A DNA stretch of 61,669 bases from Candidatus Omnitrophota bacterium (GCA_029004355.1 JAQURV010000001.1:1-61669), one strand, 5' to 3'; shown: positions 1 through 61,669, numbered from the stretch's first letter. Translations and numbers: made by a program. Notes: generated from the sequence alone by a model not told the origin.

Positions 1-555
1 TTGGGCCCGGCGTTGCGTTACAAGTGGCTGGAAAAATACGCGCTTCAGAAAGAAGGCCTTGATGTGCGCTACGAAAAGATACTGGTCTGTCTCTCCATGC
101 TATCCGATATCAACTATGAGATGCTCGACATGGTAGCGAGGGCAGGGTTGCCGCCCGATCTGAAGATATTGGTCAAGCCTCATCCTATGACGGATCCCGA
201 GGAGCTGAAGAGACGGGTCCCTTTCCTGCGGGACGACAGGGTCAGCATAATAAGCGGAGGCATAGAGAAATGGATCCCGACGGCTAAAGTCGTGATCGTG
301 GGCCAGAGCAGTTCCATGGTCGAGTCCGTCTTCTTCGGCGCCAGGACGGTCGTAGTCGGCCGAAGGACGGATATAGATGTGGTACCGCTCGATATCGTGG
401 AAGAGGATGACTCCTGGAAATTGGTCTCGAACCCCGGGGAGTTGAGGGCGGCTGTCGACGAATTCTGCTCGAAAGGCAAGGGCGATCACAGGCAGAAGGA
501 CGGGTTCTTCGAGTTTAACATGGGATTATTGGACGATCTCATCACGGCAAAATAG
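1..555 (+). CDS. C-terminal fragment of a Rossmann/GT-B-like surface-carbohydrate biosynthesis protein (5' end outside window)
   Basis: The reading frame is open at the window edge and stops at TAG 553-555. The LKILVKPHP ... VVIVGQSSSMVESVFFG pattern resembles the C-terminal half of capsule/teichoic-type GT-B enzymes. I could not resolve the family by eye. Confidence 0.5.
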   Translation: MGPALRYKWLEKYALQKEGLDVRYEKILVCLSMLSDINYEMLDMVARAGLPPDLKILVKPHPMTDPEELKRRVPFLRDDRVSIISGGIEKWIPTAKVVIVGQSSSMVESVFFGARTVVVGRRTDIDVVPLDIVEEDDSWKLVSNPGELRAAVDEFCSKGKGDHRQKDGFFEFNMGLLDDLITAK

Positions 556-571
556 GACGGGCTTTGCATAT

Positions 572-1447
572 ATGTTCGAGCTCTTGAAAAAGATTGTCAG
601 GTGGTTGCGGCTCTTCCCGGAAGTCGTTTTTACAGGCGACAGTTCCGGGAGGCATCTCAATAAGGTGCGGGATGTGATGGACAGATACGATATGGTGACT
701 TCTCCCTCGGAAGATTATTTCAAGGATAGGTACATGCATATTATCGATTCTGCGCTTGAGGCAGGGCGTCTGGCGTACGAAGGCCTTAAAGTCTTGGATG
801 CCGGATGCGGCCAGGGCAGATTGGCGATAGCTTTCGCTAAGAGAGGAAGCAGCGTGGACGCGGTAGACGTTTTCCCGGGGGTCCTGGATAAGGCCAGGAT
901 CCATGCGCAGAAAGCGGGTCTGTCGTCCGATCGGATAAGGTGGATCGAGGGAGGGTTGCCGGAAACGCTCGATGGGGTCGCGGACAATTCGTACGACCTT
1001 GTCGTCTGCGCAGAGGTCTTGTATATGTTGGAAGAAGCAGATGCGACGATAAGAGGGTTGGTCCGCGTATTGAGACCCGGAGGCGTCCTGGTGGTCTCCT
1101 CCAGGACCAGGTTATACTATTTAGCCCATTCGCTGATGAGCAAAGACTTTTTGAGGTTTAGCCGGGCCGCCAAGAATAATAGTTATAAAGATATAGGGCA
1201 GGCCCTCTCGTGGTCCGACCCCAGGGAGACCGAGGACCTTCTCGCGGCGCTGGATTTGAAAGATATACGAAGGTGGGGCATAGGCGTGCTTAGCGGCATC
1301 GAAGGCGACCCTACCGGGAAGTTCTGCTTTCCGCATGAATTGAACGGCGCCGAGCGGGAGACGTTGGGTCAGGCAGAAGACAAAATAGCCGGTGTATATT
1401 CCGATGCCGGAAGATATATTGTTTATTCCGGGGTGAAGAATGGGTAA
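572..1447 (+). CDS. Class I SAM-dependent methyltransferase
   Basis: 291-aa ORF with motif I VLDAGCGQGRLA, followed by VDAVD and LRPGGVLVV. It overlaps the next gene by 8 nt. Confidence 0.85.
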   Translation: MFELLKKIVRWLRLFPEVVFTGDSSGRHLNKVRDVMDRYDMVTSPSEDYFKDRYMHIIDSALEAGRLAYEGLKVLDAGCGQGRLAIAFAKRGSSVDAVDVFPGVLDKARIHAQKAGLSSDRIRWIEGGLPETLDGVADNSYDLVVCAEVLYMLEEADATIRGLVRVLRPGGVLVVSSRTRLYYLAHSLMSKDFLRFSRAAKNNSYKDIGQALSWSDPRETEDLLAALDLKDIRRWGIGVLSGIEGDPTGKFCFPHELNGAERETLGQAEDKIAGVYSDAGRYIVYSGVKNG

Positions 1448-2924
1448 CAAAAACAACTTTCGCGTCCTTCTTGTCTATGCCAATGCGCCGATGGAGCCCC
1501 TCATGCCGTTAGGCGTGGCGTGCCTGGCTACTGCTTTGCGGGAAGCGGGTTTCGATGCAAGGCTTTTTGACACCACATTTTATAAAAAGAGCGGCACCGG
1601 CAACAGCCAGGATGAAAGGGCCCTCAGCCTGCAGATAAAAGCGGCGGATTATTCTTCGGTCGGGATCAAGTCCCTGGAGACGGACCCGGTAAAGGACTTC
1701 GCGGCGGTCGTGGCGGATTTTAAACCGGACCTGATAGGGCTTTCATGCGTGGAGTTGACTTATACACAGGGCCTTAGGCTCCTGGATGCGGTAAAGGGAT
1801 GCGGGATACCAGTTGTCGTGGGCGGGTGCTTTGCCACGTTTTCCCCGGAAGAAGTCATCTCCTGCGATCTTGTGGATTACGTATGCGTCGGGGAAGGGGA
1901 AGATGCGATAGTCGAGTTATCGAGGAGGATATCGTCGGGGGTCTCCCCCGCAGGCATTCCCAACCTGTGGATGAAGGAAGGCGGCAGGGTCACGAAATGC
2001 GCAGGCATGAAGATAGTCGATATAGAGTCGGCCCCTATCCCAAGGTTCGACATCTTTGATCCGAAAAGAATATACAGGGCTATGGCCGGCAGGATATACA
2101 GGATGGTGCCCATAGAATTTTCCAGGGGGTGCCCTTACCAGTGCACATATTGCTCCGCGCCGTCTTATGCCAGGAAATTTTCCGGTTCCGGCAGATGGCT
2201 GAGATTCAAGACCATAGGGCAGGTGATCGCCGAGATAGACTTCTATATCAAAGAATACGACGCGGAATATTTTTATTTTATATCCGAGACTTTTCTGGCG
2301 ATGCCCGCCATATACAGGAGAGAGTTTTACGATGCGTACAAAAAGTACAAAAGACCGTTCTGGTTCAATACGCGGCCCGAGACGATAACGGAGGATGATA
2401 TAAAAGAGCTCGAGGATATAGGTTGCCACCGCATAAGCATTGGCGTGGAGAGCGGCAATGAAGAGTTCAGGACGAACAGGTTGAAGAGGCACTATTCCAA
2501 CGAAGATTGCCTGAAGGCCGTCGATATCGTCCTGAGATCTAAGATACAATTGTCCGTAAACAATATGCTGGGCTTCCCGGACGAGACGAGAGAGATGGTC
2601 TTCGATACCATCGAATTAAATCGTAAGTTCAAGGCAAAGAACCGCACCGTGTCTATCTTCCAGCCCTTCAGGGGGACAGAACTTTATGATTATTGCACAG
2701 CGAAGGGATACCTGGGTTCCGAAAGTATGTGCGCCGAGTCGTTTGCCACGCCCTTATTGGATATGCCGAGCCTGTCCCAGGATGAGATCAAAGGGCTTTA
2801 CAGGACTTTCAATCTATATGTGAACGCCGACAAGTCTTTGTGGCCTCATATAAAAAAGGCGGAGTCGCTGGATGAGGAAGGCGACAGGGCATTGTCCGAT
2901 CTGATCGAAAAGGTAAAGGTCTAA
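1440..2924 (+). CDS. B12-binding-domain radical SAM protein (paralog 1)
   Basis: 494 aa with the radical SAM motif FSRGCPYQCTYC. The N-terminal domain is flavodoxin/B12-binding-like (RVLLVYANAPMEP, VVVGGCFATFSPEE). Confidence 0.85.
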   Translation: MGNKNNFRVLLVYANAPMEPLMPLGVACLATALREAGFDARLFDTTFYKKSGTGNSQDERALSLQIKAADYSSVGIKSLETDPVKDFAAVVADFKPDLIGLSCVELTYTQGLRLLDAVKGCGIPVVVGGCFATFSPEEVISCDLVDYVCVGEGEDAIVELSRRISSGVSPAGIPNLWMKEGGRVTKCAGMKIVDIESAPIPRFDIFDPKRIYRAMAGRIYRMVPIEFSRGCPYQCTYCSAPSYARKFSGSGRWLRFKTIGQVIAEIDFYIKEYDAEYFYFISETFLAMPAIYRREFYDAYKKYKRPFWFNTRPETITEDDIKELEDIGCHRISIGVESGNEEFRTNRLKRHYSNEDCLKAVDIVLRSKIQLSVNNMLGFPDETREMVFDTIELNRKFKAKNRTVSIFQPFRGTELYDYCTAKGYLGSESMCAESFATPLLDMPSLSQDEIKGLYRTFNLYVNADKSLWPHIKKAESLDEEGDRALSDLIEKVKV

Positions 2925-2928
2925 ATCT

Positions 2929-4086
2929 ATGACGATACCGAACGGGAATAAGAAAGGGCCGGCTCTCTACGAAAAGCTGATCCCGGTCTCGAGCCCGTCC
3001 CTGGGCAAAGATGAGCTCGGCGAGATAGGGAAGGTCTTCGATTCGAAATGGCTCGGCCTTGGCAAGTGGGTGCTGGAATTCGAGAACGAAATAAAGCGGT
3101 TCCTGGGGGCGAAGAACGCCGTGGGGACCAGTTCCGGCACGACGGCGCTCCATCTGGCGCTCGATTCTATCGGGATCAAAAAGGGCGACAAGGTGATAGT
3201 GCCTTCGCTGACCTTTGCGGCTTCGGTGCAGTCGATAATGACCACAGGCGCGACGCCTGTATTCTGCGACGTGGAACCGGATACGCTCAATATGGATGTC
3301 GACGATCTTGCCCGCCGCATCACAAAGAAAGTCAGGGCGATAATGCCCGTCCATTACTCCGGTCTGGCGTGCGACATGGATGCTATCATGGAAATAGCGG
3401 GGAAGAACAGGGTAAGGGTGGTCGAAGATGCCGCGCATGCCTTCGGGTCATCATATAAAGGAAGGCGGATAGGTTCTTTTGGCGATGTTACATGTTTTAG
3501 CTTCGACCCGATAAAGAATATCACGTGCGGAGAAGGCGGCGCCATAACTACTAATGATGACAAGCTTGTGCGCACTATCTATAAGAAGAGGATACTGGGA
3601 ATAGATAAGGATACGTGGAGCCGCTACGCCCATAAGAGGGATTGGTTCTACAATGTCACCGAATTGGGGTTCCGCTACCACATGAGCAACATAAATGCCG
3701 CCATAGGGCTCGTCCAGATCAAAAAGTTCGATGATTTTATGCGTAAAAAACGGGCCATAGTGGAGCGGTATGACGAAGAGTTTTCCGGGATAGGCGGGAT
3801 CGAGCTTTTGAGGCGGGACTATGAAGATACCGCGCCTTTCAACTATATCATAAAGGTAAAGAGCGCTAAGAGGGACGGCCTGATGAAATTCCTGAAAGCG
3901 CGCGGCATAGACAGCGGGGTCCATTATATACCGAACCACATCCAGCCGTTCTTTAAGGATTTCAGAAAGAGGCTTCCCGTGACCGAAAAGGTATGGAAGG
4001 AGATACTGACCCTTCCGCTATATTATGGAATGTCGGATTCCGATATGGATAAGATCATAGATTCAGTAAAAACATTTTTTAAGTGA
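2929..4086 (+). CDS. DegT/DnrJ/EryC1/StrS-family PLP-dependent sugar aminotransferase
   Basis: 385 aa. Family hallmarks are GTSSGTTALHLAL, VPSLTFAASV and FSFDPIKNITCGEGGAI (PLP lysine context). Confidence 0.9.
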   Translation: MTIPNGNKKGPALYEKLIPVSSPSLGKDELGEIGKVFDSKWLGLGKWVLEFENEIKRFLGAKNAVGTSSGTTALHLALDSIGIKKGDKVIVPSLTFAASVQSIMTTGATPVFCDVEPDTLNMDVDDLARRITKKVRAIMPVHYSGLACDMDAIMEIAGKNRVRVVEDAAHAFGSSYKGRRIGSFGDVTCFSFDPIKNITCGEGGAITTNDDKLVRTIYKKRILGIDKDTWSRYAHKRDWFYNVTELGFRYHMSNINAAIGLVQIKKFDDFMRKKRAIVERYDEEFSGIGGIELLRRDYEDTAPFNYIIKVKSAKRDGLMKFLKARGIDSGVHYIPNHIQPFFKDFRKRLPVTEKVWKEILTLPLYYGMSDSDMDKIIDSVKTFFK

Positions 4087-4087
4087 T

Positions 4088-5017
4088 ATGCCGACCGTAA
4101 GCGTAAATATACCGTGCTATAACAGCGCCCCTCATATCAGAGAGACCATAGCCAGCGTTCTGGGCCAGACGCTTAAGGACCTGGAGGTCATAGTCGTCGA
4201 CGACGGTTCTACCGACGATACCGGTAAGATAGTCGCTTCGTTCAATGACGCGAGGATAAAGTATCACTATCAGGCGAATAAGGGGCTTTCGAATGCGCGG
4301 AATAAGGCGATCGGGATGTCGGGCGGTGAATACATCGCCTTCCTGGACCACGATGATGTATGGGTACCGACGAAGCTTGAAAAACAGGTAAGCCTGTTGA
4401 ATTCGCATCCCGAAGTTGCTTTTGCCTACAGCAACTATTTCTGGCTTTTTCCGAACGGCAGACAGAAGCTTGTCCTGAAGGGCGAACAACCGCGCGGTAA
4501 TGTGCTGGAAAGTTTTCTCGGCGATTATCCTATAGGGATATTGACGGCGATGGTCAGGAGGCAGACCATAGGCAGCCTCGGGCTATATTTCGACGAGGGC
4601 GTTACCGTATGCGAAGACTATGATTTTTTTGTGAGGCTTGCCTATGCGGCGCAGGCTGGATACATAGCGGAGCCCCTTGCGTTCTACCGTATCCATGCCG
4701 GTATGCAGAGTATCAAATTCGGCGACAGGTATGCGGATGAGCTGGTTTATGTGCTCGGTAAGCTGGAAAAGATCTATCCGGGTTTGCATAAAAAGTATGC
4801 CGGCGCGATAGGCCGCATGAATTCTAGGATGGATTTTATGCGCGCGAAGACGGCATTGAACGCCGATGACGCCCTGAAGGCACGGAGCATTCTCAGGTCC
4901 GGCAAGATGCGGACAGGGCGTAATTTCTTCATGCTCTATTGCGCGACTTACCTGCCGCCTAAGCTCCTGAAGCTGCTTGCCGGTCTTAATGCGCGGTACA
5001 TTTCCAGGACGAGGTGA
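4088..5017 (+). CDS. Glycosyltransferase family 2
   Basis: 309 aa. N-terminal VSVNIPCYNSAPHIRETIASVLGQT..EVIVVDDGSTDDT and FLDHDDVW (DxD). Confidence 0.9.
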   Translation: MPTVSVNIPCYNSAPHIRETIASVLGQTLKDLEVIVVDDGSTDDTGKIVASFNDARIKYHYQANKGLSNARNKAIGMSGGEYIAFLDHDDVWVPTKLEKQVSLLNSHPEVAFAYSNYFWLFPNGRQKLVLKGEQPRGNVLESFLGDYPIGILTAMVRRQTIGSLGLYFDEGVTVCEDYDFFVRLAYAAQAGYIAEPLAFYRIHAGMQSIKFGDRYADELVYVLGKLEKIYPGLHKKYAGAIGRMNSRMDFMRAKTALNADDALKARSILRSGKMRTGRNFFMLYCATYLPPKLLKLLAGLNARYISRTR

Positions 5018-5018
5018 C

Positions 5019-6167
5019 ATGGCGTTTGAACGTAAAGTGAACATTCTTCATATAATCGAGAACCTGGCGTGCGGCGGAGCGGAGCGCATGCTCATCACCA
5101 CTCTTTCTCACATGGACAGGGAGAGGTTCCATAATACCGTAGTCTATCTGTATGACGACTCTTATTTTTTGACGGAGATAAGAGATCTTAAGATCGATGT
5201 ATATCCGGTCAGGCTTAAGAACATATATCAGCCGCTGGCGGCTTTGCGGGGCATATCGTCTATAATAAAAAAAGAGAAGATAGACATAGTGCATACGAAC
5301 CTCTTCGGGGCCGATATCTACGGCAGGATCGCCGGAAAATTATCGAATGCGAGCGTCGTAAGCACGCTGCACAATATGGCGTATGAGTCCGCCGCAAGTT
5401 TCCGGAACGGGCTCTTCCTCAAGAGGAGAAAGATACTGGACGGAATAACGGGGCGGTTATGCAATAAGGCTTTTATAGCGGTATCGGATGCCGTCAGAAG
5501 ATCCGCGGAAGCGTCGCTCGGCTTCAAGAACGTGAGCTTGATATACAATTCCATAGATCCGGACGCGTTCACCCCCGTGACGAACGAAGAGAAAAAATAT
5601 ATGCGCAAGACTTTAGGAGTGGCGGAGGATGCCATCGTCATCGCCACTGCCGGCAGGCTCGATTCGCAGAAAGGCCACGCATTTTTACTTGAGGCGTTGA
5701 GCGATCCCGGGGTGAAGAAGACCGGCGCCGTGCTCCTTATATTGGGAAGCGGCTCTCTCGAGGGGCAGCTTAAAGATATCGTGGGATCGCGGGGACTCCG
5801 GGACAGGGTAGTATTTTTGGGGTATAGAAAAGATATCCGCGGGATCGTCGGCTGCGCCGATATGTTTGTATTGCCGACCATTTCAGAGGGGTTTGGGTTG
5901 TCGCTTTTGGAAGCCATGGCGTTAAAGGTGCCCTGTATAGCTTCCCGTACGGGAGGCATAAGCGAGATAATAGAGAATGGCAGGTCAGGGTTACTCGTCA
6001 AGGCCGGATGCGCGGATTCCATCGCCCGCGCCATACTGGAATTTACCGGCAACCCGGCGTTAAGGAGAGAGATGGCGCTTGGCGGCTACAATAAAGTCAT
6101 GAAGGATTTTGATATCAGGAATAATGTGAAGATACTGGAACGATTGTACGAAGACTGCTTAAATTAA
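5019..6167 (+). CDS. Glycosyltransferase family 4 (GT-B)
   Basis: ATG 5019 lies 1 nt after the upstream TGA (5015-5017), so I ignored the ORF-track start at 4977. Motifs are GGAERM and EGFGLSLLEAMALKVPCIASRTGGISEII (E-x7-E). Confidence 0.9.
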   Translation: MAFERKVNILHIIENLACGGAERMLITTLSHMDRERFHNTVVYLYDDSYFLTEIRDLKIDVYPVRLKNIYQPLAALRGISSIIKKEKIDIVHTNLFGADIYGRIAGKLSNASVVSTLHNMAYESAASFRNGLFLKRRKILDGITGRLCNKAFIAVSDAVRRSAEASLGFKNVSLIYNSIDPDAFTPVTNEEKKYMRKTLGVAEDAIVIATAGRLDSQKGHAFLLEALSDPGVKKTGAVLLILGSGSLEGQLKDIVGSRGLRDRVVFLGYRKDIRGIVGCADMFVLPTISEGFGLSLLEAMALKVPCIASRTGGISEIIENGRSGLLVKAGCADSIARAILEFTGNPALRREMALGGYNKVMKDFDIRNNVKILERLYEDCLN

Positions 6168-6177
6168 CTATCGGGAT

Positions 6178-7734
6178 ATGAAGATCGACAGTAAGAAAAA
6201 TACCAGGGTGATGTTGATCAATCCTCCTTTTCAGAGGCTGAAGGGGATAGCGCACATATACCTGCCTATCGGGCTTGGATATCTTACTTCATATATTTCT
6301 AAAGATGGCGGGGTCGAAGCGGTCATATACAACGCCGAGTTGCCGGGCCCTTCCGAAAAGCTCGTCTTTAATATGAGATATCGGGATATGCTGGGATTTC
6401 ACAGCAGATATATAGACGCCCTCCACGACGAAGGCAATTACGTGTGGAAGGAGATCCGCAAGACGATAGCGGATTTTGCCCCCGACATAGCCTGTCTTAC
6501 CGTCATGACCGCCAAATACGGTTCCGCGTTGAACGTCTCGAAGATCGCAAAAGCGGTCAACAAAGACTGTAAGGTTGTGTGGGGAGGTCCTCACCCTACG
6601 ATAGAGCCGGACGGCGTTTTGCGGAACCCGGCAGTGGACTACGCAGTGAGGGGAGAGGGCGAAGCGGCATTAAAAGGGCTTATCGGCCTGCTCTCCGATA
6701 ATAAGGACCCGTCCTCTGCGCAGTTGGAAGAGATAGCGGGCTTAAGCTATAAGACGCAAAACGGGATAAGACATAACCCTCCCGGCAAACTCATGGAAGA
6801 TCTCGACGCGCTGCCTCCTCCCGCAAAAGAGAAGGTCCTTTTCAAGGAGCGTTATCTTCCCTCATCATGGGGTGATATTATAACATTGCGCGGCTGTCCT
6901 TTCCGCTGCGGATATTGCGGCGCCCACAATATCTGGACGAGGCGCGTCCGTTATAGGAGGCCAGAAAAGGTCATAGAGGAGATAGTCTCCGTAATATCGA
7001 GATACGGCACCCGTGAGTTTTATTTCTGGGATGATAATTTTACGCTGGATAGAAAGAGGACTCTTAAATTGTGCGGTCTTCTGCGGAGCATGGACCAGCG
7101 TATAAGCTGGGGATGTACTACCAGGGTCGACATCCTGGATGACGAGATCGTCAGGGAGATGAAGGCCGCAGGATGCAGTAATATATCCATAGGGATCGAA
7201 AGCGGCAGCGAAAAGATGCTCAAATGTATCCACAAAGAGATTACCGTAGAGATGGTGATGAATGCCGTAGGCCTTCTCGATAAGCACGGTCTGAAATACG
7301 AGGCCTTCTTTATGGTGGGTTTCCCCGAAGAGACCAGGGACGACCTCGAAAAGACATTCGGTCTGATGAAGAACCTTAAGAATGGGAGGGTCTGCTTCAG
7401 CATATTCACGCCGTATCCCGGGACGGAGCAGTACGACGTCGCCAAAGATAACGGCCTTATACCCGATTCGCCCGACTGGAGCAGGTTTTCGCACCAGAGC
7501 AAAGAGAATTATTTCATGAAGAACGTGGAAGAGGACGAATTTAAAAGATTTGTAGAAAATATTTCGGTATGGATAGACGATAACAACGCAAAGAAGGCCG
7601 CGATCGGGGCCCTTTTATGGAACGCCTGTCTCAATATCGGGCCGTTAGTGAGAAACCCGAGGCTGGTAGTCAATAAGGTAAAGACGTTTCACGGCATCGT
7701 AAAGAACAAGATGAGAGCCCTGAATAAAAGATGA
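6178..7734 (+). CDS. B12-binding-domain radical SAM protein (paralog 2)
   Basis: 518 aa with VMLINPPF, VVWGGPHPTIEPD and LRGCPFRCGYC. Confidence 0.85.
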   Translation: MKIDSKKNTRVMLINPPFQRLKGIAHIYLPIGLGYLTSYISKDGGVEAVIYNAELPGPSEKLVFNMRYRDMLGFHSRYIDALHDEGNYVWKEIRKTIADFAPDIACLTVMTAKYGSALNVSKIAKAVNKDCKVVWGGPHPTIEPDGVLRNPAVDYAVRGEGEAALKGLIGLLSDNKDPSSAQLEEIAGLSYKTQNGIRHNPPGKLMEDLDALPPPAKEKVLFKERYLPSSWGDIITLRGCPFRCGYCGAHNIWTRRVRYRRPEKVIEEIVSVISRYGTREFYFWDDNFTLDRKRTLKLCGLLRSMDQRISWGCTTRVDILDDEIVREMKAAGCSNISIGIESGSEKMLKCIHKEITVEMVMNAVGLLDKHGLKYEAFFMVGFPEETRDDLEKTFGLMKNLKNGRVCFSIFTPYPGTEQYDVAKDNGLIPDSPDWSRFSHQSKENYFMKNVEEDEFKRFVENISVWIDDNNAKKAAIGALLWNACLNIGPLVRNPRLVVNKVKTFHGIVKNKMRALNKR

Positions 7735-8792
7735 AGAAGATAGTGACCATAATAGGCGCCCGGCCGCAGTTCATAAAGATGGCTCTAGTGTCGAAGGCGT
7801 TAAAGGCAAATGGCATAAAAGAGGTAGTGATCCATACCGGCCAGCATTATGACAAGAATCTATCGGCCATATTTTTTAAGGAACTCGGCATAGCCCGGCC
7901 CGACTATAACCTTGGCGTAGGATCCGGCCCTTATCGTGAGCAGGTGACCGGTATGCTCACCGGCATAGAGAAGGTCCTGGCCCGCGAAAAGCCGGCGATC
8001 GTATTGGTCTATGGAGATACCAATTCGACCGTTGCGGGGGCGTTCGCGGCGTCAAAGGGCGGGTTTGCGATCGCGCATGTAGAAGCTGGCTTAAGGAGCT
8101 TTAACCGCAATATGGCAGAAGAGGTGAACCGCATTATCACGGATGCCCTGGCAGACATATTGTTCTGTCCGACGAGGACGGCGGTCGATAACCTGGAAAA
8201 GGAAGGCAGGTCCGACGGCGTATATCTTGTCGGCGACGTGATGTATGATTCCATAAAATGGAATATGGACAGGATAAAGCACGCCCCCGGAAGATCACAG
8301 TACATTTTATGCACGATACACAGGGCGGAGAACGCGGATTCGGCAGAAAACTTACACGAAATATTCAAGGCCCTGGGTTCCATAAAAAAGAAGGTGATAT
8401 TGCCGCTCCATCCCAGGACAGCCGGGGCCTTAAAAAAGTATGGCATTAAGGCAGGGTCGAATATCGGCATCATCAAGCCGGTCAGTTATATGAAGATGCT
8501 CGACCTGGAACAGCATGCAAATGTCATAATTACCGATTCGGGCGGCGTTCAAAAAGAAGCGTTTATATTTGGTATACCCTGTGTTACCATAAGAGGCCAA
8601 ACGGAATGGGTGGAATCCGTCCGGAGCCGCATGAATATTGTCGTAGAAGCGAAGTCGGGAAAGATAGTATCGGCGGTTAGGAAAATGGAAAGACGCAGGA
8701 AGAAAGTAGACCCGGAAGTTTACTATGGCAATGGATACGCGCACCGGAAGATAGCCGATATACTTGAAAAGGAGCTCGCAGAGTCGAAATGA
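7731..8792 (+). CDS. wecB: UDP-N-acetylglucosamine 2-epimerase (non-hydrolysing type)
   Basis: 353 aa with IIGARPQFIKMA, HTGQHYD, YGDTNST and HVEAGLRSFNRNMAEEVNR. It starts with an ATGA overlap on the upstream stop. Confidence 0.85.
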   Translation: MKKIVTIIGARPQFIKMALVSKALKANGIKEVVIHTGQHYDKNLSAIFFKELGIARPDYNLGVGSGPYREQVTGMLTGIEKVLAREKPAIVLVYGDTNSTVAGAFAASKGGFAIAHVEAGLRSFNRNMAEEVNRIITDALADILFCPTRTAVDNLEKEGRSDGVYLVGDVMYDSIKWNMDRIKHAPGRSQYILCTIHRAENADSAENLHEIFKALGSIKKKVILPLHPRTAGALKKYGIKAGSNIGIIKPVSYMKMLDLEQHANVIITDSGGVQKEAFIFGIPCVTIRGQTEWVESVRSRMNIVVEAKSGKIVSAVRKMERRRKKVDPEVYYGNGYAHRKIADILEKELAESK

Positions 8793-9757
8793 AGAGAGTG
8801 CTGATAACCGGCGTTGCCGGAATGATCGGATCGCACCTGGCGGATGAGCTTTTAAATAGGGGGTACGCGGTAACGGGCATCGACAATCTTAATGTCGGCA
8901 CCAGAAAGAATATCGCGTCCAGCCTTAAGAATAGTAGTTTCAAATTTATAAAATGCGATATAACCGATCCCGCGTCGCTTAAAAAGGCCGCTTCGAAGAC
9001 AGAGATAATAGTGCACATGGCCGCCTCCAAAAAGATAGGGGAGTCGGGCGATGCCCTGAAGACCTTGAAGATAAATTGCGAAGGTACGCGCAACGTCTTC
9101 GATTGCGCTAAGGCCATCGGTGCGAAAGTGGTATTTGCTTCGACCTCGGATGTTTACGGGTCCTCAGGCGATATCCCGTTCAGGGAGGATGGCAGGCTTG
9201 TCATAGGTTCCCCGACGGCAAAGAGGTGGGCGTATGCGGTCTCGAAGATATACGGGGAGCAGCTGGCGTTTGCCTGCTACAAGGAAGACAATGTCCCGAT
9301 AGTGGTGCTTCGTTATTTCGGGGCCTTCAGCTCCCGTTCAAGTTTTACCTGGAGCGGCGGGCATATCCCTGTCTTTATCGACGCCGTTCTAAACGACAGG
9401 GAGATAGTGATCCACGGCGACGGCAAACAGACCCGTTCTATGGCATATGTGGATGATGTTGTGAACGGTACGGTGCTTGCTCTGGAGAGCCGTAAAGCTG
9501 TAGGCGAGATCTTCAATATAGGCAACGATGAAGAGGTGAGCGTTATCGATACCGCCAGGCTGATACAAAGAGTATGCGGCAAGAAGAAGATCAAGATACG
9601 ATTTGTCCCCCAGAGCAAGGTCTTTGGCGATTACGAAGAGATAAAGAGACGTGTGCCTGATCTTTCGAAGGCAAAGCTGTTCTTGGGATACGCGCCCAAG
9701 GTCAGTTTTGAAGAAGGTTTAAGGCTGGTTATAAAAACCCATAAACATAGGACATAA
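8789..9757 (+). CDS. NAD-dependent epimerase/dehydratase (extended SDR)
   Basis: 322 aa with GVAGMIGSHL (GxxGxxG) and the YAVSK catalytic YxxxK. ATGA overlap with the upstream gene. Confidence 0.85.
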   Translation: MKRVLITGVAGMIGSHLADELLNRGYAVTGIDNLNVGTRKNIASSLKNSSFKFIKCDITDPASLKKAASKTEIIVHMAASKKIGESGDALKTLKINCEGTRNVFDCAKAIGAKVVFASTSDVYGSSGDIPFREDGRLVIGSPTAKRWAYAVSKIYGEQLAFACYKEDNVPIVVLRYFGAFSSRSSFTWSGGHIPVFIDAVLNDREIVIHGDGKQTRSMAYVDDVVNGTVLALESRKAVGEIFNIGNDEEVSVIDTARLIQRVCGKKKIKIRFVPQSKVFGDYEEIKRRVPDLSKAKLFLGYAPKVSFEEGLRLVIKTHKHRT

Positions 9758-9763
9758 CGACAG

Positions 9764-11185
9764 ATGGTCGATATTGTGCTGGTCTATCCTCCCGTCACGC
9801 TTACAGGGAGATACGGCGAAGTGGCGGGCGGCAGCGAAGTGCCTCCTCAGCCCCTCATCTATCTTTCCGCAATCCTGAAGAAGGCCGGATTTACCGTAGA
9901 GATAATAGACGCAAACGCACTGCGGTGGTCTTTAGAAGAGACGGTGGATAGCATTATAGCGCGGTCGCCAAAAGTAGTGGGCATCACCGCCCCGACCATG
10001 CTGATAGCCACAGCCGGACTTATTTCCGAGAAGGTAAAAGGACGCAATAAGGATATCCTTGCGGTAGTCGGAGGGCCCCATATCACGGCAGTGCCTGAGG
10101 AGACCATGGCTGCATATCCGCATATCGATATCGGCGTCATAGGAGAAGGCGAGATAACGGCCGTTGAGCTGATGAAGGCGGTCTCCGGGTCCGGCAAGAG
10201 ATCTCTCGATCCGGTGGACGGTATCATATACCGGCATAACGGCGGATTGAAGATGACCCGGAAGAGGGAATATATAAAAGACCTCGACACCTTACCCATG
10301 CCGGATTGGGGCGCTTTGCCGGACATACTCAGCCATTACCAGCAGTCCGTGGCAAGGATAGACCGGCTGCCGGCCATGTCTATTACTACATCGCGGGGGT
10401 GCCCGTATAGATGCACATTTTGCGCAAGGAACGTCTTCGGCAATACCTTAAGAACTCACAGCGCCGGCTATATCATGAAATGCATAAAGCATCTGAAAGA
10501 GAAATACAAGATAAGGAGCCTGGCCATAGAAGACGAGAATTTCGTCGTCTTTAAGAGCCGTCTTGCGGAACTTTGCCGGAGGATGATAGACGAGAAACTG
10601 GACATAACGTGGTCGTGCGCTTCAAGTATCAACGAAGTCAATCCGGAGATGCTGCGCCTCATGAAGAAGGCGGGCTGCTGGCAGATATCGTTCGGCATCG
10701 AAAGCGGTTCACAGCGCATACTCGATTTTATAAAGAAGGGGACGAAGATCCCGACCATCGAAAGCGCCCTGAAGATGACGAGGCGGGCCGGGATCATGAC
10801 CAAAGGTTATTTTATAATAGGCCATTTGACGGAGACTAAAGAGACTATAAGAGAGACGATAGATTTCGCCAAGAGGATATCCCTGGACGATTTCCAGATG
10901 TCTTTTATGGTGCCTTTGCCAGGGACCGAAGCATACACGATGGCGTGCGACTACGGCGCTTTCAATAACAACTGGTCGGAGATGAACATCTGGACGCCGG
11001 TCTTTATCCCGAAAGGCCTGACCCAGCATGACCTCGAGAGCCTGTCAAAGCAGGCCTTCAGGGAATTCTATTTCAGGCCCGGGCCCGTAGCGAATTTTTT
11101 AAAGAGGGCGTCCCGGCCGGCATACTTCAGGAAGTATTTTAAAGACGGCCTGAAGATCTTCAAATTCCTTTTAAAGAGCCGCTAA
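9764..11185 (+). CDS. B12-binding-domain radical SAM protein (paralog 3)
   Basis: 473 aa with IVLVYPP, VVGGPHITAVPEE and TSRGCPYRCTFC. Confidence 0.85.
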   Translation: MVDIVLVYPPVTLTGRYGEVAGGSEVPPQPLIYLSAILKKAGFTVEIIDANALRWSLEETVDSIIARSPKVVGITAPTMLIATAGLISEKVKGRNKDILAVVGGPHITAVPEETMAAYPHIDIGVIGEGEITAVELMKAVSGSGKRSLDPVDGIIYRHNGGLKMTRKREYIKDLDTLPMPDWGALPDILSHYQQSVARIDRLPAMSITTSRGCPYRCTFCARNVFGNTLRTHSAGYIMKCIKHLKEKYKIRSLAIEDENFVVFKSRLAELCRRMIDEKLDITWSCASSINEVNPEMLRLMKKAGCWQISFGIESGSQRILDFIKKGTKIPTIESALKMTRRAGIMTKGYFIIGHLTETKETIRETIDFAKRISLDDFQMSFMVPLPGTEAYTMACDYGAFNNNWSEMNIWTPVFIPKGLTQHDLESLSKQAFREFYFRPGPVANFLKRASRPAYFRKYFKDGLKIFKFLLKSR

Positions 11186-11201
11186 AGCGATAAGGAGAAG
11201 C

Positions 11202-12005
11202 ATGGCAGACAGGACCATACGGTTTATAATCCCCGCTTATAACGAGGGAAGTAATATCGCTCCTTTGCTTGAGAAGACTGACCAGAAGATGCGCGAGAAG
11301 GGATGTCGCTATCAGATAATCATAATCAACGACGGGAGCACCGACGATACAAAAGATACCGTTGAAAAATACGCAAAGCGTATGCCCATACAATTATTCA
11401 ATCACGATGGCAATAAGGGGGTCGGCGAAGCTTTCAGGAACGGTTTTGAGCTTGCCCTGAAAGGATCTTCCGGAGCCGACGTTATCATTACAAAAGAGGC
11501 CGACAACACGAGCGACCTGGGCATATTGGACAGTATGTTAAAGAAGATCGACGAAGGATACGATGTCGTGCTGGCCTCGTGTTATGCAAAAGGAGGCAAG
11601 GTGGTCGGGACTACCATAGACCGCCGCATCCTGAGTTCTATCGCGAATCTGTTCTTGAGTATCTTCTTCCCGATCAAAGGGGTGCGCACGTACAGTTCGT
11701 TCTACAGGGCGTATCGCGCAGATAACCTTAAGCGAGCCTTTGCGGCTTACGATAACCGCCTGATAGAAGAGAAGGGATTCGTCTGCATGGTGGAGATGCT
11801 GATAAAGCTGAGCCGCCTCCCCCTGCAGATAACGGAGATACCGATGATCCTCCGGTGCGATTTCAGGAAAGGCAAGAGCAAGATGAATAAGACGCGCACG
11901 ATAGCCACATACCTGCGTTTGATGACAAAGCGGTTCGGGAACGATGCGGGTATAGACGAAATAGTGGATCGATATAATAATATCACCGCGAGGCCCAAGG
12001 TATGA
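11202..12005 (+). CDS. Dpm1/ArnC-like GT2 (polyprenyl-phosphate sugar synthase type)
   Basis: 267 aa. It has a short soluble GT2 domain with IIPAYNEGSNI, IIIINDGSTDDT and ITKEADNTSD. An AAGGAG SD lies upstream, and the next gene is a GT-C-like membrane protein. Confidence 0.75.
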   Translation: MADRTIRFIIPAYNEGSNIAPLLEKTDQKMREKGCRYQIIIINDGSTDDTKDTVEKYAKRMPIQLFNHDGNKGVGEAFRNGFELALKGSSGADVIITKEADNTSDLGILDSMLKKIDEGYDVVLASCYAKGGKVVGTTIDRRILSSIANLFLSIFFPIKGVRTYSSFYRAYRADNLKRAFAAYDNRLIEEKGFVCMVEMLIKLSRLPLQITEIPMILRCDFRKGKSKMNKTRTIATYLRLMTKRFGNDAGIDEIVDRYNNITARPKV

Positions 12006-13531
12006 TATTCACCGCAGAGCAGAAGAAGGCCGGATCCGTTCTTCTCGTTATAGCCCTGCTCTTTATAGGGCTCTTGCTCAGGTCCATCAATATCGATAAA
12101 GAGATCTCCGGCGACGAGGCGCTGATCATGGGAATATGCAGCCAGGATTTCAATACGATGGTCGGCATGTTCATGAAGGCCGACGTCTATCCGCCGCTGC
12201 CATATATGGTGGTGCACTATATGCTTAAAGTCAATAAGGCCGTAGCTTTTATAAGGAGTTATTTCGTCCTTTTCGGTCTAGGCGCCTGCCTTATCATATA
12301 TCTATTGGCCAAAGAATATTTCAACATAACCGTCGCCAGGCTGGCTCTTACATTGAGCGTATTTTCTCCCATCTCGATCTTTACGTCGCAATATATCCGG
12401 AGCTATATCGACTCGGCATTTTGGATATTGCTATCATGCCTGTTCATGTTGAAGCTGTTAAAGGGAAAGGACCGTTTGGCCTATTGGCTGGGATATGTCC
12501 TTGCCGCTGCGGTCAGCCTGTATACTTTTTATCTCTCGGCATTGCTTATCGTCGCGCAGGCCGTATTCGTCACCATCCTCTTGTTCAGAGATAAGAAGAG
12601 ATTGCTTAAATGGTATGCGGCATTCCTCCTGGTAGGCCTGTGTTTCTTACCATGGCTGCCATCGGCCATCCACCAGTATAATAATATATCGATAGATAAT
12701 TATGACTGGTCGCAAAAAGGTTTCAATATAGGGCCTCTCCGGGTAGGCCTCTATATCCGTAATATATTTTCGGTCATAGGATTTGACCCATTCTTTATGG
12801 TATTCCGCGATGGAGCGGCCAGCCACTTCTCCGGGATGAAAGCATTATTGACGGCATCGGGCTTGACGGCCTTATTTATCGCATTTATTTATTACGTCAG
12901 GTCGCTCAAGAAGGGCGGGCCAAGGCTGCGGAGAGAACCGGCCGGATTCTTCTACTTTTTATTATTGGCGCCGCTTCTTATGCTGTGGATCATGGCGGGC
13001 GCCTTCAATATACTGCCGAATGCAAGATACCTGGTGGTCTTGAACGGATTCTTTCTCATAATCGCGGCAAGCGCGATATCGGAGATCTTCAGGGCAAAGC
13101 GCGTTTTAGGCATCCTGGCGGGCGTATTATTGATAGGGATCTTTGCCTCGAGGATCGCAAGCGCGGTAGGGCCCGAATTTGAATATAAGAAAGCGTCTTC
13201 ATTTATCGAAAAGAACATGCCCGAAGGAAGTTACCTGATCTGCGTATCGGTGCGCCCGGAGCTGGAGCGGCCGTATGCGTCTATAGACTTCGCGGACTAT
13301 ATAAAATTGAACGATAAGAAATCGGCTTATGTCATTTCGTCCGCCCAAAAGCTTGAAGAAGTGAAGGGTATTCTGGCGAAAGCCAAAAAGATATGGTTCT
13401 ACAGGGTTTATGGTAACATGGAAGTCTTCGGCGCCAATAATATAGTGGAAGAACTGCTTAAAAGAGAGGGTTATTCGAAGAAGGACACGGACCTTTTCAA
13501 AAATATCGATATAACGAGGTATGAGAAATAA
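12002..13531 (+). CDS. GT-C-fold membrane glycosyltransferase candidate (ArnT/PMT_2-like) with soluble C-terminal domain
   Basis: 509 aa and multi-pass. The first loop carries SGDEALI...YPPLPY, followed by the LFGLGACLIIYLLAKEYF pattern typical of PMT_2 proteins. ATGA overlap with the upstream GT2. Confidence 0.7.
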   Translation: MIFTAEQKKAGSVLLVIALLFIGLLLRSINIDKEISGDEALIMGICSQDFNTMVGMFMKADVYPPLPYMVVHYMLKVNKAVAFIRSYFVLFGLGACLIIYLLAKEYFNITVARLALTLSVFSPISIFTSQYIRSYIDSAFWILLSCLFMLKLLKGKDRLAYWLGYVLAAAVSLYTFYLSALLIVAQAVFVTILLFRDKKRLLKWYAAFLLVGLCFLPWLPSAIHQYNNISIDNYDWSQKGFNIGPLRVGLYIRNIFSVIGFDPFFMVFRDGAASHFSGMKALLTASGLTALFIAFIYYVRSLKKGGPRLRREPAGFFYFLLLAPLLMLWIMAGAFNILPNARYLVVLNGFFLIIAASAISEIFRAKRVLGILAGVLLIGIFASRIASAVGPEFEYKKASSFIEKNMPEGSYLICVSVRPELERPYASIDFADYIKLNDKKSAYVISSAQKLEEVKGILAKAKKIWFYRVYGNMEVFGANNIVEELLKREGYSKKDTDLFKNIDITRYEK

Positions 13532-13532
13532 T

Positions 13533-14960
13533 ATGAAGATCGTGCTATTGAATCCTCCGATGAGTTTCGAGGCGGCCCTGGGGAAGGCCAAGGATATCGG
13601 TAAGTATACGGTGATGATACCCCACGGTTTGGCCAGCATGGCTGCCGTACTGCGGGAAAACAATATCCGGTGCAATGTCATGGACGCATACGCGGAGAAT
13701 CTCAGCATCAAGGAGATAGTCGCCAGGATATCCGAACATAAGCCGTCGATAGTCGGGATCTCTGCCGTGACACCGGTGATCAATATCGTCCATTCGATCG
13801 CAAGCGAGATCAAAAAGAATAACCCGTCCGTCAGGATAGTTCTGGGCGGGCCGCACCCCTCGATCCTGCCGGGCGAAGTTTTGAATGATCCAAATGTAGA
13901 TTTTGTCATAACCGGCGAAGGAGAGTATGCATTTTTGGATCTGGCCCGTGCCCTGGATAAAAATTCCGACGTCGGCAGTATCCCCGGGGTCTCTTATCGC
14001 AAGAGCGGATCCACAATCCATAATAAACCGGCGACATATATTAAAGACCTGGATGCTCTGCCTCCTCCCGCGTATGATATGCTGCCGATGGATCTATATA
14101 CCACTCCGCCCCAATGGTCGCTGGCTTCGCCTTCATATCAGTTGATAGCTACCAGGGGATGCCCTTACGCTTGCGGTTTTTGCCGCGTCGGCCTCGGGGA
14201 AGAGGTGCGTTATAAGAGCGCCGGGAGGGTGTGCGATGAGATCGAATATTTGATAGAACACCATGATTGCAAACAGATCGTCTTTGTGGACACTACCTTC
14301 CCGTTCAACCTGAAACATGCCGAACAGGTATGTAATGAGATGATCTCCAGGGGCCTGAACAAAAAGATAGTCTGGTTTACCAGCACGAGGGTCGACATTG
14401 TCAATCAGCATATGCTCGATCTGATGTATAAGGCAGGATGCAGGCTGGTGACTTTCGGGATAGAGTCCGGCAACCAGCATATATTGGATTCGATCAATAA
14501 AAGGATAACGTTGAAACAGGCGGAAAAGGCCGTAGCGATGGCGCATAAGGCAAAGATCAATGTCACCGCCTCATATATACTCGGCCTGCCGGGAGAAGAC
14601 CGCCGGAGCATATTGAACACGATCAGGTTCGCGAAGAGATTGAATACGCTTTATGCGCAGTTCAATATAATCGTTCCGTATCCCGGGACGAAAGTATTCG
14701 ATTATGCGGTCCGGAATAACCTGTTGAGGCACAGGAATTGGGACAGCTACGTCTCTCTCACATCCCTGACCGATCTCGAGCCTCCGTTCGTGGCGGAGGG
14801 CCTGGACAAAGAAGAATTATTGGGCCTCCAGCGCAAGGCCTATAACAATTATTACCTGAGCCCGCGTCTGATAATGAAACATCTGAAGAAAGTGATAGTC
14901 AACCGCGAATTCAAAAAATATTTTACTTTGACGAGGATATTGTTCGACACGTTCAAGTAA
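13533..14960 (+). CDS. B12-binding-domain radical SAM protein (paralog 4)
   Basis: I chose ATG 13533 (MKIVLLNPP, matching the paralog N-termini) because it lies 1 nt after the upstream TAA. ATG 13521 is an alternative start. Motifs are IVLGGPHPSILPGE and ATRGCPYACGFC. Confidence 0.85.
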   Translation: MKIVLLNPPMSFEAALGKAKDIGKYTVMIPHGLASMAAVLRENNIRCNVMDAYAENLSIKEIVARISEHKPSIVGISAVTPVINIVHSIASEIKKNNPSVRIVLGGPHPSILPGEVLNDPNVDFVITGEGEYAFLDLARALDKNSDVGSIPGVSYRKSGSTIHNKPATYIKDLDALPPPAYDMLPMDLYTTPPQWSLASPSYQLIATRGCPYACGFCRVGLGEEVRYKSAGRVCDEIEYLIEHHDCKQIVFVDTTFPFNLKHAEQVCNEMISRGLNKKIVWFTSTRVDIVNQHMLDLMYKAGCRLVTFGIESGNQHILDSINKRITLKQAEKAVAMAHKAKINVTASYILGLPGEDRRSILNTIRFAKRLNTLYAQFNIIVPYPGTKVFDYAVRNNLLRHRNWDSYVSLTSLTDLEPPFVAEGLDKEELLGLQRKAYNNYYLSPRLIMKHLKKVIVNREFKKYFTLTRILFDTFK

Positions 14961-14975
14961 GGTGCGGATATAACG

Positions 14976-15650
14976 ATGAGCGATAAAGAATATTTTAAAA
15001 GGTTGTTCGATTCGCATTATCTCGACGAGATCGCCTTCTCCGAGAGGAAGAAGATATTCGACATGTTTGTCGAAAGGATCCGCCCCCGTCCGGACGAAAA
15101 GATCGTCGACATAGGGGTCTTCTGCGGCTCGACCGACCCAAAGATGAATTTTTTAGAGATGCTTTACGGCCATCCGGAAAAGATCACCGCTGTCGGGATC
15201 GAAGACGCAAGTTTCCTGGAGAGCCAATACAGCGGGTTAAAATTCATACGGACGGCGCCGGGCGCGGCGCTGCCTTTTGGGGACAACCAGTTCGATATCG
15301 GATTTTGCAGCGCCACCATAGAACACGTAGGCTCGCCGGATAGGCAGAGATATTTTCTTTCGGAAGCTATAAGGGTGTGTAAAAGGCTCTTCCTTACGAC
15401 ACCCAACCGTTTTTACCCGGTCGAATTCCATACGCGCGCGGTCTTTTTACATTGGCTGCCGAAGCCGGTTTTCAGGAAGATCATTAAATGCCTGGGCCTG
15501 GAATTTTATTCCAGAGAAGATAACCTTAACCTTCTTGATAAGGGAGAACTTCTGGCGCTGGTGCCGGAGCAGCACTCAAGACGTGCGCGCGTCATTTGTC
15601 ACAGGTTGTTTGGATTACCGTCAAACCTGATACTTATTGTGGAAAAATAG
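14976..15650 (+). CDS. Class I SAM-dependent methyltransferase (Methyltransf_11-like)
   Basis: 224 aa with IVDIGVFCG and LPFGDNQFDIGFCSATIEHV. Confidence 0.75.
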   Translation: MSDKEYFKRLFDSHYLDEIAFSERKKIFDMFVERIRPRPDEKIVDIGVFCGSTDPKMNFLEMLYGHPEKITAVGIEDASFLESQYSGLKFIRTAPGAALPFGDNQFDIGFCSATIEHVGSPDRQRYFLSEAIRVCKRLFLTTPNRFYPVEFHTRAVFLHWLPKPVFRKIIKCLGLEFYSREDNLNLLDKGELLALVPEQHSRRARVICHRLFGLPSNLILIVEK

Positions 15651-15651
15651 A

Positions 15652-17310
15652 ATGAAGAGATTTGCATTGCCCATACTTTGGATTATGATTTTGGTAATTT
15701 GCCTGAAATTAGCCTTAGGCTTATACGGCATTACCTGGGGAAATCCGGACCGCTGGGATGTCGACGATCGCCTGACCGCGGCGCTGAGGATGGTATCCGA
15801 AAAAACTTTTTTCTATAGTACCGTTCAATTCGCCCACCCGGTCTTTTACCTTTATTTTTTATTGGCCGCTCTGGTGCCGTATCTGGTCTTTTTGAAACTT
15901 ACGGGGTTTGACTTTCAGATAGCAAGAGAAGCGGCTTCAGCCTCCTGGCTTAATCTCACCAGGGTTTGTCCTGATCTTGCAAGCGGGATGCTCATATCCG
16001 GCAGGGTATCGTCGCTCTTGCTAGGCGCAGGCACCGTTTTGATAGTCTTCTTTCTGGCAAGAAGGATCTATGGGGCCAGGGCCGCCATTTTTTCGGCTAT
16101 TATACTGACCCTGAACGTTGGTTTGCTCGGGACGAACTATCTCATTAAGAACGAGAATCTTGCGCTATTCCTGATAGTCCTGGTCCTTTATATCTGGTCC
16201 GGTTTTTCGCAAAAAGAATTCAAATATAAAAGATTCTACTTGAGCTGCTTCTTATCGGGTTTAGCCATAGGAACGAAACTTGATTCGGCGATACTTCTAT
16301 TCGGCATAGGTTTGATGATGTTGCACCATTTAAGAAGTCCGATATTGAAGATAAGCAGGAAGACAGTATTTATTTTGGCAAGCTGCATATTTCTCTTGTT
16401 GGGAATACTGGCCGGTTATCCGCGGCTTATAGTCCCGGTGGATGCCCCCATGGGCGTTATCGACGGGTCCGTAAAAGCATTCTCTATATTATTTTCCGTT
16501 CCGACTATTTCGAATATAGCGCAGCAGGTAAGGACGGTTGCGCTTAACCTGGCGGCGTCTTTTAACGTTGTTATCTTGGTATTTTTAGTTTTGGGTATCC
16601 GGGCCTTCTTTGCCAGGCGTGAGAATTTTAAATATCCGGCATACCCCATATTTTCGATACTCATCCCGTATTTTTTCATCAATATCTTTTTGTATAGATT
16701 TGCCGCTACCAAATTTCTTGTCCTCTCCTTGCCTCTATTGGCGGTCCTGGCAGGGCTCGGTTTTGAACTGTTCTGGGTAAAGATGGCGCCGCGTAAACCC
16801 GCCAGGGCGGCCCTCTCGATCTTGACACTGATCTATTCTCTCTTTTATATCGTCAGGGCGGATATGGTATTTGCGAAGGATGATACGCGGTATATTTCTA
16901 CGCGGTGGATGGATAAGAATATTCCCGCCGGCGCAAGCATAGCCATATTGCAGCAACCGGAATTGATCTTCTCCTCGTTCCTTATAGGAAAGTACAGGGT
17001 CTATTATTTCGGAGAGAGATTGAGCTACGATAACAATCCGTACCCGAAGATGAGGATGACCGATATGAAAGGAGAGGCTTTTTTGAAAGGTATCTCCGGT
17101 TATGATTACGTCGTCCTGTCATCCTGGGATCGTATGGCGTTCGAGACCGGGACCAAGGATACGGTGAAAGAGACGTTTAGCGGCAACAGCAACTATGAAT
17201 TGGTAGAGACCGTACAGTATGATGAGGACCTGTTCTTTAATCCCAGGCCCTCCCACACGTGTCCGACGATATTCATATTTAAAACTTTAAGTAAGGAGCG
17301 GGCATCTTGA
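15652..17310 (+). CDS. GT-C-fold membrane glycosyltransferase candidate (ArnT/PMT_2-like) with soluble C-terminal domain
   Basis: I preferred ATG 15652 over the track's TTG at 15637. The protein is multi-pass, with first loop WGNPDRWDVDD and GRVSSLLLGAGTVLIVFFLARRIYG, and ends in a soluble tail of about 130 aa. Confidence 0.7.
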   Translation: MKRFALPILWIMILVICLKLALGLYGITWGNPDRWDVDDRLTAALRMVSEKTFFYSTVQFAHPVFYLYFLLAALVPYLVFLKLTGFDFQIAREAASASWLNLTRVCPDLASGMLISGRVSSLLLGAGTVLIVFFLARRIYGARAAIFSAIILTLNVGLLGTNYLIKNENLALFLIVLVLYIWSGFSQKEFKYKRFYLSCFLSGLAIGTKLDSAILLFGIGLMMLHHLRSPILKISRKTVFILASCIFLLLGILAGYPRLIVPVDAPMGVIDGSVKAFSILFSVPTISNIAQQVRTVALNLAASFNVVILVFLVLGIRAFFARRENFKYPAYPIFSILIPYFFINIFLYRFAATKFLVLSLPLLAVLAGLGFELFWVKMAPRKPARAALSILTLIYSLFYIVRADMVFAKDDTRYISTRWMDKNIPAGASIAILQQPELIFSSFLIGKYRVYYFGERLSYDNNPYPKMRMTDMKGEAFLKGISGYDYVVLSSWDRMAFETGTKDTVKETFSGNSNYELVETVQYDEDLFFNPRPSHTCPTIFIFKTLSKERAS

Positions 17311-18740
17311 AGAAGAGAGTCGTTGTGCTGGGCGCGGGGGTCTCGGGGCTCACCGCAGGCCATGAGCTTGCGCGCAAAGGGTTCGATGTCGTGGTCATCG
17401 AAAAGAGCGATTACATCGGAGGGCTTGCCGCCACCTTTTCATACAAGAACCACCTGATAGACTACGGTCCCCATAATTTCCATACGCATATACCGGAAGT
17501 CTTTCAGTTCGTGAAAGAGGACCTGGGTGTTCCGTTAAAGGGCATGTCGATCACCGCTTCCAAATTGTTCTTTATGGGGAAGTTCGTGAACTACCCCCTC
17601 AAGATACACGATGCCATACGCAACCTTAACTGGCGCGTGAGCATGAGATGTTTTTTTGATTATGTGCTGACCAGGGTAAAGCTTAAATTTACCAGAGGGA
17701 AGAACGAAGGATCTTTCGAAGAGTGGGTAAAAGGCAGGTACGGCAAATATGTATACGATCTGTATTTCGGCCCTTATGTGAAGAAAGTATGGGGCTTGCC
17801 CGGGACGGACCTGGATGTTACCGTAGCGCGCAAAAGGATACCTGAGCCGAGTCTCCTATATCTCATAGTCAGGAGCCTTACCGGTTTTAAATTCGGCCCA
17901 AAACACTCTGAGGACCCGGAGAGGGTAACGAGCCACTACCCCCCTAAAGGCATAGGGGTTATCTCCGACCGGCTGAGGGACGGGATAGTGAAGAGCGGGG
18001 GAAGGGTGGAGCTTAGTTGTAAGATCGGATCGATAGAGGCGCCGGCCGACAGGGGGGCGGAGAGGGTAGTTCATTATACCTCAGGAGGAGTCGGCAAGAC
18101 CTTGAAGTGCGACTATCTGGTAAGCACGATCCCGCTCGACAGCCTGTATGAGCTCCTCTCCGCGCCCGGGAAAGAGGGTATAGAAAAGGACGTCCGCGAG
18201 CTTCCTTACAGGTCGCTGATATTATTGTATATGTTCATGAAGATGGAAAAGCTTTTTGACGCGCCATGGATATACTTTAACGAAAGGGATAACCCGGACC
18301 TGATATTCAACCGGTTGTATGAAGTGGGGAACTTCAGCCCGGAGATGATACATGATAAAAAAGGCGTGCTCTGCCTTGAAGTAACGTGTTACGAAAATGA
18401 CGAGACATGGAAGAAGGCCAATGAGGACCTATTTAATATATGCATATCCTATCTGGAGAAGAACAAGTTCCTGGACAGGTCCCAGGTGCAGGAAGTATTG
18501 ACAAAACATATCGGCGTGGCGTATCCCATATTTAAAAAAGGATATATGCCCCACCTGTCGAAGACGCTCGGCTACCTTACCGATGAACTCGGTATCCTTT
18601 GCATAGGGCGTCAGGGCCTCTTCTCTTATGCGAATGTCGACCATTGCATAGATATGGGCCTGAAGGCGGGGCGGATCCTCGACGGGAAACCCCTCCGGTA
18701 CGACGATTTCTATAAGATGTACGAAAAGTACTTTTATTAG
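17307..18740 (+). CDS. FAD-dependent oxidoreductase, UDP-galactopyranose-mutase-like / amine-oxidase fold
   Basis: 477 aa. TTG start with an AAGGAG SD 8 nt upstream. Dinucleotide fold VVVLGAGVSGLTAGHELARKGFDVVVIEKSDYIGGLA, then YGPHNFHT and KRIPEP, reminiscent of Glf. Confidence 0.7.
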   Translation: MKKRVVVLGAGVSGLTAGHELARKGFDVVVIEKSDYIGGLAATFSYKNHLIDYGPHNFHTHIPEVFQFVKEDLGVPLKGMSITASKLFFMGKFVNYPLKIHDAIRNLNWRVSMRCFFDYVLTRVKLKFTRGKNEGSFEEWVKGRYGKYVYDLYFGPYVKKVWGLPGTDLDVTVARKRIPEPSLLYLIVRSLTGFKFGPKHSEDPERVTSHYPPKGIGVISDRLRDGIVKSGGRVELSCKIGSIEAPADRGAERVVHYTSGGVGKTLKCDYLVSTIPLDSLYELLSAPGKEGIEKDVRELPYRSLILLYMFMKMEKLFDAPWIYFNERDNPDLIFNRLYEVGNFSPEMIHDKKGVLCLEVTCYENDETWKKANEDLFNICISYLEKNKFLDRSQVQEVLTKHIGVAYPIFKKGYMPHLSKTLGYLTDELGILCIGRQGLFSYANVDHCIDMGLKAGRILDGKPLRYDDFYKMYEKYFY

Positions 18741-18757
18741 GAGGCCGTGATCATAAT

Positions 18758-19939
18758 ATGAAACCGAATTTCTTAAGAAATAAGAAGCCGCTCTTTAAGG
18801 ATAAATTATTTATCACCAGGCCCAATCTGCCCTCTATGGGCGAGCTTAAGCCGAAGATCGAGACTATGCTCAAGAGCAGGTGGGTGACGAACTTCGGGGA
18901 TTTTCACAACAAATTTGCCGGCAGATTGGAAGACATGCTCGAAGTCAAGCATGTCATCCCGTGCTGTAATGCTACCATAGCGTTATTTTTGCTCATGAAA
19001 GCGCTCGACCTGAAGGGCAGGGTGATCACGACCCCGTTCACATTTCCGGCCACGATACATGCCATACATATGGCCGGCCTGGAACCGCTATTTTGCGATA
19101 TAGACCCCGATAGTTACACGCTCGATGTGGACGAGGTCCGCAGGCATCTTACGCCCCGGGTTTCGGCGATCCTGGCGGTGAATGTATTCGGGAACGCGTG
19201 CGACGTGGTCTCTCTGGACAGGATAAGGGCCGAAGAGAAGATACCGGTAGTCTATGATTCCGCGCACTCACTGTGTACATATCATAAAAAGCGGCCTATA
19301 GGCGGCTTCGGCACTGCCGAGGTCTTCAGTTTCCACGCCACGAAGCTATTCACGACTCTCGAGGGCGGCGCGATAACGACCAACGATGATGATCTCTACA
19401 GGAAGCTTAAGCTTATGATCAATTTCGGTATTCAGGACGAAGAACACGTGGTCGAGGTCGGGCTGAATGCCAAGATGCCGGAGATGAATGCGATATTCGG
19501 CCTGATAGGCCTGGAGAAGATAAAGAAGATAATAGATAAACTCGCCTGCCTTAACGCCATCTACAAGAAGCGGCTATCCGGGATACCGGGCATTAAATTT
19601 CAAAAGATCCGGGAAGGGTGCCGGACCAATAACCAGTATATGGCCATAGAGATAATCCCGGAAGATTTCGGGCTGACAAGAGATATGGTCCACAGGGTAT
19701 TGAAAGAAGACAATGTCATCGCCCGCAAATATTTCTTCCCGGTAGGATACAGCTACGACTGTTATAAGGGGATGGATTTTGCGCGGGGCATCAGATTGCC
19801 TAATACGGAAAAGGTCTCAAGCCGCATCCTTTGCCTGCCCGTTTATTATTCCCTGGACGCGAAGGACGTCGAAAAGATATGCGACCTGATAGAGTCTATC
19901 TATGTATGCCGAAAGGAGATAGCAAGAAAGCTTAAGTAA
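18758..19939 (+). CDS. DegT/DnrJ/EryC1/StrS-family PLP-dependent sugar aminotransferase
   Basis: 393 aa with CNATIALFLLMKAL, TPFTFPATIHAI and FSFHATKLFTTLEGGAI. Confidence 0.9.
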   Translation: MKPNFLRNKKPLFKDKLFITRPNLPSMGELKPKIETMLKSRWVTNFGDFHNKFAGRLEDMLEVKHVIPCCNATIALFLLMKALDLKGRVITTPFTFPATIHAIHMAGLEPLFCDIDPDSYTLDVDEVRRHLTPRVSAILAVNVFGNACDVVSLDRIRAEEKIPVVYDSAHSLCTYHKKRPIGGFGTAEVFSFHATKLFTTLEGGAITTNDDDLYRKLKLMINFGIQDEEHVVEVGLNAKMPEMNAIFGLIGLEKIKKIIDKLACLNAIYKKRLSGIPGIKFQKIREGCRTNNQYMAIEIIPEDFGLTRDMVHRVLKEDNVIARKYFFPVGYSYDCYKGMDFARGIRLPNTEKVSSRILCLPVYYSLDAKDVEKICDLIESIYVCRKEIARKLK

Positions 19940-19941
19940 AT

Positions 19942-21372
19942 ATGAAGATAGCGCTAGTATATCCTCCATTCCTGAATTCGATACAGACTACAGTGCCGGA
20001 CTTTGTCAATGACAACGAGGGCTTCTTTCAGCCTCTCGGCATCCTGTATCTGGCTTCTTACCTGAAGGAGCACGAAAAAGGCTGCGACATACTGGTCGTA
20101 GATGCCGTTGCGGAGGGTTTAAACCACCTTCAGGTCGGCCAGAGGCTCGCGGATTTCTCCCCGGACGTCGTCGGGATATCCTGCTGGACATTCTCACTCA
20201 TCGATTCCATTAAAGTCGCCGGAGAGGCCAAGGCCAGGGTGCCGAAGGCACACGTCTGCCTTGGCGGGCCTCACGCCACGATATACCCCGAAGAGACCGC
20301 AAGCTTTAAAGACGTCGATTTCGTCATTACGGGCGACGGGGAGCGTCCCTTTGCGGAGCTTATCAGGCAGCTCTCCGGCAAGAGAGACTTTAACCTCGTG
20401 CCGAATCTATATCACAAGACGGGAGGCGCGGTCAAGAAGAGCCCCTTGGCCCACGTAGAGCGAGACCTGGACGGCCTGCCTTTCCCGGACAGAAAACTCG
20501 TATCGATGAAGAATTATCATTCGATAATAGACAAGGGTGAGATCATCACCACGATGATCACGTCCCGCGGATGCCCTTTTCAATGCAGGTTCTGTTTACA
20601 GCAAAACACCGGCTGGAGATACAGGGAGATACCCGGCATCATCGAAGAGATGCGGCAATGTATCGATTCGGGGATAAAGAATTTCTTCATATTCGACGAG
20701 ACGTTCACGGTCAATAAAAAGAGGATCCTCGACTTGTGCGACGAGATCATAAGAAGGAAGATGAGGATAAACTGGAGTTGCCGCTCGCGCGTCGATACGA
20801 TAGACGGAGAGATCATGGACCGCATGAAGGCGGCCGGATGTTCCAGGATAAGTTTCGGGGTCGAGTCCGCCAGCGATGAGGTGTTGAAACAGCTTAATAA
20901 AAAGATCAGTATCGCGCGCGCGAAGGAGACGTTCAGGACCGCGAAAAGTAAGAAGCTGATAACGCTTGCCGATTTTATGATAGGCTGCCCCGGAGAAGAC
21001 AGGAAGGCCACCTCCGATACGGTCAAATTGGCGCTGGAACTGGATCCCGACTACGTCCAATTTACGCTATTCACTCTATTCCCGGCAACCGAGCTATATG
21101 AAGAAGCGCTGGCGAAGGGGATCGTAAAGACCGACGTATGGCTTGGTTACGCCAGGCAGCCGGGCGCTGACTTTAAGCCTCCCATATGGAACATATATAA
21201 TGAAGACGAAGCCAGGGAACTTGTGGTAGGCGCGTATAAAAAATTCTACCTGAGGATCTCCTACATATTTAAAAGGTTGATAAAGACGGGCTCAGCGGAT
21301 GAGCTTGGGAAGTATGTGAGAGCGGGTTTAGGGCTTATAAAGGCGCTATTTGACCGGCGTAAAGGGCAATGA
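19942..21372 (+). CDS. B12-binding-domain radical SAM protein (paralog 5)
   Basis: 476 aa with MKIALVYPPF, VCLGGPHATIYPEE and TSRGCPFQCRFC. Confidence 0.85.
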   Translation: MKIALVYPPFLNSIQTTVPDFVNDNEGFFQPLGILYLASYLKEHEKGCDILVVDAVAEGLNHLQVGQRLADFSPDVVGISCWTFSLIDSIKVAGEAKARVPKAHVCLGGPHATIYPEETASFKDVDFVITGDGERPFAELIRQLSGKRDFNLVPNLYHKTGGAVKKSPLAHVERDLDGLPFPDRKLVSMKNYHSIIDKGEIITTMITSRGCPFQCRFCLQQNTGWRYREIPGIIEEMRQCIDSGIKNFFIFDETFTVNKKRILDLCDEIIRRKMRINWSCRSRVDTIDGEIMDRMKAAGCSRISFGVESASDEVLKQLNKKISIARAKETFRTAKSKKLITLADFMIGCPGEDRKATSDTVKLALELDPDYVQFTLFTLFPATELYEEALAKGIVKTDVWLGYARQPGADFKPPIWNIYNEDEARELVVGAYKKFYLRISYIFKRLIKTGSADELGKYVRAGLGLIKALFDRRKGQ

Positions 21373-22754
21373 AGATCAAAGATATAATATTCGGGTGTAT
21401 TTTGGGGGCCATATCGGTATTTTCACCGGCGTCTTTTCTGGTCCTGGGCGCCTTCCTTCTGTCATTGTGGCTTATAAAAAAGTACATAAGGACCGAATCG
21501 CAAAAGTTCTTGATAGCTATATTCATAACGGGATTTATTTTGCGGGTCATCCTTTCATCTTTCAATTACTATGCCGCGGAATCCGCCGGGATCGGCTCGG
21601 ATATCCAGCCGGACGCAAGAGTCTATAATACCAACGCTTTTTATATAGCCTCTGTTATCACCGGTAATAAGTATGATCAGGCAATGGATAGGGACGCGAT
21701 CTTAAAGAAAGGTATGGAGGTGGCAGGGGCTATACACAGAGGCAAACTCCCGCCCGTAGGGACCTACCAGATCGGTTTCTATGTCTACCTTATAGGATGG
21801 ATATATTCCCTCCTGGGATATTGCCCGATCGCCATGAAGATCATGAATTCCGTTTTTGGATGCGGCACCGCGATATTGACCTATCTGATCGCAAGGCGCA
21901 TATCCGGCTCTGAAATAATTTCGAAGGCATCGGCCGCGGTCGTTATGTTCTTCCCGTCGATGGTGCTCTGGTCAGCGGCCCTTCTACGCGATACGATCGC
22001 TAATTTCTTATTTCTCGCTTACATGCTTTCTTTGCTTGTATATATTGGATCAGGCAGCAGGAGATCGCTCGTAATGTCTTTGATATCGACCATCGTATTG
22101 AGCCTCTTCAAGGAAAAGGCCGTCCTTCTCTTGGCGGCAGGGTTCGTCTTTGTTTTAATAGCCGGCTTATTCAGAAGGATACTTAACAGGAAACACCTTA
22201 CAGTCTTTGTTGCGTTATTTTTTATTTTTACCGTAACAGCGGGGATCTTTTTGTCCAACAAAAATTTCATAACCCGCCAGTTGCATGACAAGACAATATC
22301 TATGTTCACCCAGCACCAGAGCTATGCGGCAGATGACAGGGCGTTCGTCTACAGGATATTCAAGGATTCTATATATGAAAAGGGAAAATTGCAGCTCAGC
22401 GATTTTTCCGACGCGTCGCTCTATTTTTCGGTATTTAAGGCCCTGGCCTATTTTTTCCTTTCCCCGTTCCCGTGGCAAGTGCCGTATTATCATCTCGGGC
22501 TGCTGATGTTCTATCCGCAGGTCCTCGCGACATTTATCTCTTTGCCGTTCATCATGCTCGGTCTTCTTATGTCTATGCGGCGTAATATGTATGTGACGGC
22601 AATTATTGTAATGGTACTGGCCCTGATCGCCGTGCCGTATGCCCTTGCGGAAGGGGTGGTCGGCATCGTGGTGCGCCACAGAGACATGTTTATGCCGTTC
22701 CTGGTCATCTTCGCGAGCTATGGATTTTTCCGTCCGAAAGCCGGTGTCGAATGA
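21369..22754 (+). CDS. Polytopic membrane protein, GT-C-like or polymerase-like
   Basis: 461 aa with at least 10 hydrophobic segments. An early loop reads GSDIQPDARVY, followed by IAMKIMNSVFGCGTAILTYLIARRISG (PMT_2-like). There is no soluble domain. ATGA overlaps occur at both ends. Confidence 0.55.
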   Translation: MKIKDIIFGCILGAISVFSPASFLVLGAFLLSLWLIKKYIRTESQKFLIAIFITGFILRVILSSFNYYAAESAGIGSDIQPDARVYNTNAFYIASVITGNKYDQAMDRDAILKKGMEVAGAIHRGKLPPVGTYQIGFYVYLIGWIYSLLGYCPIAMKIMNSVFGCGTAILTYLIARRISGSEIISKASAAVVMFFPSMVLWSAALLRDTIANFLFLAYMLSLLVYIGSGSRRSLVMSLISTIVLSLFKEKAVLLLAAGFVFVLIAGLFRRILNRKHLTVFVALFFIFTVTAGIFLSNKNFITRQLHDKTISMFTQHQSYAADDRAFVYRIFKDSIYEKGKLQLSDFSDASLYFSVFKALAYFFLSPFPWQVPYYHLGLLMFYPQVLATFISLPFIMLGLLMSMRRNMYVTAIIVMVLALIAVPYALAEGVVGIVVRHRDMFMPFLVIFASYGFFRPKAGVE

Positions 22755-24205
22755 AGATAGTCCTCATATATCCGCTGCTGTCCAGGGCGAGGAGCCTTGT
22801 CGACGAGAATAAACAGTATTGGCCGCCGCTGGGCCTTGCGTATATTGCCGCGGTATTGGAGAAGAGCGGCCACAAAGTGAAGATAGTCGACAGGGACGCC
22901 CTGCTCCATAAATATGCCATGTCCTTCGAGAGAACGGACGAAGAGACCCTGGCTGTGATAGGGCGGGAGAACGCCGATATGGTAGGCTTCAGCGCTACTA
23001 CGCCCAACGTGGGGGATGTCTTAACCTTCTCCTCAAAGATCAAAAAAAGTTTTCCGGGCGTAAAGATAGTGCTCGGAGGGCCGCATTCAAGCGGCGAGCC
23101 GGAGTATACGCTCAACCTGACGAATGATATAGACGCCCTTTGCAGAGGTGAGGGTGAATCCACGATGCTCGACCTGGCGTCGGGTAAGGCTTTGGGCGAG
23201 ATACCCGGAGTGAGCTTCAAGTCCGGGAAGACTATAGTGCATAACGCGGAAAGACCGCTTATAAATAACATAGATGACCTTCCCATGCCGGCCCATCACC
23301 TTTTGGATATGGAATTTTATCTGCGGCCAAGCAGGTTCACCAGCAGGAACCTGAGCTTGCGGACCACATCTATATTTACGGCAAGGGGCTGCCCGTACAG
23401 ATGTAATTTCTGCGCAGGCCCTCTGATCTTCTCCGGCAAGGTCAGGTTCCATTCTTCGCAAAGGGTCCTCGAGGAGATGGAGCGCCTGATAACCGACTAT
23501 GGCATAGAGGCGCTCTACTTTGCCGAAGACATGTTTTTAAGCGATAAACGCAGGGCGAACGAGATACTGGAGCTGTTTATACGTAAAGGTATAAATAAGA
23601 AGATCCGCTGGTTCGCCCAGGCGAAGGTGAACGTTATAGACAAGGAGCTGCTCGTGCTTATGAAACGAGCCGGTTGCGTAGGGATCGAATACGGATTTGA
23701 GTCCGGCTCGCAGGAGATCTTGAACAGGATGAATAAGAAGAGCCGCGTAGAAGATAATGTAAAAGCGGCGAAGTTGACCGAAAAGGTCGGCTTAAGATAT
23801 CAGGCCAATATAATAGCGGGATATCCGGGGGAGACAAAAGAGGACTTTGAGATGACGATAGCTTTCTTGAAGAAGATAAGGCCCAGCAACATAGGGTTCA
23901 ATCAATTCATGGCGCTTCCCGGCACGCCGGAGTATGTCAGGCTGAAAAGAACGGGCGACATCTCTTATGACTGGGAAAACGTCGGTAATCCCGAAGGCGG
24001 CAAGAACTATACCGCGATGACCGACCGGGATTTCCAGAAGGTGTATGCAAAGGCAAGGATCCTGGTGATCCTTCCGCTGAACCTGGCGAATTTCATACGA
24101 TACAATATCAAAGACCCCATACGGTTCATATACCTCGTCCTGACACAATTCCGCGGGATACTTATCAAGACCGTCCGGTCCGATCTTAAGAAGATGCTGA
24201 GATGA
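22751..24205 (+). CDS. B12-binding-domain radical SAM protein (paralog 6)
   Basis: 484 aa with MKIVLIYPLL, IVLGGPHSSGEPE and TARGCPYRCNFC. Confidence 0.85.
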   Translation: MKIVLIYPLLSRARSLVDENKQYWPPLGLAYIAAVLEKSGHKVKIVDRDALLHKYAMSFERTDEETLAVIGRENADMVGFSATTPNVGDVLTFSSKIKKSFPGVKIVLGGPHSSGEPEYTLNLTNDIDALCRGEGESTMLDLASGKALGEIPGVSFKSGKTIVHNAERPLINNIDDLPMPAHHLLDMEFYLRPSRFTSRNLSLRTTSIFTARGCPYRCNFCAGPLIFSGKVRFHSSQRVLEEMERLITDYGIEALYFAEDMFLSDKRRANEILELFIRKGINKKIRWFAQAKVNVIDKELLVLMKRAGCVGIEYGFESGSQEILNRMNKKSRVEDNVKAAKLTEKVGLRYQANIIAGYPGETKEDFEMTIAFLKKIRPSNIGFNQFMALPGTPEYVRLKRTGDISYDWENVGNPEGGKNYTAMTDRDFQKVYAKARILVILPLNLANFIRYNIKDPIRFIYLVLTQFRGILIKTVRSDLKKMLR

Positions 24206-25404
24206 AGATACTGTATATCTCCTATAATGGTATTCTGGAACCGCTTTTTCAGTCGCAGGGCCTGCCGTATATAATGGCCGCCCGTAAGAAAGGTTATGAT
24301 TTTTCTATACTGACGTTCGAGACAGCCGAGAATACCGGCAAATGCAACCCATTATTCCTGAAGATGAGGGATAAGTTATCCGAGGCCGGGATAGCATGGC
24401 GGTATCTACGTTTTCACCGCCGGCCGGGATTCTTTGCGAAGGCATACGACCTTATTGCGGGGATCGTTACCTCACTTATCATATCGGCCGAGGCGAAGCC
24501 CGACGCGATCCAGGCCAGGGGCCTCTTCTCGGCGCTGGCCGCCCTCCCGGCATCTTTTATTACGCGCAAGCCTCTGATATTCGATACGAGGAGCAAACTC
24601 TCCGAGGCCTATGCGATCAGCGGCAAATGGAAAAAGGGCGGCGTCGTCTCAAGATCGATGGGTTTTCTGGAAGACAGGTGCGTCTGCAGCGCGAAAGCCG
24701 TAGTTTGCGAGACTACCGATCACAGGACGGAGATAGAAGAGTTTTTATCCCGCAACAAGATGAAGAAACACCTTGAAGTCATACCCTGTTGCGTGGATCT
24801 GGAGAGATTCAAGGGCGCGGCTGATACAGGGAAGAAGGGCCCGGGGTTCGTGATCTCTTATCTCGGGTCTTTGAGCGGCTGGTATTGCCTGAAAGAGACC
24901 GTATCGTTCTTTGAAGAGATGAATAAGGTCCTCCCCGGCAGCAGGATGATATTTTTGACGAAGGATGATCCGGGGGTGATCGTAAAATATATAAAGGAGA
25001 GCGCTCTCCCCGGCAACGCGGTCGAGATCTTTGGGGTCTCCCCGGACAGCGTGCCCCGCCACCTGGCCTCCTCGTCGGCAGGCATAGTCTTTAAATATCC
25101 GGATCAAAGATTAAGTTCGTTCCCCATCAAGATAGGCGAATACCTGGCATCGGGTATACCGGTCGTGATCAACCGCGGAATGGGCGATGCGGAGGATTTT
25201 ATATTGGATAACGGCGTAGGCGTGGCAGTAGACGGATTCGACGAAGGCGCTTTCAGTAAGGGCATTGCGGCATTGCGCTCTCTCCTCGGAGAAGAAGATA
25301 TCAGGGGTAGGTGCCTCCTGGCGGCGCAAAAGCTGTCTGTGGAGACCGGCGCCCGGAAATACATTAATATCTATGAATCGATCGCTAAAGGAGCCCGAAG
25401 ATAG
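24202..25404 (+). CDS. Glycosyltransferase family 4-like (GT-B)
   Basis: 400 aa with MKILYISYNG and the C-terminal IKIGEYLASGIPVVINRGMGDAEDFI pattern. Confidence 0.75.
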   Translation: MKILYISYNGILEPLFQSQGLPYIMAARKKGYDFSILTFETAENTGKCNPLFLKMRDKLSEAGIAWRYLRFHRRPGFFAKAYDLIAGIVTSLIISAEAKPDAIQARGLFSALAALPASFITRKPLIFDTRSKLSEAYAISGKWKKGGVVSRSMGFLEDRCVCSAKAVVCETTDHRTEIEEFLSRNKMKKHLEVIPCCVDLERFKGAADTGKKGPGFVISYLGSLSGWYCLKETVSFFEEMNKVLPGSRMIFLTKDDPGVIVKYIKESALPGNAVEIFGVSPDSVPRHLASSSAGIVFKYPDQRLSSFPIKIGEYLASGIPVVINRGMGDAEDFILDNGVGVAVDGFDEGAFSKGIAALRSLLGEEDIRGRCLLAAQKLSVETGARKYINIYESIAKGARR

Positions 25405-25405
25405 C

Positions 25406-26440
25406 ATGAAAGTACTCTTCATAGTGCCGTATCCGACATCGGGGCCCAGCAACCGGTTCAGGGTCGAGCAATATCTGCCTTATCTGGATGAAAAGAAGAT
25501 ATCGTATTGCATCAGGCCTTTTTGCAATACCGACTTCTATTTTCTCCTGCGTAAGAGAGGCCATTATTTAAAGAAGTTCGCCTACCTCCTGGGTTTTTCT
25601 TTCCTGAGGCTTGTGGACCTTTTGCGCAGCCTGGATTACGATGCCGTATTTATCCACAGGGAGGCGTTCCCGGCAAAGGATCATATATTCGAATGGCTCT
25701 TCAGGATATTCGGGAAAAGGATGATATACGATTTCGACGACGCGGTCTTCCTTAAAAAACCCGCGAAGGTCAGGACTGTGATACGGATTGCGGATACTAT
25801 CATAGCGGGGAACCGGTTTTTGAAAGATTACGCTGCGGCCTTGAATAAGAAGGTTGCCGTCCTGCCGACGTGCATAGACACGACTAGATACAGGCCGGCC
25901 GGCGGTAAAAAAGACGCCCGGAAGGTAGTTATAGGCTGGATGGGTACGCCGACGACATCGGTATATCTTAAAGGCATCGACGATGTCTTCAAGGCTATCT
26001 TGGGAAAGTACAAGAATGTCGAAATAAGGATCATCGGCGCGATGTCCGACGACTTCCTCTGCCCAGGATTGATCTACAGGGACTGGTCTTTGGAAAGCGA
26101 AATAAGCGACCTGCAGGAATTCGATATAGGTATAATGCCCATGCCCGACAGCGACTGGACAAAGGGCAAATGCGCCTTCAAGACGATCCAGTACATGTCG
26201 GTGGGGATCCCCTCGGTAGCTTCACCGGTCGGGATGAATATGGAAGTGATAAAGGAGGGGGTAAACGGTTGTTTTGCCTCCGGCAGCGAAGAGTGGTGCG
26301 AGAAACTATCGAAGCTTATAGAGTCGCCGGAATTGCGCAGGACGATGGGCGAGAACGGCAGGAAGACGATCGAAGAGAGATATTCGCTCAAGGTCAACTC
26401 GGATAAATTCCTCGATCTTTTACGAAAGGGCGTCCAATAA
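25406..26440 (+). CDS. Glycosyltransferase family 4-like (GT-B)
   Basis: ATG 25406 lies 1 nt after the upstream TAG, so the track's start at 25265 is an overlap artefact. Motifs are MKVLFIVPYPTSGPSNRF and KTIQYMSVGIPSVASPVGMNMEVIKEGVNG. Confidence 0.8.
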   Translation: MKVLFIVPYPTSGPSNRFRVEQYLPYLDEKKISYCIRPFCNTDFYFLLRKRGHYLKKFAYLLGFSFLRLVDLLRSLDYDAVFIHREAFPAKDHIFEWLFRIFGKRMIYDFDDAVFLKKPAKVRTVIRIADTIIAGNRFLKDYAAALNKKVAVLPTCIDTTRYRPAGGKKDARKVVIGWMGTPTTSVYLKGIDDVFKAILGKYKNVEIRIIGAMSDDFLCPGLIYRDWSLESEISDLQEFDIGIMPMPDSDWTKGKCAFKTIQYMSVGIPSVASPVGMNMEVIKEGVNGCFASGSEEWCEKLSKLIESPELRRTMGENGRKTIEERYSLKVNSDKFLDLLRKGVQ

Positions 26441-26441
26441 A

Positions 26442-28325
26442 GTGTGCGGGATATGCGGAATAATAAGTAGCAGGGCCGGCCTTGCGACGGAAGAAAAGGT
26501 GAAGGCCATGGCCGGCAGTCTGGTCCACAGAGGGCCGGATGATTCCGGGATATATCATGACAAGGCCTCGCTGCCGGAGGCTATCCTTGGGCACAGGCGC
26601 CTCAGCATAATCGACTTGAGCCCGCGCGGCCACCAGCCCATGTCGAACGAAGACGGCACTGTCCGGATGGTCCTGAACGGTGAGATCTATAATTACAGGG
26701 AACTGAAGGTAGGGCTCGAAAAGAAAGGGCACAGATTCATATCCAATACCGATACCGAGACGGTGATACATCTTTACGAAGAGTACGGCGAAGAGTGCGT
26801 CAAATATCTCCGGGGTATGTTTGCTTTTGCCATATGGGATACTAAGAAGAAGAAACTCCTGGCGGCCAGGGACAGGACGGGCAAGAAGCCTTTTATCTAT
26901 TATCACGACGGAGAAACGCTTTGTTTTGCATCCGAGTTTGCATCGCTTCTGAAGAGCGGTATCATAAAAAACGATATCGATCACGGGGCTATAAGCCGTT
27001 ATCTTACCTTCGGATATATCCCGGCGCCATCGACCGTCTATCGAAAGGTGTCGAAACTGCCGCCGGCCCATATCCTCACTTTCCAGAATAACCGGGTGGC
27101 GATAAGACGTTACTGGAAGCTCGACTATTCCAATAAGATCAAGATAACGGAAGAAGATGCGGCCGCCGAGGTACTGAGGCTGCTTAAAGAGGCCGTAAAG
27201 ATAAGGCTTTATAGCGACGTCCCTCTGGGAGCTTTTTTAAGCGGCGGTATAGATTCGAGCGCGGTGGTAGGTTTGATGAGCGAGCTTGCCGGGGGGCGGG
27301 TGAAGACCTTTTCGATAGGATTCGAAGAGAAGGCCTATAACGAATTGGCATACGCCAGGGCGATAGCGAAGAAGTTCGATACGGAGCATCATGAGTTCGT
27401 AGTTAAACCGGAAGCCCTTAGCGTATTGCCGCTTCTCGTCGAAAAGTACGGGGAACCGTACGCCGATTCTTCGGCTATCCCGACGTATTACGTATGCCGG
27501 GAGACGAGACGGTTCGTGACGGTGGCCTTGAACGGCGACGGGGGAGACGAATCGTTCGCGGGATATGAAAGGTACCAGGCCATGCTCGCCTCCGATATCT
27601 ACGGCAGGATGCCGGGGCCGGCCAAAAAGTGCGCAAGATTCTTAATGGATGCTTTACCGGATTCGGCCGATTCGAAAAATAGCATCAGGAAGATAAAGCG
27701 GTTCTTCGAGGGGATCGATCTCCCTCCGGCTTCGCGATATATCCGATGGATGAGCATATTTAATAAGAAACTTAAAGGCGAACTTTGCGATATTAAAGGA
27801 GATGACCCCGAGAGCTTAGTCTCTCCATACATATCCGACGCCGGCATCGGCGATCTTTTGGACCGCCTGCTTGCGGCGGATGTAAATCTTTATCTGCCCG
27901 ACGATCTTTTGGTGAAAGTCGACATCGCCAGTATGGCAAATTCGCTGGAGGCGCGCTCACCGTTCCTCGACCATAAACTGATGGAATTTGCGGCCGGGCT
28001 GCCCGCGCAGTATAAGATGAAGAATTTTGTGAAGAAGTATATATTGAAGAAGGCTCTTAAAGGGCTCGTCCCCGACAAAAATCTCCATAGAAGAAAGATG
28101 GGTTTCGGGATGCCTGTGGGCGCATGGTTCAGGAACGAGCTTAAGGGTCTTATGGAGGAGACGGTCTTTTCCGCGTCTTCTTTCAGCAGCTTATATTTCA
28201 AAAAGGATGTAGTGCGGAAGATGGTAGAGGACCACGTGGGAAAGAGAAGAGATCTTGCGCCACAACTGTGGGCGTTACTCATGCTGGAGTTGTGGTATCA
28301 AAGATATGTGAAGGGGCCGTCATGA
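26442..28325 (+). CDS. asnB: Asparagine synthase (glutamine-hydrolysing) family amidotransferase
   Basis: 627 aa with a GTG start. The N-terminus is (M)CGICGI (Ntn Cys nucleophile) and the PP-loop is SGGIDSS. Confidence 0.9.
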   Translation: MCGICGIISSRAGLATEEKVKAMAGSLVHRGPDDSGIYHDKASLPEAILGHRRLSIIDLSPRGHQPMSNEDGTVRMVLNGEIYNYRELKVGLEKKGHRFISNTDTETVIHLYEEYGEECVKYLRGMFAFAIWDTKKKKLLAARDRTGKKPFIYYHDGETLCFASEFASLLKSGIIKNDIDHGAISRYLTFGYIPAPSTVYRKVSKLPPAHILTFQNNRVAIRRYWKLDYSNKIKITEEDAAAEVLRLLKEAVKIRLYSDVPLGAFLSGGIDSSAVVGLMSELAGGRVKTFSIGFEEKAYNELAYARAIAKKFDTEHHEFVVKPEALSVLPLLVEKYGEPYADSSAIPTYYVCRETRRFVTVALNGDGGDESFAGYERYQAMLASDIYGRMPGPAKKCARFLMDALPDSADSKNSIRKIKRFFEGIDLPPASRYIRWMSIFNKKLKGELCDIKGDDPESLVSPYISDAGIGDLLDRLLAADVNLYLPDDLLVKVDIASMANSLEARSPFLDHKLMEFAAGLPAQYKMKNFVKKYILKKALKGLVPDKNLHRRKMGFGMPVGAWFRNELKGLMEETVFSASSFSSLYFKKDVVRKMVEDHVGKRRDLAPQLWALLMLELWYQRYVKGPS

Positions 28326-29233
28326 GCAATCCGGATATCAGCGTCATTATCGTCGCCTATAATCATGCCAGGTACCTAGGCCAGGCGATACGGTCGGTGC
28401 TCGACCAGACTTTCGATGATCTTGAGGTGATAGTATTCGACGACGGATCGCGGGATAATACGAAAGAGGTGGTCTCGTCTTTTCATGATAAGCGCATAAA
28501 ATATTATCATCAGGAGAACAGCGGCCTCCCCGCGAACGGAAGGAACTCCGGGATGAAGCTTGCCGCAGGAAAGTATATAGCCCTGATGGACGGCGATGAC
28601 TTCTGGTATAAGGAGAAGCTGGAGAGATGCAAGGAGGCCCTCGATTCGATGAGAGACGTCGACCTGGTATGCCACAACGAAGCGATCATGTACGAAGAAA
28701 AGATATTACGCTACACTTCTTATGGGCCTTATCAGGACGACATGTACTCCAGGCTCCTCTTTAAAGGCAATTGTCTTCATACTTCGGCGGTCGTCATAAG
28801 GAGGAAGGTCTTTTTCGACGATAACGTCAGATTCTGCGAAGACAGGGACCTGTTTGCCGTCGAGGATTATGAATACTGGCTGAGGCTGTCGAAGCGGTAC
28901 AAATTTTATTTTCTGCCGGATGTCCTCGGGTGCTACCGCGTGACCGAAGAAGGCGCTTTTTTGAACGCGAGCGAGGTTAATAGCGTCAATATGATCAACC
29001 TGTTGAAACGTAATTTCTCTCAGTTTGAGGCTAAAGACCGGAAGACCCAAATCCTGATAAAGAGGCGGCTCTCTTCGGTGATGTGCGCCGCCGGAAGGAT
29101 GCAGCAACACAAGAAGAATTTTAAGGAATGCATGGGCTGGTATGTTAAAGCGCTCAAAGAATATAAATTCAACTATAAGGCCGCCCTCGGTTTGATCGCG
29201 GCGCTCTTCAGATTAAGGATAGTCTACAAGTGA
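28322..29233 (+). CDS. Glycosyltransferase family 2
   Basis: ATG 28322 makes an ATGA overlap with the asnB stop. Motifs are ISVIIVAYNHARYLGQAIRSVLDQT..EVIVFDDGSRDNT and MDGDDFW. Confidence 0.9.
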   Translation: MSNPDISVIIVAYNHARYLGQAIRSVLDQTFDDLEVIVFDDGSRDNTKEVVSSFHDKRIKYYHQENSGLPANGRNSGMKLAAGKYIALMDGDDFWYKEKLERCKEALDSMRDVDLVCHNEAIMYEEKILRYTSYGPYQDDMYSRLLFKGNCLHTSAVVIRRKVFFDDNVRFCEDRDLFAVEDYEYWLRLSKRYKFYFLPDVLGCYRVTEEGAFLNASEVNSVNMINLLKRNFSQFEAKDRKTQILIKRRLSSVMCAAGRMQQHKKNFKECMGWYVKALKEYKFNYKAALGLIAALFRLRIVYK

Positions 29234-29242
29234 GTTAAAACT

Positions 29243-30682
29243 ATGCGCATTCTATTTGTCGTCACTAATGTGGGGGTCGCGGAATCTTACGGCCCGATGT
29301 GCCTCTCCGCGATCGCAAAACAGAGCGGGCACCAGACGCGCTTTGTCCGTTTTGTCCCTTCGGCGGTTGCGGAGATCGTCAAAGAATGGTCCCCCGACGT
29401 TATAGGCTGGTCGGCATTCAGCGGCGAGTTCGCCGCCATGGCCGGCCTGAACGATGCCCTGAAGAGATCCCATCGTTTCGTCTCTATTTTTGGCGGACCA
29501 CACCCCACTTATTTCCCCGAAGCATTGCTCAACCACAACATAGACTATTCTGTCGTCGGGGAAGGCGAGGTGGCCCTGATGAAGCTTATAGATGCGGTCG
29601 GCAGCGGTTCGGACGGTTCGGAGATCCTCAACGTCTTGACGAGAGAAAAGCGGAAAACAGAGCTTTATCCTCTCGTTCAGGACATGGACAGCCTTCCCAT
29701 ACCGGATTATGAAGGGTACTATTCTGCCTGCTCCTTTTTGAAAGATTTCCCTATAAAATTATTCATGTCATCCCGCGGTTGTCCGTATAATTGCAGCTAT
29801 TGCTTTAATCACCAGTTCCACAGTCTTTATAAAGGCAAAGGCAGGATCATCAGGCAATACAGCGTCGGCCGCCTGATCGAAGAGGTCCTTTTCGTAAAAA
29901 AACGTTTTCCTCTCGAATTCATCCGTTTCAACAGCGACTATTTTGTGCTGACACGCGATAAGTGGCTCGAAGAGTTTTGCGAAGAATATCCGAAAAGGGC
30001 GGGCCTTCCGTTCAGCTGTGTGATGAACCCCAATAATATCACCGATGAGATCATAACGATGCTGAAAGGGGCCGGGTTAAAGTCCATATGCCTGGCTATC
30101 GAATGCGGCAACGAAGAGGACCGCAAAAACTTGCTGACGCGTAATATCCGCGACGAAACGATGCTGGACGCCTTCGGGGTAATGCACAGGCATAATATCC
30201 GCAGTTTCGCGACAGTGATGCTCGGCCTGCCCGGGACCACATTCGAAAAAGACCTCGAAACTCTTAAATTTGCCCGGAAGTGCGCTCCGACCGCCATAAC
30301 GGCGCCAATATTCCAGCCTTATCCGAAGTTGAGACTTACGGACTATGCCATCAGTCGGGGGCATTATACCCCGGATGTCGGCGGGAAGTTCAATTCCGTA
30401 TTTTACGGCAAGTCATTGCTCAATTTTTCCGAGGATGTTAAACGAAAACAGAAGAACCTGTCCGATAGCTTCGGGCTGCTGGCCGCATCCCCGTTCCTTT
30501 CGAAGATGACGCTGCCATTTATCGGGCATCGCCTGGTCATGCTGCCATTTATCGCCTTGAACAATCTATTAAGCATGTACATATACCAGACAAAGATATT
30601 TCCCCATCGGTTAACCCCTAAACGGTTATGGCTTAACCTGAAGGCGGCCATCGGATACTTCTCCCGCATAGTCAAGACATGA
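29243..30682 (+). CDS. B12-binding-domain radical SAM protein (paralog 7)
   Basis: 479 aa with MRILFVVTNVG, SIFGGPHPTYFPEA and SSRGCPYNCSYC. Confidence 0.85.
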   Translation: MRILFVVTNVGVAESYGPMCLSAIAKQSGHQTRFVRFVPSAVAEIVKEWSPDVIGWSAFSGEFAAMAGLNDALKRSHRFVSIFGGPHPTYFPEALLNHNIDYSVVGEGEVALMKLIDAVGSGSDGSEILNVLTREKRKTELYPLVQDMDSLPIPDYEGYYSACSFLKDFPIKLFMSSRGCPYNCSYCFNHQFHSLYKGKGRIIRQYSVGRLIEEVLFVKKRFPLEFIRFNSDYFVLTRDKWLEEFCEEYPKRAGLPFSCVMNPNNITDEIITMLKGAGLKSICLAIECGNEEDRKNLLTRNIRDETMLDAFGVMHRHNIRSFATVMLGLPGTTFEKDLETLKFARKCAPTAITAPIFQPYPKLRLTDYAISRGHYTPDVGGKFNSVFYGKSLLNFSEDVKRKQKNLSDSFGLLAASPFLSKMTLPFIGHRLVMLPFIALNNLLSMYIYQTKIFPHRLTPKRLWLNLKAAIGYFSRIVKT

Positions 30683-30697
30683 GGCTATAGTGTTTTA

Positions 30698-30726
30698 TTG
30701 TCTTAGCCATAATTTTATTATATAAT
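30698..30726 (+). promoter_or_regulatory. Candidate sigma70-type promoter for the downstream half of the glycan array
   Basis: TTGTCT (30698-30703), a 17-nt spacer, then TATAAT (30721-30726). It sits in the only AT-rich gap (83 nt) of the first 39 kb. A second TATAAT is at 30734-30739. Confidence 0.45.
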
Positions 30727-30765
30727 ATTAGGCTATAATATTAGGGCAGGAAAAAAGATCGCAGG

Positions 30766-31974
30766 GTGATAATGCTTAAGAACGAGAACATAATCTGTAT
30801 ATCCACGATAGACTGGGATTTCATCTGGCAGGGGCACCAGGAGATAATGGCCACCTTTGCCAGGAACGGCAACAGGGTATTGTTCATAGAGAATACCGGC
30901 GTTAGAGTTCCGGGCATCAGGGATATCCCGCGCTTAAAGAAGAGGCTCCTAAGCTGGATAAAGAGCGCCAAGGGTTTCAGGGAAGAGCGGGAGAACCTTT
31001 TCGTCTACTCTCCGATCGTCCTGCCTTTTCCTTATTCCAGGATCGCCAGGTTCATCAACAGGAATATCCTGCTCCGGGCGCTTAAAAAATGGATGAAGGC
31101 GACGAACTTCCGCGACCCTATTATATGGACATTTTTGCCCACAGGGATAGCGATAGATATCATAAATAATATAGACAGAAAGATGCTGGTCTATTATTGC
31201 ATAGCGGATTTCTATAAGCTGGTCGACGACCCGAAAAAAGTCAAGAAGACGGAGGATGAGGTAATAAGGAAGTGCGACCTGGTCTTTGTCCAGGGAAACG
31301 TGCTCAAAGAGAGATGCCTGCGCTTCAATAAAAATGTCCACATATTCCCCTTTGGAGTGAATATCCAGACATTTGAGAACTATGATCGCGCCAACAGCGC
31401 GCTGCCTAAAGATATCAGAGGAATAAAGGGCCCCGTCATCGGATATGTAGGGGGTTTGCACAAACACGTCGACTTCAGATTGATAAGATCTATGGCGGAT
31501 AAGCATCCCGACTGGTCGATAGTTATGGTCGGCCCGGCGCAAACAGATATCTCCGAGGTCGAATCACGGAAGAATGTTTTCCTGCTGGGTAAAAAAGATT
31601 TCAAGGACCTGCCGTTATATATAAATAAATTCGACGTCTGTTTGATACCGTACGAGATCAATGACTATACCAAAACGGTATTCCCGACCAAGCTGAACGA
31701 ATATCATTCTATGGGCAAACCGGTCGTCTCGACAAGTCTGCCGGAGGTCATCGATTTCAATAAAGCGAACGACGAGCTGGTATCGGTAAGTACTGATCGG
31801 GCCGATTTCGACAGGAAGACGGAAGCGGCGATCTCCGACAAAAGCGAGAAGCTTGTTAAGAAGCGGATAGAATCGGCAAAGCGGAACAGCTGGACGGAAC
31901 GCATCGAAGAGATGAGCTGTCTGATGCAATTGGCTATGGATAGAAAGGGGGATCAAAGTGGCGAAGATAATTGA
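30766..31974 (+). CDS. Glycosyltransferase, GT-B (GT4/TuaH-like)
   Basis: 402 aa. The start is GTG 30766 or ATG 30772. Motifs are ICISTIDWDFIWQGHQEIMATFARNGNRVLFIE and the C-terminal KLNEYHSMGKPVVST. Confidence 0.75.
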   Translation: MIMLKNENIICISTIDWDFIWQGHQEIMATFARNGNRVLFIENTGVRVPGIRDIPRLKKRLLSWIKSAKGFREERENLFVYSPIVLPFPYSRIARFINRNILLRALKKWMKATNFRDPIIWTFLPTGIAIDIINNIDRKMLVYYCIADFYKLVDDPKKVKKTEDEVIRKCDLVFVQGNVLKERCLRFNKNVHIFPFGVNIQTFENYDRANSALPKDIRGIKGPVIGYVGGLHKHVDFRLIRSMADKHPDWSIVMVGPAQTDISEVESRKNVFLLGKKDFKDLPLYINKFDVCLIPYEINDYTKTVFPTKLNEYHSMGKPVVSTSLPEVIDFNKANDELVSVSTDRADFDRKTEAAISDKSEKLVKKRIESAKRNSWTERIEEMSCLMQLAMDRKGDQSGEDN

Positions 31975-32473
31975 TCAAAAGGGCAGGCTCTTCGGGTTGA
32001 TAAACGTAATAGACCTTTCCGTTATCCTTATATTGGTCTCTTTTGTGCCGCTGATATTCATCGGATATAAGATCGTCAGCATGGGCGAGAAGACAGAAGA
32101 TAAAGAATGGGTATCCGTTAAGATAAAGCTTGTAGAAACAGAGCCCGAGTTCAGCAGTATAATATCGGCCGGAGACGTTGAAAAAGATCCTCTCGGAAAG
32201 ACTATAGGCAGGCTGACCGCCATAGCAAATGTCAAACCGTCTAAAGTTTGGGTCACGGTGGACAATAAGATGCTGACGACGATCGATCACCCGGTCAAGA
32301 AAGATATCGTGGTCAATGCCGATATCTTATGCCTGAAAAAAGAAGGCACCCTTTATTATAAGGCTATCCCGGTAAAGGTGGGCAATGCGATCACTTTCAC
32401 CACGGACCTTTACAACCTCCCGGGTTTAGTCGTAGGGTTGGAGAGAGACAAAACTCTGGATATAAATGAATAA
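31958..32473 (+). CDS. Small N-terminally anchored protein, DUF4330-like
   Basis: 171 aa. GTG start with an AGGGGG SD. The N-terminus MAKIIDQKGRLFGLINVIDLSVILILV matches my memory of the DUF4330 family signature. This was not verified. Confidence 0.6.
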   Translation: MAKIIDQKGRLFGLINVIDLSVILILVSFVPLIFIGYKIVSMGEKTEDKEWVSVKIKLVETEPEFSSIISAGDVEKDPLGKTIGRLTAIANVKPSKVWVTVDNKMLTTIDHPVKKDIVVNADILCLKKEGTLYYKAIPVKVGNAITFTTDLYNLPGLVVGLERDKTLDINE

Positions 32474-33041
32474 TCATATGTTCCCGGACAGCAAAGCTGC
32501 CGGCATCATGAAAAAGTTTTTAAAAAGGTACCATTCTCTTGAAGCTAAGATAGAGGGGTTCTACGAGAGCTCAGTTTCATATGATAGGATACTGGAGATC
32601 CGGAGGGCATTCAAAACATGCCTGAATGAAAGCTTCTTAATGAAAATTACGCAGGCTAAAAAGGGCAGCTCATTGAAGATCGCGGATAGCAGGATAGCCA
32701 GCCGGCTAGTCCCGTTTGTTAATAAAAAGAAGGAAAAGGCAGCCGCTTATTTTAGTCATAGCATCATAAACGGATCTATCCGGTATGTAAAGACCGTTCT
32801 TCGCGCAGCCACACCAAAGACGATGATCTCGATAGGCGTTGCGGCGCTTATAACTAATATGGTAATCTCGCTGGCCATTAAGATGCCGGTAGGTCCGTTC
32901 GGCTGGACGATCCGCGTGGCCTTTACGCTGCTGGGTATAGTTGTTCTGTCGAGCGATATCCATGCGGAAGGTATAAGAGAGACCAGTATTTTCGCCGGAT
33001 TCTTTATGCGAAGGAAAAAGATCAGTGGCCCAGGCTGCTAA
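32466..33041 (+). CDS. Hypothetical membrane protein
   Basis: 191 aa with a basic soluble N-terminal half and two C-terminal hydrophobic helices (ISIGVAALITNMVISLAI, IRVAFTLLGIVVL). I recognised no family. Confidence 0.55.
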   Translation: MNNHMFPDSKAAGIMKKFLKRYHSLEAKIEGFYESSVSYDRILEIRRAFKTCLNESFLMKITQAKKGSSLKIADSRIASRLVPFVNKKKEKAAAYFSHSIINGSIRYVKTVLRAATPKTMISIGVAALITNMVISLAIKMPVGPFGWTIRVAFTLLGIVVLSSDIHAEGIRETSIFAGFFMRRKKISGPGC

Positions 33042-34236
33042 GGGAAAGATAAAGGTCGTCAGGATAATCACCAGGTTGAATATAGGCGGTCCAGCCATTC
33101 ATACGATACTGCTGGCTGAGGGGCTGGATAAAGATATCTTCGAAACGTATTTTGTAGCCGGAAAGCCCGATGCGTCAGAGGGCGATATGTCATGGCTTGC
33201 GAAGCGGAAAAACGTGAAAGTCGATTATATACCGGAAATGGGGAGGGAGATAAGTTCCAGAGATCTCCCGGCTCTTATAAAACTGGTAAAATTATTGATG
33301 AGGATAAAGCCGGACATCGTCCATACGCACACGGCGAAGGCGGGGACGCTGGGGAGGCTTGCCGCTATAATTGCGGGCGTGCCGGTGAAGATACATACTT
33401 TCCACGGGCATGTCTTTGACGGTTATTTCAACCCCGTAAAGACGAAGGTCTTCCTTATTATCGAGAGGTTCCTGGCGATCTTTACCGATAAGGTCATTGT
33501 TGTAAGCAAAAGCGTCCGGGATGAGATAGTGAACGGCTTGAGGATAGTGCCGGATAAAAAATCTATAGTTATAAAGCTGGGGTTTGAGCTGGAGAGATTT
33601 TTAGATAACGACGGATCCAAAGGCGGCCTGAGAAAAGAGCTGGGTATCGCGCCGGATACCCTGCTTGTCGGTATCGTGGGCAGGCTCGTTCCTATAAAGA
33701 ACCACGGGATGTTCTTGAGCGCGGCCCGCAAGATCATCGATAGCGCGCCGGGCAAGAAGATAAAATTCCTTATAATAGGGGACGGGGAGCTCAAGGCGCA
33801 TCTCGAAGAAGAAGCCAAAAAGATTAAGCTGGATAATGATGTACTATTCACGGGCTGGATGATGGATGTCGCGGAGGTATACGCGGATCTGGATGTGGTG
33901 GCGCTTACCTCCTTGAATGAAGGGACGCCGGTTTCGCTTATCGAGGCCATGGCATCGGCGCGGCCGGTCGTCGCGACATCGGTGGGCGGCGTAGCCGATA
34001 TCGTTACGGACGGTAAAGACGGGTTATTGTTCGCTTCGGGTGATGTCGAAGGCTTTGCAGGAGGCATAACGGATCTTATAAAAGACGACGGCAGGAGGAG
34101 AGAGATGGGGGCGGCCGGCAGGGAATCTGTCAGGAAGGCCTTTCATAAGGATCGGCTGATCAGGGAGACGGAAGATCTCTACCTGGATTGTGTAAATAAA
34201 AAGAATAGTGCTAAAAAGGCTGGAGGCTTAAAATGA
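33025..34236 (+). CDS. Glycosyltransferase family 4 (GT-B)
   Basis: 403 aa. GTG start with an AAGGA SD. Motifs are VVRIITRLNIGGPAIH and EGTPVSLIEAMASARPVVATSVGGVADIV. Confidence 0.9.
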   Translation: MAQAAKGKIKVVRIITRLNIGGPAIHTILLAEGLDKDIFETYFVAGKPDASEGDMSWLAKRKNVKVDYIPEMGREISSRDLPALIKLVKLLMRIKPDIVHTHTAKAGTLGRLAAIIAGVPVKIHTFHGHVFDGYFNPVKTKVFLIIERFLAIFTDKVIVVSKSVRDEIVNGLRIVPDKKSIVIKLGFELERFLDNDGSKGGLRKELGIAPDTLLVGIVGRLVPIKNHGMFLSAARKIIDSAPGKKIKFLIIGDGELKAHLEEEAKKIKLDNDVLFTGWMMDVAEVYADLDVVALTSLNEGTPVSLIEAMASARPVVATSVGGVADIVTDGKDGLLFASGDVEGFAGGITDLIKDDGRRREMGAAGRESVRKAFHKDRLIRETEDLYLDCVNKKNSAKKAGGLK

Positions 34237-35228
34237 AAATGAAACCTATGAAAAATCTTATAACGGGCGGCGCAGGTTTCATAGGATCGCATTTGGCGGA
34301 GAGACTGCTGGAGAATGGAGAAAAGGTTACGGTGATCGATAACCTTTCTACGGGTAGCATTAAGAATATCGAGCACCTGAAAAGAGATCCTAAGTTCTCA
34401 TATCATATCGATACTATAATGAACCGTAATACTATGAGACGCCTTATCAAAGAGAGCGATATGGTTTATCACCTTGCCGCCGCGGTCGGCGTGCAGTATA
34501 TAATCGATAATCCGCTCGAATCTATCAAGACCAACGTAGAAGGTACCGAGATAGTCCTTGAGCTTGCCCATTCGCTGGGGAACAAGAAGGTTGTGGTCGC
34601 ATCCACTTCCGAGATATACGGCAAGGACAGGCCGGGCAAACGGATATTCAAAGAAGACGACGACAGGGTCCTGGGCGCGACGACTATATCAAGATGGAGC
34701 TATTCCTGCACAAAGGCGCTCGATGAGTTCCTGGCCTTCGCGTATTGGAGAGAGAAGCATTTGCCGGTAGTCATAGCGAGATTCTTCAATACATGCGGAT
34801 CGAGGCAGACGGGCAGGTATGGGATGGTCGTGCCGCGCTTCATAAAACAGGCGCTATCGGGGAAGCCCATAACTATATATGGCGACGGGAAGCAATCGAG
34901 ATGTTTTACCGATGTAAGGGATACCGTAAGAGCGCTCGTCTTGTTATCGAAGAACAGGTCCGCGGTGGGTGAGGTATTCAATATAGGCAACCCCTATAAT
35001 AAGGTGACGATAAATGCTTTAGCCGGCAGGATAAAGCATATGTGCGCATCCGGGTCTATGATAGTAAGGATACCGTATGAAAAAGCCTTCAGCGGGGGGT
35101 TTGAAGACATGCGGCACAGGGAGCCGGATATAAAAAAGCTTAGGTCTCTTACAGGTTTTAATCCGAAGATAAAGATGGATGAGATGCTTTATACGATGAT
35201 AGATGATATCGGAAAAGGGCAGAGATAA
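34233..35228 (+). CDS. NAD-dependent epimerase/dehydratase (extended SDR)
   Basis: 331 aa with GGAGFIGSHLAERLL and YSCTK (YxxxK). A GGAGG SD lies 8 nt upstream, and the start makes an ATGA overlap. Confidence 0.85.
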   Translation: MKMKPMKNLITGGAGFIGSHLAERLLENGEKVTVIDNLSTGSIKNIEHLKRDPKFSYHIDTIMNRNTMRRLIKESDMVYHLAAAVGVQYIIDNPLESIKTNVEGTEIVLELAHSLGNKKVVVASTSEIYGKDRPGKRIFKEDDDRVLGATTISRWSYSCTKALDEFLAFAYWREKHLPVVIARFFNTCGSRQTGRYGMVVPRFIKQALSGKPITIYGDGKQSRCFTDVRDTVRALVLLSKNRSAVGEVFNIGNPYNKVTINALAGRIKHMCASGSMIVRIPYEKAFSGGFEDMRHREPDIKKLRSLTGFNPKIKMDEMLYTMIDDIGKGQR

Positions 35229-35231
35229 AAG

Positions 35232-36266
35232 ATGAACTATATTCAGATACTGGATGTTTTTTTCATAGCGGGCTTTATAGCGTATTTGCTGACGCCTTTC
35301 ATAAGAACGGTGGCTACAAAATTCGGCTATCTCGATCATCCGCAGGATAATAAGGTGCACGCCCATCCTATGCCTCTCCTGGGAGGCGTATCGATATTCG
35401 CTGCCTTTGCGATATCCCTGCTGACAAAAGAAGCGGTTATCGCTCTGCCGCCGGTCAGGGCGATACTGATAGGCGCGCTCATATTATTTATCATCGGCCT
35501 TATCGACGATAAGATGGGGATGATGCCTAACTTTAAGCTCCTGGGGCAATTCCTGGCGGCGATGATCATAATCAAATCCGGCCTCAGGATAGAGTTCGTC
35601 AATAATTATTATCTGAGCATCGTTATTACATATATCTGGATAATCGGCATAACGAACGCTTTAAATCTTTTGGATAACATGAACGGCCTGTCCGCCGGTA
35701 TAGCCGCTATCGCGGCCGTATTCTTCGGTATAATATCGTATTTGAACGGACAGCATGAAGTGAGCGCCGTGGCGTTTGCGCTTGCCGGAGGCGCGCTCGG
35801 GTTTATCAAATACAATTTCCCGAAAGCCAGCATATTTATGGGAGACACAGGCAGCCTGGTATTGGGGTACGTGCTTTCCGCTATCGCGATAATGGGCAAC
35901 TGGAAGACTTATATACTCACTACCTCTATCATGGTCCCGATCCTGGTGCTTGGTTATCCTATCTTCGATACGACCCTGGTCTCCGTAATGCGCATATTGG
36001 AAAGACGGTCGATATTCCAGGGCGGCAAAGACCATTCTTCGCATCGCCTGGCCCTCATAGGATTTAAGCGTTTCAAAACGGTGCTTATTATTTACGCCAT
36101 ATGTATCTTCCTTGGTCTCATGGCATTGGCCATAAGCAATGTGCACTGGCGCATAGGGATCCCGCTCCTGGTTGCCACGGTCGTTATAATGCTTTTACTT
36201 GGCGTGCGCTTAAGCCTTGTCGATACAAAACGCTACGGAAGAAAAAAAGGGGCTTATGAAAACTGA
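35232..36266 (+). CDS. Polyprenyl-phosphate sugar-1-phosphate transferase (MraY/WecA superfamily, initiating enzyme)
   Basis: 344 aa and polytopic, with IDDKMGM, NALNLLDNMNGLSAG and GDTGSLVLGY. Confidence 0.85.
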   Translation: MNYIQILDVFFIAGFIAYLLTPFIRTVATKFGYLDHPQDNKVHAHPMPLLGGVSIFAAFAISLLTKEAVIALPPVRAILIGALILFIIGLIDDKMGMMPNFKLLGQFLAAMIIIKSGLRIEFVNNYYLSIVITYIWIIGITNALNLLDNMNGLSAGIAAIAAVFFGIISYLNGQHEVSAVAFALAGGALGFIKYNFPKASIFMGDTGSLVLGYVLSAIAIMGNWKTYILTTSIMVPILVLGYPIFDTTLVSVMRILERRSIFQGGKDHSSHRLALIGFKRFKTVLIIYAICIFLGLMALAISNVHWRIGIPLLVATVVIMLLLGVRLSLVDTKRYGRKKGAYEN

Positions 36267-37482
36267 GCGGTTAGTTTTCTTTCTTGATAAGATAGCGGCG
36301 TGGTCGCTTTACATTATTATATTTACACTGCCGTTCTCGAAGTCGATCGTGGAGATCTCGATAGCCGTCGGTATCGTAAGTATCGTTGCAAAGAAGATAC
36401 TGGCAAGAGAGCGTATCCTCGTGAATACACATATCGAAATATTCCTTTATATCTTTGTGGCGGCATCGCTTATATCGATATTCAACACTCAAACCTCGCA
36501 GCTGGCCTTAAGCGCGCGGGCCTTCTTCTCTAAAACGCTGAAATTCGCCGCGCTCTTTCTTATAACCAAAGAGATCATAAATACCCGCGAGAAACTTTCG
36601 AACTTCATTATGATCGCCGCCCTGTCATGCGCCGTTATGCTGGTCGATGCTTTCGCCCAGTACTTCATTACGCACGAGGATTTTTTGCATAAGTACACCT
36701 CTTTTCTGTACACCAAGGAATGGCCGAACTTCCGCGGCTTTCCTACGGCGTCTTTCCCGTTCCCCAACGATTTTGCGGCCTGGATGCTGGTCTTTATATT
36801 CCCGGCCTTTGCGTTCGCTTTATTCGTAAAGGGAGATATCCGGAAGAATGTGATCGGTTCAGTATTATTCGCGGCTCTGCTGTACTTCCTTATAATAACT
36901 AAAGTAAGAGGCGCCTGGGCGGCTTTCTTCTTCTCCTTCATACTGCTTTGCATCGTCAAATTAAAAAGGATAGGGTGGCTCTTATTGCTGGTCATCGTAG
37001 TGATGGCGGGAGCGTTGAATATGGAACATCGCCTTTTGTCTATGGCAAGCGTAAATGACAGATCGGTCATGTGGAAGAACAGCACGACTATATTAATGCG
37101 TCATCCGGTCATAGGGAACGGGCTCAATACTTTCTACGACAACTACATGAAGGTCCGGGAGGATAAATTCAGGGATTCCCACGGCAGCTATGCGCACAAC
37201 TGTTATCTCCAGATGGCCGCAGAGATAGGCCTGGTCGGGCTCATCGCTTTCCTGGTTTTTGTTATTTCGGTTTTATATAACGCCTTCAGATCTCTTGCTT
37301 ACATCAAGGATAGTTTTTATTATTCTATCGTTCTGGGCGCCGGTCTGGGACTGTCGGCATTCCTTATCCACAGCGCCGTAGATACTAGCCTCTACTCGCT
37401 TCCGCTGGCAGCGCTCTTCTGGCTTTCTTTAGGCATACTGTCGGCCACGATCAATATTTCTAAAATTGAGGCGGGGACTTAA
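36256..37482 (+). CDS. O-antigen ligase / Wzy_C-domain membrane protein
   Basis: I chose ATG 36256 (MKTERLVFF), which overlaps the upstream gene by 11 nt. The protein is polytopic, with a periplasmic loop and the SYAHNCYLQMAAEIGLVGLIAF signature. Confidence 0.8.
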   Translation: MKTERLVFFLDKIAAWSLYIIIFTLPFSKSIVEISIAVGIVSIVAKKILARERILVNTHIEIFLYIFVAASLISIFNTQTSQLALSARAFFSKTLKFAALFLITKEIINTREKLSNFIMIAALSCAVMLVDAFAQYFITHEDFLHKYTSFLYTKEWPNFRGFPTASFPFPNDFAAWMLVFIFPAFAFALFVKGDIRKNVIGSVLFAALLYFLIITKVRGAWAAFFFSFILLCIVKLKRIGWLLLLVIVVMAGALNMEHRLLSMASVNDRSVMWKNSTTILMRHPVIGNGLNTFYDNYMKVREDKFRDSHGSYAHNCYLQMAAEIGLVGLIAFLVFVISVLYNAFRSLAYIKDSFYYSIVLGAGLGLSAFLIHSAVDTSLYSLPLAALFWLSLGILSATINISKIEAGT

Positions 37483-37483
37483 T

Positions 37484-38560
37484 ATGAAGATATTGATCAC
37501 AAACCCGTTCGGGATAGGAGACGTTATCTTCTCGACGCCGCTTATAGAGGTCGTAAGAAAGGTCTTCCCAAGATCCTATATCGGCTATATCTGTAACAGG
37601 CGCGTCTCGGAGCTCATAAAGACGAACCCGCATTTAAACAAGGTATTTGTCTATGAAAAGGACGAGTACAGAGAGATATGGCGCCGCTCCAAGATAAGAT
37701 GTGTGGTAAAAGCGGTCTCTTTTTTACGGAATATAAAACGGGAAAAGTTCGACATATCGATAGACCTTTCGCTGAACTATCAATGCAGCATGCTGTTTAA
37801 ATTGATAGGTATAAAGACTAGGGCGGGTTTTAATTACAGGAACAGGGGCAGGTTCCTTACGCATAAGATAGATATAGAGAGCTTTGACAATAAGCACGTG
37901 GTCGAGCATTATCTCGACGTATTACGTCTTCTCGGCATCAATGTATCCAGGGATATAGTCTCTCCGAAGGTATACGCTTCCGCCACAAGTTTGAGTTTCG
38001 GAGAGAGATTCCTGGAGGAAAATCATATCGGTAAAACGGACCTGTTGATAGGGATGGTGCCCGGTTGCGGCGCAAGCTGGGGGCAGGATGCCAGCCGCAG
38101 GCGCTGGGACAGGAAGAAGTTCGCCGCGCTTGCCAACAGGCTTATCGAAGAATGCGGAGCACGGGTAGTATTGCTGGGAAATTCAAAGGAGACCGTTATC
38201 TGCGAAGAGGTGCGGGCCGGGACGGGTGGCAGGGCGCTGAACTATAGCGGGAAGACCTCGATCGAAAAACTTATAGGCATCCTCGCGAGGTGCAAGGTAG
38301 TAATAACGAATGAAGGGGGCATGCTCCACATGGCGGCAGGTCTTGGCGTAAGGACCGTATCGCTCTTCGGCCCTGTAGACGAGGCTACCTATGGCCCTTA
38401 CCCCAGGGGTGCGGACCATACTATCTTATCCCGGAAGGATATGCCATGCAGGCCGTGTTACAAAAAGTTTAAATATAATATTTGCGATGAAAGGCGATGC
38501 CTGGATACGATCACGGTCGACGAAGTCTTCCGGGCGGCGGAGGAAGCGATCAAGCGATGA
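37484..38560 (+). CDS. Glycosyltransferase family 9 (heptosyltransferase-like)
   Basis: ATG 37484 lies 1 nt after the upstream stop. Motifs are MKILITNPFGIGDVIFSTPLI and LIGILARCKVVITNEGGMLHMAAGLGVRTVSLFGP. Confidence 0.85.
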   Translation: MKILITNPFGIGDVIFSTPLIEVVRKVFPRSYIGYICNRRVSELIKTNPHLNKVFVYEKDEYREIWRRSKIRCVVKAVSFLRNIKREKFDISIDLSLNYQCSMLFKLIGIKTRAGFNYRNRGRFLTHKIDIESFDNKHVVEHYLDVLRLLGINVSRDIVSPKVYASATSLSFGERFLEENHIGKTDLLIGMVPGCGASWGQDASRRRWDRKKFAALANRLIEECGARVVLLGNSKETVICEEVRAGTGGRALNYSGKTSIEKLIGILARCKVVITNEGGMLHMAAGLGVRTVSLFGPVDEATYGPYPRGADHTILSRKDMPCRPCYKKFKYNICDERRCLDTITVDEVFRAAEEAIKR

Positions 38561-39687
38561 TGTGCGATATTGTGATACCGGTATGGAACCAGCTGGAGTC
38601 TACCAGGGAATGTATCGAAGCTATCATGAGGGCCACGAAGCGTCCTTACCGGCTTATATTGATAGATAACGGAAGCGACGGCGAAACGAAAGCCTATCTG
38701 CGGCAGCTTAAATCCGGGTCTTCGACGGAGATCAGGCTTATACGCAACGAGACGAACCTCGGATACGTAAAAGCGGTGAACCAGGGGCTTAAAGCTTCGG
38801 AGGCGCCCTACGTATGTATCATGAATAATGACACCATACCCGGCGCAGGCTGGCTGGATAGATTGATAAGTTTCGCCGAAAAGCATCCCGATATAGGCCT
38901 GATGAATCCTTTATGTAACGGCCATTGTGAACGCTCGATAGATGAATATGCGAAACATGTTGAGGCCAACGGCGACAGATATATGGAGATGAACCAATGC
39001 TTTGGTTTCTGCACGCTTATCAAGCGCGCGGTCATAGATAAGATAGGTTATCTGGACGAAGTTTTCGGTATGGGCGGATATGACGATACCGATTATTCGA
39101 TGAGAGCATTGAGGGCGGGATACCTGTGCGCGTCCGTCCACTCCGCATATGTCTACCATAAAGAGCATCTCTCTTTCAAGGCTGCAGGCGCAAGAGATAG
39201 CTTTACGCTTAAAGGGCAGGCGGAGTATTTAAAAAAATGGCCCAGGCACCTGAGGATAGGGACCGTCTTCTCCATAGATAAGGATGTTACGGATGACGGG
39301 ATAGAGACGGTTTTAAAGACGCTCCTCCTGCTGGCGAGAGAGTGGTGCTGGGTCAACCTTTGGATAATCGGGGACGAGGCCCAGGCAAGGCGCAGGATAG
39401 AGCTTGCCTCCGGGAAGATAGGCATGCCTCTTCACCAGAATATAAAGTTCAATTTTATCGGTAAGAAATTTGCGAAGCTTCAGACCTTCGTAAGGATAGT
39501 CGAACGCGCTTTCGGTACCAAGAAGAGAAAGAAGTATGATGCCGTATTTATCGATGACGATAAGACCGCGGCGCTTTTGAGATTTTTCTACCCGGTGCAT
39601 ACTACAAAGACGGTCTTGATGAAGCCGTGTTCCGGGATGACGGCGGAAGCCGGGCGGATAGTCGAAGAGATACGCGGAAGAAAGTAG
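38557..39687 (+). CDS. GT2 glycosyltransferase with conserved polybasic C-terminal domain (paralog A1)
   Basis: ATG 38557 makes an ATGA overlap with the upstream stop. Motifs are CDIVIPVWNQ, LILIDNGSDGETKAYL, IMNNDT and DDTDY. The C-terminal ~150 aa are unassigned and end in ...FGTKKRKKYDAVFIDDD. Confidence 0.85.
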   Translation: MMCDIVIPVWNQLESTRECIEAIMRATKRPYRLILIDNGSDGETKAYLRQLKSGSSTEIRLIRNETNLGYVKAVNQGLKASEAPYVCIMNNDTIPGAGWLDRLISFAEKHPDIGLMNPLCNGHCERSIDEYAKHVEANGDRYMEMNQCFGFCTLIKRAVIDKIGYLDEVFGMGGYDDTDYSMRALRAGYLCASVHSAYVYHKEHLSFKAAGARDSFTLKGQAEYLKKWPRHLRIGTVFSIDKDVTDDGIETVLKTLLLLAREWCWVNLWIIGDEAQARRRIELASGKIGMPLHQNIKFNFIGKKFAKLQTFVRIVERAFGTKKRKKYDAVFIDDDKTAALLRFFYPVHTTKTVLMKPCSGMTAEAGRIVEEIRGRK

Positions 39688-39725
39688 TCCCTCGCTGCGG
39701 GAGTCAAACAGCAGCAGCTCGGGAC

Positions 39726-39755
39726 GATTTGCGTACAGTCGAACTACGGCAAATC
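39726..39755 (+). promoter_or_regulatory. 5'-UTR hairpin abutting the Shine-Dalgarno of the next gene
   Basis: GATTTGCGTA (39726-39735) pairs with TACGGCAAATC (39745-39755), giving 10 bp with one bulged G and a 9-nt loop. GGAGG at 39756-39760 and ATG at 39767 follow immediately. Confidence 0.35.
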
Positions 39756-39766
39756 GGAGGATAGTT

Positions 39767-40888
39767 ATGGTAGAAAAAGTGCTGGTTACGGGAGGAGCGG
39801 GATTCATAGGCTCTCATTTAGTGGACGAGCTGGTCAGCCGTAAGCACAAGGTGAGGGTCCTCGATATCTTTGAAGAGCAGGTGCATGGCGGCAAGAGACC
39901 GGATTACCTGAATAAGGCGGCCGAGTACCTGAAAGGGGATGTCCGAAAGCCTAAGGACCTGGAAAAGGCGATGGATGGCGTAAATGTAGTATTTCACCTT
40001 GCCGCGCAGGTCGGCGTGGGGCAGTCCATGTATCAGATCAAAAAATATGTGGATCATAATACGCTCGGCACAGCCGTTCTTATGGAGCATATAATCTCGA
40101 ACAGGACGAAGTTGAAGATAAGGAAAGTGATCGTCGCAAGCTCGATGAGCATATACGGCGAAGGCGCTTACAGGTGCGACAAGTGCGGCCCATACGAGCC
40201 CATAGAGAGGGATGAAGCGGACCTTAAGAGAAAGATATGGGAATATTCATGCCCTGAATGTTCGGCCCCGTTAAGACCGGCAGCGACTACGGAAGAGAAG
40301 ATCCTGCGCTCAAATTCTATCTATGCGATCTCGAAGAAGGATCAGGAAGAGATAGTGCTCAACCTGGCCAAGGCCTATAAACTGCCTGCGGTCGCATTGA
40401 GGTTCTTCAATGTTTACGGCCCTAGGCAGTCTCTTTCGAACCCTTACACGGGCGTTTGCGCCATATTCCAGTCCCGGATCAAGAGCAATAATCCGGCCTT
40501 GATCTACGAAGACGGCCGCCAGACGAGGGATTTTGTAAGCGTGAAGGATATAGCGGCTGCGAACATCCTCGTAATGAACTCTAAGGAAGCGGATTATCAA
40601 TATTTTAATGTCGGTACGGGCAAACCTACAAGCGTGCTCGATATAGCGAAGACCTTAAGCCGGCTCTATGGTAAAGAACCGAAAGTCATTATAAAGAATG
40701 AGTACAGGGTGGGCGACATACGCCACTGTTTTGCCGATATATCTAAGATAAAGAAGCTGGGCTTTAAGCCATCCGTAAATTTTGACGACGGGATGCGGGA
40801 GATGGTGGAGTGGGGCAAGCGGGCGTCTTCCGTAGACAGGGTCAATGAAGCGGATAAGATGCTTGCCAAGATGAATCTAAAAATATGA
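39767..40888 (+). CDS. NAD-dependent epimerase/dehydratase (extended SDR) with inserted Cys4 zinc-ribbon-like segment
   Basis: 373 aa with GGAGFIGSHLVDELV and YAISK (YxxxK). The insertion is C137-x2-C140 ... C162-x2-C165 (CDKCGPYEP...CPECSAP). Confidence 0.85.
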   Translation: MVEKVLVTGGAGFIGSHLVDELVSRKHKVRVLDIFEEQVHGGKRPDYLNKAAEYLKGDVRKPKDLEKAMDGVNVVFHLAAQVGVGQSMYQIKKYVDHNTLGTAVLMEHIISNRTKLKIRKVIVASSMSIYGEGAYRCDKCGPYEPIERDEADLKRKIWEYSCPECSAPLRPAATTEEKILRSNSIYAISKKDQEEIVLNLAKAYKLPAVALRFFNVYGPRQSLSNPYTGVCAIFQSRIKSNNPALIYEDGRQTRDFVSVKDIAAANILVMNSKEADYQYFNVGTGKPTSVLDIAKTLSRLYGKEPKVIIKNEYRVGDIRHCFADISKIKKLGFKPSVNFDDGMREMVEWGKRASSVDRVNEADKMLAKMNLKI

Positions 40889-41985
40889 ACGTCAAGAGAT
40901 GTGACATAATATTGCCGACGTGCGGGCAGACCGCGCTTATAAAGGACTGCATAGAGAGCCTTATTAAGTCGACACGCTATCCTGTCAGGCTCATTGCAAT
41001 CGATAACGGCGCGTCGGAAGAGGCCTCCTCCTATTTGAAGGAGGTCTCCGGGTCCGGCAGGCTGGATATGGTCCTTATAAAGCCGCCTGAAAATTTGGGC
41101 TGGATCAGGTCGATAAACGAAGGGCTCGCGCTTTCGAAAGATTCTGAATTCGTCTCTTTCCAGAACGACGATACTGTATTCGCTTCGGGCTGGATGGAAG
41201 AGCTCTCGGACGTCTTTGCCAAAGACGCCGGGATCGGCATAGCGAACCCGGAATGGGAACTGCCGGAAGGCCAGGACGTAGAGACGCGCGCCGGGGAATT
41301 GAAAAAATATGCCGGCCAGACGGTCGATATGGACTGGTGCAGGGGACACTGTTTAGTTGTTAAGCGCGAGGTGGTCGATAAAATAGGCGGTCTGGATCCC
41401 GTATATATCCCCGTCTACTATGACGACAGGGATTATTCTCTGAAAGCGATAGAGGCCGGCTACCGGTGCGTAAAGGCGAAGGGCGCGTTCGTCTATCATA
41501 TCAGGAACGTGACGATGAAGAAGACGATGCATCAGCAGAAGATATCCGCGCTCATGGAGCGGAACGGCAGGATATTTTATAAGAGGTGGGGGTATCCGCT
41601 GCGCGTCGTATTCGCGTTAAGCGATCTGGCAGGCTCTAAGGGTATCCTCCGGAAGATGTGCATGGACCAGAATAAAGTAGTTGTGCTCTCGCGCAAAGGC
41701 GACAAGGTCCCATACGAACATACCAACATCAAGATACTGGGGTTTCCCGGGGCCTTCTTTGGCATTGCGGCCCTCCTTTATATAATGTCGAATAGAAGCA
41801 GGAAGCATCAGAAGAAGACGGACTTCATCTTTACGGATGACAGGAGGTTCTACTCGTTTTTAAAGCCATTTATGCGGTTTATTCCGGCAGACGTCATCTT
41901 CCGGGATAGCGTCGCTTCTTTGGCCGAAGAGGCCGTAAGGCTTACGAAAGAGAAGAAGGGTAAGGATAAGGGTTCGATCGTATGA
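40885..41985 (+). CDS. GT2 glycosyltransferase with conserved polybasic C-terminal domain (paralog A2)
   Basis: 366 aa with CDIILPTCGQ, LIAIDNGASEE, FQNDDT and DDRDY. The C-terminal domain contains ...IMSNRSRKHQKKTDFIFTDD. ATGA overlap with the upstream gene. Confidence 0.85.
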   Translation: MNVKRCDIILPTCGQTALIKDCIESLIKSTRYPVRLIAIDNGASEEASSYLKEVSGSGRLDMVLIKPPENLGWIRSINEGLALSKDSEFVSFQNDDTVFASGWMEELSDVFAKDAGIGIANPEWELPEGQDVETRAGELKKYAGQTVDMDWCRGHCLVVKREVVDKIGGLDPVYIPVYYDDRDYSLKAIEAGYRCVKAKGAFVYHIRNVTMKKTMHQQKISALMERNGRIFYKRWGYPLRVVFALSDLAGSKGILRKMCMDQNKVVVLSRKGDKVPYEHTNIKILGFPGAFFGIAALLYIMSNRSRKHQKKTDFIFTDDRRFYSFLKPFMRFIPADVIFRDSVASLAEEAVRLTKEKKGKDKGSIV

Positions 41986-42770
41986 CAAGTATTCCCGAAA
42001 GAGAGAAGTTGTCCGTGATAGTGCTGACCAGGAACGAAGAGGATATCGTCGCCAGGTGCCTGGAGAGCGTTAAGTGGGCGGATGAGATCATCGTGATCGA
42101 TGATAATTCCACGGATTCGACCGTCGAGATAGCCAGGCGGTACACGGATAAAGTAATAGCCCATCCATTGAACGGTAATTTTTCCGAACAGAGGAACTTG
42201 GGCAGCGACCGCGCGTCGGGTGACTGGATATTGCAGATGGATGCGGACGAATGCGTTACGGACGGCCTTCGTGAAAAGGTGAGCGAGATATTAAGGAGCG
42301 GATCCGCCATCTCCGCTTTCAGGTTCAAAAGGCTGAATAATTTTTGCGGAAAATTCCTCACTTCAGGCGGAGAGGGTCTGCACAGGCCTTTGCGGTTATT
42401 CAGGAAAGGTAAGGCAAGGTTCTCGGGCGGAAGGATCTCGGAAGAACTTAAGGTCGACGGCCCCACGGGCGAGATAGACGCGGTGATGGAGCATTATAAT
42501 TTTCCGGATATCCACCATTACGTCGCCACGCAGGATTTTTACAGCGGGATGGAAGCGAGGGCGTTATACGAGAAAGCGGGTCTTTTGCCGGAGAAGAAAC
42601 TCCGTAAAGAATTGATCTTCGGGCCGGTCAAATTATTCTTCAAGATATATGTAAAGAGAGGCGCTTACAGGGACGGCCTGCACGGCCTGGTCTTCGCGAT
42701 GCTTTCGGCCTGGCGGAGGTTCCTTATATACGCAAAATACTGGGAAGATAATCAGGAGAAATATAAATGA
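41982..42770 (+). CDS. GT2 glycosyltransferase, WaaE/KdtX-like (paralog B1)
   Basis: 262 aa with LSVIVLTRNEEDIVARCLESVKWADEIIVIDDNSTDSTVEIARRYTDKV and QMDADE. Confidence 0.85.
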   Translation: MTSIPEREKLSVIVLTRNEEDIVARCLESVKWADEIIVIDDNSTDSTVEIARRYTDKVIAHPLNGNFSEQRNLGSDRASGDWILQMDADECVTDGLREKVSEILRSGSAISAFRFKRLNNFCGKFLTSGGEGLHRPLRLFRKGKARFSGGRISEELKVDGPTGEIDAVMEHYNFPDIHHYVATQDFYSGMEARALYEKAGLLPEKKLRKELIFGPVKLFFKIYVKRGAYRDGLHGLVFAMLSAWRRFLIYAKYWEDNQEKYK

Positions 42771-44476
42771 GGGTGTTAGGTTTCGGCGGCCCGGGATTTT
42801 TACATGATCCGGCCGCGGCTATCGTGGTAGACGGGAAGGTGGTGGCAGCCGTCGAGGAAGAGAGGCTCATAAGGCAGAAACATGCCGTCGGTAAGCCGTG
42901 CCTTAAGTCGATCGAATATTGCCTGGAACAGTCGGCCACACGGCCCGAAGAGATAGATGCCGTGGCTTTCCCGTGGTCCTTCGACGCGTTCAACGCGAAA
43001 AGATGGCAATATGCTTTTAAGACGGCTCTTTCCGAGCCCTCCCGCGCATATAAAGCGATAGTCAAGTCCGGCAAGCAGTCCGCCTCTACAAGAAAGGCGG
43101 TCTTCGAAATGCTCGGCCGTTTTGGCATCAAGGTCGCGCCGGAGAAGGTCTTCTTCGTGGAGCATCATATCGCGCACGCCGCAAGCGCCTACCTCCTGTC
43201 GGGTTTCAAAGAGGCGGCGATCATGAGTATCGACGGAAGCGGTGAATTCACCTCGACGCTCTTTGCTGAAGGGTCCGGCGGCGGGATAAGGAAGATAAAA
43301 GAGATCGACCTGCCCGATTCGCTCGGACGGTTCTATTCCACGATGACGGCGTATCTCGGTTTCGACCCTAATGACGGGGAGTATAAACTCATGGGCATGG
43401 CGCCGTACGGCGACGCATCCAAAGTCTCCCTTTCGGATATCATCTCATGCGACGGCCGCACCTTTAAGACGAACCCGGAATATGTCTGGCCGATCCGCTC
43501 CCGCAGATATATAAAGTACGCGATGATACCCAGGAAACTTGTCGACCGCTTCGGCCCGCCGAGAAAAGGAGACGGGCTCGAAGAGCCGTATACTCACATC
43601 GCCGCCGCGACCCAAAAAATATTCGAGGATTCGGTAATGAAACTTATGGACTTCCATCTGGCGAACGTGCTCCGGAGGACCGGCAACCTGGCCTATGCGG
43701 GAGGGTGCGCGCTCAACGTTTCTTTGAACCGTAAACTTGTCGAAAGTCCCATGGTCAAGAATATATTCGTCCAGCCGGCGTCGCACGATGCCGGCACATC
43801 GCTGGGCGCCGCGGTATTCGCGGCTAATATGCTCGGCGATAAGATAGCGCCGATGAAGAACGCGTACCTCGGTCCCGAATACACAAACGACGAGATGATC
43901 AGGAGCTTGAAGAGGCCTGAGCTTGAATACCGGCACTCAAGCGATATAGAAAAAGAGGTTGCCGGGCTCCTGGCAAGCGGCGAGGTTGTCGGGTGGTTCC
44001 AGGGCAGGATGGAATTCGGCCCCCGCGCGCTCGGCAACAGGTCGATACTCGGTAATCCTACGATCCCGGGAACTAGTGACCGCATAAACGAGATGGTGAA
44101 GTTCAGGGAGAAGTGGAGGCCGTTCTGCCCTTCGATATTGCGCGAATACGCAAAAGAGATCATAGGCAGAGATATGGACGCGCCGTTCATGACGCTCAGT
44201 TTTCAAGTTACGGAAAAATGGAAAGGCCGGATACCCGAAGTCGTGCATGTCGACGGGTCTATGCGGCCGCAGACCGTCAGCGGGGATGATAACCCCAGGT
44301 TCCACCGGTTGCTCAAGCATTTCTTTGAGAAGACCGGTGTGCCGGTCTTGATAAATACGTCCCTTAACAGGAGAGGCGAGCCGATGGTGTGCAGCCCCGA
44401 AGATGCCGTTACGATGTATCTCGGTTCAGGGCTTGACTACCTGGCGATAGGCGATTTTCTCGCCCGCCGTAAATAG
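42767..44476 (+). CDS. Carbamoyltransferase (NodU/CmcH family)
   Basis: 569 aa with MRVLGFGG..HDPAAAIVVDGKVVAAVEEERLIRQKH, EHHIAHAASAY and a C-terminal FGPRALGNRSILGNP. Confidence 0.9.
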   Translation: MRVLGFGGPGFLHDPAAAIVVDGKVVAAVEEERLIRQKHAVGKPCLKSIEYCLEQSATRPEEIDAVAFPWSFDAFNAKRWQYAFKTALSEPSRAYKAIVKSGKQSASTRKAVFEMLGRFGIKVAPEKVFFVEHHIAHAASAYLLSGFKEAAIMSIDGSGEFTSTLFAEGSGGGIRKIKEIDLPDSLGRFYSTMTAYLGFDPNDGEYKLMGMAPYGDASKVSLSDIISCDGRTFKTNPEYVWPIRSRRYIKYAMIPRKLVDRFGPPRKGDGLEEPYTHIAAATQKIFEDSVMKLMDFHLANVLRRTGNLAYAGGCALNVSLNRKLVESPMVKNIFVQPASHDAGTSLGAAVFAANMLGDKIAPMKNAYLGPEYTNDEMIRSLKRPELEYRHSSDIEKEVAGLLASGEVVGWFQGRMEFGPRALGNRSILGNPTIPGTSDRINEMVKFREKWRPFCPSILREYAKEIIGRDMDAPFMTLSFQVTEKWKGRIPEVVHVDGSMRPQTVSGDDNPRFHRLLKHFFEKTGVPVLINTSLNRRGEPMVCSPEDAVTMYLGSGLDYLAIGDFLARRK

Positions 44477-44482
44477 GTAAAT

Positions 44483-45499
44483 ATGAATTGTGATATTGTT
44501 ATACCCGTCTGGAACCAGTTTGCGCTTACGAAAGATTGCATAGAATCCATCTTTAAAAATACGGCTGACGCAGGGTTCAAGTTGATCATAATCGATAACG
44601 CCAGCGATGAAGAGACGAGGCGTTACTTAGCCGGGGTCAAAGAGCAGTGGAGCGGTAAGGTCATCCTGGTAAGGAACGATACCAACTTAGGATTTATAAA
44701 GGCGGTCAACCAGGGCCTGGCCGCCTCAAGCGCCCCGTACATCTGCCTGTTGAATAACGACACGCTCGTTACAAAAAATTGGCTGAAGGAGATGATCGCC
44801 ATCGCCGAATCCGCGGACGATATCGGACTGGTAAATCCGTCGAGTAATAATCTCGGACAGAGCCCTGCCAAAGGCGAACCGCTCGAGCTGTATGCCGAGA
44901 AGATGGCAAAAGAGTCAGGGAGCTTTATCGAATTGGGCGCCGCCATAGGGTTCTGCATGCTCATTAAAAGAAGGGTTTATGAGAAGATAGGGGTCTTCGA
45001 CGAAATATACGGCATGGGGAATTTTGACGACACGGACTTTTCGAGAAGGGCCGTGCAGGCAGGCTACAGGTGCGTGAGGGCCTGCGGCGCCTATGTCTAT
45101 CACAGGCAGAATACGTCTTTTAATAAGGTCAAGACATTCGATGAAGACTTTAAGCGGAACAGGGAGATCTATGAATTCAGGTGGGGGAGACCTAAGAGGA
45201 TCGCCTACGTATTCGACAAGGTCGATACCAATGTCTTGAGGAAGATGAACGGGGATGCCGTAAGCCTTGCGAGGAACGGCAACTGGATATGGTATTTCAT
45301 AAAGGATCCCATAGTGGTACCGAAGCACTCGAATATAATAGTCAAATATTTCCAGGGAGAGTGGTTCTACCCGAAAGTCATATTCACGATATTAAAGAAG
45401 AAGAAGAAATTCAATGAAATAGTCCTCGGCGAAGAGAGCGCCGGTAAATTGCTGGCGGGGCTCAGCTTTATTCATAAGGCTCAAATAAAGTACTATTAA
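44483..45499 (+). CDS. GT2 glycosyltransferase with conserved polybasic C-terminal domain (paralog A3)
   Basis: 338 aa with CDIVIPVWNQ, LIIIDNASDEETRRYL, LLNNDT and DDTDF. The C-terminal domain contains ...FTILKKKKKFNEIVLGEE. Confidence 0.85.
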   Translation: MNCDIVIPVWNQFALTKDCIESIFKNTADAGFKLIIIDNASDEETRRYLAGVKEQWSGKVILVRNDTNLGFIKAVNQGLAASSAPYICLLNNDTLVTKNWLKEMIAIAESADDIGLVNPSSNNLGQSPAKGEPLELYAEKMAKESGSFIELGAAIGFCMLIKRRVYEKIGVFDEIYGMGNFDDTDFSRRAVQAGYRCVRACGAYVYHRQNTSFNKVKTFDEDFKRNREIYEFRWGRPKRIAYVFDKVDTNVLRKMNGDAVSLARNGNWIWYFIKDPIVVPKHSNIIVKYFQGEWFYPKVIFTILKKKKKFNEIVLGEESAGKLLAGLSFIHKAQIKYY

Positions 45500-45526
45500 G
45501 ATCTTCAAAAATTTCAAAGGAGTTAT

Positions 45527-46288
45527 ATGGAAAAGATCCCGGTCTCGGTAGTGGTCATAACAAAGAACGAAGAAGCGAATATAGCCGATTGCCTGAAGAG
45601 TGTTCCGTGGGCGGATGAGATCGTGGTCCTCGACGACGACAGTACCGACAAGACCGTCTCCATCGCAACGCAATATACGGATAAGGTATTCTCGCGCAAG
45701 ATGGACATCGAAGGCCGGCACAGGAACTACGCGTATTCTTTAGCGAAGAACGACTGGGTCCTGTCTCTCGACGCCGACGAACGCGCGAGCCGGGAACTGG
45801 AGACCGAACTGCGGGAGCTCTTCAAAGGCGGGATGAAGGATAAGGCCTATTCGATACCGATAAAGACTTTTATCGGGAAGCGCTGGATAAGATACAGCGG
45901 ATGGTACCCTGCGCCCAAGGTGCGCCTGTTCGACAAGGGTCACTTTAAGTACGAAGAGGCCGAGGTCCATCCCAGGGTCTTCATCGACGGATCTTGCGGC
46001 CGCCTTACAAAAGACATAGTGCACTATTCATACAGGGATTTTCATGATTTCTTCCAGAGCCTCAATAACCAGACGACGCTTGAGGCGAAGAAATGGTTCA
46101 AAGAGAGGCGCAAGATAGGCTTCCTTAAGATGTACAGGAAAGCCATAAGCAGATTTTTAAAAGCTTACATTCAGAAGCAGGGTTTTAAAGACGGCTTTTT
46201 AGGTTTTGTGGTATCTTACAACGGCGGATTATATCAATTCATGAGTTATGTAAAATATCAAGAGATGCTGGATAATGAAAGAAAATAG
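45527..46288 (+). CDS. GT2 glycosyltransferase, WaaE/KdtX-like (paralog B2)
   Basis: 253 aa with an AAGGAG SD. Motifs are VSVVVITKNEEANIADCLKSVPWADEIVVLDDDSTDKTVSIATQYTDKV and SLDADE. Confidence 0.85.
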   Translation: MEKIPVSVVVITKNEEANIADCLKSVPWADEIVVLDDDSTDKTVSIATQYTDKVFSRKMDIEGRHRNYAYSLAKNDWVLSLDADERASRELETELRELFKGGMKDKAYSIPIKTFIGKRWIRYSGWYPAPKVRLFDKGHFKYEEAEVHPRVFIDGSCGRLTKDIVHYSYRDFHDFFQSLNNQTTLEAKKWFKERRKIGFLKMYRKAISRFLKAYIQKQGFKDGFLGFVVSYNGGLYQFMSYVKYQEMLDNERK

Positions 46289-47357
46289 CTGCGATATAAT
46301 AATGCCGGTCTGGAACGAGCCGGATGTCACGAGGGAATGCGTGGATTCCATCGTTGAACACACCCGCTATCCTTACAGGCTGGTCATAATAGACAACGCG
46401 AGCGATGCCCCGACAAAGGAGTATCTTCTGAGCCTGAACGGGCGGGCGGATGTGAAGGCGGAGATCATAAGAAATGAAGAGAACCTTGGTTTTGTGAAGG
46501 CCGTTAACCAGGGGATAAGATTTTCGGACGCGCCTTATATCTGCATCATGAACAACGACACGGTCGCTACGGAAGGCTGGTTGGAGACGATGGTAGCCGC
46601 TATGGAGGGCCACAAGGATGTGGGGCTCATAAATCCCACGAGCAATACCTTCAGCCATGATCCGGATGCGGGCGAGACGATAGATCAATACGCCGCCAAA
46701 CTGCGCCGTTTTACGAATAAGGTGCAGGAGCTCCACTGCTGCCGCTTCTTCTGCACGGTCATAAAACGGGAGGTCCTGGAAAAGCTGGGACCGCTCGACG
46801 AGATATACCATCTCGGCTATTTCGACGATACGGACTATTGCAAGAGGGCCCAGGGCTTGGGTTACAGGACGGCCCGCGCTAAGGGCGCATATGTCTACCA
46901 TAAAGAGAATACGAGCTTCAAGAAGCTGCGGGATAACAGCGCCCTCTTCAAGGCTAACGAGAAGATATTCCTGGAACGCTGGGGGCGGCATGTCAGGGTA
47001 GGGTATTTCCTCGACAAGATAAGGTCGAAAGAGAAGATAAATGAGGTGGCCGTTGAGGCGGCAAGGAGCGGGCACCAGATATTCCTGTTCATCAAAAAAG
47101 GTCTGGAATGGCCCGTAGGGCTGGATCATTACGACATAGTAAGGGTCGATGTAAATCCGCACCTCTTCGGCATCGTCTCGATATATAAGATCCTCAAGCG
47201 AAAGAAGAAGAAGGGCATAGAGGTCCTCCTGACGGACAGCCCTCTCTTCGGGGCTGTCCTTAATCTGACAAGATTTCTGCACGGTTCAGATGTATTCGTC
47301 AATGTCAGGAAAGAAGCGCTTATGGACAGGCTTAAAGAAAGATCGAAGATATTTTAA
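46275..47357 (+). CDS. GT2 glycosyltransferase with conserved polybasic C-terminal domain (paralog A4)
   Basis: 360 aa with CDIIMPVWNE, LVIIDNASDAPTKEYL, IMNNDT and DDTDY. The C-terminal domain contains ...IYKILKRKKKKGIEVLLTDS. Confidence 0.85.
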   Translation: MKENSCDIIMPVWNEPDVTRECVDSIVEHTRYPYRLVIIDNASDAPTKEYLLSLNGRADVKAEIIRNEENLGFVKAVNQGIRFSDAPYICIMNNDTVATEGWLETMVAAMEGHKDVGLINPTSNTFSHDPDAGETIDQYAAKLRRFTNKVQELHCCRFFCTVIKREVLEKLGPLDEIYHLGYFDDTDYCKRAQGLGYRTARAKGAYVYHKENTSFKKLRDNSALFKANEKIFLERWGRHVRVGYFLDKIRSKEKINEVAVEAARSGHQIFLFIKKGLEWPVGLDHYDIVRVDVNPHLFGIVSIYKILKRKKKKGIEVLLTDSPLFGAVLNLTRFLHGSDVFVNVRKEALMDRLKERSKIF

Positions 47358-47367
47358 AGGGGGCGCC

Positions 47368-48069
47368 ATGGCTGATGGTATAAATTTATCGGTTGTTATG
47401 CCGGTCTACAACGAGAAGGAGTTTGTCCTTACGATCATAAGTAAGGTACTCTCGCTCGATATGGTCAAAGAGCTGATAGTGGTCGATGATTATTCCACGG
47501 ACGGGACGCGCGATATCCTGAAGGATACCAGGTTCGACGGAAGGGTCAGCGTATACTATCACGACAAGAACATGGGCAAGGGCGCCGCGCTGCGCACGGG
47601 ATTTTCTCACGCGACAAAAGATATCGTAGTGGTGCAGGATGCGGACCTGGAATACGACCCGGAAGAGTTCAAGGAGATGATAAAGCCGATCGCCGACGGG
47701 CGGGCGGATGTCGTCTACGGGTCGAGGCTTTCGGGCGGGAAGACGCAGAGGGTCTACATGTTCTGGCACAGGGTCGGGAACGGCGTCCTTTCGTTCATCA
47801 CGAACTTTCTGTATAATTCCACGCTCACCGATATGGAGACCTGTTATAAGATGTTCACGAAGAAGGTGATCGACGGCATCAAGATAAAGTCCAATGACTT
47901 TTCCGTGGAACCGGAGCTTACCGCCAAGATCCTCAAGGATAAGTCTTTGAGGATATACGAGGTGCCCATATCTTATTACGGCAGGACATACGCCGAAGGC
48001 AAGAAGATATCCTGGAAGCACGGTTTCGGCGCTCTCTGGGCGCTTTTAAAGTATAGATTTACGGACTGA
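47368..48069 (+). CDS. Dpm1/GtrB-like GT2 (polyprenyl-phosphate sugar synthase type)
   Basis: I chose ATG 47368, so the track's start at 47290 is an overlap artefact. Motifs are LSVVMPVYNEKEFV, VVDDYSTDGT and VVQDADLEYDPEEF. Confidence 0.8.
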   Translation: MADGINLSVVMPVYNEKEFVLTIISKVLSLDMVKELIVVDDYSTDGTRDILKDTRFDGRVSVYYHDKNMGKGAALRTGFSHATKDIVVVQDADLEYDPEEFKEMIKPIADGRADVVYGSRLSGGKTQRVYMFWHRVGNGVLSFITNFLYNSTLTDMETCYKMFTKKVIDGIKIKSNDFSVEPELTAKILKDKSLRIYEVPISYYGRTYAEGKKISWKHGFGALWALLKYRFTD

Positions 48070-49448
48070 TGAAGATACTACTATTAAAACCATTCAATAA
48101 AAGCGACCATATCCAGCCCTCGCTGGGCCTTGGGTACCTCGCGCAGGCTATTCGCAAGGATCATGATGTGCGGATACTCGATTGCATAAAAGAGCGGATC
48201 GATGCGGATAGACTGGAAGGCGTGTTGGAAGAATACTCGCCCGACGTCCTCGGCATGCAATGCTATACCTTCGATCTCGGTTTCGTCGACGCCGCTCTCA
48301 AATCCGCAAAGGCGTTCAATAAGAAGATCGTGACCGTAGTCGGCGGGCCCCATCCTTCGGCCGCCTCGGCCGAAATGATGGATATCTTCAAGGATTCACT
48401 CGACTTCCTTTTTGCGGGAGAGGCGGAGATAGGATTCCCCAGGCTGCTGGAGCGCCTGAATAGCGGCGTTAAAGATCTTACGGGAGTGCCGGGGCTGGTC
48501 TGGAGGGAGGCCGGTATCTTAAGGTCGAATCCCAAAGCGGTGGTGGAAGATCTGGACCTTATACCGATGCCTGCGTGGGACCTCATCCGCCCCGAGACAT
48601 ATCCTGAGGCGCAGCACGGAGCTTTCTTTAAACAGTTCCCGATAGCGCCCATCATGATAACGCGAGGATGCCCCTATCCATGCACCTTCTGCGCCGGAGG
48701 AGTGGTCTCAGGAAAGAAGATCCGCCGCAGGTCGATCGCGACCGTACTCAAGGAACTGACCTACCTTAATAGAGAACGCGGAATAAAAGAGTTCCATGTG
48801 ATCGACGACAATTTCACCATGGATATGGCCTATGCTAAGGATTTCCTGAGGGCCCTTAAAACCCTGAACCTCGGCATGACATGGGCCGTTCCTAACGGCG
48901 TCAGGATGGATGCCCTGGATAACGAGCTTCTGGGCCTCATGAAGGAGACCGGGCTTTACATAATATCTTTAGGCATAGAATCCGGGTCCGACAGAGTACT
49001 TCGCGACATGAAGAAGAGCCTGACGACGGCTAAGATAAGAGAGTGCGTGAAGAAGATCAATGACGCCGGCATAGATGTTTCCGGGTTCTTTATCGTAGGC
49101 TTCCCGGGCGAGACCGAAGGATCTATAAAAGAGACGATACGCCTTTCGCTCGACCTGAAGCTTGTCAGGGCGAATTTCTTTACGTATCTTCCTTTTCCGG
49201 GATCCGAAAGTTACGAAAAATTAAGGTCGGCGAATAAGCTCCAGGGCATAGACTGGAAGAATTTCTATTTTATGACCGCCTCATATACGCCCGAAGGCCT
49301 TACGAGAAAGAAGCTGAAAAATCTACAGCGGCTCGCGTTTACCAGGTTCTACCTGAGGCCGCGCATAATCCTGTATAACCTGTTGTCGATACAGTCGTTC
49401 AGGCATCTGGCATTCCTATTCAAGAGGTTATTCCGATGGTTCGTCTAA
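48069..49448 (+). CDS. B12-binding-domain radical SAM protein (paralog 8)
   Basis: 459 aa. The start is at a TGATG junction with the upstream stop. Motifs are MKILLLKPF, TVVGGPHPSAASAE and ITRGCPYPCTFC. Confidence 0.85.
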   Translation: MKILLLKPFNKSDHIQPSLGLGYLAQAIRKDHDVRILDCIKERIDADRLEGVLEEYSPDVLGMQCYTFDLGFVDAALKSAKAFNKKIVTVVGGPHPSAASAEMMDIFKDSLDFLFAGEAEIGFPRLLERLNSGVKDLTGVPGLVWREAGILRSNPKAVVEDLDLIPMPAWDLIRPETYPEAQHGAFFKQFPIAPIMITRGCPYPCTFCAGGVVSGKKIRRRSIATVLKELTYLNRERGIKEFHVIDDNFTMDMAYAKDFLRALKTLNLGMTWAVPNGVRMDALDNELLGLMKETGLYIISLGIESGSDRVLRDMKKSLTTAKIRECVKKINDAGIDVSGFFIVGFPGETEGSIKETIRLSLDLKLVRANFFTYLPFPGSESYEKLRSANKLQGIDWKNFYFMTASYTPEGLTRKKLKNLQRLAFTRFYLRPRIILYNLLSIQSFRHLAFLFKRLFRWFV

Positions 49449-49843
49449 GGATATTTTATGTCACATTAGCGGCGTGGATGGTCCTATGGGGATGGTTTCT
49501 GATAAGGGATATCTTCGTAAAGGGCGGCATCAAGCATTACAAGGTCCTCATTACCAGGCCCTTCGAGGGAAAACGTTCGTATGTTACCGGGGATCGTCTA
49601 TATGAATTCCTGGCCTTCTCCAGGGCTAATCTGCCTCCGGATTCGAGTTTTTCTATCGTTGGACTGAAAGAAGGGGATGTCGAGAGGGTGAGGGCCGCTT
49701 ACTATCTCTATCCGCGCCTCGAGACGGACGACCCGCAATATGTGCTTGTTTATGACGCCCCGGATATCGAACGCGAGGGATATTACCAGATAGCAAAGCT
49801 CGACGGCTCCAGATATATACTGAAAAAGAGAAAGATGATGTAG
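49436..49843 (+). CDS. Small single-pass membrane-anchored protein of unknown function
   Basis: 135 aa with an N-terminal helix FYVTLAAWMVLWGWFLI and a soluble domain of about 100 aa. It overlaps the radical SAM gene by 13 nt and ends 1 nt before the GT-C candidate. Confidence 0.6.
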   Translation: MVRLRIFYVTLAAWMVLWGWFLIRDIFVKGGIKHYKVLITRPFEGKRSYVTGDRLYEFLAFSRANLPPDSSFSIVGLKEGDVERVRAAYYLYPRLETDDPQYVLVYDAPDIEREGYYQIAKLDGSRYILKKRKMM

Positions 49844-49844
49844 C

Positions 49845-51227
49845 TTGGAATTACTTCTACTATTTCTTACGGTGGTCTTTATAGTATTTACAGGCGCGAA
49901 TATCCTCTATATATTCTCCCGCCGCGGAAATGATCTCGCGCTTGCGGAGAACCTGTCTATTGCCTACGGGCTGGGCGTCGGATCTATAAGCCTCGAGATG
50001 CTTCTCCTCTCTCTCTTTAAGATGAAGTTCACATTCTTAAATCTTATCGTGCCCTGGCTTATTCTCCTTATTTTTAATGTCATTGTATTGTCACGGGCGG
50101 GAGCCGGGTTCCGCGGTACGCCGGCGCCGGCCGATAAAAGGGATCATAAATTTGATCTGCTGAAGGGTATATTATGGGCCGGGATAATCCTTGAGGTCTT
50201 TTACGCTTTCTTCAGGGCCCTCATAAGGCCGATAGAGTCTTATGACGCGGTAGCCATATACGCCATAAAATCGAAGATCTTTTACCTGGCGGGATCGATA
50301 CCCGCAGACTATTTCACGACGCTTGCGAAGCATTTCCCGCATCCCGATTATCCTCTGAATATACCCCTGATAGAGACGTTCGTCTATCTGACGCTTGGCG
50401 GCCTGAACGACCTGTTGGTAAAGATAATATTCCCTTTGTATTTCGTCGGGATACTGATACTCCTCTATTTCGCCATCAGGCGTTTTGCCGGCAGCACTTA
50501 CGCGCTCGTATTCACTTTTCTATTGGCGACCATTCCCCAATTTACCGCTTATGCCTGTAATGCTTATGTCGACCTGCCTCTGGCATACTACTGTTTCATA
50601 AGCGCCATCCTGCTCTTCGAATGGTTCAGGGACAGGAGCAAATACCGGTTCATCGTATTGTCGGCCGTAATGGCGGCCCTGGCGGGATGGACGAAGAACG
50701 AGGGGCTGATGTATTGCGCCGCATATCTCCTGACCATAATCATATTCTTAGCTTTTAACATTAAGAAAAATTCCGTGCGGGATTATATATACGTATTCTT
50801 CTCGTTTGCCATAATAGCCGCCATATCGGCCCCATGGCTGTTCTTAAAGAAACAGACCGGCCTGGCCAATGTCGATATGGGCGCGATGGACTTAAGCCCC
50901 GCCTACCTGGCCGGAAATCTTTACAAGCTTAAGCCCATCTTCTATGAATTCCAAAAAGAGATGTTCGGCCCGAAGAAATGGAATATCTTTTGGGTCGTCT
51001 CGTCCGTCATATTGATACTCCGTTTTAAGTCCGCGTTCAGCGGGATCCGGAGATATGTTACGATACTCTTGTGTCTTATGATATCCGGTTATATCCTGGC
51101 ATATATGGTATCGCCTATAGATGTAAGATATTTCCTGGCCAAGACGTGGTCGAGGTTCCTGCTCCACTTCCTCCCGATCTCTGTTTACTGGCTGGCCCTT
51201 ATATTAAAGGAAGACGTCGAGATATGA
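49845..51227 (+). CDS. GT-C-fold membrane glycosyltransferase candidate (ArnT/PMT_2-like), no soluble tail
   Basis: 460 aa with a TTG start and a polytopic layout. Motifs are IESYDAVAIYA...HFPHPDYPLNIPL and IFPLYFVGILILLYFAIRRFAG. Confidence 0.65.
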   Translation: MELLLLFLTVVFIVFTGANILYIFSRRGNDLALAENLSIAYGLGVGSISLEMLLLSLFKMKFTFLNLIVPWLILLIFNVIVLSRAGAGFRGTPAPADKRDHKFDLLKGILWAGIILEVFYAFFRALIRPIESYDAVAIYAIKSKIFYLAGSIPADYFTTLAKHFPHPDYPLNIPLIETFVYLTLGGLNDLLVKIIFPLYFVGILILLYFAIRRFAGSTYALVFTFLLATIPQFTAYACNAYVDLPLAYYCFISAILLFEWFRDRSKYRFIVLSAVMAALAGWTKNEGLMYCAAYLLTIIIFLAFNIKKNSVRDYIYVFFSFAIIAAISAPWLFLKKQTGLANVDMGAMDLSPAYLAGNLYKLKPIFYEFQKEMFGPKKWNIFWVVSSVILILRFKSAFSGIRRYVTILLCLMISGYILAYMVSPIDVRYFLAKTWSRFLLHFLPISVYWLALILKEDVEI

Positions 51228-51781
51228 GGCCTATCTTTATCGACAGGGATGGAGTGATAAATAAGGACCCGGGCGGGTGGACGGAACACAGTTACGTCAC
51301 GAACCGGGAAGATTTTCATTTTTTGCCCGGCGCAAAAGAGGCTTTAAGGCTGCTCAATGATAACGGGTATGATATAATCATAATCTCGAACCAGGGCGGA
51401 GTGAGCAAGAAATTTTTTTCCGAGAGCGCGCTTAACGAAGTGACCGGAAAGATGCTGGACGAGCTTAAAGAAGCCGGCGTGAGGATCGAAAAAGTGTACT
51501 ATTGCGTCCACCAGGACAGCGATAATTGCGATTGCCGGAAGCCGAAGACGGGACTCTTCCGGCAGGCCGAAGAAGAGCTCGGCATAACCGCTAAGGGTCA
51601 TTATTTTATAGGCGACGGTAAGATGGATGTCGAGGCCGGCAGGCGGGCAGGCTTAAAGACAGTTCTCGTCTTAAGCGGGAAGGCCTCGCTTGAGGCGATA
51701 GATGCGTGGGAGACGAAGCCGGATCATATAGTAGGAGACTTGATGGAAGCCGTTGAGGCGATCGTGAAAGGAGAGTTCTAA
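51224..51781 (+). CDS. gmhB: D-glycero-D-manno-heptose 1,7-bisphosphate phosphatase (HAD superfamily)
   Basis: ATG 51224 makes an ATGA overlap with the upstream stop. Motifs are IFIDRDGVINKD, IISNQGG, the Zn-site context YYCVHQDSDNCDCRKPKTGL, and IGDGKMDVEAG. Confidence 0.85.
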   Translation: MRPIFIDRDGVINKDPGGWTEHSYVTNREDFHFLPGAKEALRLLNDNGYDIIIISNQGGVSKKFFSESALNEVTGKMLDELKEAGVRIEKVYYCVHQDSDNCDCRKPKTGLFRQAEEELGITAKGHYFIGDGKMDVEAGRRAGLKTVLVLSGKASLEAIDAWETKPDHIVGDLMEAVEAIVKGEF

Positions 51782-52819
51782 GTGAAGATCCTTGTAACGG
51801 GCGGCGCGGGGATGGTCGGAAGTCACGCCGCGGAATATTACGCGTCAAGGCAGGAAGAGGTCATCGTCCTGGACAATCTTATGCGTTCGAAGCTCTTCGA
51901 GTATGATAAGAAGAGTGTTGAATATAACTGGAACTATCTCAAGAAATACCGGAAGATCAAAAGGATACGGGGCGATGTGAGGGACGCTCGCGACGTCTAT
52001 TCGGCCATCGGGAAAGGCGTGGACCTGTGCATCCACACGGCGGGCCAGCCCGGCGTGGGGCTCTCAGTCAAAGAACCGATGGAGGATTTCAGCATAAACG
52101 CTTACGGCACCCTGAACGTCCTTGAATGCCTGAGACAAAGATCGAAGGACGCATGTTTTGTATATTGCTCGACCAATAAAGTATTCGGCGAGAACGTCGA
52201 TAAGATAAAATTGGCCGAGAAAGAGAAGAGGTACGTTTTCGACGGGGAACGCGGCGTAAAGGAAGACCTGCAGGTAGACCTGACGGGACATACGCCTTAC
52301 GGGGCCAGTAAGTACACGGGCGATATCTATGCCCAGGAATATGCGCATATCTACGGTATGAAGACCGCGGTCTTCAGGATGAGCTGCATATACGGTATCC
52401 GCCAGTTCGGGTTCGAGGACCAGGGCTGGATAGCGCATTTTATCATATCGAACCTGCTGAAGCGCCCAATAACTATCTATGGCAATGGCAAACAGGTAAG
52501 GGATATGCTATATGTCGAGGATCTCGTTGCCGCATATGATAGATTTTTCAGGAGCGGGATAAGGCATGGCGTCTATAATATAGGAGGCGGCGCGGATAAG
52601 ACGACGTCGCTTTTGGAGCTGATAGAGAATATCGAGGCCGAGACCGGCATAAAGATGATATATAAGTTCGGCGACTGGCGGCCTTCGGACCAGAAGGTCT
52701 ATATCTCGGATATAACGAAAGTATCGAAAGAGCTGGATTGGCAGCCTAAAATAACGCCCTCTTACGGGATCAAGCTCCTGGTCGATTGGGTGAAGGACAA
52801 CATGAGGATATTCGAATGA
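51782..52819 (+). CDS. NAD-dependent epimerase/dehydratase (extended SDR; CDP-paratose-2-epimerase-like)
   Basis: 345 aa with a GTG start directly after the upstream stop. Motifs are GGAGMVGSHAAEYY, YGASK (YxxxK) and DQGWIAHF. Confidence 0.8.
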   Translation: MKILVTGGAGMVGSHAAEYYASRQEEVIVLDNLMRSKLFEYDKKSVEYNWNYLKKYRKIKRIRGDVRDARDVYSAIGKGVDLCIHTAGQPGVGLSVKEPMEDFSINAYGTLNVLECLRQRSKDACFVYCSTNKVFGENVDKIKLAEKEKRYVFDGERGVKEDLQVDLTGHTPYGASKYTGDIYAQEYAHIYGMKTAVFRMSCIYGIRQFGFEDQGWIAHFIISNLLKRPITIYGNGKQVRDMLYVEDLVAAYDRFFRSGIRHGVYNIGGGADKTTSLLELIENIEAETGIKMIYKFGDWRPSDQKVYISDITKVSKELDWQPKITPSYGIKLLVDWVKDNMRIFE

Positions 52820-53949
52820 AAAAGAAAAAAGTCTTGATATTGTACGCGACGGCGGGGATAGGCCACAAGAAAGCGGCCATGGCGGTGAAGGCGGCATTCG
52901 ATGAATTGAAGATCGCCGATGTCGAGGTGACTCTTGCCGACGCGCTCGACTACACCAATGCGTTCTTTAAATGGTCATACCTGGAGGCGTACCTCCTCAT
53001 GGTAAACAAGCTCCCGACGCTCTGGGGCTTCTTCTATTACTTTACGGATAATTTTTACGCCAACCTTATCGTATCGAAACTCCGCCGGTTAAATAACTGG
53101 CTCAATTCCGGTAAACTTGCAAAGTATCTTAAAGCTGAAAAACCGGACGTAGTTATCTCGACCCACTTCTTTGCGACCGAGGTGATATCGGAATTGAAAC
53201 GTTCAGGCAAGGTGGATTCGAAACTCATCACGGTCGTTACGGACTACAGGCTCCACTCCTGGTGGGTTGCGGGCCATACGGATATGTATGTAGTCGCCGG
53301 GCAGGATGCGCATGACGATCTCGTGAGGTGGGGGACGGATCCCTCGAGGGTAAAGATGCTGGGTATACCCGTCGAGCCTATATTCACGAAGAAATTCGAA
53401 AAGGCCGGGATAATCCGGGCGGCGGGCTTAAAAGAGGGGGTCTTCACCGTGCTCGTTATCGGCGGAGGCTTCGGCGTTGGGCCGATAGAGGATATCATTA
53501 AAACGATAGGCGACATTTCGCAGCCCATCCAGATCGTGACCGTCTGCGGACACAACGAGGAATTGGTTAAAAAGCTGGAGGCGTTGAAACCGTCGCTTAA
53601 GGCGGATATCAAGGTCTTCGGCTTCGTCAATAACGTCTATGATTATATGAGCATAGCTGATGTCCTTATCTCTAAGTCCGGAGGTATCACGGTATCCGAA
53701 AGCCTGACCAAGGAACTGCCGATGGTCATCATTGCGCCGATCATGGGCCAGGAGACCAGGAACAGCGATTATCTGATGAAGTATGGCGCTGCCGTGAAGA
53801 TAGCGAAAGCCTCGGATTTAAAAGAGGTGGTAGAGTATCTTGTGGCGCATCCGGAACGGATGGCGGCGATGAGAGAAGCGATCCGCGCGATACGGAAACC
53901 GCTTAGCTGTTACGATATCGCGAAACTATCGATAGATATATGCGGATAG
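52816..53949 (+). CDS. Diacylglycerol glycosyltransferase (MGDG-synthase/UgtP-like, GT28)
   Basis: ATG 52816 makes an ATGA overlap with the upstream stop. Motifs are KVLILYATAGIGHKKAAMAVKAAFDE and VLISKSGGITVSESLTKELPMVI. Confidence 0.75.
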   Translation: MKKKKVLILYATAGIGHKKAAMAVKAAFDELKIADVEVTLADALDYTNAFFKWSYLEAYLLMVNKLPTLWGFFYYFTDNFYANLIVSKLRRLNNWLNSGKLAKYLKAEKPDVVISTHFFATEVISELKRSGKVDSKLITVVTDYRLHSWWVAGHTDMYVVAGQDAHDDLVRWGTDPSRVKMLGIPVEPIFTKKFEKAGIIRAAGLKEGVFTVLVIGGGFGVGPIEDIIKTIGDISQPIQIVTVCGHNEELVKKLEALKPSLKADIKVFGFVNNVYDYMSIADVLISKSGGITVSESLTKELPMVIIAPIMGQETRNSDYLMKYGAAVKIAKASDLKEVVEYLVAHPERMAAMREAIRAIRKPLSCYDIAKLSIDICG

Positions 53950-54611
53950 AAGAGCTCGATTCCATAATAACGTCGATCAAATCTTACCTCGAACTTGAGA
54001 AGGCGTCGGGGGTAGAAGAATTTTATTCCTGCGCGGCGCAGGACGTTGCCACGGTCCAGGATGGCGCCGCCGGTGGTCTCGCGGCTCTCAGGAAGGAAGT
54101 CCTGGGCTGCCGTGAGTGCGATCTGAGCCGGACAAGGACTAACGTAGTCTTCGGCGCCGGTGACCCGAAGGCAAAGCTTATGTTCATAGGTGAAGCGCCG
54201 GGCGCGGACGAAGACGCCCAGGGCCTGCCGTTCGTGGGCCGAGCCGGGCAGCTGCTGACGAAGATAATCGAGGCCATGGGCCTGAAGAGGCAGGATGTAT
54301 ATATCGCTAACATACTAAAATGCAGGCCGCCGAATAACCGTCCGCCGCTTCCCACCGAGATACTTGCCTGCCGGGATAATGTAAGGCGCCAGGTCGAGAT
54401 GATAAAGCCCCGCGTGATATGCACCCTGGGTAAATTCGCCAGCCAGACGCTTCTAGGGACGGAGACGCCCATCTCGGCGCTTAGAGGGACTTTTCATGAA
54501 TATAACGGTACGAAGGTCATGCCTACTTTTCACCCCGCCTATCTCTTGAGGAACCCCGAAGACAAGAAACTGGTCTGGCAGGATATGAAGAAAGTTATGA
54601 AAGAGTTATAA
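53940..54611 (+). CDS. Uracil-DNA glycosylase, family 4
   Basis: 223 aa with [29 protein letters not shown] and HPAYLLR. Confidence 0.9.
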
Positions 54612-54613
54612 AA

Positions 54614-56614
54614 ATGGCCGCATTCGCCGAAGTCGCAGTATCGCTCCCCATGGACAGGACTTTCCATTATTCTGTCCCTCAGAATTTATCCGAAACGATA
54701 AGCGTCGGTAAAAGGGTCTTCGTACCTTTTCTCAACAGGGCGATCGTGGGCTATGTGGTGGGCCTGTGCGATGAGGCGGACGTGAAGAACGTTAAAGCGA
54801 TAATATCGGTAATAGACCGCGAGCCTGTTTTGACCGAAGAGATGCTAAAACTGACCAGGTGGGTCAAAGACAATTATTTCTGCTCGTGGGGCGAAGCGAT
54901 AGCCGCGGTCATCCCCGCCGGGATCAAAAAAGGGAAAGAGGCGATAGGTTCCAGGCTTAAATCGGCCGACTATGAAAATGAAAAATTTCCGCAATCTACC
55001 CCGCATGACCTTGTCGAGGAACAGTCGAGAGCGCTGAAAAGCGTAATAGAATCGGTCGACAAGCATGAGCACAAGACCTATCTCTTACACGGCATAACAT
55101 CGAGCGGCAAGACCGAGGTTTATTTACAGGCTATAGACCACGTCTTAAAAAGCGGCGGGCAGGCTATAATGCTCGTTCCGGAAATATCCCTTACTCCGCA
55201 GACTATTGAGCGTTTTTCGTCGAGATTCGGGGATCACGTTGCCGTGATACATTCGCGCCTTACGGCCGCTAAAAAGTTCCTTGAGTGGAAGAGGATAAAG
55301 GACGGCAAGGCCAACATAGTCGTAGGGGCTAGGTCCGCCATATTCGCGCCCGTGAAGAAACTGGGGGTCGTAATAATAGATGAAGAACACGAGACTTCTT
55401 ACAAGCAGGATGACGTCCCGAGATACCATGCGCGCGATGTCGCCGAAGAACGCGCCAGGCTCAATAACTGTCCGCTGATCCTGGGCAGCGCTACGCCGTC
55501 GCTCGAGTCGTACTATAAGGCCAAAGCGGGCGTCTACAGGATGATAAAGCTTACGAAGCGTATCGATGAGCGGCTGTTACCGAAAGTCAAGATAGTGGAT
55601 ATGAGGATGGAGCTTGCGTCCAGGCGGCGCATTGAAGTATTCTCCAAGGTCTTGCTCGATGCCGTAGCGAATACGCTGACAGCCGGGAAGCAGGCCATGA
55701 TATTCCTGAACAGAAGAGGGTTTTCGACATTCGTGAACTGCAAAAAATGCGGCTTTGTAGTGAAATGCAAAAGGTGCGATACGGTCCTGGTCTATCATTT
55801 CGAAACAAAAAAACTGATATGCCACTACTGTAATTACACGACCAACGCCCCTGATATCTGTCCCAGCTGCAAGTCAAGCTACATAAAGTATCTCGGCCTC
55901 GGGACGGAGAAAGTCGAATCCGAGATGAGCCACAGTTTTCCCCACGCCAAGATAGCGAGGATGGATTCCGACACTACCGCGAAGAGGGGTTCGCACGACA
56001 GGATATTGGGCGATTTCAAGACAGGTAAGGCGAATCTTCTTGTCGGCACCCAGATGATCGCCAAGGGGCACGATTTTCCTCTCGTTACGCTCGTGGGTGT
56101 AGTCTCGGCGGATGTCAGTCTCAACATACCCGATTTCAGGGCGAGCGAGCGGACATTCAATCTTTTGACGCAGGTAGGAGGACGGGCCGGGAGAGGAGAA
56201 GACGGAGGGGAGGTCGTTATCCAGACGGACACGCCGGGCCATTACGCCATACTTGCCGCCGCAAAACACGATTACGACAAGTTCTATAGCGAAGAGATAA
56301 AATCTCGCAAAGAGCTTCTCTACCCGCCGTTCATAAACCTGGTCAAGGTGACTGTTCGGGCGAGGAATGACCAATTTGCCGCGCAGACGGCTATGGAATT
56401 GCAAGAGGCGATAAAGCTCGCGGATCCCGAGATGCTTATCGCCGGTCCGTCCCCGGCCCCGATCCTCCGGATGCGCGGATACTACAGGTATAATATAATG
56501 CTGAAACACAAAGACCGGCTCGCCATGTGCGCGCTCTTAAAGAAGGTCCTGAACTCATTCAGGAAGCCTCACGGTATATTGATAGCCGTTGACGTCGATC
56601 CGGTGGCAATGTAG
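54614..56614 (+). CDS. priA: Primosomal protein N' (replication restart helicase)
   Basis: 666 aa with Walker A GITSSGKTEVY and DEEH. The Cys-rich zinc region is CKKCGFVVKCKRCDTVLVYHFETKKLICHYCNYTTNAPDICPSC. Confidence 0.95.
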   Translation: MAAFAEVAVSLPMDRTFHYSVPQNLSETISVGKRVFVPFLNRAIVGYVVGLCDEADVKNVKAIISVIDREPVLTEEMLKLTRWVKDNYFCSWGEAIAAVIPAGIKKGKEAIGSRLKSADYENEKFPQSTPHDLVEEQSRALKSVIESVDKHEHKTYLLHGITSSGKTEVYLQAIDHVLKSGGQAIMLVPEISLTPQTIERFSSRFGDHVAVIHSRLTAAKKFLEWKRIKDGKANIVVGARSAIFAPVKKLGVVIIDEEHETSYKQDDVPRYHARDVAEERARLNNCPLILGSATPSLESYYKAKAGVYRMIKLTKRIDERLLPKVKIVDMRMELASRRRIEVFSKVLLDAVANTLTAGKQAMIFLNRRGFSTFVNCKKCGFVVKCKRCDTVLVYHFETKKLICHYCNYTTNAPDICPSCKSSYIKYLGLGTEKVESEMSHSFPHAKIARMDSDTTAKRGSHDRILGDFKTGKANLLVGTQMIAKGHDFPLVTLVGVVSADVSLNIPDFRASERTFNLLTQVGGRAGRGEDGGEVVIQTDTPGHYAILAAAKHDYDKFYSEEIKSRKELLYPPFINLVKVTVRARNDQFAAQTAMELQEAIKLADPEMLIAGPSPAPILRMRGYYRYNIMLKHKDRLAMCALLKKVLNSFRKPHGILIAVDVDPVAM

Positions 56615-56624
56615 AATGAGGGAA

Positions 56625-56893
56625 GTAAAATTTTTCGTTCCGCGAAGGAATCCTCTTTCGGGATTGTGCTTCGCGTGATCGCAAAATTTTCCCCACCGTG
56701 GAAAATTTTGCTCGATAAAATTGCTCGCTCTTTTTAGCATAAGGTAATGCGACGGCTAAAAAACCATGGCCGCTCGCAATTTTAACGTCCCGCTCAGCAC
56801 GAATCCCTACGAGGATTCCTTCTGAGTTTTCGAAAAATATTACTAGGGAGACTGGATCGCCACATCACATTACTCCGGAACGAAAAATTTTAC
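56625..56893. repeat. Nested inverted-repeat element (MITE-like or structured RNA) in an AT-rich spacer
   Basis: An 18-bp perfect inverted repeat: GTAAAATTTTTCGTTCCG (56625-56642) and CGGAACGAAAAATTTTAC (56876-56893). A 12-bp perfect inverted repeat: GAAGGAATCCTC (56644-56655) and GAGGATTCCTTC (56811-56822). A central perfect hairpin: GCAAAATTTTCC (56681-56692) and GGAAAATTTTGC (56700-56711). All were read directly from the sequence. Confidence 0.7.
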
Positions 56894-56957
56894 CAGGTTG
56901 AGCATGTTAATCTTGGTAAAGCTAACCAGGTTAGAAATATGAGGAGCTGGTATAAAT

Positions 56958-57374
56958 ATGAAAAATAAGATGATATGGATTATGGTTATAGCGATAGCAG
57001 TGTGTTTTGTATCTTCCAACAGTATTGTTTTCGGACAAGAAGAAGCGCTTAATGCTCTCGGAAAAGGGATAGCCGCCGCAGCGGAACAAAATAAAATCAA
57101 AGCAAATGAGCAGAGTGCGATTGTCAATATCAAATTAATTATCGGTGCAATAGATCTATATCAGATCGATAATGATAAATATCCGTTAAGCGACAGCGAT
57201 CTTACGCCCTATTTAAACACGTCCTATAATGGTAAAGAAATGGTGGGGTACAGATATTCAATAGAATATAAGAGTGATGGATATAAAGTAATCGCAACCC
57301 CTGTAGAGCGTGGAAAGACAGGAAACAAAATTTTTACGGCTGAAAACGGAAAAAGTATTAGTGAAACACAGTAA
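56958..57374 (+). CDS. Secreted pseudopilin-like (GspG/T2SS-G-domain-like) protein with Sec-type signal peptide
   Basis: 138 aa and visibly AT-rich. The N-terminus MKNKMIWIMVIAIAVCFVSSNSIVFG looks like a classical signal peptide. The core NEQSAIVNIKLIIGAIDLYQIDNDKYPLSDSDLTPYL mirrors the GspG motif (..ALxxYxLDNGxYPTTEQGLxAL..). A GAGGAG SD lies upstream. Confidence 0.65.
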   Translation: MKNKMIWIMVIAIAVCFVSSNSIVFGQEEALNALGKGIAAAAEQNKIKANEQSAIVNIKLIIGAIDLYQIDNDKYPLSDSDLTPYLNTSYNGKEMVGYRYSIEYKSDGYKVIATPVERGKTGNKIFTAENGKSISETQ

Positions 57375-57391
57375 GTGGCAGTCAATAGCAA

Positions 57392-57418
57392 GTAGCTGAT
57401 GTTTAAAACGTCAGCTAC
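57392..57418 (+). terminator. Hairpin downstream of the pseudopilin-like ORF (weak terminator candidate)
   Basis: GTAGCTGA (57392-57399) pairs with TCAGCTAC (57411-57418) across an 11-nt loop. No clear T-tract follows. Confidence 0.3.
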
Positions 57419-57510
57419 GTTGTGGATAACTTTATAAATTAAATGCCGACACGAGTTTTAGTCGGAATTGGCACCAGGTGATGAAGATACACCCAGTTTC
57501 CCGATGCAGC

Positions 57511-57525
57511 TAGAAACAGTTTCTA
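57511..57525. promoter_or_regulatory. Perfect 15-bp palindrome upstream of fmt (operator-like)
   Basis: TAGAAAC-A-GTTTCTA at 57511-57525, with its 3' end 43 nt upstream of the fmt ATG. A CAGTTTC direct repeat occurs at 57494-57500 and 57518-57524. Confidence 0.35.
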
Positions 57526-57567
57526 TTGCGCGAACATAACGAGTTTTAGGTTTTAACAGGAGTACAC

Positions 57568-58509
57568 ATGAATATTGTATATTTCGGCACTTCGGAGTTT
57601 GCGTTAGAGCCCTTGCGGGCGCTATTGAAGTCACAGCACAAGGTCCTAGCCGTCGTGGCGCAGCCCGACAGACCGAGCGGCCGCAGCCTTAAACTGGCGC
57701 CGCCTCCGGTGAAGGTCCTCGCCCTCTCCAAGGATATCCCAGTCCACCAACCCGAGGACGCTTCCGGCATCGACTCGGTAAACTACCTGAAAGGGCTAAG
57801 GGCGGATCTCTTCGTGGTTATATCTTTCGGGCAGATATTACGGAAAGACCTTCTCGCAGCGCCAAAGCTCTACGCGATAAATCTGCACGGTTCGCTCCTT
57901 CCCAAATACCGCGGCGCCGCGCCCACCAACTGGGCGATAATAAACGGCGAAAAGATAAGCGGCGTCACCGTTATAAAGATGAACGAGAAGATGGATGAGG
58001 GCGACATCATGCTGAAACGCGATGCCGGGATAACGCCGGAAGAGACGAACATAACGCTGAACATAAAACTATCCGAGCTGGGCGCGCAGACTATCCTGGA
58101 AGCCCTCGACCTGATAGAGAAGAACAAGGCGGTCTTTGAAAAACAGGACGGTTCCAAGGCGACTTACGCGCCGAAGCTGAGGAAAGAGGACGGCCTGATA
58201 GATTGGGACGAACCCGGCGCGGTGATCCATAATAAAGTCCGCGGTTTTGTTCCCTGGCCGGGGGCGTATACGTATTACGACGGAAAGATCCTTAAAATAC
58301 TCAGGACGGAGGTAGTTGATATCGCCAGAGACGATCTCGAAACGGGCGAGGTGGCGGATATCATTAAAGATAAGGGCATCGTGGTCCGCACCGGCTCCGG
58401 CTGTCTCGCGATAAGACGCCTTCAGTTGGAGGGGAAGAAGGAGATGGACGCGGATGCCTTTGTGCGCGGGCATAAGATCGCGATGGGATACAAATTCAAT
58501 GACAAATGA
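57568..58509 (+). CDS. fmt: Methionyl-tRNA formyltransferase
   Basis: 313 aa with IVYFGTSEFALEPLRALL, VVAQPDRPSGR and NLHGSLLPKYRGAAP. An AGGAG SD lies upstream. Confidence 0.95.
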   Translation: MNIVYFGTSEFALEPLRALLKSQHKVLAVVAQPDRPSGRSLKLAPPPVKVLALSKDIPVHQPEDASGIDSVNYLKGLRADLFVVISFGQILRKDLLAAPKLYAINLHGSLLPKYRGAAPTNWAIINGEKISGVTVIKMNEKMDEGDIMLKRDAGITPEETNITLNIKLSELGAQTILEALDLIEKNKAVFEKQDGSKATYAPKLRKEDGLIDWDEPGAVIHNKVRGFVPWPGAYTYYDGKILKILRTEVVDIARDDLETGEVADIIKDKGIVVRTGSGCLAIRRLQLEGKKEMDADAFVRGHKIAMGYKFNDK

Positions 58510-58541
58510 CAAAATTCAAATGACAAATAAATCTTCAAATA

Positions 58542-58550
58542 TGATATAAT
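58542..58550 (+). promoter_or_regulatory. Extended -10 promoter candidate (TGnTATAAT) placed for a leaderless or near-leaderless transcript
   Basis: TGATATAAT at 58542-58550 ends 8 nt before ATG 58559. There is no Shine-Dalgarno in between. TGACAAA repeats lie upstream (58500-58527). Confidence 0.4.
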
Positions 58551-58558
58551 CACAAAAT

Positions 58559-59866
58559 ATGGCGAAGAAGATAGCACCAAAAGAACTCATCCAGCAGGAT
58601 TTCCATAATCTGAAGACGCAGGAAAGGCTATATACCATTCCGAGGGTGGAGGACCTTGTCTTTATGCAGTCGATAGAGGGCAGGGCCCACAACGGCGCGG
58701 GCATCTTTAATAAACGCACCTACGTTAACACCACCATGGAAGATATCGTGGGCGCGCTCGGCCGTTCCGCGAAGGTGGTCAAGTCCAAGAGGCAGGAACT
58801 GATCGACGAAATAGTCGAGTATGTGGACAGCGTATTTGCCGACGATCCGCGCGAAAGGCTTGTCACGAAGAACGGCAGGCCGCTTTTGGGGATACCGCAG
58901 TTCAAGGAGCGGACGGTAAATTACCATGACATATTGAAAGGGCTTTACCTCGGCGGGTTGAGGGACGACCCTGATATAAGGAAGAAGACCCAAGGCTTAT
59001 ACAGCATAACTATCGGTTACGGGAAATGTTATCTCATCAACATGAAGATAATGGAGGAGATGGGGCTTGACGCCGAACAGCTGGCCCACCAGGAGAACGA
59101 GGACAGGATAAACTATTTCAAGTCCTGCGGCCTTATAGTAGACGACGTAAAATCGAAACACAGCACGGCTAAACACATAAAATGGCTGTATATCCGTCAT
59201 CACGTAGGGCCGGGCCAGTCCGATGACGGCGCGATCGTCGCGAGCGGGCTTCTCTACAACGTAGACGTTGCCCTGGGCGTATTTTTGTCCGACGCCATAG
59301 ATACTCTCGAGAAATATGTGAATGTATACCGGGACCAGGATAAGGAACTCTCCCTTTATATCAAAGAAAATTATCCGTTTTTGGATCTCGACATAAAGGA
59401 TGTCCATGAATTGGCGTACCTGGCGGCCATACCGGCCGAGAGGGTCGACGAGATACCGGACAGTTCTTTAAGGTACCTTCTCGCCATAGACCAGGAGACG
59501 GGGCAGTCGACGCTCGAGACGCACCTCAATTTTATAGAGGGTAAACCGTTCGTCCCTATCGCGATAAGCTATAAAAGGATCCTGATATCGCAATTATACG
59601 ATTTCGTCAGGGAGAAGCTGAAGAGCATCAATAAAGAGATAGTCCTGAAGATACCGGAGGCATTTGCGAGGGAGCTCGACTCCTCCGTTACCAAGGTGAT
59701 GCAAAGAAAATTTATCACGGTGAGTCCGCAGACGTCATTAAAATCGGCTTTGGAAAAAGTCGAGGCGCGGAAGGGCGAGCTTATAATAGTGAAGGATGAG
59801 AACGGTAATATCCTTGGCGTGGTCAACCCGAGCGATTTCCTGGTATTTTTAAAAGGGAGAAGTTAA
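58559..59866 (+). CDS. Hypothetical protein with a single C-terminal CBS domain
   Basis: 435 aa. I recognised no family in the first ~370 aa. The C-terminal VTKVMQRKFITVSPQTSLKSALEKVEARKGELIIVKDENGNILGVVNPSDFLVFL is a typical CBS unit. Confidence 0.7.
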   Translation: MAKKIAPKELIQQDFHNLKTQERLYTIPRVEDLVFMQSIEGRAHNGAGIFNKRTYVNTTMEDIVGALGRSAKVVKSKRQELIDEIVEYVDSVFADDPRERLVTKNGRPLLGIPQFKERTVNYHDILKGLYLGGLRDDPDIRKKTQGLYSITIGYGKCYLINMKIMEEMGLDAEQLAHQENEDRINYFKSCGLIVDDVKSKHSTAKHIKWLYIRHHVGPGQSDDGAIVASGLLYNVDVALGVFLSDAIDTLEKYVNVYRDQDKELSLYIKENYPFLDLDIKDVHELAYLAAIPAERVDEIPDSSLRYLLAIDQETGQSTLETHLNFIEGKPFVPIAISYKRILISQLYDFVREKLKSINKEIVLKIPEAFARELDSSVTKVMQRKFITVSPQTSLKSALEKVEARKGELIIVKDENGNILGVVNPSDFLVFLKGRS

Positions 59867-59867
59867 G

Positions 59868-60905
59868 ATGCCGGAATTGAGGCGCGACCCGGTCATAGGC
59901 AGGTGGGTCATAATTTCTACGGAGAGGGCAAAGAGGCCGGACCAGTTTGCGCCGGCAGTGTCCGAGAAAGAGGACCTGCCGCCCGGAGAGAAGTGCCCGT
60001 TCTGTGAGGGCAATGAAGGCCTCACAGCTCCGGAGATCTCCGCCCTCAGGCGCCCGGGGAGCCGGCCGAACGGTCCGGGATGGGATATCCGCGTGATACC
60101 CAGCATATCCCCGCTTCTGCAGATAGAAGGCTCTCTCGACCGCCACGGCCACGGCATGTATGACCTGATAAACGCGCGCGGCGCGCATGAGATAGTCATA
60201 GAGTCGCCGCACCATCTAAGAGAATCCGAGTTGCCTAAGGAGCAGATGGTCAAGTCTATCAACGTTATACTCGACCGGATACAGGACCTGGAAAAAGACC
60301 GTGATATAAAGTATGTCCTTATCTTTAAAAATTACGGAAAGTCTGCCGGCGGCGGCCGTATCCAGCACGCCAGGACGCAGATCATAGGGACCCCCGTCAA
60401 TCTCAAGAGGGTCAAGGAAGAGCTTACGGGCTCCAAGGTCTATTATGACTATAAAGAGAGGTGTATATTCTGCGACATGCTGAAGCAGGAGATGCAGTTC
60501 GGCAAACGCGTGATAGCCGAATCCAAATATTTTGTTGCCCTCGCGGCCTTCGCGGCGCGTTTTCCTTTCGAGACGTGGATCGTGCCTAAGGAGCATTCCT
60601 GCGATTTCTATAAAGTGGACAGGGCGAAGGTACCGGACTTTGTGGAACTTATGAGGACCGTATTCGCAAAGATGCGCAAAGTAATAGGGGATTTCCCGTT
60701 CAATTTTGTCCTGCATACGGCCCCCTTCAGGCGGGACCTGGGAAAGCGCGGATACTGGGAAACCGTAGAATACGATTATCATTGGCATTTTGAGATACTG
60801 CCGATACTTACCCGTGTGGCGGGTTTCGAGTGGGGCAGCGGGTTCTATATAAATCCACTGCCGCCCGAAGAGGCGTGTAAATCGGTGAAAGAGGCGGTCA
60901 TTTGA
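59868..60905 (+). CDS. GalT-like (galactose-1-phosphate uridylyltransferase family, HIT superfamily) paralog lacking the nucleophilic His
   Basis: 345 aa with ELRRDPVIGRWVIIS and the CPFCEGNE zinc motif. The active-site position reads QHARTQ (H167-A168-R169; codons 60366-60374), where the downstream paralog has HPHSQ. Confidence 0.8.
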   Translation: MPELRRDPVIGRWVIISTERAKRPDQFAPAVSEKEDLPPGEKCPFCEGNEGLTAPEISALRRPGSRPNGPGWDIRVIPSISPLLQIEGSLDRHGHGMYDLINARGAHEIVIESPHHLRESELPKEQMVKSINVILDRIQDLEKDRDIKYVLIFKNYGKSAGGGRIQHARTQIIGTPVNLKRVKEELTGSKVYYDYKERCIFCDMLKQEMQFGKRVIAESKYFVALAAFAARFPFETWIVPKEHSCDFYKVDRAKVPDFVELMRTVFAKMRKVIGDFPFNFVLHTAPFRRDLGKRGYWETVEYDYHWHFEILPILTRVAGFEWGSGFYINPLPPEEACKSVKEAVI

Positions 60906-60908
60906 TAT

Positions 60909-61669
60909 ATGAACGAACTTAGACGCGATCCAATAACCGCAAGATGGATCATCGTCCCTATGGATAAAGAGACGAGCGTATCCGATTTTGTCACGGAGCA
61001 GCATACGAAGAACAAGGAATCCTGTCCGCTCTGTTACGGGAGCGAAATGCAGACGCCGCCGGAGATAGTTGCGCACCGGAAGTACGGCGGGCCCAATACT
61101 CCCAACTGGACGGTCAGGGTCGTCCCGAATAAATTCCCGGCGCTTCGTATAGAAGGGGAATTGGAGAGGCAGGGCGTCGGGATGTTCGACATGATGAACG
61201 GAGTGGGGGCGCATGAAGTCATAGTAGATACCCCGGACCATTTCAGGGACATGGCGGACCTGACACATGCCGAAACGGAAGAGGTCATCTGGGCCTACAG
61301 GGCCAGGTCGCTCGACCTGAGGCGGGATAACCGGTTCAAATATATCCTCGTATTCAAGAATTACGGGAGATCGGCCGGCGCTTCGCTGGAACATCCGCAT
61401 AGCCAGCTCATAGCGCTGCCCATCGTCCCTAAAAGGGTCCACGAAGAGATGGAAGGTGCCGCCAAATACTACGATTATAAGGAGAGATGCGTATTCTGCG
61501 ACATAATACGGGAAGAACTGGAAGAGACCGACAGGATAATATATAATGATGAAAGGTTCGTGGCCTTCTGTCCGTATGTTTCGCGTTTCGCTTACGAGGT
61601 GTGGATATTGCCTAAGAAGCACGCCTCCGACTTCGCTAATATAGACAGGGACAGCATAGCCTGCTTTGC
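60909..61669 (+). CDS. galT: GalT-like nucleotidyltransferase (galactose-1-phosphate uridylyltransferase family), 3' end outside window
   Basis: This ORF is not in the supplied track because it is open at the window edge. My hand translation gives MNELRRDPITARWIIVP..CPLCYGSE..FKNYGRSAGASLEHPHSQLIALP.., with canonical HPH at 61392-61400. Confidence 0.8.
   Translation, partial: MNELRRDPITARWIIVPMDKETSVSDFVTEQHTKNKESCPLCYGSEMQTPPEIVAHRKYGGPNTPNWTVRVVPNKFPALRIEGELERQGVGMFDMMNGVGAHEVIVDTPDHFRDMADLTHAETEEVIWAYRARSLDLRRDNRFKYILVFKNYGRSAGASLEHPHSQLIALPIVPKRVHEEMEGAAKYYDYKERCVFCDIIREELEETDRIIYNDERFVAFCPYVSRFAYEVWILPKKHASDFANIDRDSIACF

Follow-up and report, generated by a model that had tools for sequence, protein, structure and literature searches.

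Eight class-B-type radical SAM genes interleaved with sugar-tailoring and glycosyltransferase genes in a putative surface-glycoconjugate locus of Candidatus Omnitrophota

What might eight class-B-type radical SAM genes be doing in a single locus of glycan-assembly genes? The window analysed here, a stretch of 61,669 nt, comes from the chromosome of a Candidatus Omnitrophota bacterium; its PriA is 100% identical to a protein that NCBI assigns to an Omnitrophica MAG and shares 70-86% identity with numerous PriA proteins of Omnitrophota. One co-directional, tightly packed locus fills the window from its left edge to about 53.9 kb; it lies entirely on the + strand, to which all feature coordinates below refer. 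The eight radical SAM genes (rSAM1-rSAM8) lie within 48 kb, far beyond what chance would provide. The initial annotation described them as interleaved with sugar-tailoring and transferase genes, and domain annotation bears this out, as it does the list of neighbours: a class I methyltransferase, two DegT aminotransferases, WecB and NAD epimerases, and GT2, GT4, PMT_2-type GT-C and AsnB proteins.

Judging from its gene content, the ~54-kb locus is best explained as encoding an LPS-type surface glycoconjugate. It holds 10 GT2, 5 GT4 and 4 GT-C glycosyltransferases. The LPS-like genes, assigned by domain and family matches, are a WecA-like phosphoglycosyl transferase, a Wzy_C ligase or polymerase and a GT9 heptosyltransferase-like protein (35232-38560), together with WecB and a GmhB-like protein. 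WecA-like, Wzy_C and GT9 genes extend the earlier list of array genes, as do a NodU/CmcH-type carbamoyltransferase (42767-44476; domain and family matches) and a FAD oxidoreductase. A class I SAM methyltransferase (572-1447; Pfam) overlaps the start of rSAM1 by 8 nt, and a PseC/ArnB-like DegT aminotransferase (2929-4086; Pfam, NCBIfam) follows that gene after 4 nt. Between rSAM2 and rSAM3 lie a WecB UDP-GlcNAc 2-epimerase (291 bits against a cut-off of 210) and a NAD-dependent epimerase/dehydratase identified by Pfam (7731-9757). The AsnB-type amidotransferase (26442-28325; Pfam) scores 605 bits with TIGR03108, against a cut-off of 817. On the right, the array ends with genes for a GmhB-like HAD phosphatase, a NAD epimerase/dehydratase and an MGDG-synthase-like GT28 (51071-53949; domain and family matches), a block whose synteny is kept in the related loci L091 and L094-L096; UDG and PriA lie beyond it. 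The window yielded no gene identifiable as a flippase (GtrA, ArnE/F or Wzx).

The eight open reading frames are real, each running from an ATG to a stop codon as first proposed: rSAM1 (1440-2924, 494 aa), rSAM2 (6178-7734, 518 aa), rSAM3 (9764-11185, 473 aa), rSAM4 (13533-14960, 475 aa), rSAM5 (19942-21372, 476 aa), rSAM6 (22751-24205, 484 aa), rSAM7 (29243-30682, 479 aa) and rSAM8 (48069-49448, 459 aa). An alternative ATG is present upstream of rSAM4, at 13521. In the + strand translations CxxxCxxC occurs exactly eight times, once per rSAM ORF and always as RGCP(Y/F)xCx(Y/F)C, its first Cys falling at residues 180-240; the only other six-frame match (- strand, 58703) abuts a stop codon outside any gene. 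GGPHx(S/T) is found in seven copies, as had been reported, and rSAM1 has GGCFAT, an N-domain insertion, and the motif RGCPYQCTYC at residue 231. An N-terminal hydrophobic strand said to end often in PP does so in half of the copies (4/8). All eight share the motif order S...(26-29 aa)...GG...GEGE, except that copy 2 has Thr in place of Ser, and copies 5 and 8 have GDGE or GEAE.

These proteins are anciently diverged, predicted-soluble enzymes with a class-B architecture, in which a Rossmann B12-type domain at the N terminus precedes a TIM-barrel core with the CxxxCxxC motif. All eight pass the Pfam gathering thresholds for B12-binding (PF02310; 49-87 bits against 32.1, with 67.5 for rSAM1 and the lowest, 49.4, for rSAM7) and for Radical_SAM (PF04055; 61-95 bits against 29.5, with 89.6 for rSAM1). 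In a hydropathy scan the rSAM proteins were without clear transmembrane segments and the GT-C proteins were polytopic. For copies 4 and 7, the predicted folds correspond to those of solved class-B enzymes. Both the AlphaFold2 model of rSAM4 (pLDDT 91.5) and the rSAM7 model (pLDDT 83) have a five-strand Rossmann N-domain plus core, and in Foldseek both match MgmA, TokK, CysS, TsrM and OxsB with E < 1e-15. The best match of rSAM4 is AprD4 (PDB 6FD2; TM 0.74/0.77, full length); the top matches of rSAM7 are MgmA, CysS and AprD4.

The label cobalamin-type, given initially to all eight, stands as a Pfam domain call; cofactor use is a prediction, and AprD4, the best structural match of copy 4, does not bind cobalamin although its N-domain is Rossmann-like (PMC12931638). 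In sequence comparisons, alignments to cobalamin-bound structures reach into the N-domain in seven of the eight copies, and those to AprD4 cover the core only, from residue 139 or later. None of the eight reaches the cut-off of any curated NCBIfam family, the best scores being at most ~40% of it: rSAM1 is nearest to TIGR04072, a lipid-biosynthesis B12/rSAM family (110 bits against 360), rSAM2 to BchE (192 against 481) and rSAM3 to HpnJ (214 against 578).

The packing of the genes, described earlier as gaps of 17 nt or less or overlaps, holds for copies 1-6, whose gaps on both flanks range from -8 to +16 nt, but not for copy 7, with 83 nt downstream. An apparent 396-nt gap after copy 8 holds a 135-aa ORF (49436-49843) whose first 13 nt overlap the end of copy 8. 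The set is old, as previously claimed, and not a recent amplification, because the copies are 23-34% identical to one another while the syntenic orthologs of copies 2, 4, 5 and 8 in other genomes are 60-80% identical.

Judged by sequence and gene order, rSAM4 and rSAM8 belong to conserved modules of a polyprenyl-phosphate-sugar-synthase-like GT2 and GT-C membrane transferases. Ahead of rSAM4 is a small GT2 of 267 aa (11202-12005) with partial NCBIfam matches, all below cut-off, to PgaC (best) and then to ArnC, PpgS, AglJ and PgfS, which are carrier-lipid sugar synthases or related enzymes. It is followed by GT-C a (12002-13531; PMT_2 33.8 bits against 26.1), a polytopic protein with many, partly overlapping hydrophobic segments; the GT2 is kept upstream of GT-C a and rSAM4 in L002 and L003. 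Downstream of rSAM4 lie the polytopic GT-C b (15637-17310; PMT_2 41.3 bits; orthologs of 46-47% in L002 and L009), the FAD oxidoreductase, of amine-oxidase/PRK07208 type (17307-18740; Pfam; NF005548 282 bits against 389), and a DesI-like DegT aminotransferase, DegT-b (18758-19939; DegT 290 bits; TIGR04427 DesI 331 against 650). The order GT2s, GT-C a, rSAM4, GT-C b, FAD oxidoreductase, DegT recurs in L002, L003 and L009, where rSAM4 orthologs of 64-68% have the same neighbours, and the adjacency of the oxidoreductase to GT-C b and DegT-b is conserved in relatives' loci. In all four independent loci rSAM4 is flanked on both sides by GT-C genes. DegT-b is directly upstream of rSAM5, and after rSAM5 comes a polytopic membrane protein with many hydrophobic segments, a weak GT-C candidate (GT-C c, 21369-22754; PMT_2 19.6 bits, below cut-off), with a 43% ortholog at the same place in L009.

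Directly upstream of rSAM8 is a small polyprenyl/dolichyl-phosphate-sugar-synthase-like GT2 of 259 aa (47290-48069). Its best partial matches, all below cut-off, are AglJ (115 bits), PpgS, PgfS, dolichyl-P-hexose transferase and ArnC, and its type is the GT2 most frequently found beside such rSAMs in metagenome loci. Between rSAM8 and GT-C d lies the 135-aa ORF, which has no family match and an N-terminal hydrophobic stretch that is a probable membrane anchor; counterparts of 121-145 aa occur in L091, L092, L094, L095 and L096. GT-C d (49845-51227), polytopic with many hydrophobic segments, is PMT_2-like (25.9 bits against 26.1) and its position is conserved in relatives' loci. The GT2s at 4088 and 28268 are, unlike these two rSAM partners, of the chain-elongating type and match TuaG, EpsE, PglI and WcaA. 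The recurrent GT2-rSAM-GT-C module did not feature in the initial annotation.

By their distribution the eight copies are not equivalent: copy 8 is a core gene throughout this Omnitrophota lineage, whereas copies 3 and 6 can be dispensed with in syntenic relatives. rSAM8 has homologs in at least 120 clusters at 61-80% identity, every named one being Omnitrophota. The block GT2-rSAM8-small ORF-GT-C keeps its order in L091, L094, L095 and L096; in L092 it is rearranged and forms a free-standing quartet. In L093 the rSAM8 ortholog stands alone. Copies 2, 4 and 5 have 1:1 syntenic orthologs of 60-74% in relatives (rSAM2 60% in L009, rSAM5 63-74% in L002 and L009). By contrast, rSAM3 is missing from the syntenic L002, where the WecB, epimerase and GT2 genes are contiguous, and rSAM6 from the syntenic L009, where GT-C c is followed directly by a GT4. 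The metagenome relatives of rSAM1 are 37-42% identical and lie near DegT, GT2 or NAD-epimerase genes.

Among 45 metagenome loci, each 10 kb or longer, 31 have such rSAMs beside sugar genes homologous to those of the window, 18 have two or more copies, and the densest has four copies in 17-21 kb. DegT is the commonest partner (13 loci), and GT-C homologs next to rSAMs were not detected in most of these wider loci. The array is an extreme instance of a pattern that is widespread and not singular; similar, uncharacterised clusters are common in environmental bacteria. A literature search found no published characterisation of such clusters of enzyme and sugar genes. It had also been claimed that no LPS or capsule pathway deploys a comparable radical SAM battery, and none is described in the literature covered by full-text searches or in two 2026 reviews.

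We suggest, with a probability of roughly 55%, that the eight are cytoplasmic tailoring enzymes that would apply 5'-deoxyadenosyl-radical chemistry to sugar intermediates of the glycan, with a GT2/rSAM/GT-C route for rSAM4 and rSAM8. On this route the small GT2 would make a polyprenyl-phosphate-linked monosaccharide at the cytoplasmic face, as do ArnC, PpgS or AglJ; the radical SAM enzyme would modify the lipid-linked sugar; and, once flipped to the periplasm, the sugar would be attached to the glycan or lipid A-core by the adjacent GT-C membrane transferase. At least two of the eight probably act on lipid-carrier-linked monosaccharides in this way before periplasmic transfer, and rSAM1, 2, 3 and 5, beside DegT, WecB or epimerase genes, may act on nucleotide sugars instead. 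rSAM8 would be a conserved core step in the lineage, and rSAM3 and rSAM6 accessory-like decorations. Tailoring at the lipid-linked stage is known from DprE1/E2 and from ArnD, where it can occur on an undecaprenyl-phosphate sugar. Other precedents are HpnI (GT2), HpnK and HpnJ (rSAM), which act in succession on glucosamine bound to a hopanoid, and Cds, whose target is the hexose head group of a lipid (PMC13459092).

By analogy, the chemistry is most likely C-methylation of unactivated sugar carbons, because this is the commonest class-B reaction; the C-alkyl chemistry put forward initially stands as such an analogy, with no copy reaching a curated family cut-off. Every SSN group with a characterised member includes C-methyltransferases, and methylases cannot be told from other class-B enzymes by any structural feature (PMC12931638). 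Alternatives are HpnJ/Cds-like ring contraction and AprD4/DesII-like deoxygenation. Since AprD4, the top Foldseek match of rSAM4, dehydrates a sugar diol and binds no cobalamin, non-methylating, cobalamin-independent chemistry is a live option. Cobalamin synthesis is found in <75% of Omnitrophota genomes (PMC10066038).

It is possible, though we consider it doubtful, that all eight act on soluble nucleotide sugars only, as GenK/GenD1-like C-methyltransferases or DesII/AprD4-like deaminases or dehydratases, their unusual NDP-sugars feeding the GT2 and GT4 enzymes. This would agree with the prevalence of DegT as a partner, with the DegT genes that abut rSAM1 and rSAM5 (gaps of 4 and 2 nt), with the AprD4 match of rSAM4 and with the rarity of GT-C homologs in the wider metagenome sample; moreover, DegT-b is DesI-like, and DesI has the radical SAM enzyme DesII as its partner. 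GT-C adjacency would then be mere operon packing, against which stand the GT-C genes on both rSAM4 flanks in four independent loci and the persistence of the rSAM8 quartet in L092 without any nucleotide-sugar genes.

That the eight modify lipid moieties and not sugars is improbable. The substrates would be membrane or carrier lipids, whose acyl, isoprenoid or polyprenyl chains would be methylated, cyclised or cross-linked, as by GrsA/B, Hgm, HpnP/R or ladderane-type enzymes. However, domain annotation revealed no fatty-acid, isoprenoid, Tes, Mss or Grs genes in the window, the genes immediately beside the copies encode sugar enzymes and glycosyltransferases, and all lipid-family scores are far below cut-off, including that of rSAM1 with TIGR04072, its best match and itself a point in favour. 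The MGDG-synthase-like gene that closes the array would also fit, and class-B rSAMs are prominent lipid modifiers, with Mss and Hbs homologs in Omnitrophota (10.1101/2023.10.20.563219; PMC13459092). Maturation of ribosomal peptides or proteins (as by RiPP C-methyltransferases, ApyD or MgmA), with the glycosyltransferases glycosylating the product, is very improbable indeed: the intergenic gaps are too small for precursor genes, and domain annotation of the array gave no protease, leader-binding or peptide-export genes. MgmA is among the top structural matches of rSAM4 and rSAM7, but the NCBIfam matches to ApyD (up to 177 bits), rSAM_ocin_1 and MgmA are partial and far below cut-off.

Cytoplasmic tailoring of sugar intermediates, the reading that we prefer, has partial counterparts in several known systems. 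The DegT-b/rSAM5 pair resembles DesI/DesII of desosamine C4 deoxygenation, but the DesI cut-off is not reached and DesII is without a B12-type N-domain. The Arn, Gtr and PpgS/Rv3779-type periplasmic glycosylation modules likewise place a small ArnC/PpgS/AglJ-like GT2 beside a polytopic PMT_2 GT-C; here, however, there is no GtrA or ArnE/F-type flippase in the window, and the GT2 matches are below cut-off. To our knowledge, no polyprenyl-P-sugar GT2 and GT-C module contains a radical SAM enzyme. The solved cobalamin-bound class I enzymes MgmA/QCMT, TokK, CysS, TsrM and OxsB likewise have two domains, the N-terminal one a five-strand Rossmann domain, and lack DxHxxG, consistent with base-off cobalamin binding. 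They differ in their substrates (peptides, carbapenem, tryptophan, nucleoside), in having only 15-22% identity to the copies and, for TokK, CysS, TsrM and OxsB, in extra C-terminal domains. AprD4, which serves in apramycin biosynthesis as a radical SAM 1,2-diol dehydratase, has an aminoglycoside sugar as its substrate and is the best PDB sequence match for six of the eight copies and the top match of a profile built from all eight, but the copies score at most 125 bits with the NCBIfam AprD4 model (cut-off 500).

The moenomycin cluster, like the window, holds AsnB-like amidotransferases and a carbamoyltransferase. Its MoeK5 is, with GenK and GenD1/GntE, by description a class-B enzyme methylating unactivated sugar carbons in glycoside or phosphoglycolipid assembly (PMC12931638); these belong to actinomycete secondary-metabolite clusters with one or two such enzymes, against eight here. 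HpnJ is the best NCBIfam match of rSAM3, rSAM4 and rSAM6 (197-221 bits against 577.6), and its reaction is known from genetics only. With HpnI and HpnK it offers a likeness: once a GT2 has attached an amino sugar to a lipid, the lipid-bound sugar is remodelled by a B12-domain rSAM (PMC13459092). In contrast to that hopanoid cyclitol-ether pathway, the window contains no hopanoid genes, and the sugar would pass on via the GT-C enzymes.

The eight class-B-type radical SAM genes of the initial annotation are genuine open reading frames on the + strand, each with an ATG start and a stop codon at the ends given here: rSAM1 (1440-2924, 494 aa), rSAM2 (6178-7734, 518 aa), rSAM3 (9764-11185, 473 aa), rSAM4 (13533-14960, 475 aa), rSAM5 (19942-21372, 476 aa), rSAM6 (22751-24205, 484 aa), rSAM7 (29243-30682, 479 aa) and rSAM8 (48069-49448, 459 aa). 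As described there, each carries one RGCP(Y/F)xCx(Y/F)C motif, the first cysteine being residue 180-240, and seven of the eight have GGPHx(S/T), copy 1 having GGCFAT. Within + strand translations of the window the pattern CxxxCxxC is confined to these eight ORFs. The suspected domain pair was recovered by Pfam in every copy, Radical_SAM (PF04055) at 61-95 bits (cut-off 29.5) and B12-binding (PF02310) at 49-87 bits (cut-off 32.1). Among 67 homologs the three motif cysteines are the only invariant ones, and thus no auxiliary Fe-S cluster is indicated. A hydropathy scan found no clear transmembrane segments in rSAM1-8; the sole match, rSAM4 residues 72-91, is borderline and lies inside the predicted Rossmann N-domain, so that membrane-bound enzymes were ruled out.

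Pairwise identity between the copies is only 23-34%, in agreement with the proposal of an old and strongly diverged paralog set. Recent amplification is ruled out, as orthologs in other genomes are 60-80% identical, compared with 23-34% for the paralogs. Tight packing against neighbouring genes holds for most copies, with flanking gaps of -8 to +16 nt, but not for copy 7, which is followed by a gap of 83 nt. After copy 8, what looks like a gap of 396 nt is filled by a 135-aa ORF, which overlaps the stop codon of copy 8.

Copies 2, 4 and 5 have syntenic one-to-one orthologs (60-74% identity) in two related genomes (locus L002, GCA_041643055.1; locus L009, GCA_041643075.1), and the next-best matches of these orthologs among the other copies are at about 30%. 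L002 lacks copy 3 and L009 lacks copy 6, although the stretches are collinear in other respects. Copy 8 is represented by at least 120 clusters at 61-80% identity, every named one from Omnitrophota, and one contig (L093) holds a solitary ortholog. For close relatives of rSAM4, a scan of the genome collection returned matches at 28-29% identity only.

NCBIfam scores were used as a proxy for a tree against GenK, Fom3, HpnP, MoeK5 and Cds. None of the eight copies reaches a curated cut-off, the best scores being about 40% of the cut-off or less. The best partial match is HpnJ for copies 3, 4 and 6, BchE for copies 2, 5 and 7, Sden_1168 for copy 8, and the lipid B12/radical SAM family TIGR04072 for copy 1. 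Best scores against HpnJ (TIGR03471) are 221, 214 and 198 bits, below the equivalog cut-off of 577.6, and the window has no hpn or shc genes that would give a hopanoid context; BchE (TIGR02026) scores at most 201 bits, below 481, and the AprD4 family diol dehydratase model (NF033070) at most 125 bits, in the core only, below 500. rSAM8 matches the Sden_1168 and PhpK P-methyltransferases at 171 bits, below 575 or 600, and a gene-content scan found no phosphonate genes in the window.

AlphaFold2 models of copy 4 (pLDDT 91.5) and copy 7 (pLDDT 83) contain a five-strand Rossmann N-domain, a radical SAM barrel and C-terminal helices. Foldseek ranked AprD4, TsrM, MgmA, OxsB, CysS and TokK, in that order, for copy 4, and MgmA, CysS, AprD4, TsrM, TokK and OxsB for copy 7. 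Both copies are thus predicted to have the class-B fold that had been suspected, matching the solved cobalamin-bound enzymes TokK, MgmA, CysS, TsrM and OxsB. The sugar 1,2-diol dehydratase AprD4 also has a Rossmann-like N-domain, as does ArsL, and neither binds cobalamin (PMC12931638); a Pfam B12 match is therefore no proof of cofactor use. Sequence alignments to AprD4 start in the core, never before residue 139. Those to MgmA, TokK, CysS, TsrM or OxsB enter the N-domain in seven of the eight copies, the exception being rSAM7, and this similarity to cobalamin-bound structures favours predicted cobalamin binding. An S...GG...GEGE arrangement, slightly altered by substitutions in copies 2, 5 and 8, is common to all eight. 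DxHxxG was found in none of them, which would fit base-off binding, as in every solved class-B structure.

The assignment to Omnitrophota is reflected in PriA (54614-56614), which is 100% identical to a protein that NCBI attributes to an Omnitrophica MAG and shares 70-86% identity with dozens of PriA sequences of Omnitrophota. About 50 genes, all on the + strand, occupy the window between its left edge and about 53.9 kb, and the copies are interleaved with sugar-tailoring and transferase genes, in agreement with the initial annotation. These encode ten GT2, five GT4 and one GT9 heptosyltransferase-like glycosyltransferase, three PMT_2-type GT-C proteins and a weaker fourth candidate, a WecA-like initiating transferase (PF00953), a Wzy_C ligase or polymerase, WecB (above cut-off), five NAD epimerase/dehydratases, two DegT aminotransferases (one DesI-like), an FAD oxidoreductase, an AsnB-type amidotransferase, a NodU-type carbamoyltransferase, two methyltransferase-like proteins (one weak), a GmhB-like phosphatase and an MGDG-synthase-like GT28. 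The GmhB-like and heptosyltransferase II-like genes score just under cut-off. With an initiating phosphoglycosyl transferase, a ligase/polymerase, a core heptosyltransferase and precursor enzymes all present, the locus is of the LPS or O-antigen glycoconjugate type. The window contains no recognisable exporter or flippase (neither Wzx nor an ABC exporter). The first ORF (1-555, + strand) is truncated at the window edge and represents the C-terminal part of a protein, without a Pfam match. The glycan array thus probably goes on upstream of the window, where there may be further radical SAM copies.

GC content is uniform across the window (46-54%), and no tRNA or Rfam matches were found in it. 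A mobile or accessory island is ruled out for the right half of the locus, where synteny with UDG, PriA and Fmt is preserved in four further Omnitrophota contigs. Ahead of rSAM8, at 38497-48069, lie six to seven consecutive GT2 genes, a run that in the window is interrupted by an epimerase and a carbamoyltransferase. The GT2 run is kept across Omnitrophota contigs (L094-L096), which suggests a conserved core oligosaccharide rather than a variable O-antigen. The only long intergenic stretch (953 nt) separates PriA from Fmt (56614-57568) and includes a 138-aa ORF (56958-57374) with a hydrophobic, signal-peptide-like N-terminus; at this position contig L091 has a gap of about 680 nt without annotated genes. 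On the - strand, a 468-aa ORF (60216-61622) without a family match overlaps a pair of GalT/HIT-like genes on the + strand; the second gene of the pair begins near 60.9 kb and continues past the window edge. The 468-aa ORF is most likely a shadow ORF.

Two of the copies sit in a recurrent module. In the block around rSAM8, GT2 genes are followed by a further GT2 (232-259 aa; here 47290-48069), rSAM8, a small ORF (121-138 aa), a GT-C (49845-51227), HAD, in some cases an epimerase, MGDG synthase, UDG and PriA. This order is kept in four other contigs (L091, L094-L096), and in L092 the quartet of small ORF, PMT_2, GT2 and rSAM8 stands alone among unrelated genes. The small ORF (49436-49843, + strand, 135 aa) fills the space between rSAM8 and the GT-C gene; it has no family match and one N-terminal hydrophobic stretch, probably a membrane anchor. 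Five other Omnitrophota contigs have a counterpart of 121-145 aa at this place. In the window, GT-C proteins (12002-13531 and 15637-17310) flank rSAM4 on both sides, as they do in each of the three relatives examined (L002, L003, L009). A small GT2 (here 11202-12005) is found upstream of it in the window, L002 and L003, and FAD oxidoreductase and DegT genes downstream in the window and all three relatives.

For the GT2s at 11202 and 47290, the top families among partial matches include the carrier-lipid sugar synthases AglJ, PpgS, PgfS, ArnC and dolichyl-P-hexose transferase, all below cut-off; those at 4088 and 28268 match the chain-elongating TuaG, EpsE, PglI and WcaA instead. PMT_2 is above cut-off for the proteins at 12002 and 15637, borderline at 49845 and weak at 21369 (21369-22754), and all four are polytopic. 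No Pfam or NCBIfam match to a small flippase of the GtrA or ArnE/F type was found in the window. Beside the second GT-C gene, an uncharacterised PRK07208-type FAD oxidoreductase is always paired with a DesI-like DegT (17307-19939 in the window; also L002 and L009), followed in the relatives by a PglD-like acetyltransferase. This suggests a route to an amino sugar by oxidation, transamination and, with the acetyltransferase, acylation.

A metagenome scan by motif showed that 519 of the 600 matches listed are on stretches that encode relatives. Neighbourhoods were counted in 45 retrieved metagenome loci, each 10 kb or longer (mean 16 kb), and the glycan association extends to these: 31 contain at least one homolog of the sugar genes of the window and 25 at least two. 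At least two radical SAM copies are present in 18 of the 45 and at least three in 4. Of 32 GT2 homologs in metagenome loci, 17 have one of the two carrier-lipid-type GT2s as their best match. Among 80 loci scanned, 13 have a DegT homolog; GT-C homologs were detected in the close relatives L010 and L052 only. A Patescibacteria genome (L005) has three copies among GT4 genes. On the Omnitrophota contig Ga0172381_10000017 (L010, 1-13918), a span of 21 kb carries four B12-radical SAM genes and a plain radical SAM gene, as well as genes for a PMT-type GT-C, a GDSL lipase and two members of the peptidase U32 family, which includes O2-independent hydroxylases. The rSAM4 family comprises 13,099 clusters (50% identity) at E of 1e-30 or better. 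Six matches to rSAM4 (P0244, P0248, P0266, P0347, P0351, P0356) are giant proteins of about 1,500-2,300 aa with three or four tandem rSAM4-like stretches, and class-B radical SAM modules are thus also fused in single polypeptides elsewhere.

Domain architecture, predicted fold, glycan context, paralog antiquity and module conservation are established by these data. The eight proteins would tailor sugars in the cytoplasm by radical chemistry. Copies 4 and 8 would act on a polyprenyl-phosphate sugar made by the adjacent GT2, which the GT-C would later transfer in modified form. We tentatively suggest, at a probability of roughly 0.3, that GT2, class-B radical SAM enzyme, small membrane protein and GT-C form a new periplasmic glycan-decoration system, in which a polyprenyl-phosphate-linked monosaccharide is radically rebuilt before GT-C transfer to the cell surface. 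The enzyme might add a C-methyl group or, as has been proposed for HpnJ and Cds, contract the ring to give a carbocyclic or cyclitol-like unit. By analogy, C-methylation has the highest prior, because C-methyltransferases occur in every SSN group with characterised members (PMC12931638). Alternatives would be ring contraction of lipid-bound sugars, proposed for HpnJ/Cds (PMC13459092), and deoxygenation of the AprD4/DesII type.

NDP-sugars may be the substrates of the copies directly adjacent to DegT, WecB or epimerase genes, and tailoring of nucleotide sugars alone by all eight is a possible but less likely reading. Modification of a lipid chain, to which the partial match to TIGR04072 might be related, is improbable. 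Peptide maturation is very improbable, and a RiPP locus is ruled out, there being no room for precursor genes, no protease and no exporter.

Class-B radical SAM enzymes are a huge superfamily, most of it without assigned function, and the abundance of unassigned members is already known. Their largest sequence groups are unexplored, and glycans go unmentioned in a 2026 review (PMC12931638). In line with the initial annotation, full-text searches and 2026 reviews yielded no account of LPS, capsule or S-layer pathways that use a battery of class-B radical SAM enzymes; what comes closest is a lone, unstudied radical SAM gene of a Campylobacter jejuni HS:19 capsule cluster. One class-B subgroup may have a substantial fraction of its members in surface-glycan loci of Omnitrophota, Patescibacteria, Acidobacteria and other lineages, and this suggests that uncultured anaerobes have a layer of envelope chemistry yet to be explored. 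If the proposed decoration system is real, batteries of such enzymes would equip Omnitrophota and other uncultured anaerobes with surface glycans bearing several modifications that are installed by radicals and resist hydrolysis. The four-gene rSAM8 module is compact, and conserved enough for heterologous expression. A defined reaction would mean a new type of step in lipid-carrier glycosylation pathways, and could reveal C-branched or carbocyclic sugars as biomarkers or as determinants of phage or predator recognition among Omnitrophota, considered a host-dependent phylum.

Glycan tailoring by class-B-type radical SAM enzymes is itself known, and HpnI/K/J, MoeK5, GenK/GenD1, AprD4 and DesI/II are relatives in its logic; what stands out here is the density of copies and the GT2, radical SAM, GT-C module. 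The rSAM4 and rSAM8 modules would follow the same logic as the Arn, Gtr and PpgS systems, here with a radical SAM enzyme inserted.

Follow-up and report, generated by a model that had tools for sequence, protein, structure and literature searches.

Soluble DPMS-type synthases include human DPM1, which acts with DPM2/3, and mycobacterial PpgS (Rv3631), which acts with a small membrane partner and a GT-C transferase. Sugars linked to polyprenyl phosphate can also be edited enzymatically, as by ArnD. The closest described arrangements are the three-component systems, i.e., GtrA/GtrB/Gtr* O-antigen glucosylation, ArnC/ArnD/ArnE-F/ArnT, and the pentofuranose systems (Kelly et al. 2024, PMC11127046). 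Among auxiliary enzymes editing polyprenyl-phosphate sugars, DprE1/E2 are known and ORF13 of C. youngae is predicted (PMC11127046). For radical SAM (rSAM) enzymes, HpnJ and Cds offer genetic precedent for the editing of lipid-linked sugars (PMC13459092, PMC9204698), and HpnJ and BchE act on lipid-linked or hydrophobic substrates (PMC9204698).

The window analyzed here, a DNA stretch of 61,669 nucleotides, is a giant cell-surface sugar gene cluster, probably of Omnitrophota origin, and Pfam domains identify eight B12-rSAM paralogs in it, the number implied by an earlier sequence-only reading. Tentatively, and with slightly less than even confidence, we propose that the two three-part sets in this window are modules akin to the Gtr and Arn systems, each supplying a donor for sugar attachment at the outer side of the inner membrane and each having a built-in radical tailoring enzyme that would edit the lipid-linked sugar. 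If so, cobalamin rSAMs may modify sugars that are already lipid-bound, an activity undescribed for this enzyme class. The earlier claim of an undescribed substrate class holds in part: lipid-linked sugar editing by rSAMs has the precedent of HpnJ and Cds, whereas the searchable literature gave no example with a polyprenyl-phosphate sugar as the substrate.

Organization of the Gene Sets

ORF calls place both sets where the sequence-only reading had located them, each comprising a B12-binding rSAM, a short GT2 without a membrane anchor, and a PMT_2-type GT-C encoded by tightly packed or overlapping genes (Table 1).

Table 1. Features of the rSAM/GT-C gene sets and their neighbors
Feature	Position	Strand	Evidence or remark
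NAD-dependent sugar epimerase/dehydratase (SDR), 6 nt upstream of rSAM paralog 3	8789..9757	+	Pfam Epimerase/GDP_Man_Dehyd
Class B (cobalamin-type) radical SAM, paralog 3	9764..11185	+	B12-binding (1e-21) + Radical_SAM (5e-21)
GT2a, soluble DPMS/Dpm1-type GT2, predicted polyprenyl-phosphate glycosyltransferase, 267 aa	11202..12005	+	PDB matches
GTC1, predicted PMT_2-type GT-C fold transferase	12002..13531	+	PMT_2 33.8 bits (cut-off 26.1)
Class B radical SAM, paralog 4, in third rSAM/GT-C pairing	13521..14960	+	
Class I SAM methyltransferase	14976..15650	+	Methyltransf_11
GTC2, second predicted PMT_2 GT-C, absent from the sequence-only reading	15637..17310	+	PMT_2 41.3 bits; eleven hydrophobic segments
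rSAM paralog 5, 461-aa polytopic membrane protein, rSAM paralog 6; two 4-nt overlaps	19942..24205	+	
GT2b, soluble DPMS/AglJ-type GT2, predicted polyprenyl-phosphate glycosyltransferase; likely start M27 of 47290 ORF	47368..48069	+	
Class B radical SAM, paralog 8	48069..49448	+	
135-aa single-pass membrane protein, fold without known match	49436..49843	+	
GTC3, predicted PMT_2-like GT-C, without soluble C-terminal domain	49845..51227	+	PMT_2 25.9 bits (cut-off 26.1)

The GT2a and GTC1 genes share the ATGA overlap described before, and GTC1 overlaps the paralog 4 gene by 11 nt. In the second set, GT2b meets paralog 8 in a TGATG junction with a one-base overlap, and the paralog 8 gene overlaps that of the small protein by 13 nt. 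The GT2b start chosen in the sequence-only reading is the likeliest, with orthologs of 232–234 aa that are 71–82% identical. Around the first set, the gene order is WecB-SDR-rSAM3-GT2a.

The pattern is wider than the two sets, and the sequence-only reading understates it by missing two further pairings of rSAM and GT-C genes, at 13521–17310 and 19942–24205. The third pairing has the order rSAM4-methyltransferase-GT-C, and the arrangement around paralog 4 (MT-rSAM-PMT_2) is kept in two other loci (L081 and L083). A methyltransferase gene is a recurrent neighbor of the paralog 3 family, adjoining orthologs in L003, L006, and L024, and rSAM-methyltransferase fusions of ~700 aa exist (e.g., P0078, P0081, and P0092). 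The other stretch, rSAM5-membrane protein-rSAM6, is a possible fourth pairing: the 461-aa protein matches PMT_2 weakly (19.6 bits, E 1.2e-3) and the NCBIfam protein O-mannosyltransferase model at 7.5e-5.

Elsewhere in the window, the neighbors of paralogs 1, 2, and 7 are Leloir GT4/GT2 enzymes and DegT aminotransferases instead of DPMS-like GT2s, and DegT genes adjoin paralogs 1 and 5. A Wzy_C ligase-type protein is encoded separately. No flippase gene (GtrA, ArnE/F SMR, MATE, or Wzx-like) was found in the 61.7-kb window, which contains neither a small polytopic ORF nor a transporter-like gene; a flippase for these modules could have its gene elsewhere. A full Arn pathway was rejected, as the triads have no formyltransferase, NodB deacetylase, or SMR pair, and only ArnC-like, ArnT-like (PMT_2), and DegT proteins are present.

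Glycosyltransferases and Associated Proteins

GT2a and GT2b contain no TM segment. The best PDB match of GT2a is Pyrococcus furiosus DPMS (5mlz, 1e-18, residues 6–255), followed by ArnC and GtrB; GT2b likewise matches DPMS (1e-18), then ArnC, then GtrB. The DPMS match covers the catalytic and interface-helix region of both proteins, and the seven best PDB matches of each are all polyprenyl-phosphate glycosyltransferases. Two control GT2s from the window match SpsA, GalT1, chondroitin synthase, and PglI instead, and none of DPMS, ArnC, or GtrB. These matches bear out the earlier view that the two GT2s resemble polyprenyl-phosphate glycosyltransferases and not ordinary glycan-extending enzymes, and both are predicted to belong to the former class. 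In NCBIfam, GT2b gave sub-threshold matches to AglJ (4e-33), PpgS, and a Dol-P-hexose transferase; neither GT2 reached any NCBIfam equivalog cut-off. For the catalytic DAD motif, GT2b has QDADLEYD and GT2a has KEADNTSD.

From their PMT_2 matches, GTC1, GTC2, and GTC3 are predicted to be GT-C transferases using a lipid-linked donor. GTC1 and GTC3 each have ten hydrophobic segments, and neither has a PDB sequence match. GTC3 lies 0.2 bits below the PMT_2 cut-off, and PMT_2 is matched by 27 of 39 representatives of the GTC3 family (5628 cluster representatives). The 135-aa protein (36 homologs, AF2 pLDDT 88) is conserved with the module in Omnitrophota; it gave no Pfam match and no significant Foldseek match, and no similarity to DPM3 or GtrA-type partners was detectable.

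The usual substrates of the SDR class are nucleotide sugars, and in NCBIfam this SDR gave only generic sub-threshold matches (LegB-like, UDP-xylose synthase, and GalE). It is co-conserved with paralog 3 in Omnitrophota relatives, and the order SDR-rSAM-GT2, which reads naturally as a nucleotide-sugar pathway, speaks against a lipid-linked reading.

Radical SAM Paralogs

All eight paralogs carry an N-terminal B12-binding domain (PF02310) and a Radical_SAM domain. By domains, they are class B (cobalamin-type) rSAMs, with predicted cobalamin use. The CxxxCxxC motif of paralog 3 (C213-x3-C217-x2-C220) is invariant across 34 homologs. In the AF2 model of this paralog (pLDDT 90.8), the overall class B fold is present, the top Foldseek matches being TsrM, MgmA, AprD4, CysS, OxsB, and TokK, with E values of 1e-21 to 1e-25 for the five other than AprD4. 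AprD4, the best match by TM-score, has the class B fold yet does not use cobalamin. HpnJ and BchE are the best NCBIfam family models for the rSAMs of the window, and HpnJ is the best for paralogs 3 and 4. HpnJ identity was nevertheless rejected, since the scores (214.3 and 221.3 bits) are far below the TIGR03471 cut-off of 577.6 and no hopanoid genes (shc, hpn) were found in the window.

The C-terminal tail of paralog 3 has a net charge of +11 and the highest hydrophobic moment of the protein. Amphipathic tails charged +7 to +11, as judged from the hydrophobic moment only, occur in seven of the eight paralogs. Such predicted tails are also present in paralogs outside the triads. The expectation that paralogs 3 and 8 cluster together fails: the tree sets the paralog 3 family apart from the seven other paralogs (bootstrap 99%), and paralog 8 groups with paralog 5 at 0%. 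By BLAST, the best match of both is paralog 4. In our reading, rSAMs of several lineages were recruited into one module architecture, and the split does not refute the functional link; such modules contain rSAMs of at least three lineages. In Omnitrophota, the paralog 8 orthologs are 60–80% identical and nearly all 459–462 aa long.

Conservation across Genomes

The three-part set is conserved at the ortholog loci of paralogs 3 and 8 in related genomes. Five of the six sampled paralog 8 orthologs keep GT2-rSAM plus a GT-C, a class for which about a third of the hydrophobicity-based candidates in other loci have no GT-C Pfam support; the sixth ortholog (L087) is an orphan. The block GT2-rSAM8-small protein-GT-C-GmhB occurs in L085, L086, L169, and L170. 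In L168, four genes form a self-contained cassette, small protein-GT-C-GT2 (71% identical)-rSAM (65% identical), that retains the TGATG junction and is set among unrelated, non-glycan genes with no nucleotide-sugar gene. For paralog 3, Omnitrophota orthologs show the order GT-C-SDR-rSAM3-GT2 (L002, L005, and L081–L083), L092 has WecB-SDR-rSAM3-GT2a as in the window, and GT2a orthologs 50–56% identical sit directly after rSAM3 orthologs. A third rSAM lineage is found as GT2-rSAM-PMT in L082 and L083.

Across 80 genomes of many phyla, a DPMS-like GT2 adjoins the paralog 3 ortholog in 28% of loci, compared with 8% for the other genes of the same loci (odds ratio 4.1, p=3.5e-6); such a neighbor is missing from the remaining 72%. 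The loci that have it come, among others, from Nanoarchaeota and Woesearchaeota (DPANN archaea), Nitrospirota, Hydrogenedentes, and Planctomycetota. When gene order was shuffled within the window, p was 0.095 for both DPMS-like GT2s adjoining an rSAM, 0.082 for each of the four GT-C-like genes having an rSAM no more than two genes away, and 0.008 jointly. Conservation across genomes is the stronger evidence of the two.

From the side of the GT2, an rSAM adjoins GT2a relatives in only 2 of 80 cases, and relatives with and without such a neighbor are interleaved at 50–62% identity. GT2a itself is closest (60%) to that of the rSAM-less L089, where an ArnD-type NodB deacetylase and a methyltransferase occupy the slot of the rSAM; Formyl_trans_N and NodB genes are carried by L082 and L089. 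Since close GT2 relatives lack the rSAM, it is dispensable.

Proposed Pathway and Alternative Explanations

By homology, the soluble DPMS-type GT2 would take its sugar from a nucleotide sugar and, on the cytoplasmic side of the membrane, attach it to polyprenyl phosphate. The translationally coupled cobalamin rSAM, probably held at the membrane through its cationic amphipathic C-terminal helix, would then perform C-H functionalization on the sugar before flipping; we think that it most likely acts after loading, on the polyprenyl-phosphate sugar. The reaction would most likely be C-methylation, or else a rearrangement or oxidation like those of HpnJ and BchE. The PMT_2 GT-C would then pass this edited sugar to an extracytoplasmic acceptor, to judge from the neighboring genes probably the LPS core or O-antigen. 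As an optional accessory, exchanged for methyltransferases or NodB deacetylases in relatives, the rSAM would diversify the surface glycan.

As the predicted substrate of the rSAM, a polyprenyl-phosphate sugar is slightly favored over a nucleotide sugar because of the L168 cassette, the interleaved GT2 relatives, and the cationic tails; the HpnJ and BchE models, the NodB deacetylase and methyltransferase of L089, and the known auxiliary editing enzymes add to this leaning. It is unlikely, if far from fanciful, that the rSAM instead acts one step earlier, on a soluble nucleotide sugar made by the adjacent SDR or WecB, with the GT2 loading the modified product. The conserved SDR-rSAM-GT2 order, seen in six loci besides the window (L002, L005, L081–L083, and L092, the last also with WecB), fits such a step equally well. 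DegT aminotransferases, which adjoin paralogs 1 and 5, act on nucleotide keto-sugars, and characterized sugar-modifying cobalamin rSAMs and relatives (GenK, GenD1, Fms7, and AprD4, the last being the best structural match) use soluble substrates (PMC9204698). Yet SDRs can work on polyprenyl-phosphate sugars too (DprE2 and, as predicted, C. youngae ORF13), the rSAM of L168 would need to edit the housekeeping nucleotide-sugar pool, the interleaving of GT2a relatives runs contrary to a switch in donor specificity, and the second triad, like L082/L083, is ordered GT2-rSAM-GT-C.

A broader doubt is that the rSAMs tailor other intermediates of the cluster, either the Und-PP-linked repeat unit built by GT2/GT4s or the acceptor, and that adjacency comes from tailoring genes being tightly packed and reshuffled within a hypervariable surface-glycan island and does not point to a common substrate. 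The surroundings of paralogs 1, 2, and 7 mean that the rSAM family is not specific to lipid-phosphate sugars, and the crowding of eight paralogs in one locus, the marginal p values of the single permutation measures (about 0.08–0.09), the 72% of paralog 3 orthologs lacking the GT2 neighbor, and the dispensability of the rSAM near GT2a all agree with packing. Nevertheless, this explanation is improbable: in five of the six genomes sampled, one of them with a cassette away from any glycan cluster, the GT2b-rSAM8 pair persists at 65–80% identity with its one-base overlap, GT2 adjacency is 4-fold above that of other genes of the same loci, and the arrangement recurs among archaea and with three different rSAM lineages. 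Mere coincidence of annotation, with ordinary glycan-extending GT2s, polytopic polymerases or ligases, and no lipid-phosphate-sugar module, is very improbable. The sub-threshold NCBIfam scores of both GT2s, the lack of PDB sequence matches for GTC1 and GTC3, the narrow Pfam shortfall of GTC3, and the unsupported third of GT-C candidates elsewhere would allow it, but the uniform PDB matches of GT2a and GT2b, absent from the controls, the above-threshold PMT_2 matches of GTC1 and GTC2, the PMT_2 matches among GTC3 relatives, and the separate Wzy_C protein all argue against it.

Comparison with Known Systems

The rSAMs of the window share their enzyme class and fold with the cobalamin rSAM methylases GenK, GenD1, Fms7, and MoeK5 and with the related dehydratase AprD4. 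The targets of all these enzymes are carbon atoms of carbohydrates, and the pathway of MoeK5 is a phosphoglycolipid one. These enzymes, however, belong to antibiotic pathways with soluble or specialized intermediates, and none is tied to a polyprenyl-phosphate GT2/GT-C pair or to LPS-type loci. In HpnI/HpnK/HpnJ (hopanoid cyclitol ether) and Cds (calditol synthase), much as proposed here, a GT puts a hexose or hexosamine on a membrane lipid and an rSAM is then proposed to edit that sugar, HpnJ being cobalamin-type like the rSAMs of the window. The difference is that the carrier here would be polyprenyl phosphate instead of a membrane end-product, and the sugar would pass to a GT-C instead of staying on the lipid. 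DPM1 and PpgS resemble the second set in combining a TM-less DPMS-like GT2, a small membrane protein, and a GT-C, but no rSAM takes part there.

The three-component systems likewise combine a GT2 polyprenyl-phosphate glycosyltransferase with a GT-C in an LPS-type locus, and they have their own optional cytoplasmic auxiliaries that alter the lipid-linked sugar (the deformylase ArnD, DprE1/E2, and, as predicted, the SDR ORF13). Yet GtrB and ArnC possess C-terminal TM helices that the GT2s of the window lack, and the window has no GtrA, SMR, or MATE flippase gene. Distinctively, the auxiliary here is a cobalamin rSAM, not reported for those systems, and several modules are stacked in one locus.

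Organization of the glycan locus and its rSAM sets

The window contains about 50 genes between 572 and 60905, every one on the + strand, and up to about 53.9 kb it is a single very large surface-glycan locus with about 47 glycan genes. An Omnitrophota contig (L085, Candidatus Omnitrophota) is fully syntenic over the housekeeping genes and the glycan genes upstream of them, with 64–89% protein identity, which makes an Omnitrophota bacterium the most likely source of the window. Across the 61.7-kb window no flippase candidate of the Wzx, ABC-transporter, GtrA, SMR, or MATE type was found; genes for export and flipping would have to lie outside it.

The sequence-only reading had described two sets, each joining a B12-binding radical SAM gene (rSAM) to a Dpm1/ArnC-like GT2 and an ArnT/PMT_2-like GT-C candidate, and both were found as described. 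In the first set, the CxxxCxxC motif of paralog 3 is invariant, a gap of 16 nt separates paralog 3 from GT2a, and GT2a overlaps GTC1 by 4 nt (ATGA). The second set runs in the order GT2, rSAM, small protein, PMT_2-like GT-C. GT2b and paralog 8 overlap by one base (TGATG), and the small 135-aa protein overlaps paralog 8 by 13 nt. The longest open reading frame of GT2b most likely starts too early, by 47290–47367, because its orthologs have 232–234 aa. Likewise, the GmhB phosphatase most likely begins with MRPIFIDRDGV..., its longest frame starting too early by 51071–51220; the 186-aa form scores 166.8 bits against the NCBIfam cut-off of 178.

The rSAM/GT-C pattern is wider than first proposed, with two more pairings. 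In the third pairing, paralog 4 overlaps the end of GTC1 and the group has no GT2 of its own; a single DPMS-like GT2 may feed two GT-Cs. Modules of rSAM and PMT_2 resembling that of paralog 4 are present in two relatives (L081 and L083), preceded in L083 by a methyltransferase. The membrane protein between paralogs 5 and 6, with 8 hydrophobic segments, a weak PMT_2 match (19.6 bits), and an NCBIfam PMT match (7.5e-5), is possibly a fourth, divergent GT-C. A GT-C-like gene lies within two genes of six of the eight rSAM paralogs. The FAD amine-oxidase-like gene directly follows GTC2 with a 4-nt overlap, and similar proteins occur again near rSAM/GT-C genes in L021, L041, L044, and L089.

Features of the window (+ strand) and of the loci and proteins of its relatives
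Feature	Position	Strand	Description
Paralog 3	9764–11185	+	B12-binding and Radical_SAM domains
GT2a	11202–12005	+	DPMS-like GT2, 267 aa, zero hydrophobic segments
GTC1	12002–13531	+	PMT_2 above Pfam cut-off; about ten hydrophobic segments
Third pairing	13521–17310	+	rSAM paralog 4, class I methyltransferase, GTC2
GTC2	15637–17310	+	clear PMT_2
FAD gene	17307–18740	+	FAD amine-oxidase-like, PRK07208 "hypothetical protein" type; weak UDP-galactopyranose-mutase-like N-terminus
Further pairing	19942–24205	+	rSAM paralogs 5 and 6 around a 461-aa membrane protein; 4-nt overlaps on both sides
GT2b	47368–48069	+	DPMS-like GT2; most likely start given
Paralog 8	48069–49448	+	rSAM
135-aa protein	49436–49843	+	single-pass membrane protein
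GTC3	49845–51227	+	polytopic; PMT_2 score 0.2 bits below cut-off
GmhB	from 51221	+	phosphatase; most likely start given
Other glycan genes		+	WecA-type initiating phosphotransferase, Wzy_C/O-antigen-ligase-type protein, GT9 heptosyltransferase; WecB; several SDR epimerase/dehydratases, two DegT aminotransferases, AsnB, carbamoyltransferase
Gene families of the glycan locus		+	GT2 (10), GT4 (6), B12-binding radical SAM paralogs (8)
Housekeeping genes	3' end of window	+	UDG, PriA, Fmt
L168 cassette	L168:1364–5386		small protein, PMT_2 GT-C, GT2, rSAM
Orphan rSAM	L087:8001–9383		paralog-8-like, 62% identical
rSAM-less segment	L089:214–8120		mirrors the window's first-module segment
SPASM-type (non-B12) radical SAM genes	L007:8972–9958; L081:20764–21416		inside rSAM/GT2/GT-C loci of Brocadia and Omnitrophota relatives
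rSAM–methyltransferase fusions	P0078, P0081, P0092, P0096, P0104, P0110, P0114		about 700 aa
Methyltransferases	L003:11864–12625; L006:11409–12062; L024:11457–12215		adjoin paralog-3 orthologs

Identity of the glycosyltransferases and the 135-aa protein

That the two GT2s are polyprenyl-phosphate glycosyltransferases holds as far as homology shows. For both, the best PDB match is Pyrococcus DPMS (E ~1e-18, nearly the whole protein covered), followed by three ArnC sequences and GtrB, whereas two control GT2s of the window matched SpsA, GalT1, chondroitin synthase, and PglI and zero polyprenyl-phosphate enzymes. The NCBIfam models that respond to GT2a and GT2b are AglJ, PpgS, PgfS, Dol-P-hexose transferase, and ArnC, all under their equivalog cut-offs. 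The two are reciprocal best matches among the ten window GT2s, yet share only 29% identity. For the GT-C genes, PDB sequence searches with GTC1 and GTC3 as single sequences and with a 39-sequence GTC3-family profile gave no usable match, so that their GT-C status rests on Pfam and topology; PMT_2 is matched by 27 of 39 representatives of the GTC3 family.

The family of the 135-aa protein has 36 members; the few with a source name are from Omnitrophica. It is characterized by an invariant YYLYP motif, a single N-terminal TM helix, and an α/β domain confidently predicted by AF2. No match was found in Pfam or the PDB sequences, and Foldseek with the confident AF2 model returned nothing significant. 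The protein may serve as a tether to the membrane or as an accessory of the GT-C. The idea of a split-off C-terminal periplasmic GT-C domain found no support, as hhalign aligned the protein to the post-TM region of GTC1 and GTC2 with a probability of only ~1% or less.

Conservation of the sets

Under shuffling of the gene order within the window, direct contact of both DPMS-like GT2s with an rSAM has p = 0.095, a distance of ≤2 genes between each of the four GT-C-like genes and an rSAM has p = 0.082, and the two measures together have p = 0.008. By itself, this permutation is only suggestive of a non-random arrangement; the cross-genome evidence is much stronger, and bears out the expected conservation of the sets in relatives. 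Among 80 genomes with paralog-3 orthologs (38–64% identical), a DPMS-like GT2 is directly adjacent to the ortholog at 22 loci (28%). The background rate, taken from the remaining non-rSAM genes at these loci, is 8%, giving an odds ratio of 4.1 (Fisher p = 3.5e-6), with the caveat that the loci are phylogenetically non-independent. Loci with this adjacency were seen in Omnitrophota, Nitrospirota, Planctomycetota, Hydrogenedentes, Elusimicrobiota, Desulfobacterota, a CPR bacterium, and Nanoarchaeota/Woesearchaeota. GT-C genes of the survey loci were called by hydrophobicity, with Pfam GT-C support in about six in ten of a sample.

Conserved blocks surround both paralogs. In five Omnitrophota loci (L002, L005, and L081–L083), whose paralog-3 orthologs are 61–64% identical, the order GT-C–SDR–rSAM–GT2 is kept, with the GT-C on the opposite side in comparison to the window's first set. 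L082 and L083 carry an additional GT2–rSAM–PMT module from another rSAM lineage. The SPASM-type genes in L007 and L081 represent a second radical SAM class in these glycan clusters.

The paralog-8 ortholog family is tight in Omnitrophota (60–80% identity, nearly all 459–462 aa). Six of its members were looked up in context (L085, L086, L087, L168, L169, and L170), and four (L085, L086, L169, and L170) keep the order GT2 (232–234 aa)–rSAM–small protein–GT-C–GmhB. L168 holds a self-contained four-gene cassette, with a GT2 71% identical to GT2b, an rSAM 65% identical to paralog 8, and again a TGATG junction. The cassette is flanked by acyl-CoA dehydrogenase, glutaminyl cyclase, and AAA genes, remote from glycan clusters and with no further glycan gene nearby. 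The exception to the module rule is the orphan rSAM of L087: no GT2, GT-C, or other glycan gene lies within 8 kb of it, and its neighbors are MacB/FtsX transporters, peptidases, and PhzF. Taken together, these are genuine gene sets, conserved and non-random in their occurrence.

rSAM lineages and the proposed optional tailoring step

Motif, domain, and fold all mark the window rSAMs as genuine class B radical SAM proteins; their mutual identity is only 23–34%. Identity with HpnJ was rejected (about 214–221 against a cut-off of 577.6; no hopanoid gene context in the window). The sequence-only reading expected paralogs 3 and 8 to cluster together, and this failed in a 148-sequence NJ tree (100 bootstraps) and in BLAST. 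The paralog-3 family is split from the other seven at 99% bootstrap, paralog 8 is placed with paralog 5 without bootstrap support, and the best BLAST match of both paralogs 3 and 8 is paralog 4. Thus, the same architecture occurs with at least three rSAM lineages, which we read as modular recruitment and not as a refutation of the original idea.

An obligate triad was dropped, since close GT2a relatives rarely have an rSAM: only 2 of 80 metagenomic relatives have one as a neighbor, and the rSAM is accordingly taken as an optional accessory. L089 has the order NodB-type deacetylase–methyltransferase–GT2a (61%)–GTC1 (43%)–GTC2 (29%)–DegT–FAD oxidase, without an rSAM; its NodB-type polysaccharide deacetylase is ArnD-like, with an HSxxH motif read from the sequence. 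In L090, the GT2 directly follows an SDR, and distant GT2a relatives sit in ordinary SDR–SDR–GT2 (with TM)–GT-C modules. These rSAM-less arrangements suggest that the slot beside the GT2 hosts interchangeable tailoring enzymes.

Paralog-3-family rSAMs are often fused with, or adjoin, a class I SAM methyltransferase (Methyltransf_11/23/25), a pairing known, to our knowledge, in no Cbl-rSAM system. It may point to a pair of distinct methylations, or else to an rSAM that does not act as a methylase. In the fetched loci, "Rosetta-stone" fusions of an rSAM to a GT2 or to membrane domains were not found; the fusions were to class I methyltransferases only.

Stage at which the rSAM acts

The rSAM requires SAM, a reductant, and Fe–S assembly and therefore works in the cytoplasm, before flipping and GT-C transfer. 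Action at the lipid-linked stage, on a polyprenyl-phosphate sugar, is plausible and slightly favored, at close to an even chance. The L168 cassette has no nucleotide-sugar gene; hence, an earlier-acting rSAM would have to edit the housekeeping nucleotide-sugar pool. By a like argument, Kelly et al. assign their auxiliary epimerase to a step that follows loading onto undecaprenyl phosphate (PMC11127046). Furthermore, relatives of GT2a do not sort by the presence of an rSAM in their locus but intermingle at 50–62% identity, and the GT2 thus appears unchanged in donor when an rSAM is present. In L089, the slot holds an ArnD-type deacetylase instead. The C-terminus of seven of the eight paralogs is a predicted amphipathic helix of strongly cationic character (net charge +7 to +11), whose hydrophobic moment ranks among the top 3% of windows of the respective protein. 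For paralog 3, this tail is the terminal helix of the AF2 model (residues 452–470). The best family-model matches, HpnJ and BchE, also count for the lipid-linked stage. For HpnJ, glucosamine ring contraction on a hopanoid-linked sugar has been proposed, and for Cds the same contraction on a GDGT-linked hexose; for each proposal the evidence is genetic only (PMC13459092, PMC9204698).

Action on the nucleotide sugar, upstream of the GT2, is rather unlikely but has its own evidence. The SDR–rSAM–GT2 order is conserved, with WecB–SDR–rSAM–GT2 in the window and L092, and DegT aminotransferases adjoin paralogs 1 and 5. All biochemically characterized sugar-acting members and relatives (GenK, GenD1, and AprD4) use soluble substrates, and the highest TM-score among the structural matches belongs to AprD4 (0.75/0.78). 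That the rSAMs tailor other cluster intermediates is improbable. 

For the lipid-linked stage, the broader proposal is tentative and stands somewhat below an even chance: a widespread, multi-lineage cobalamin rSAM set would edit monosaccharides on polyprenyl phosphate, between a DPMS-type synthase and a GT-C, and with similar reserve its scope may extend over Omnitrophota, many anaerobic bacterial phyla, and DPANN archaea.

Significance and comparison with known systems

Cobalamin rSAM enzymes are among the largest pools of uncharacterized enzymes, and we know of hardly any carbohydrate substrate beyond antibiotic pathways. In reviews of cobalamin rSAM and lipid-modifying rSAM enzymes, polysaccharide, undecaprenyl, and polyprenyl-phosphate substrates are absent, and a full-text literature search yielded nothing tying radical SAM enzymes to GT-C, polyprenyl-phosphate, or O-antigen systems. 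If the lipid-linked stage is correct, radical SAM chemistry would gain polyprenyl-phosphate sugars as a new class of substrate, and their editing would be a new way to diversify surface glycans, e.g., with C-methylated or rearranged side-branch sugars. Unusual sugars (C-methylated, ring-rearranged) would then be predicted on uncultured Omnitrophota, anammox bacteria, Nitrospirota, and DPANN archaea, and the glycoengineering toolbox would gain extra enzymes. The portable L168 cassette, the best minimal system for experiments, and the translationally coupled GT2b–rSAM8 pair offer a small system allowing a direct test of radical chemistry on lipid-carried sugars.

The description that fits the sets best is that of lipid-carrier glycosylation modules into which an optional cobalamin rSAM tailoring step is built. 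Their nearest systems are those of three-component periplasmic glycosylation (the Gtr, Arn, and pentofuranose systems), one of the principal ways in which O-antigens and cell walls are diversified. Two of the three defining parts are present here by homology, whereas the flippase is without a counterpart in the window. In those systems, the only auxiliary enzymes known to edit the lipid-linked sugar are a deformylase and epimerases; here, the candidate editor is an rSAM.
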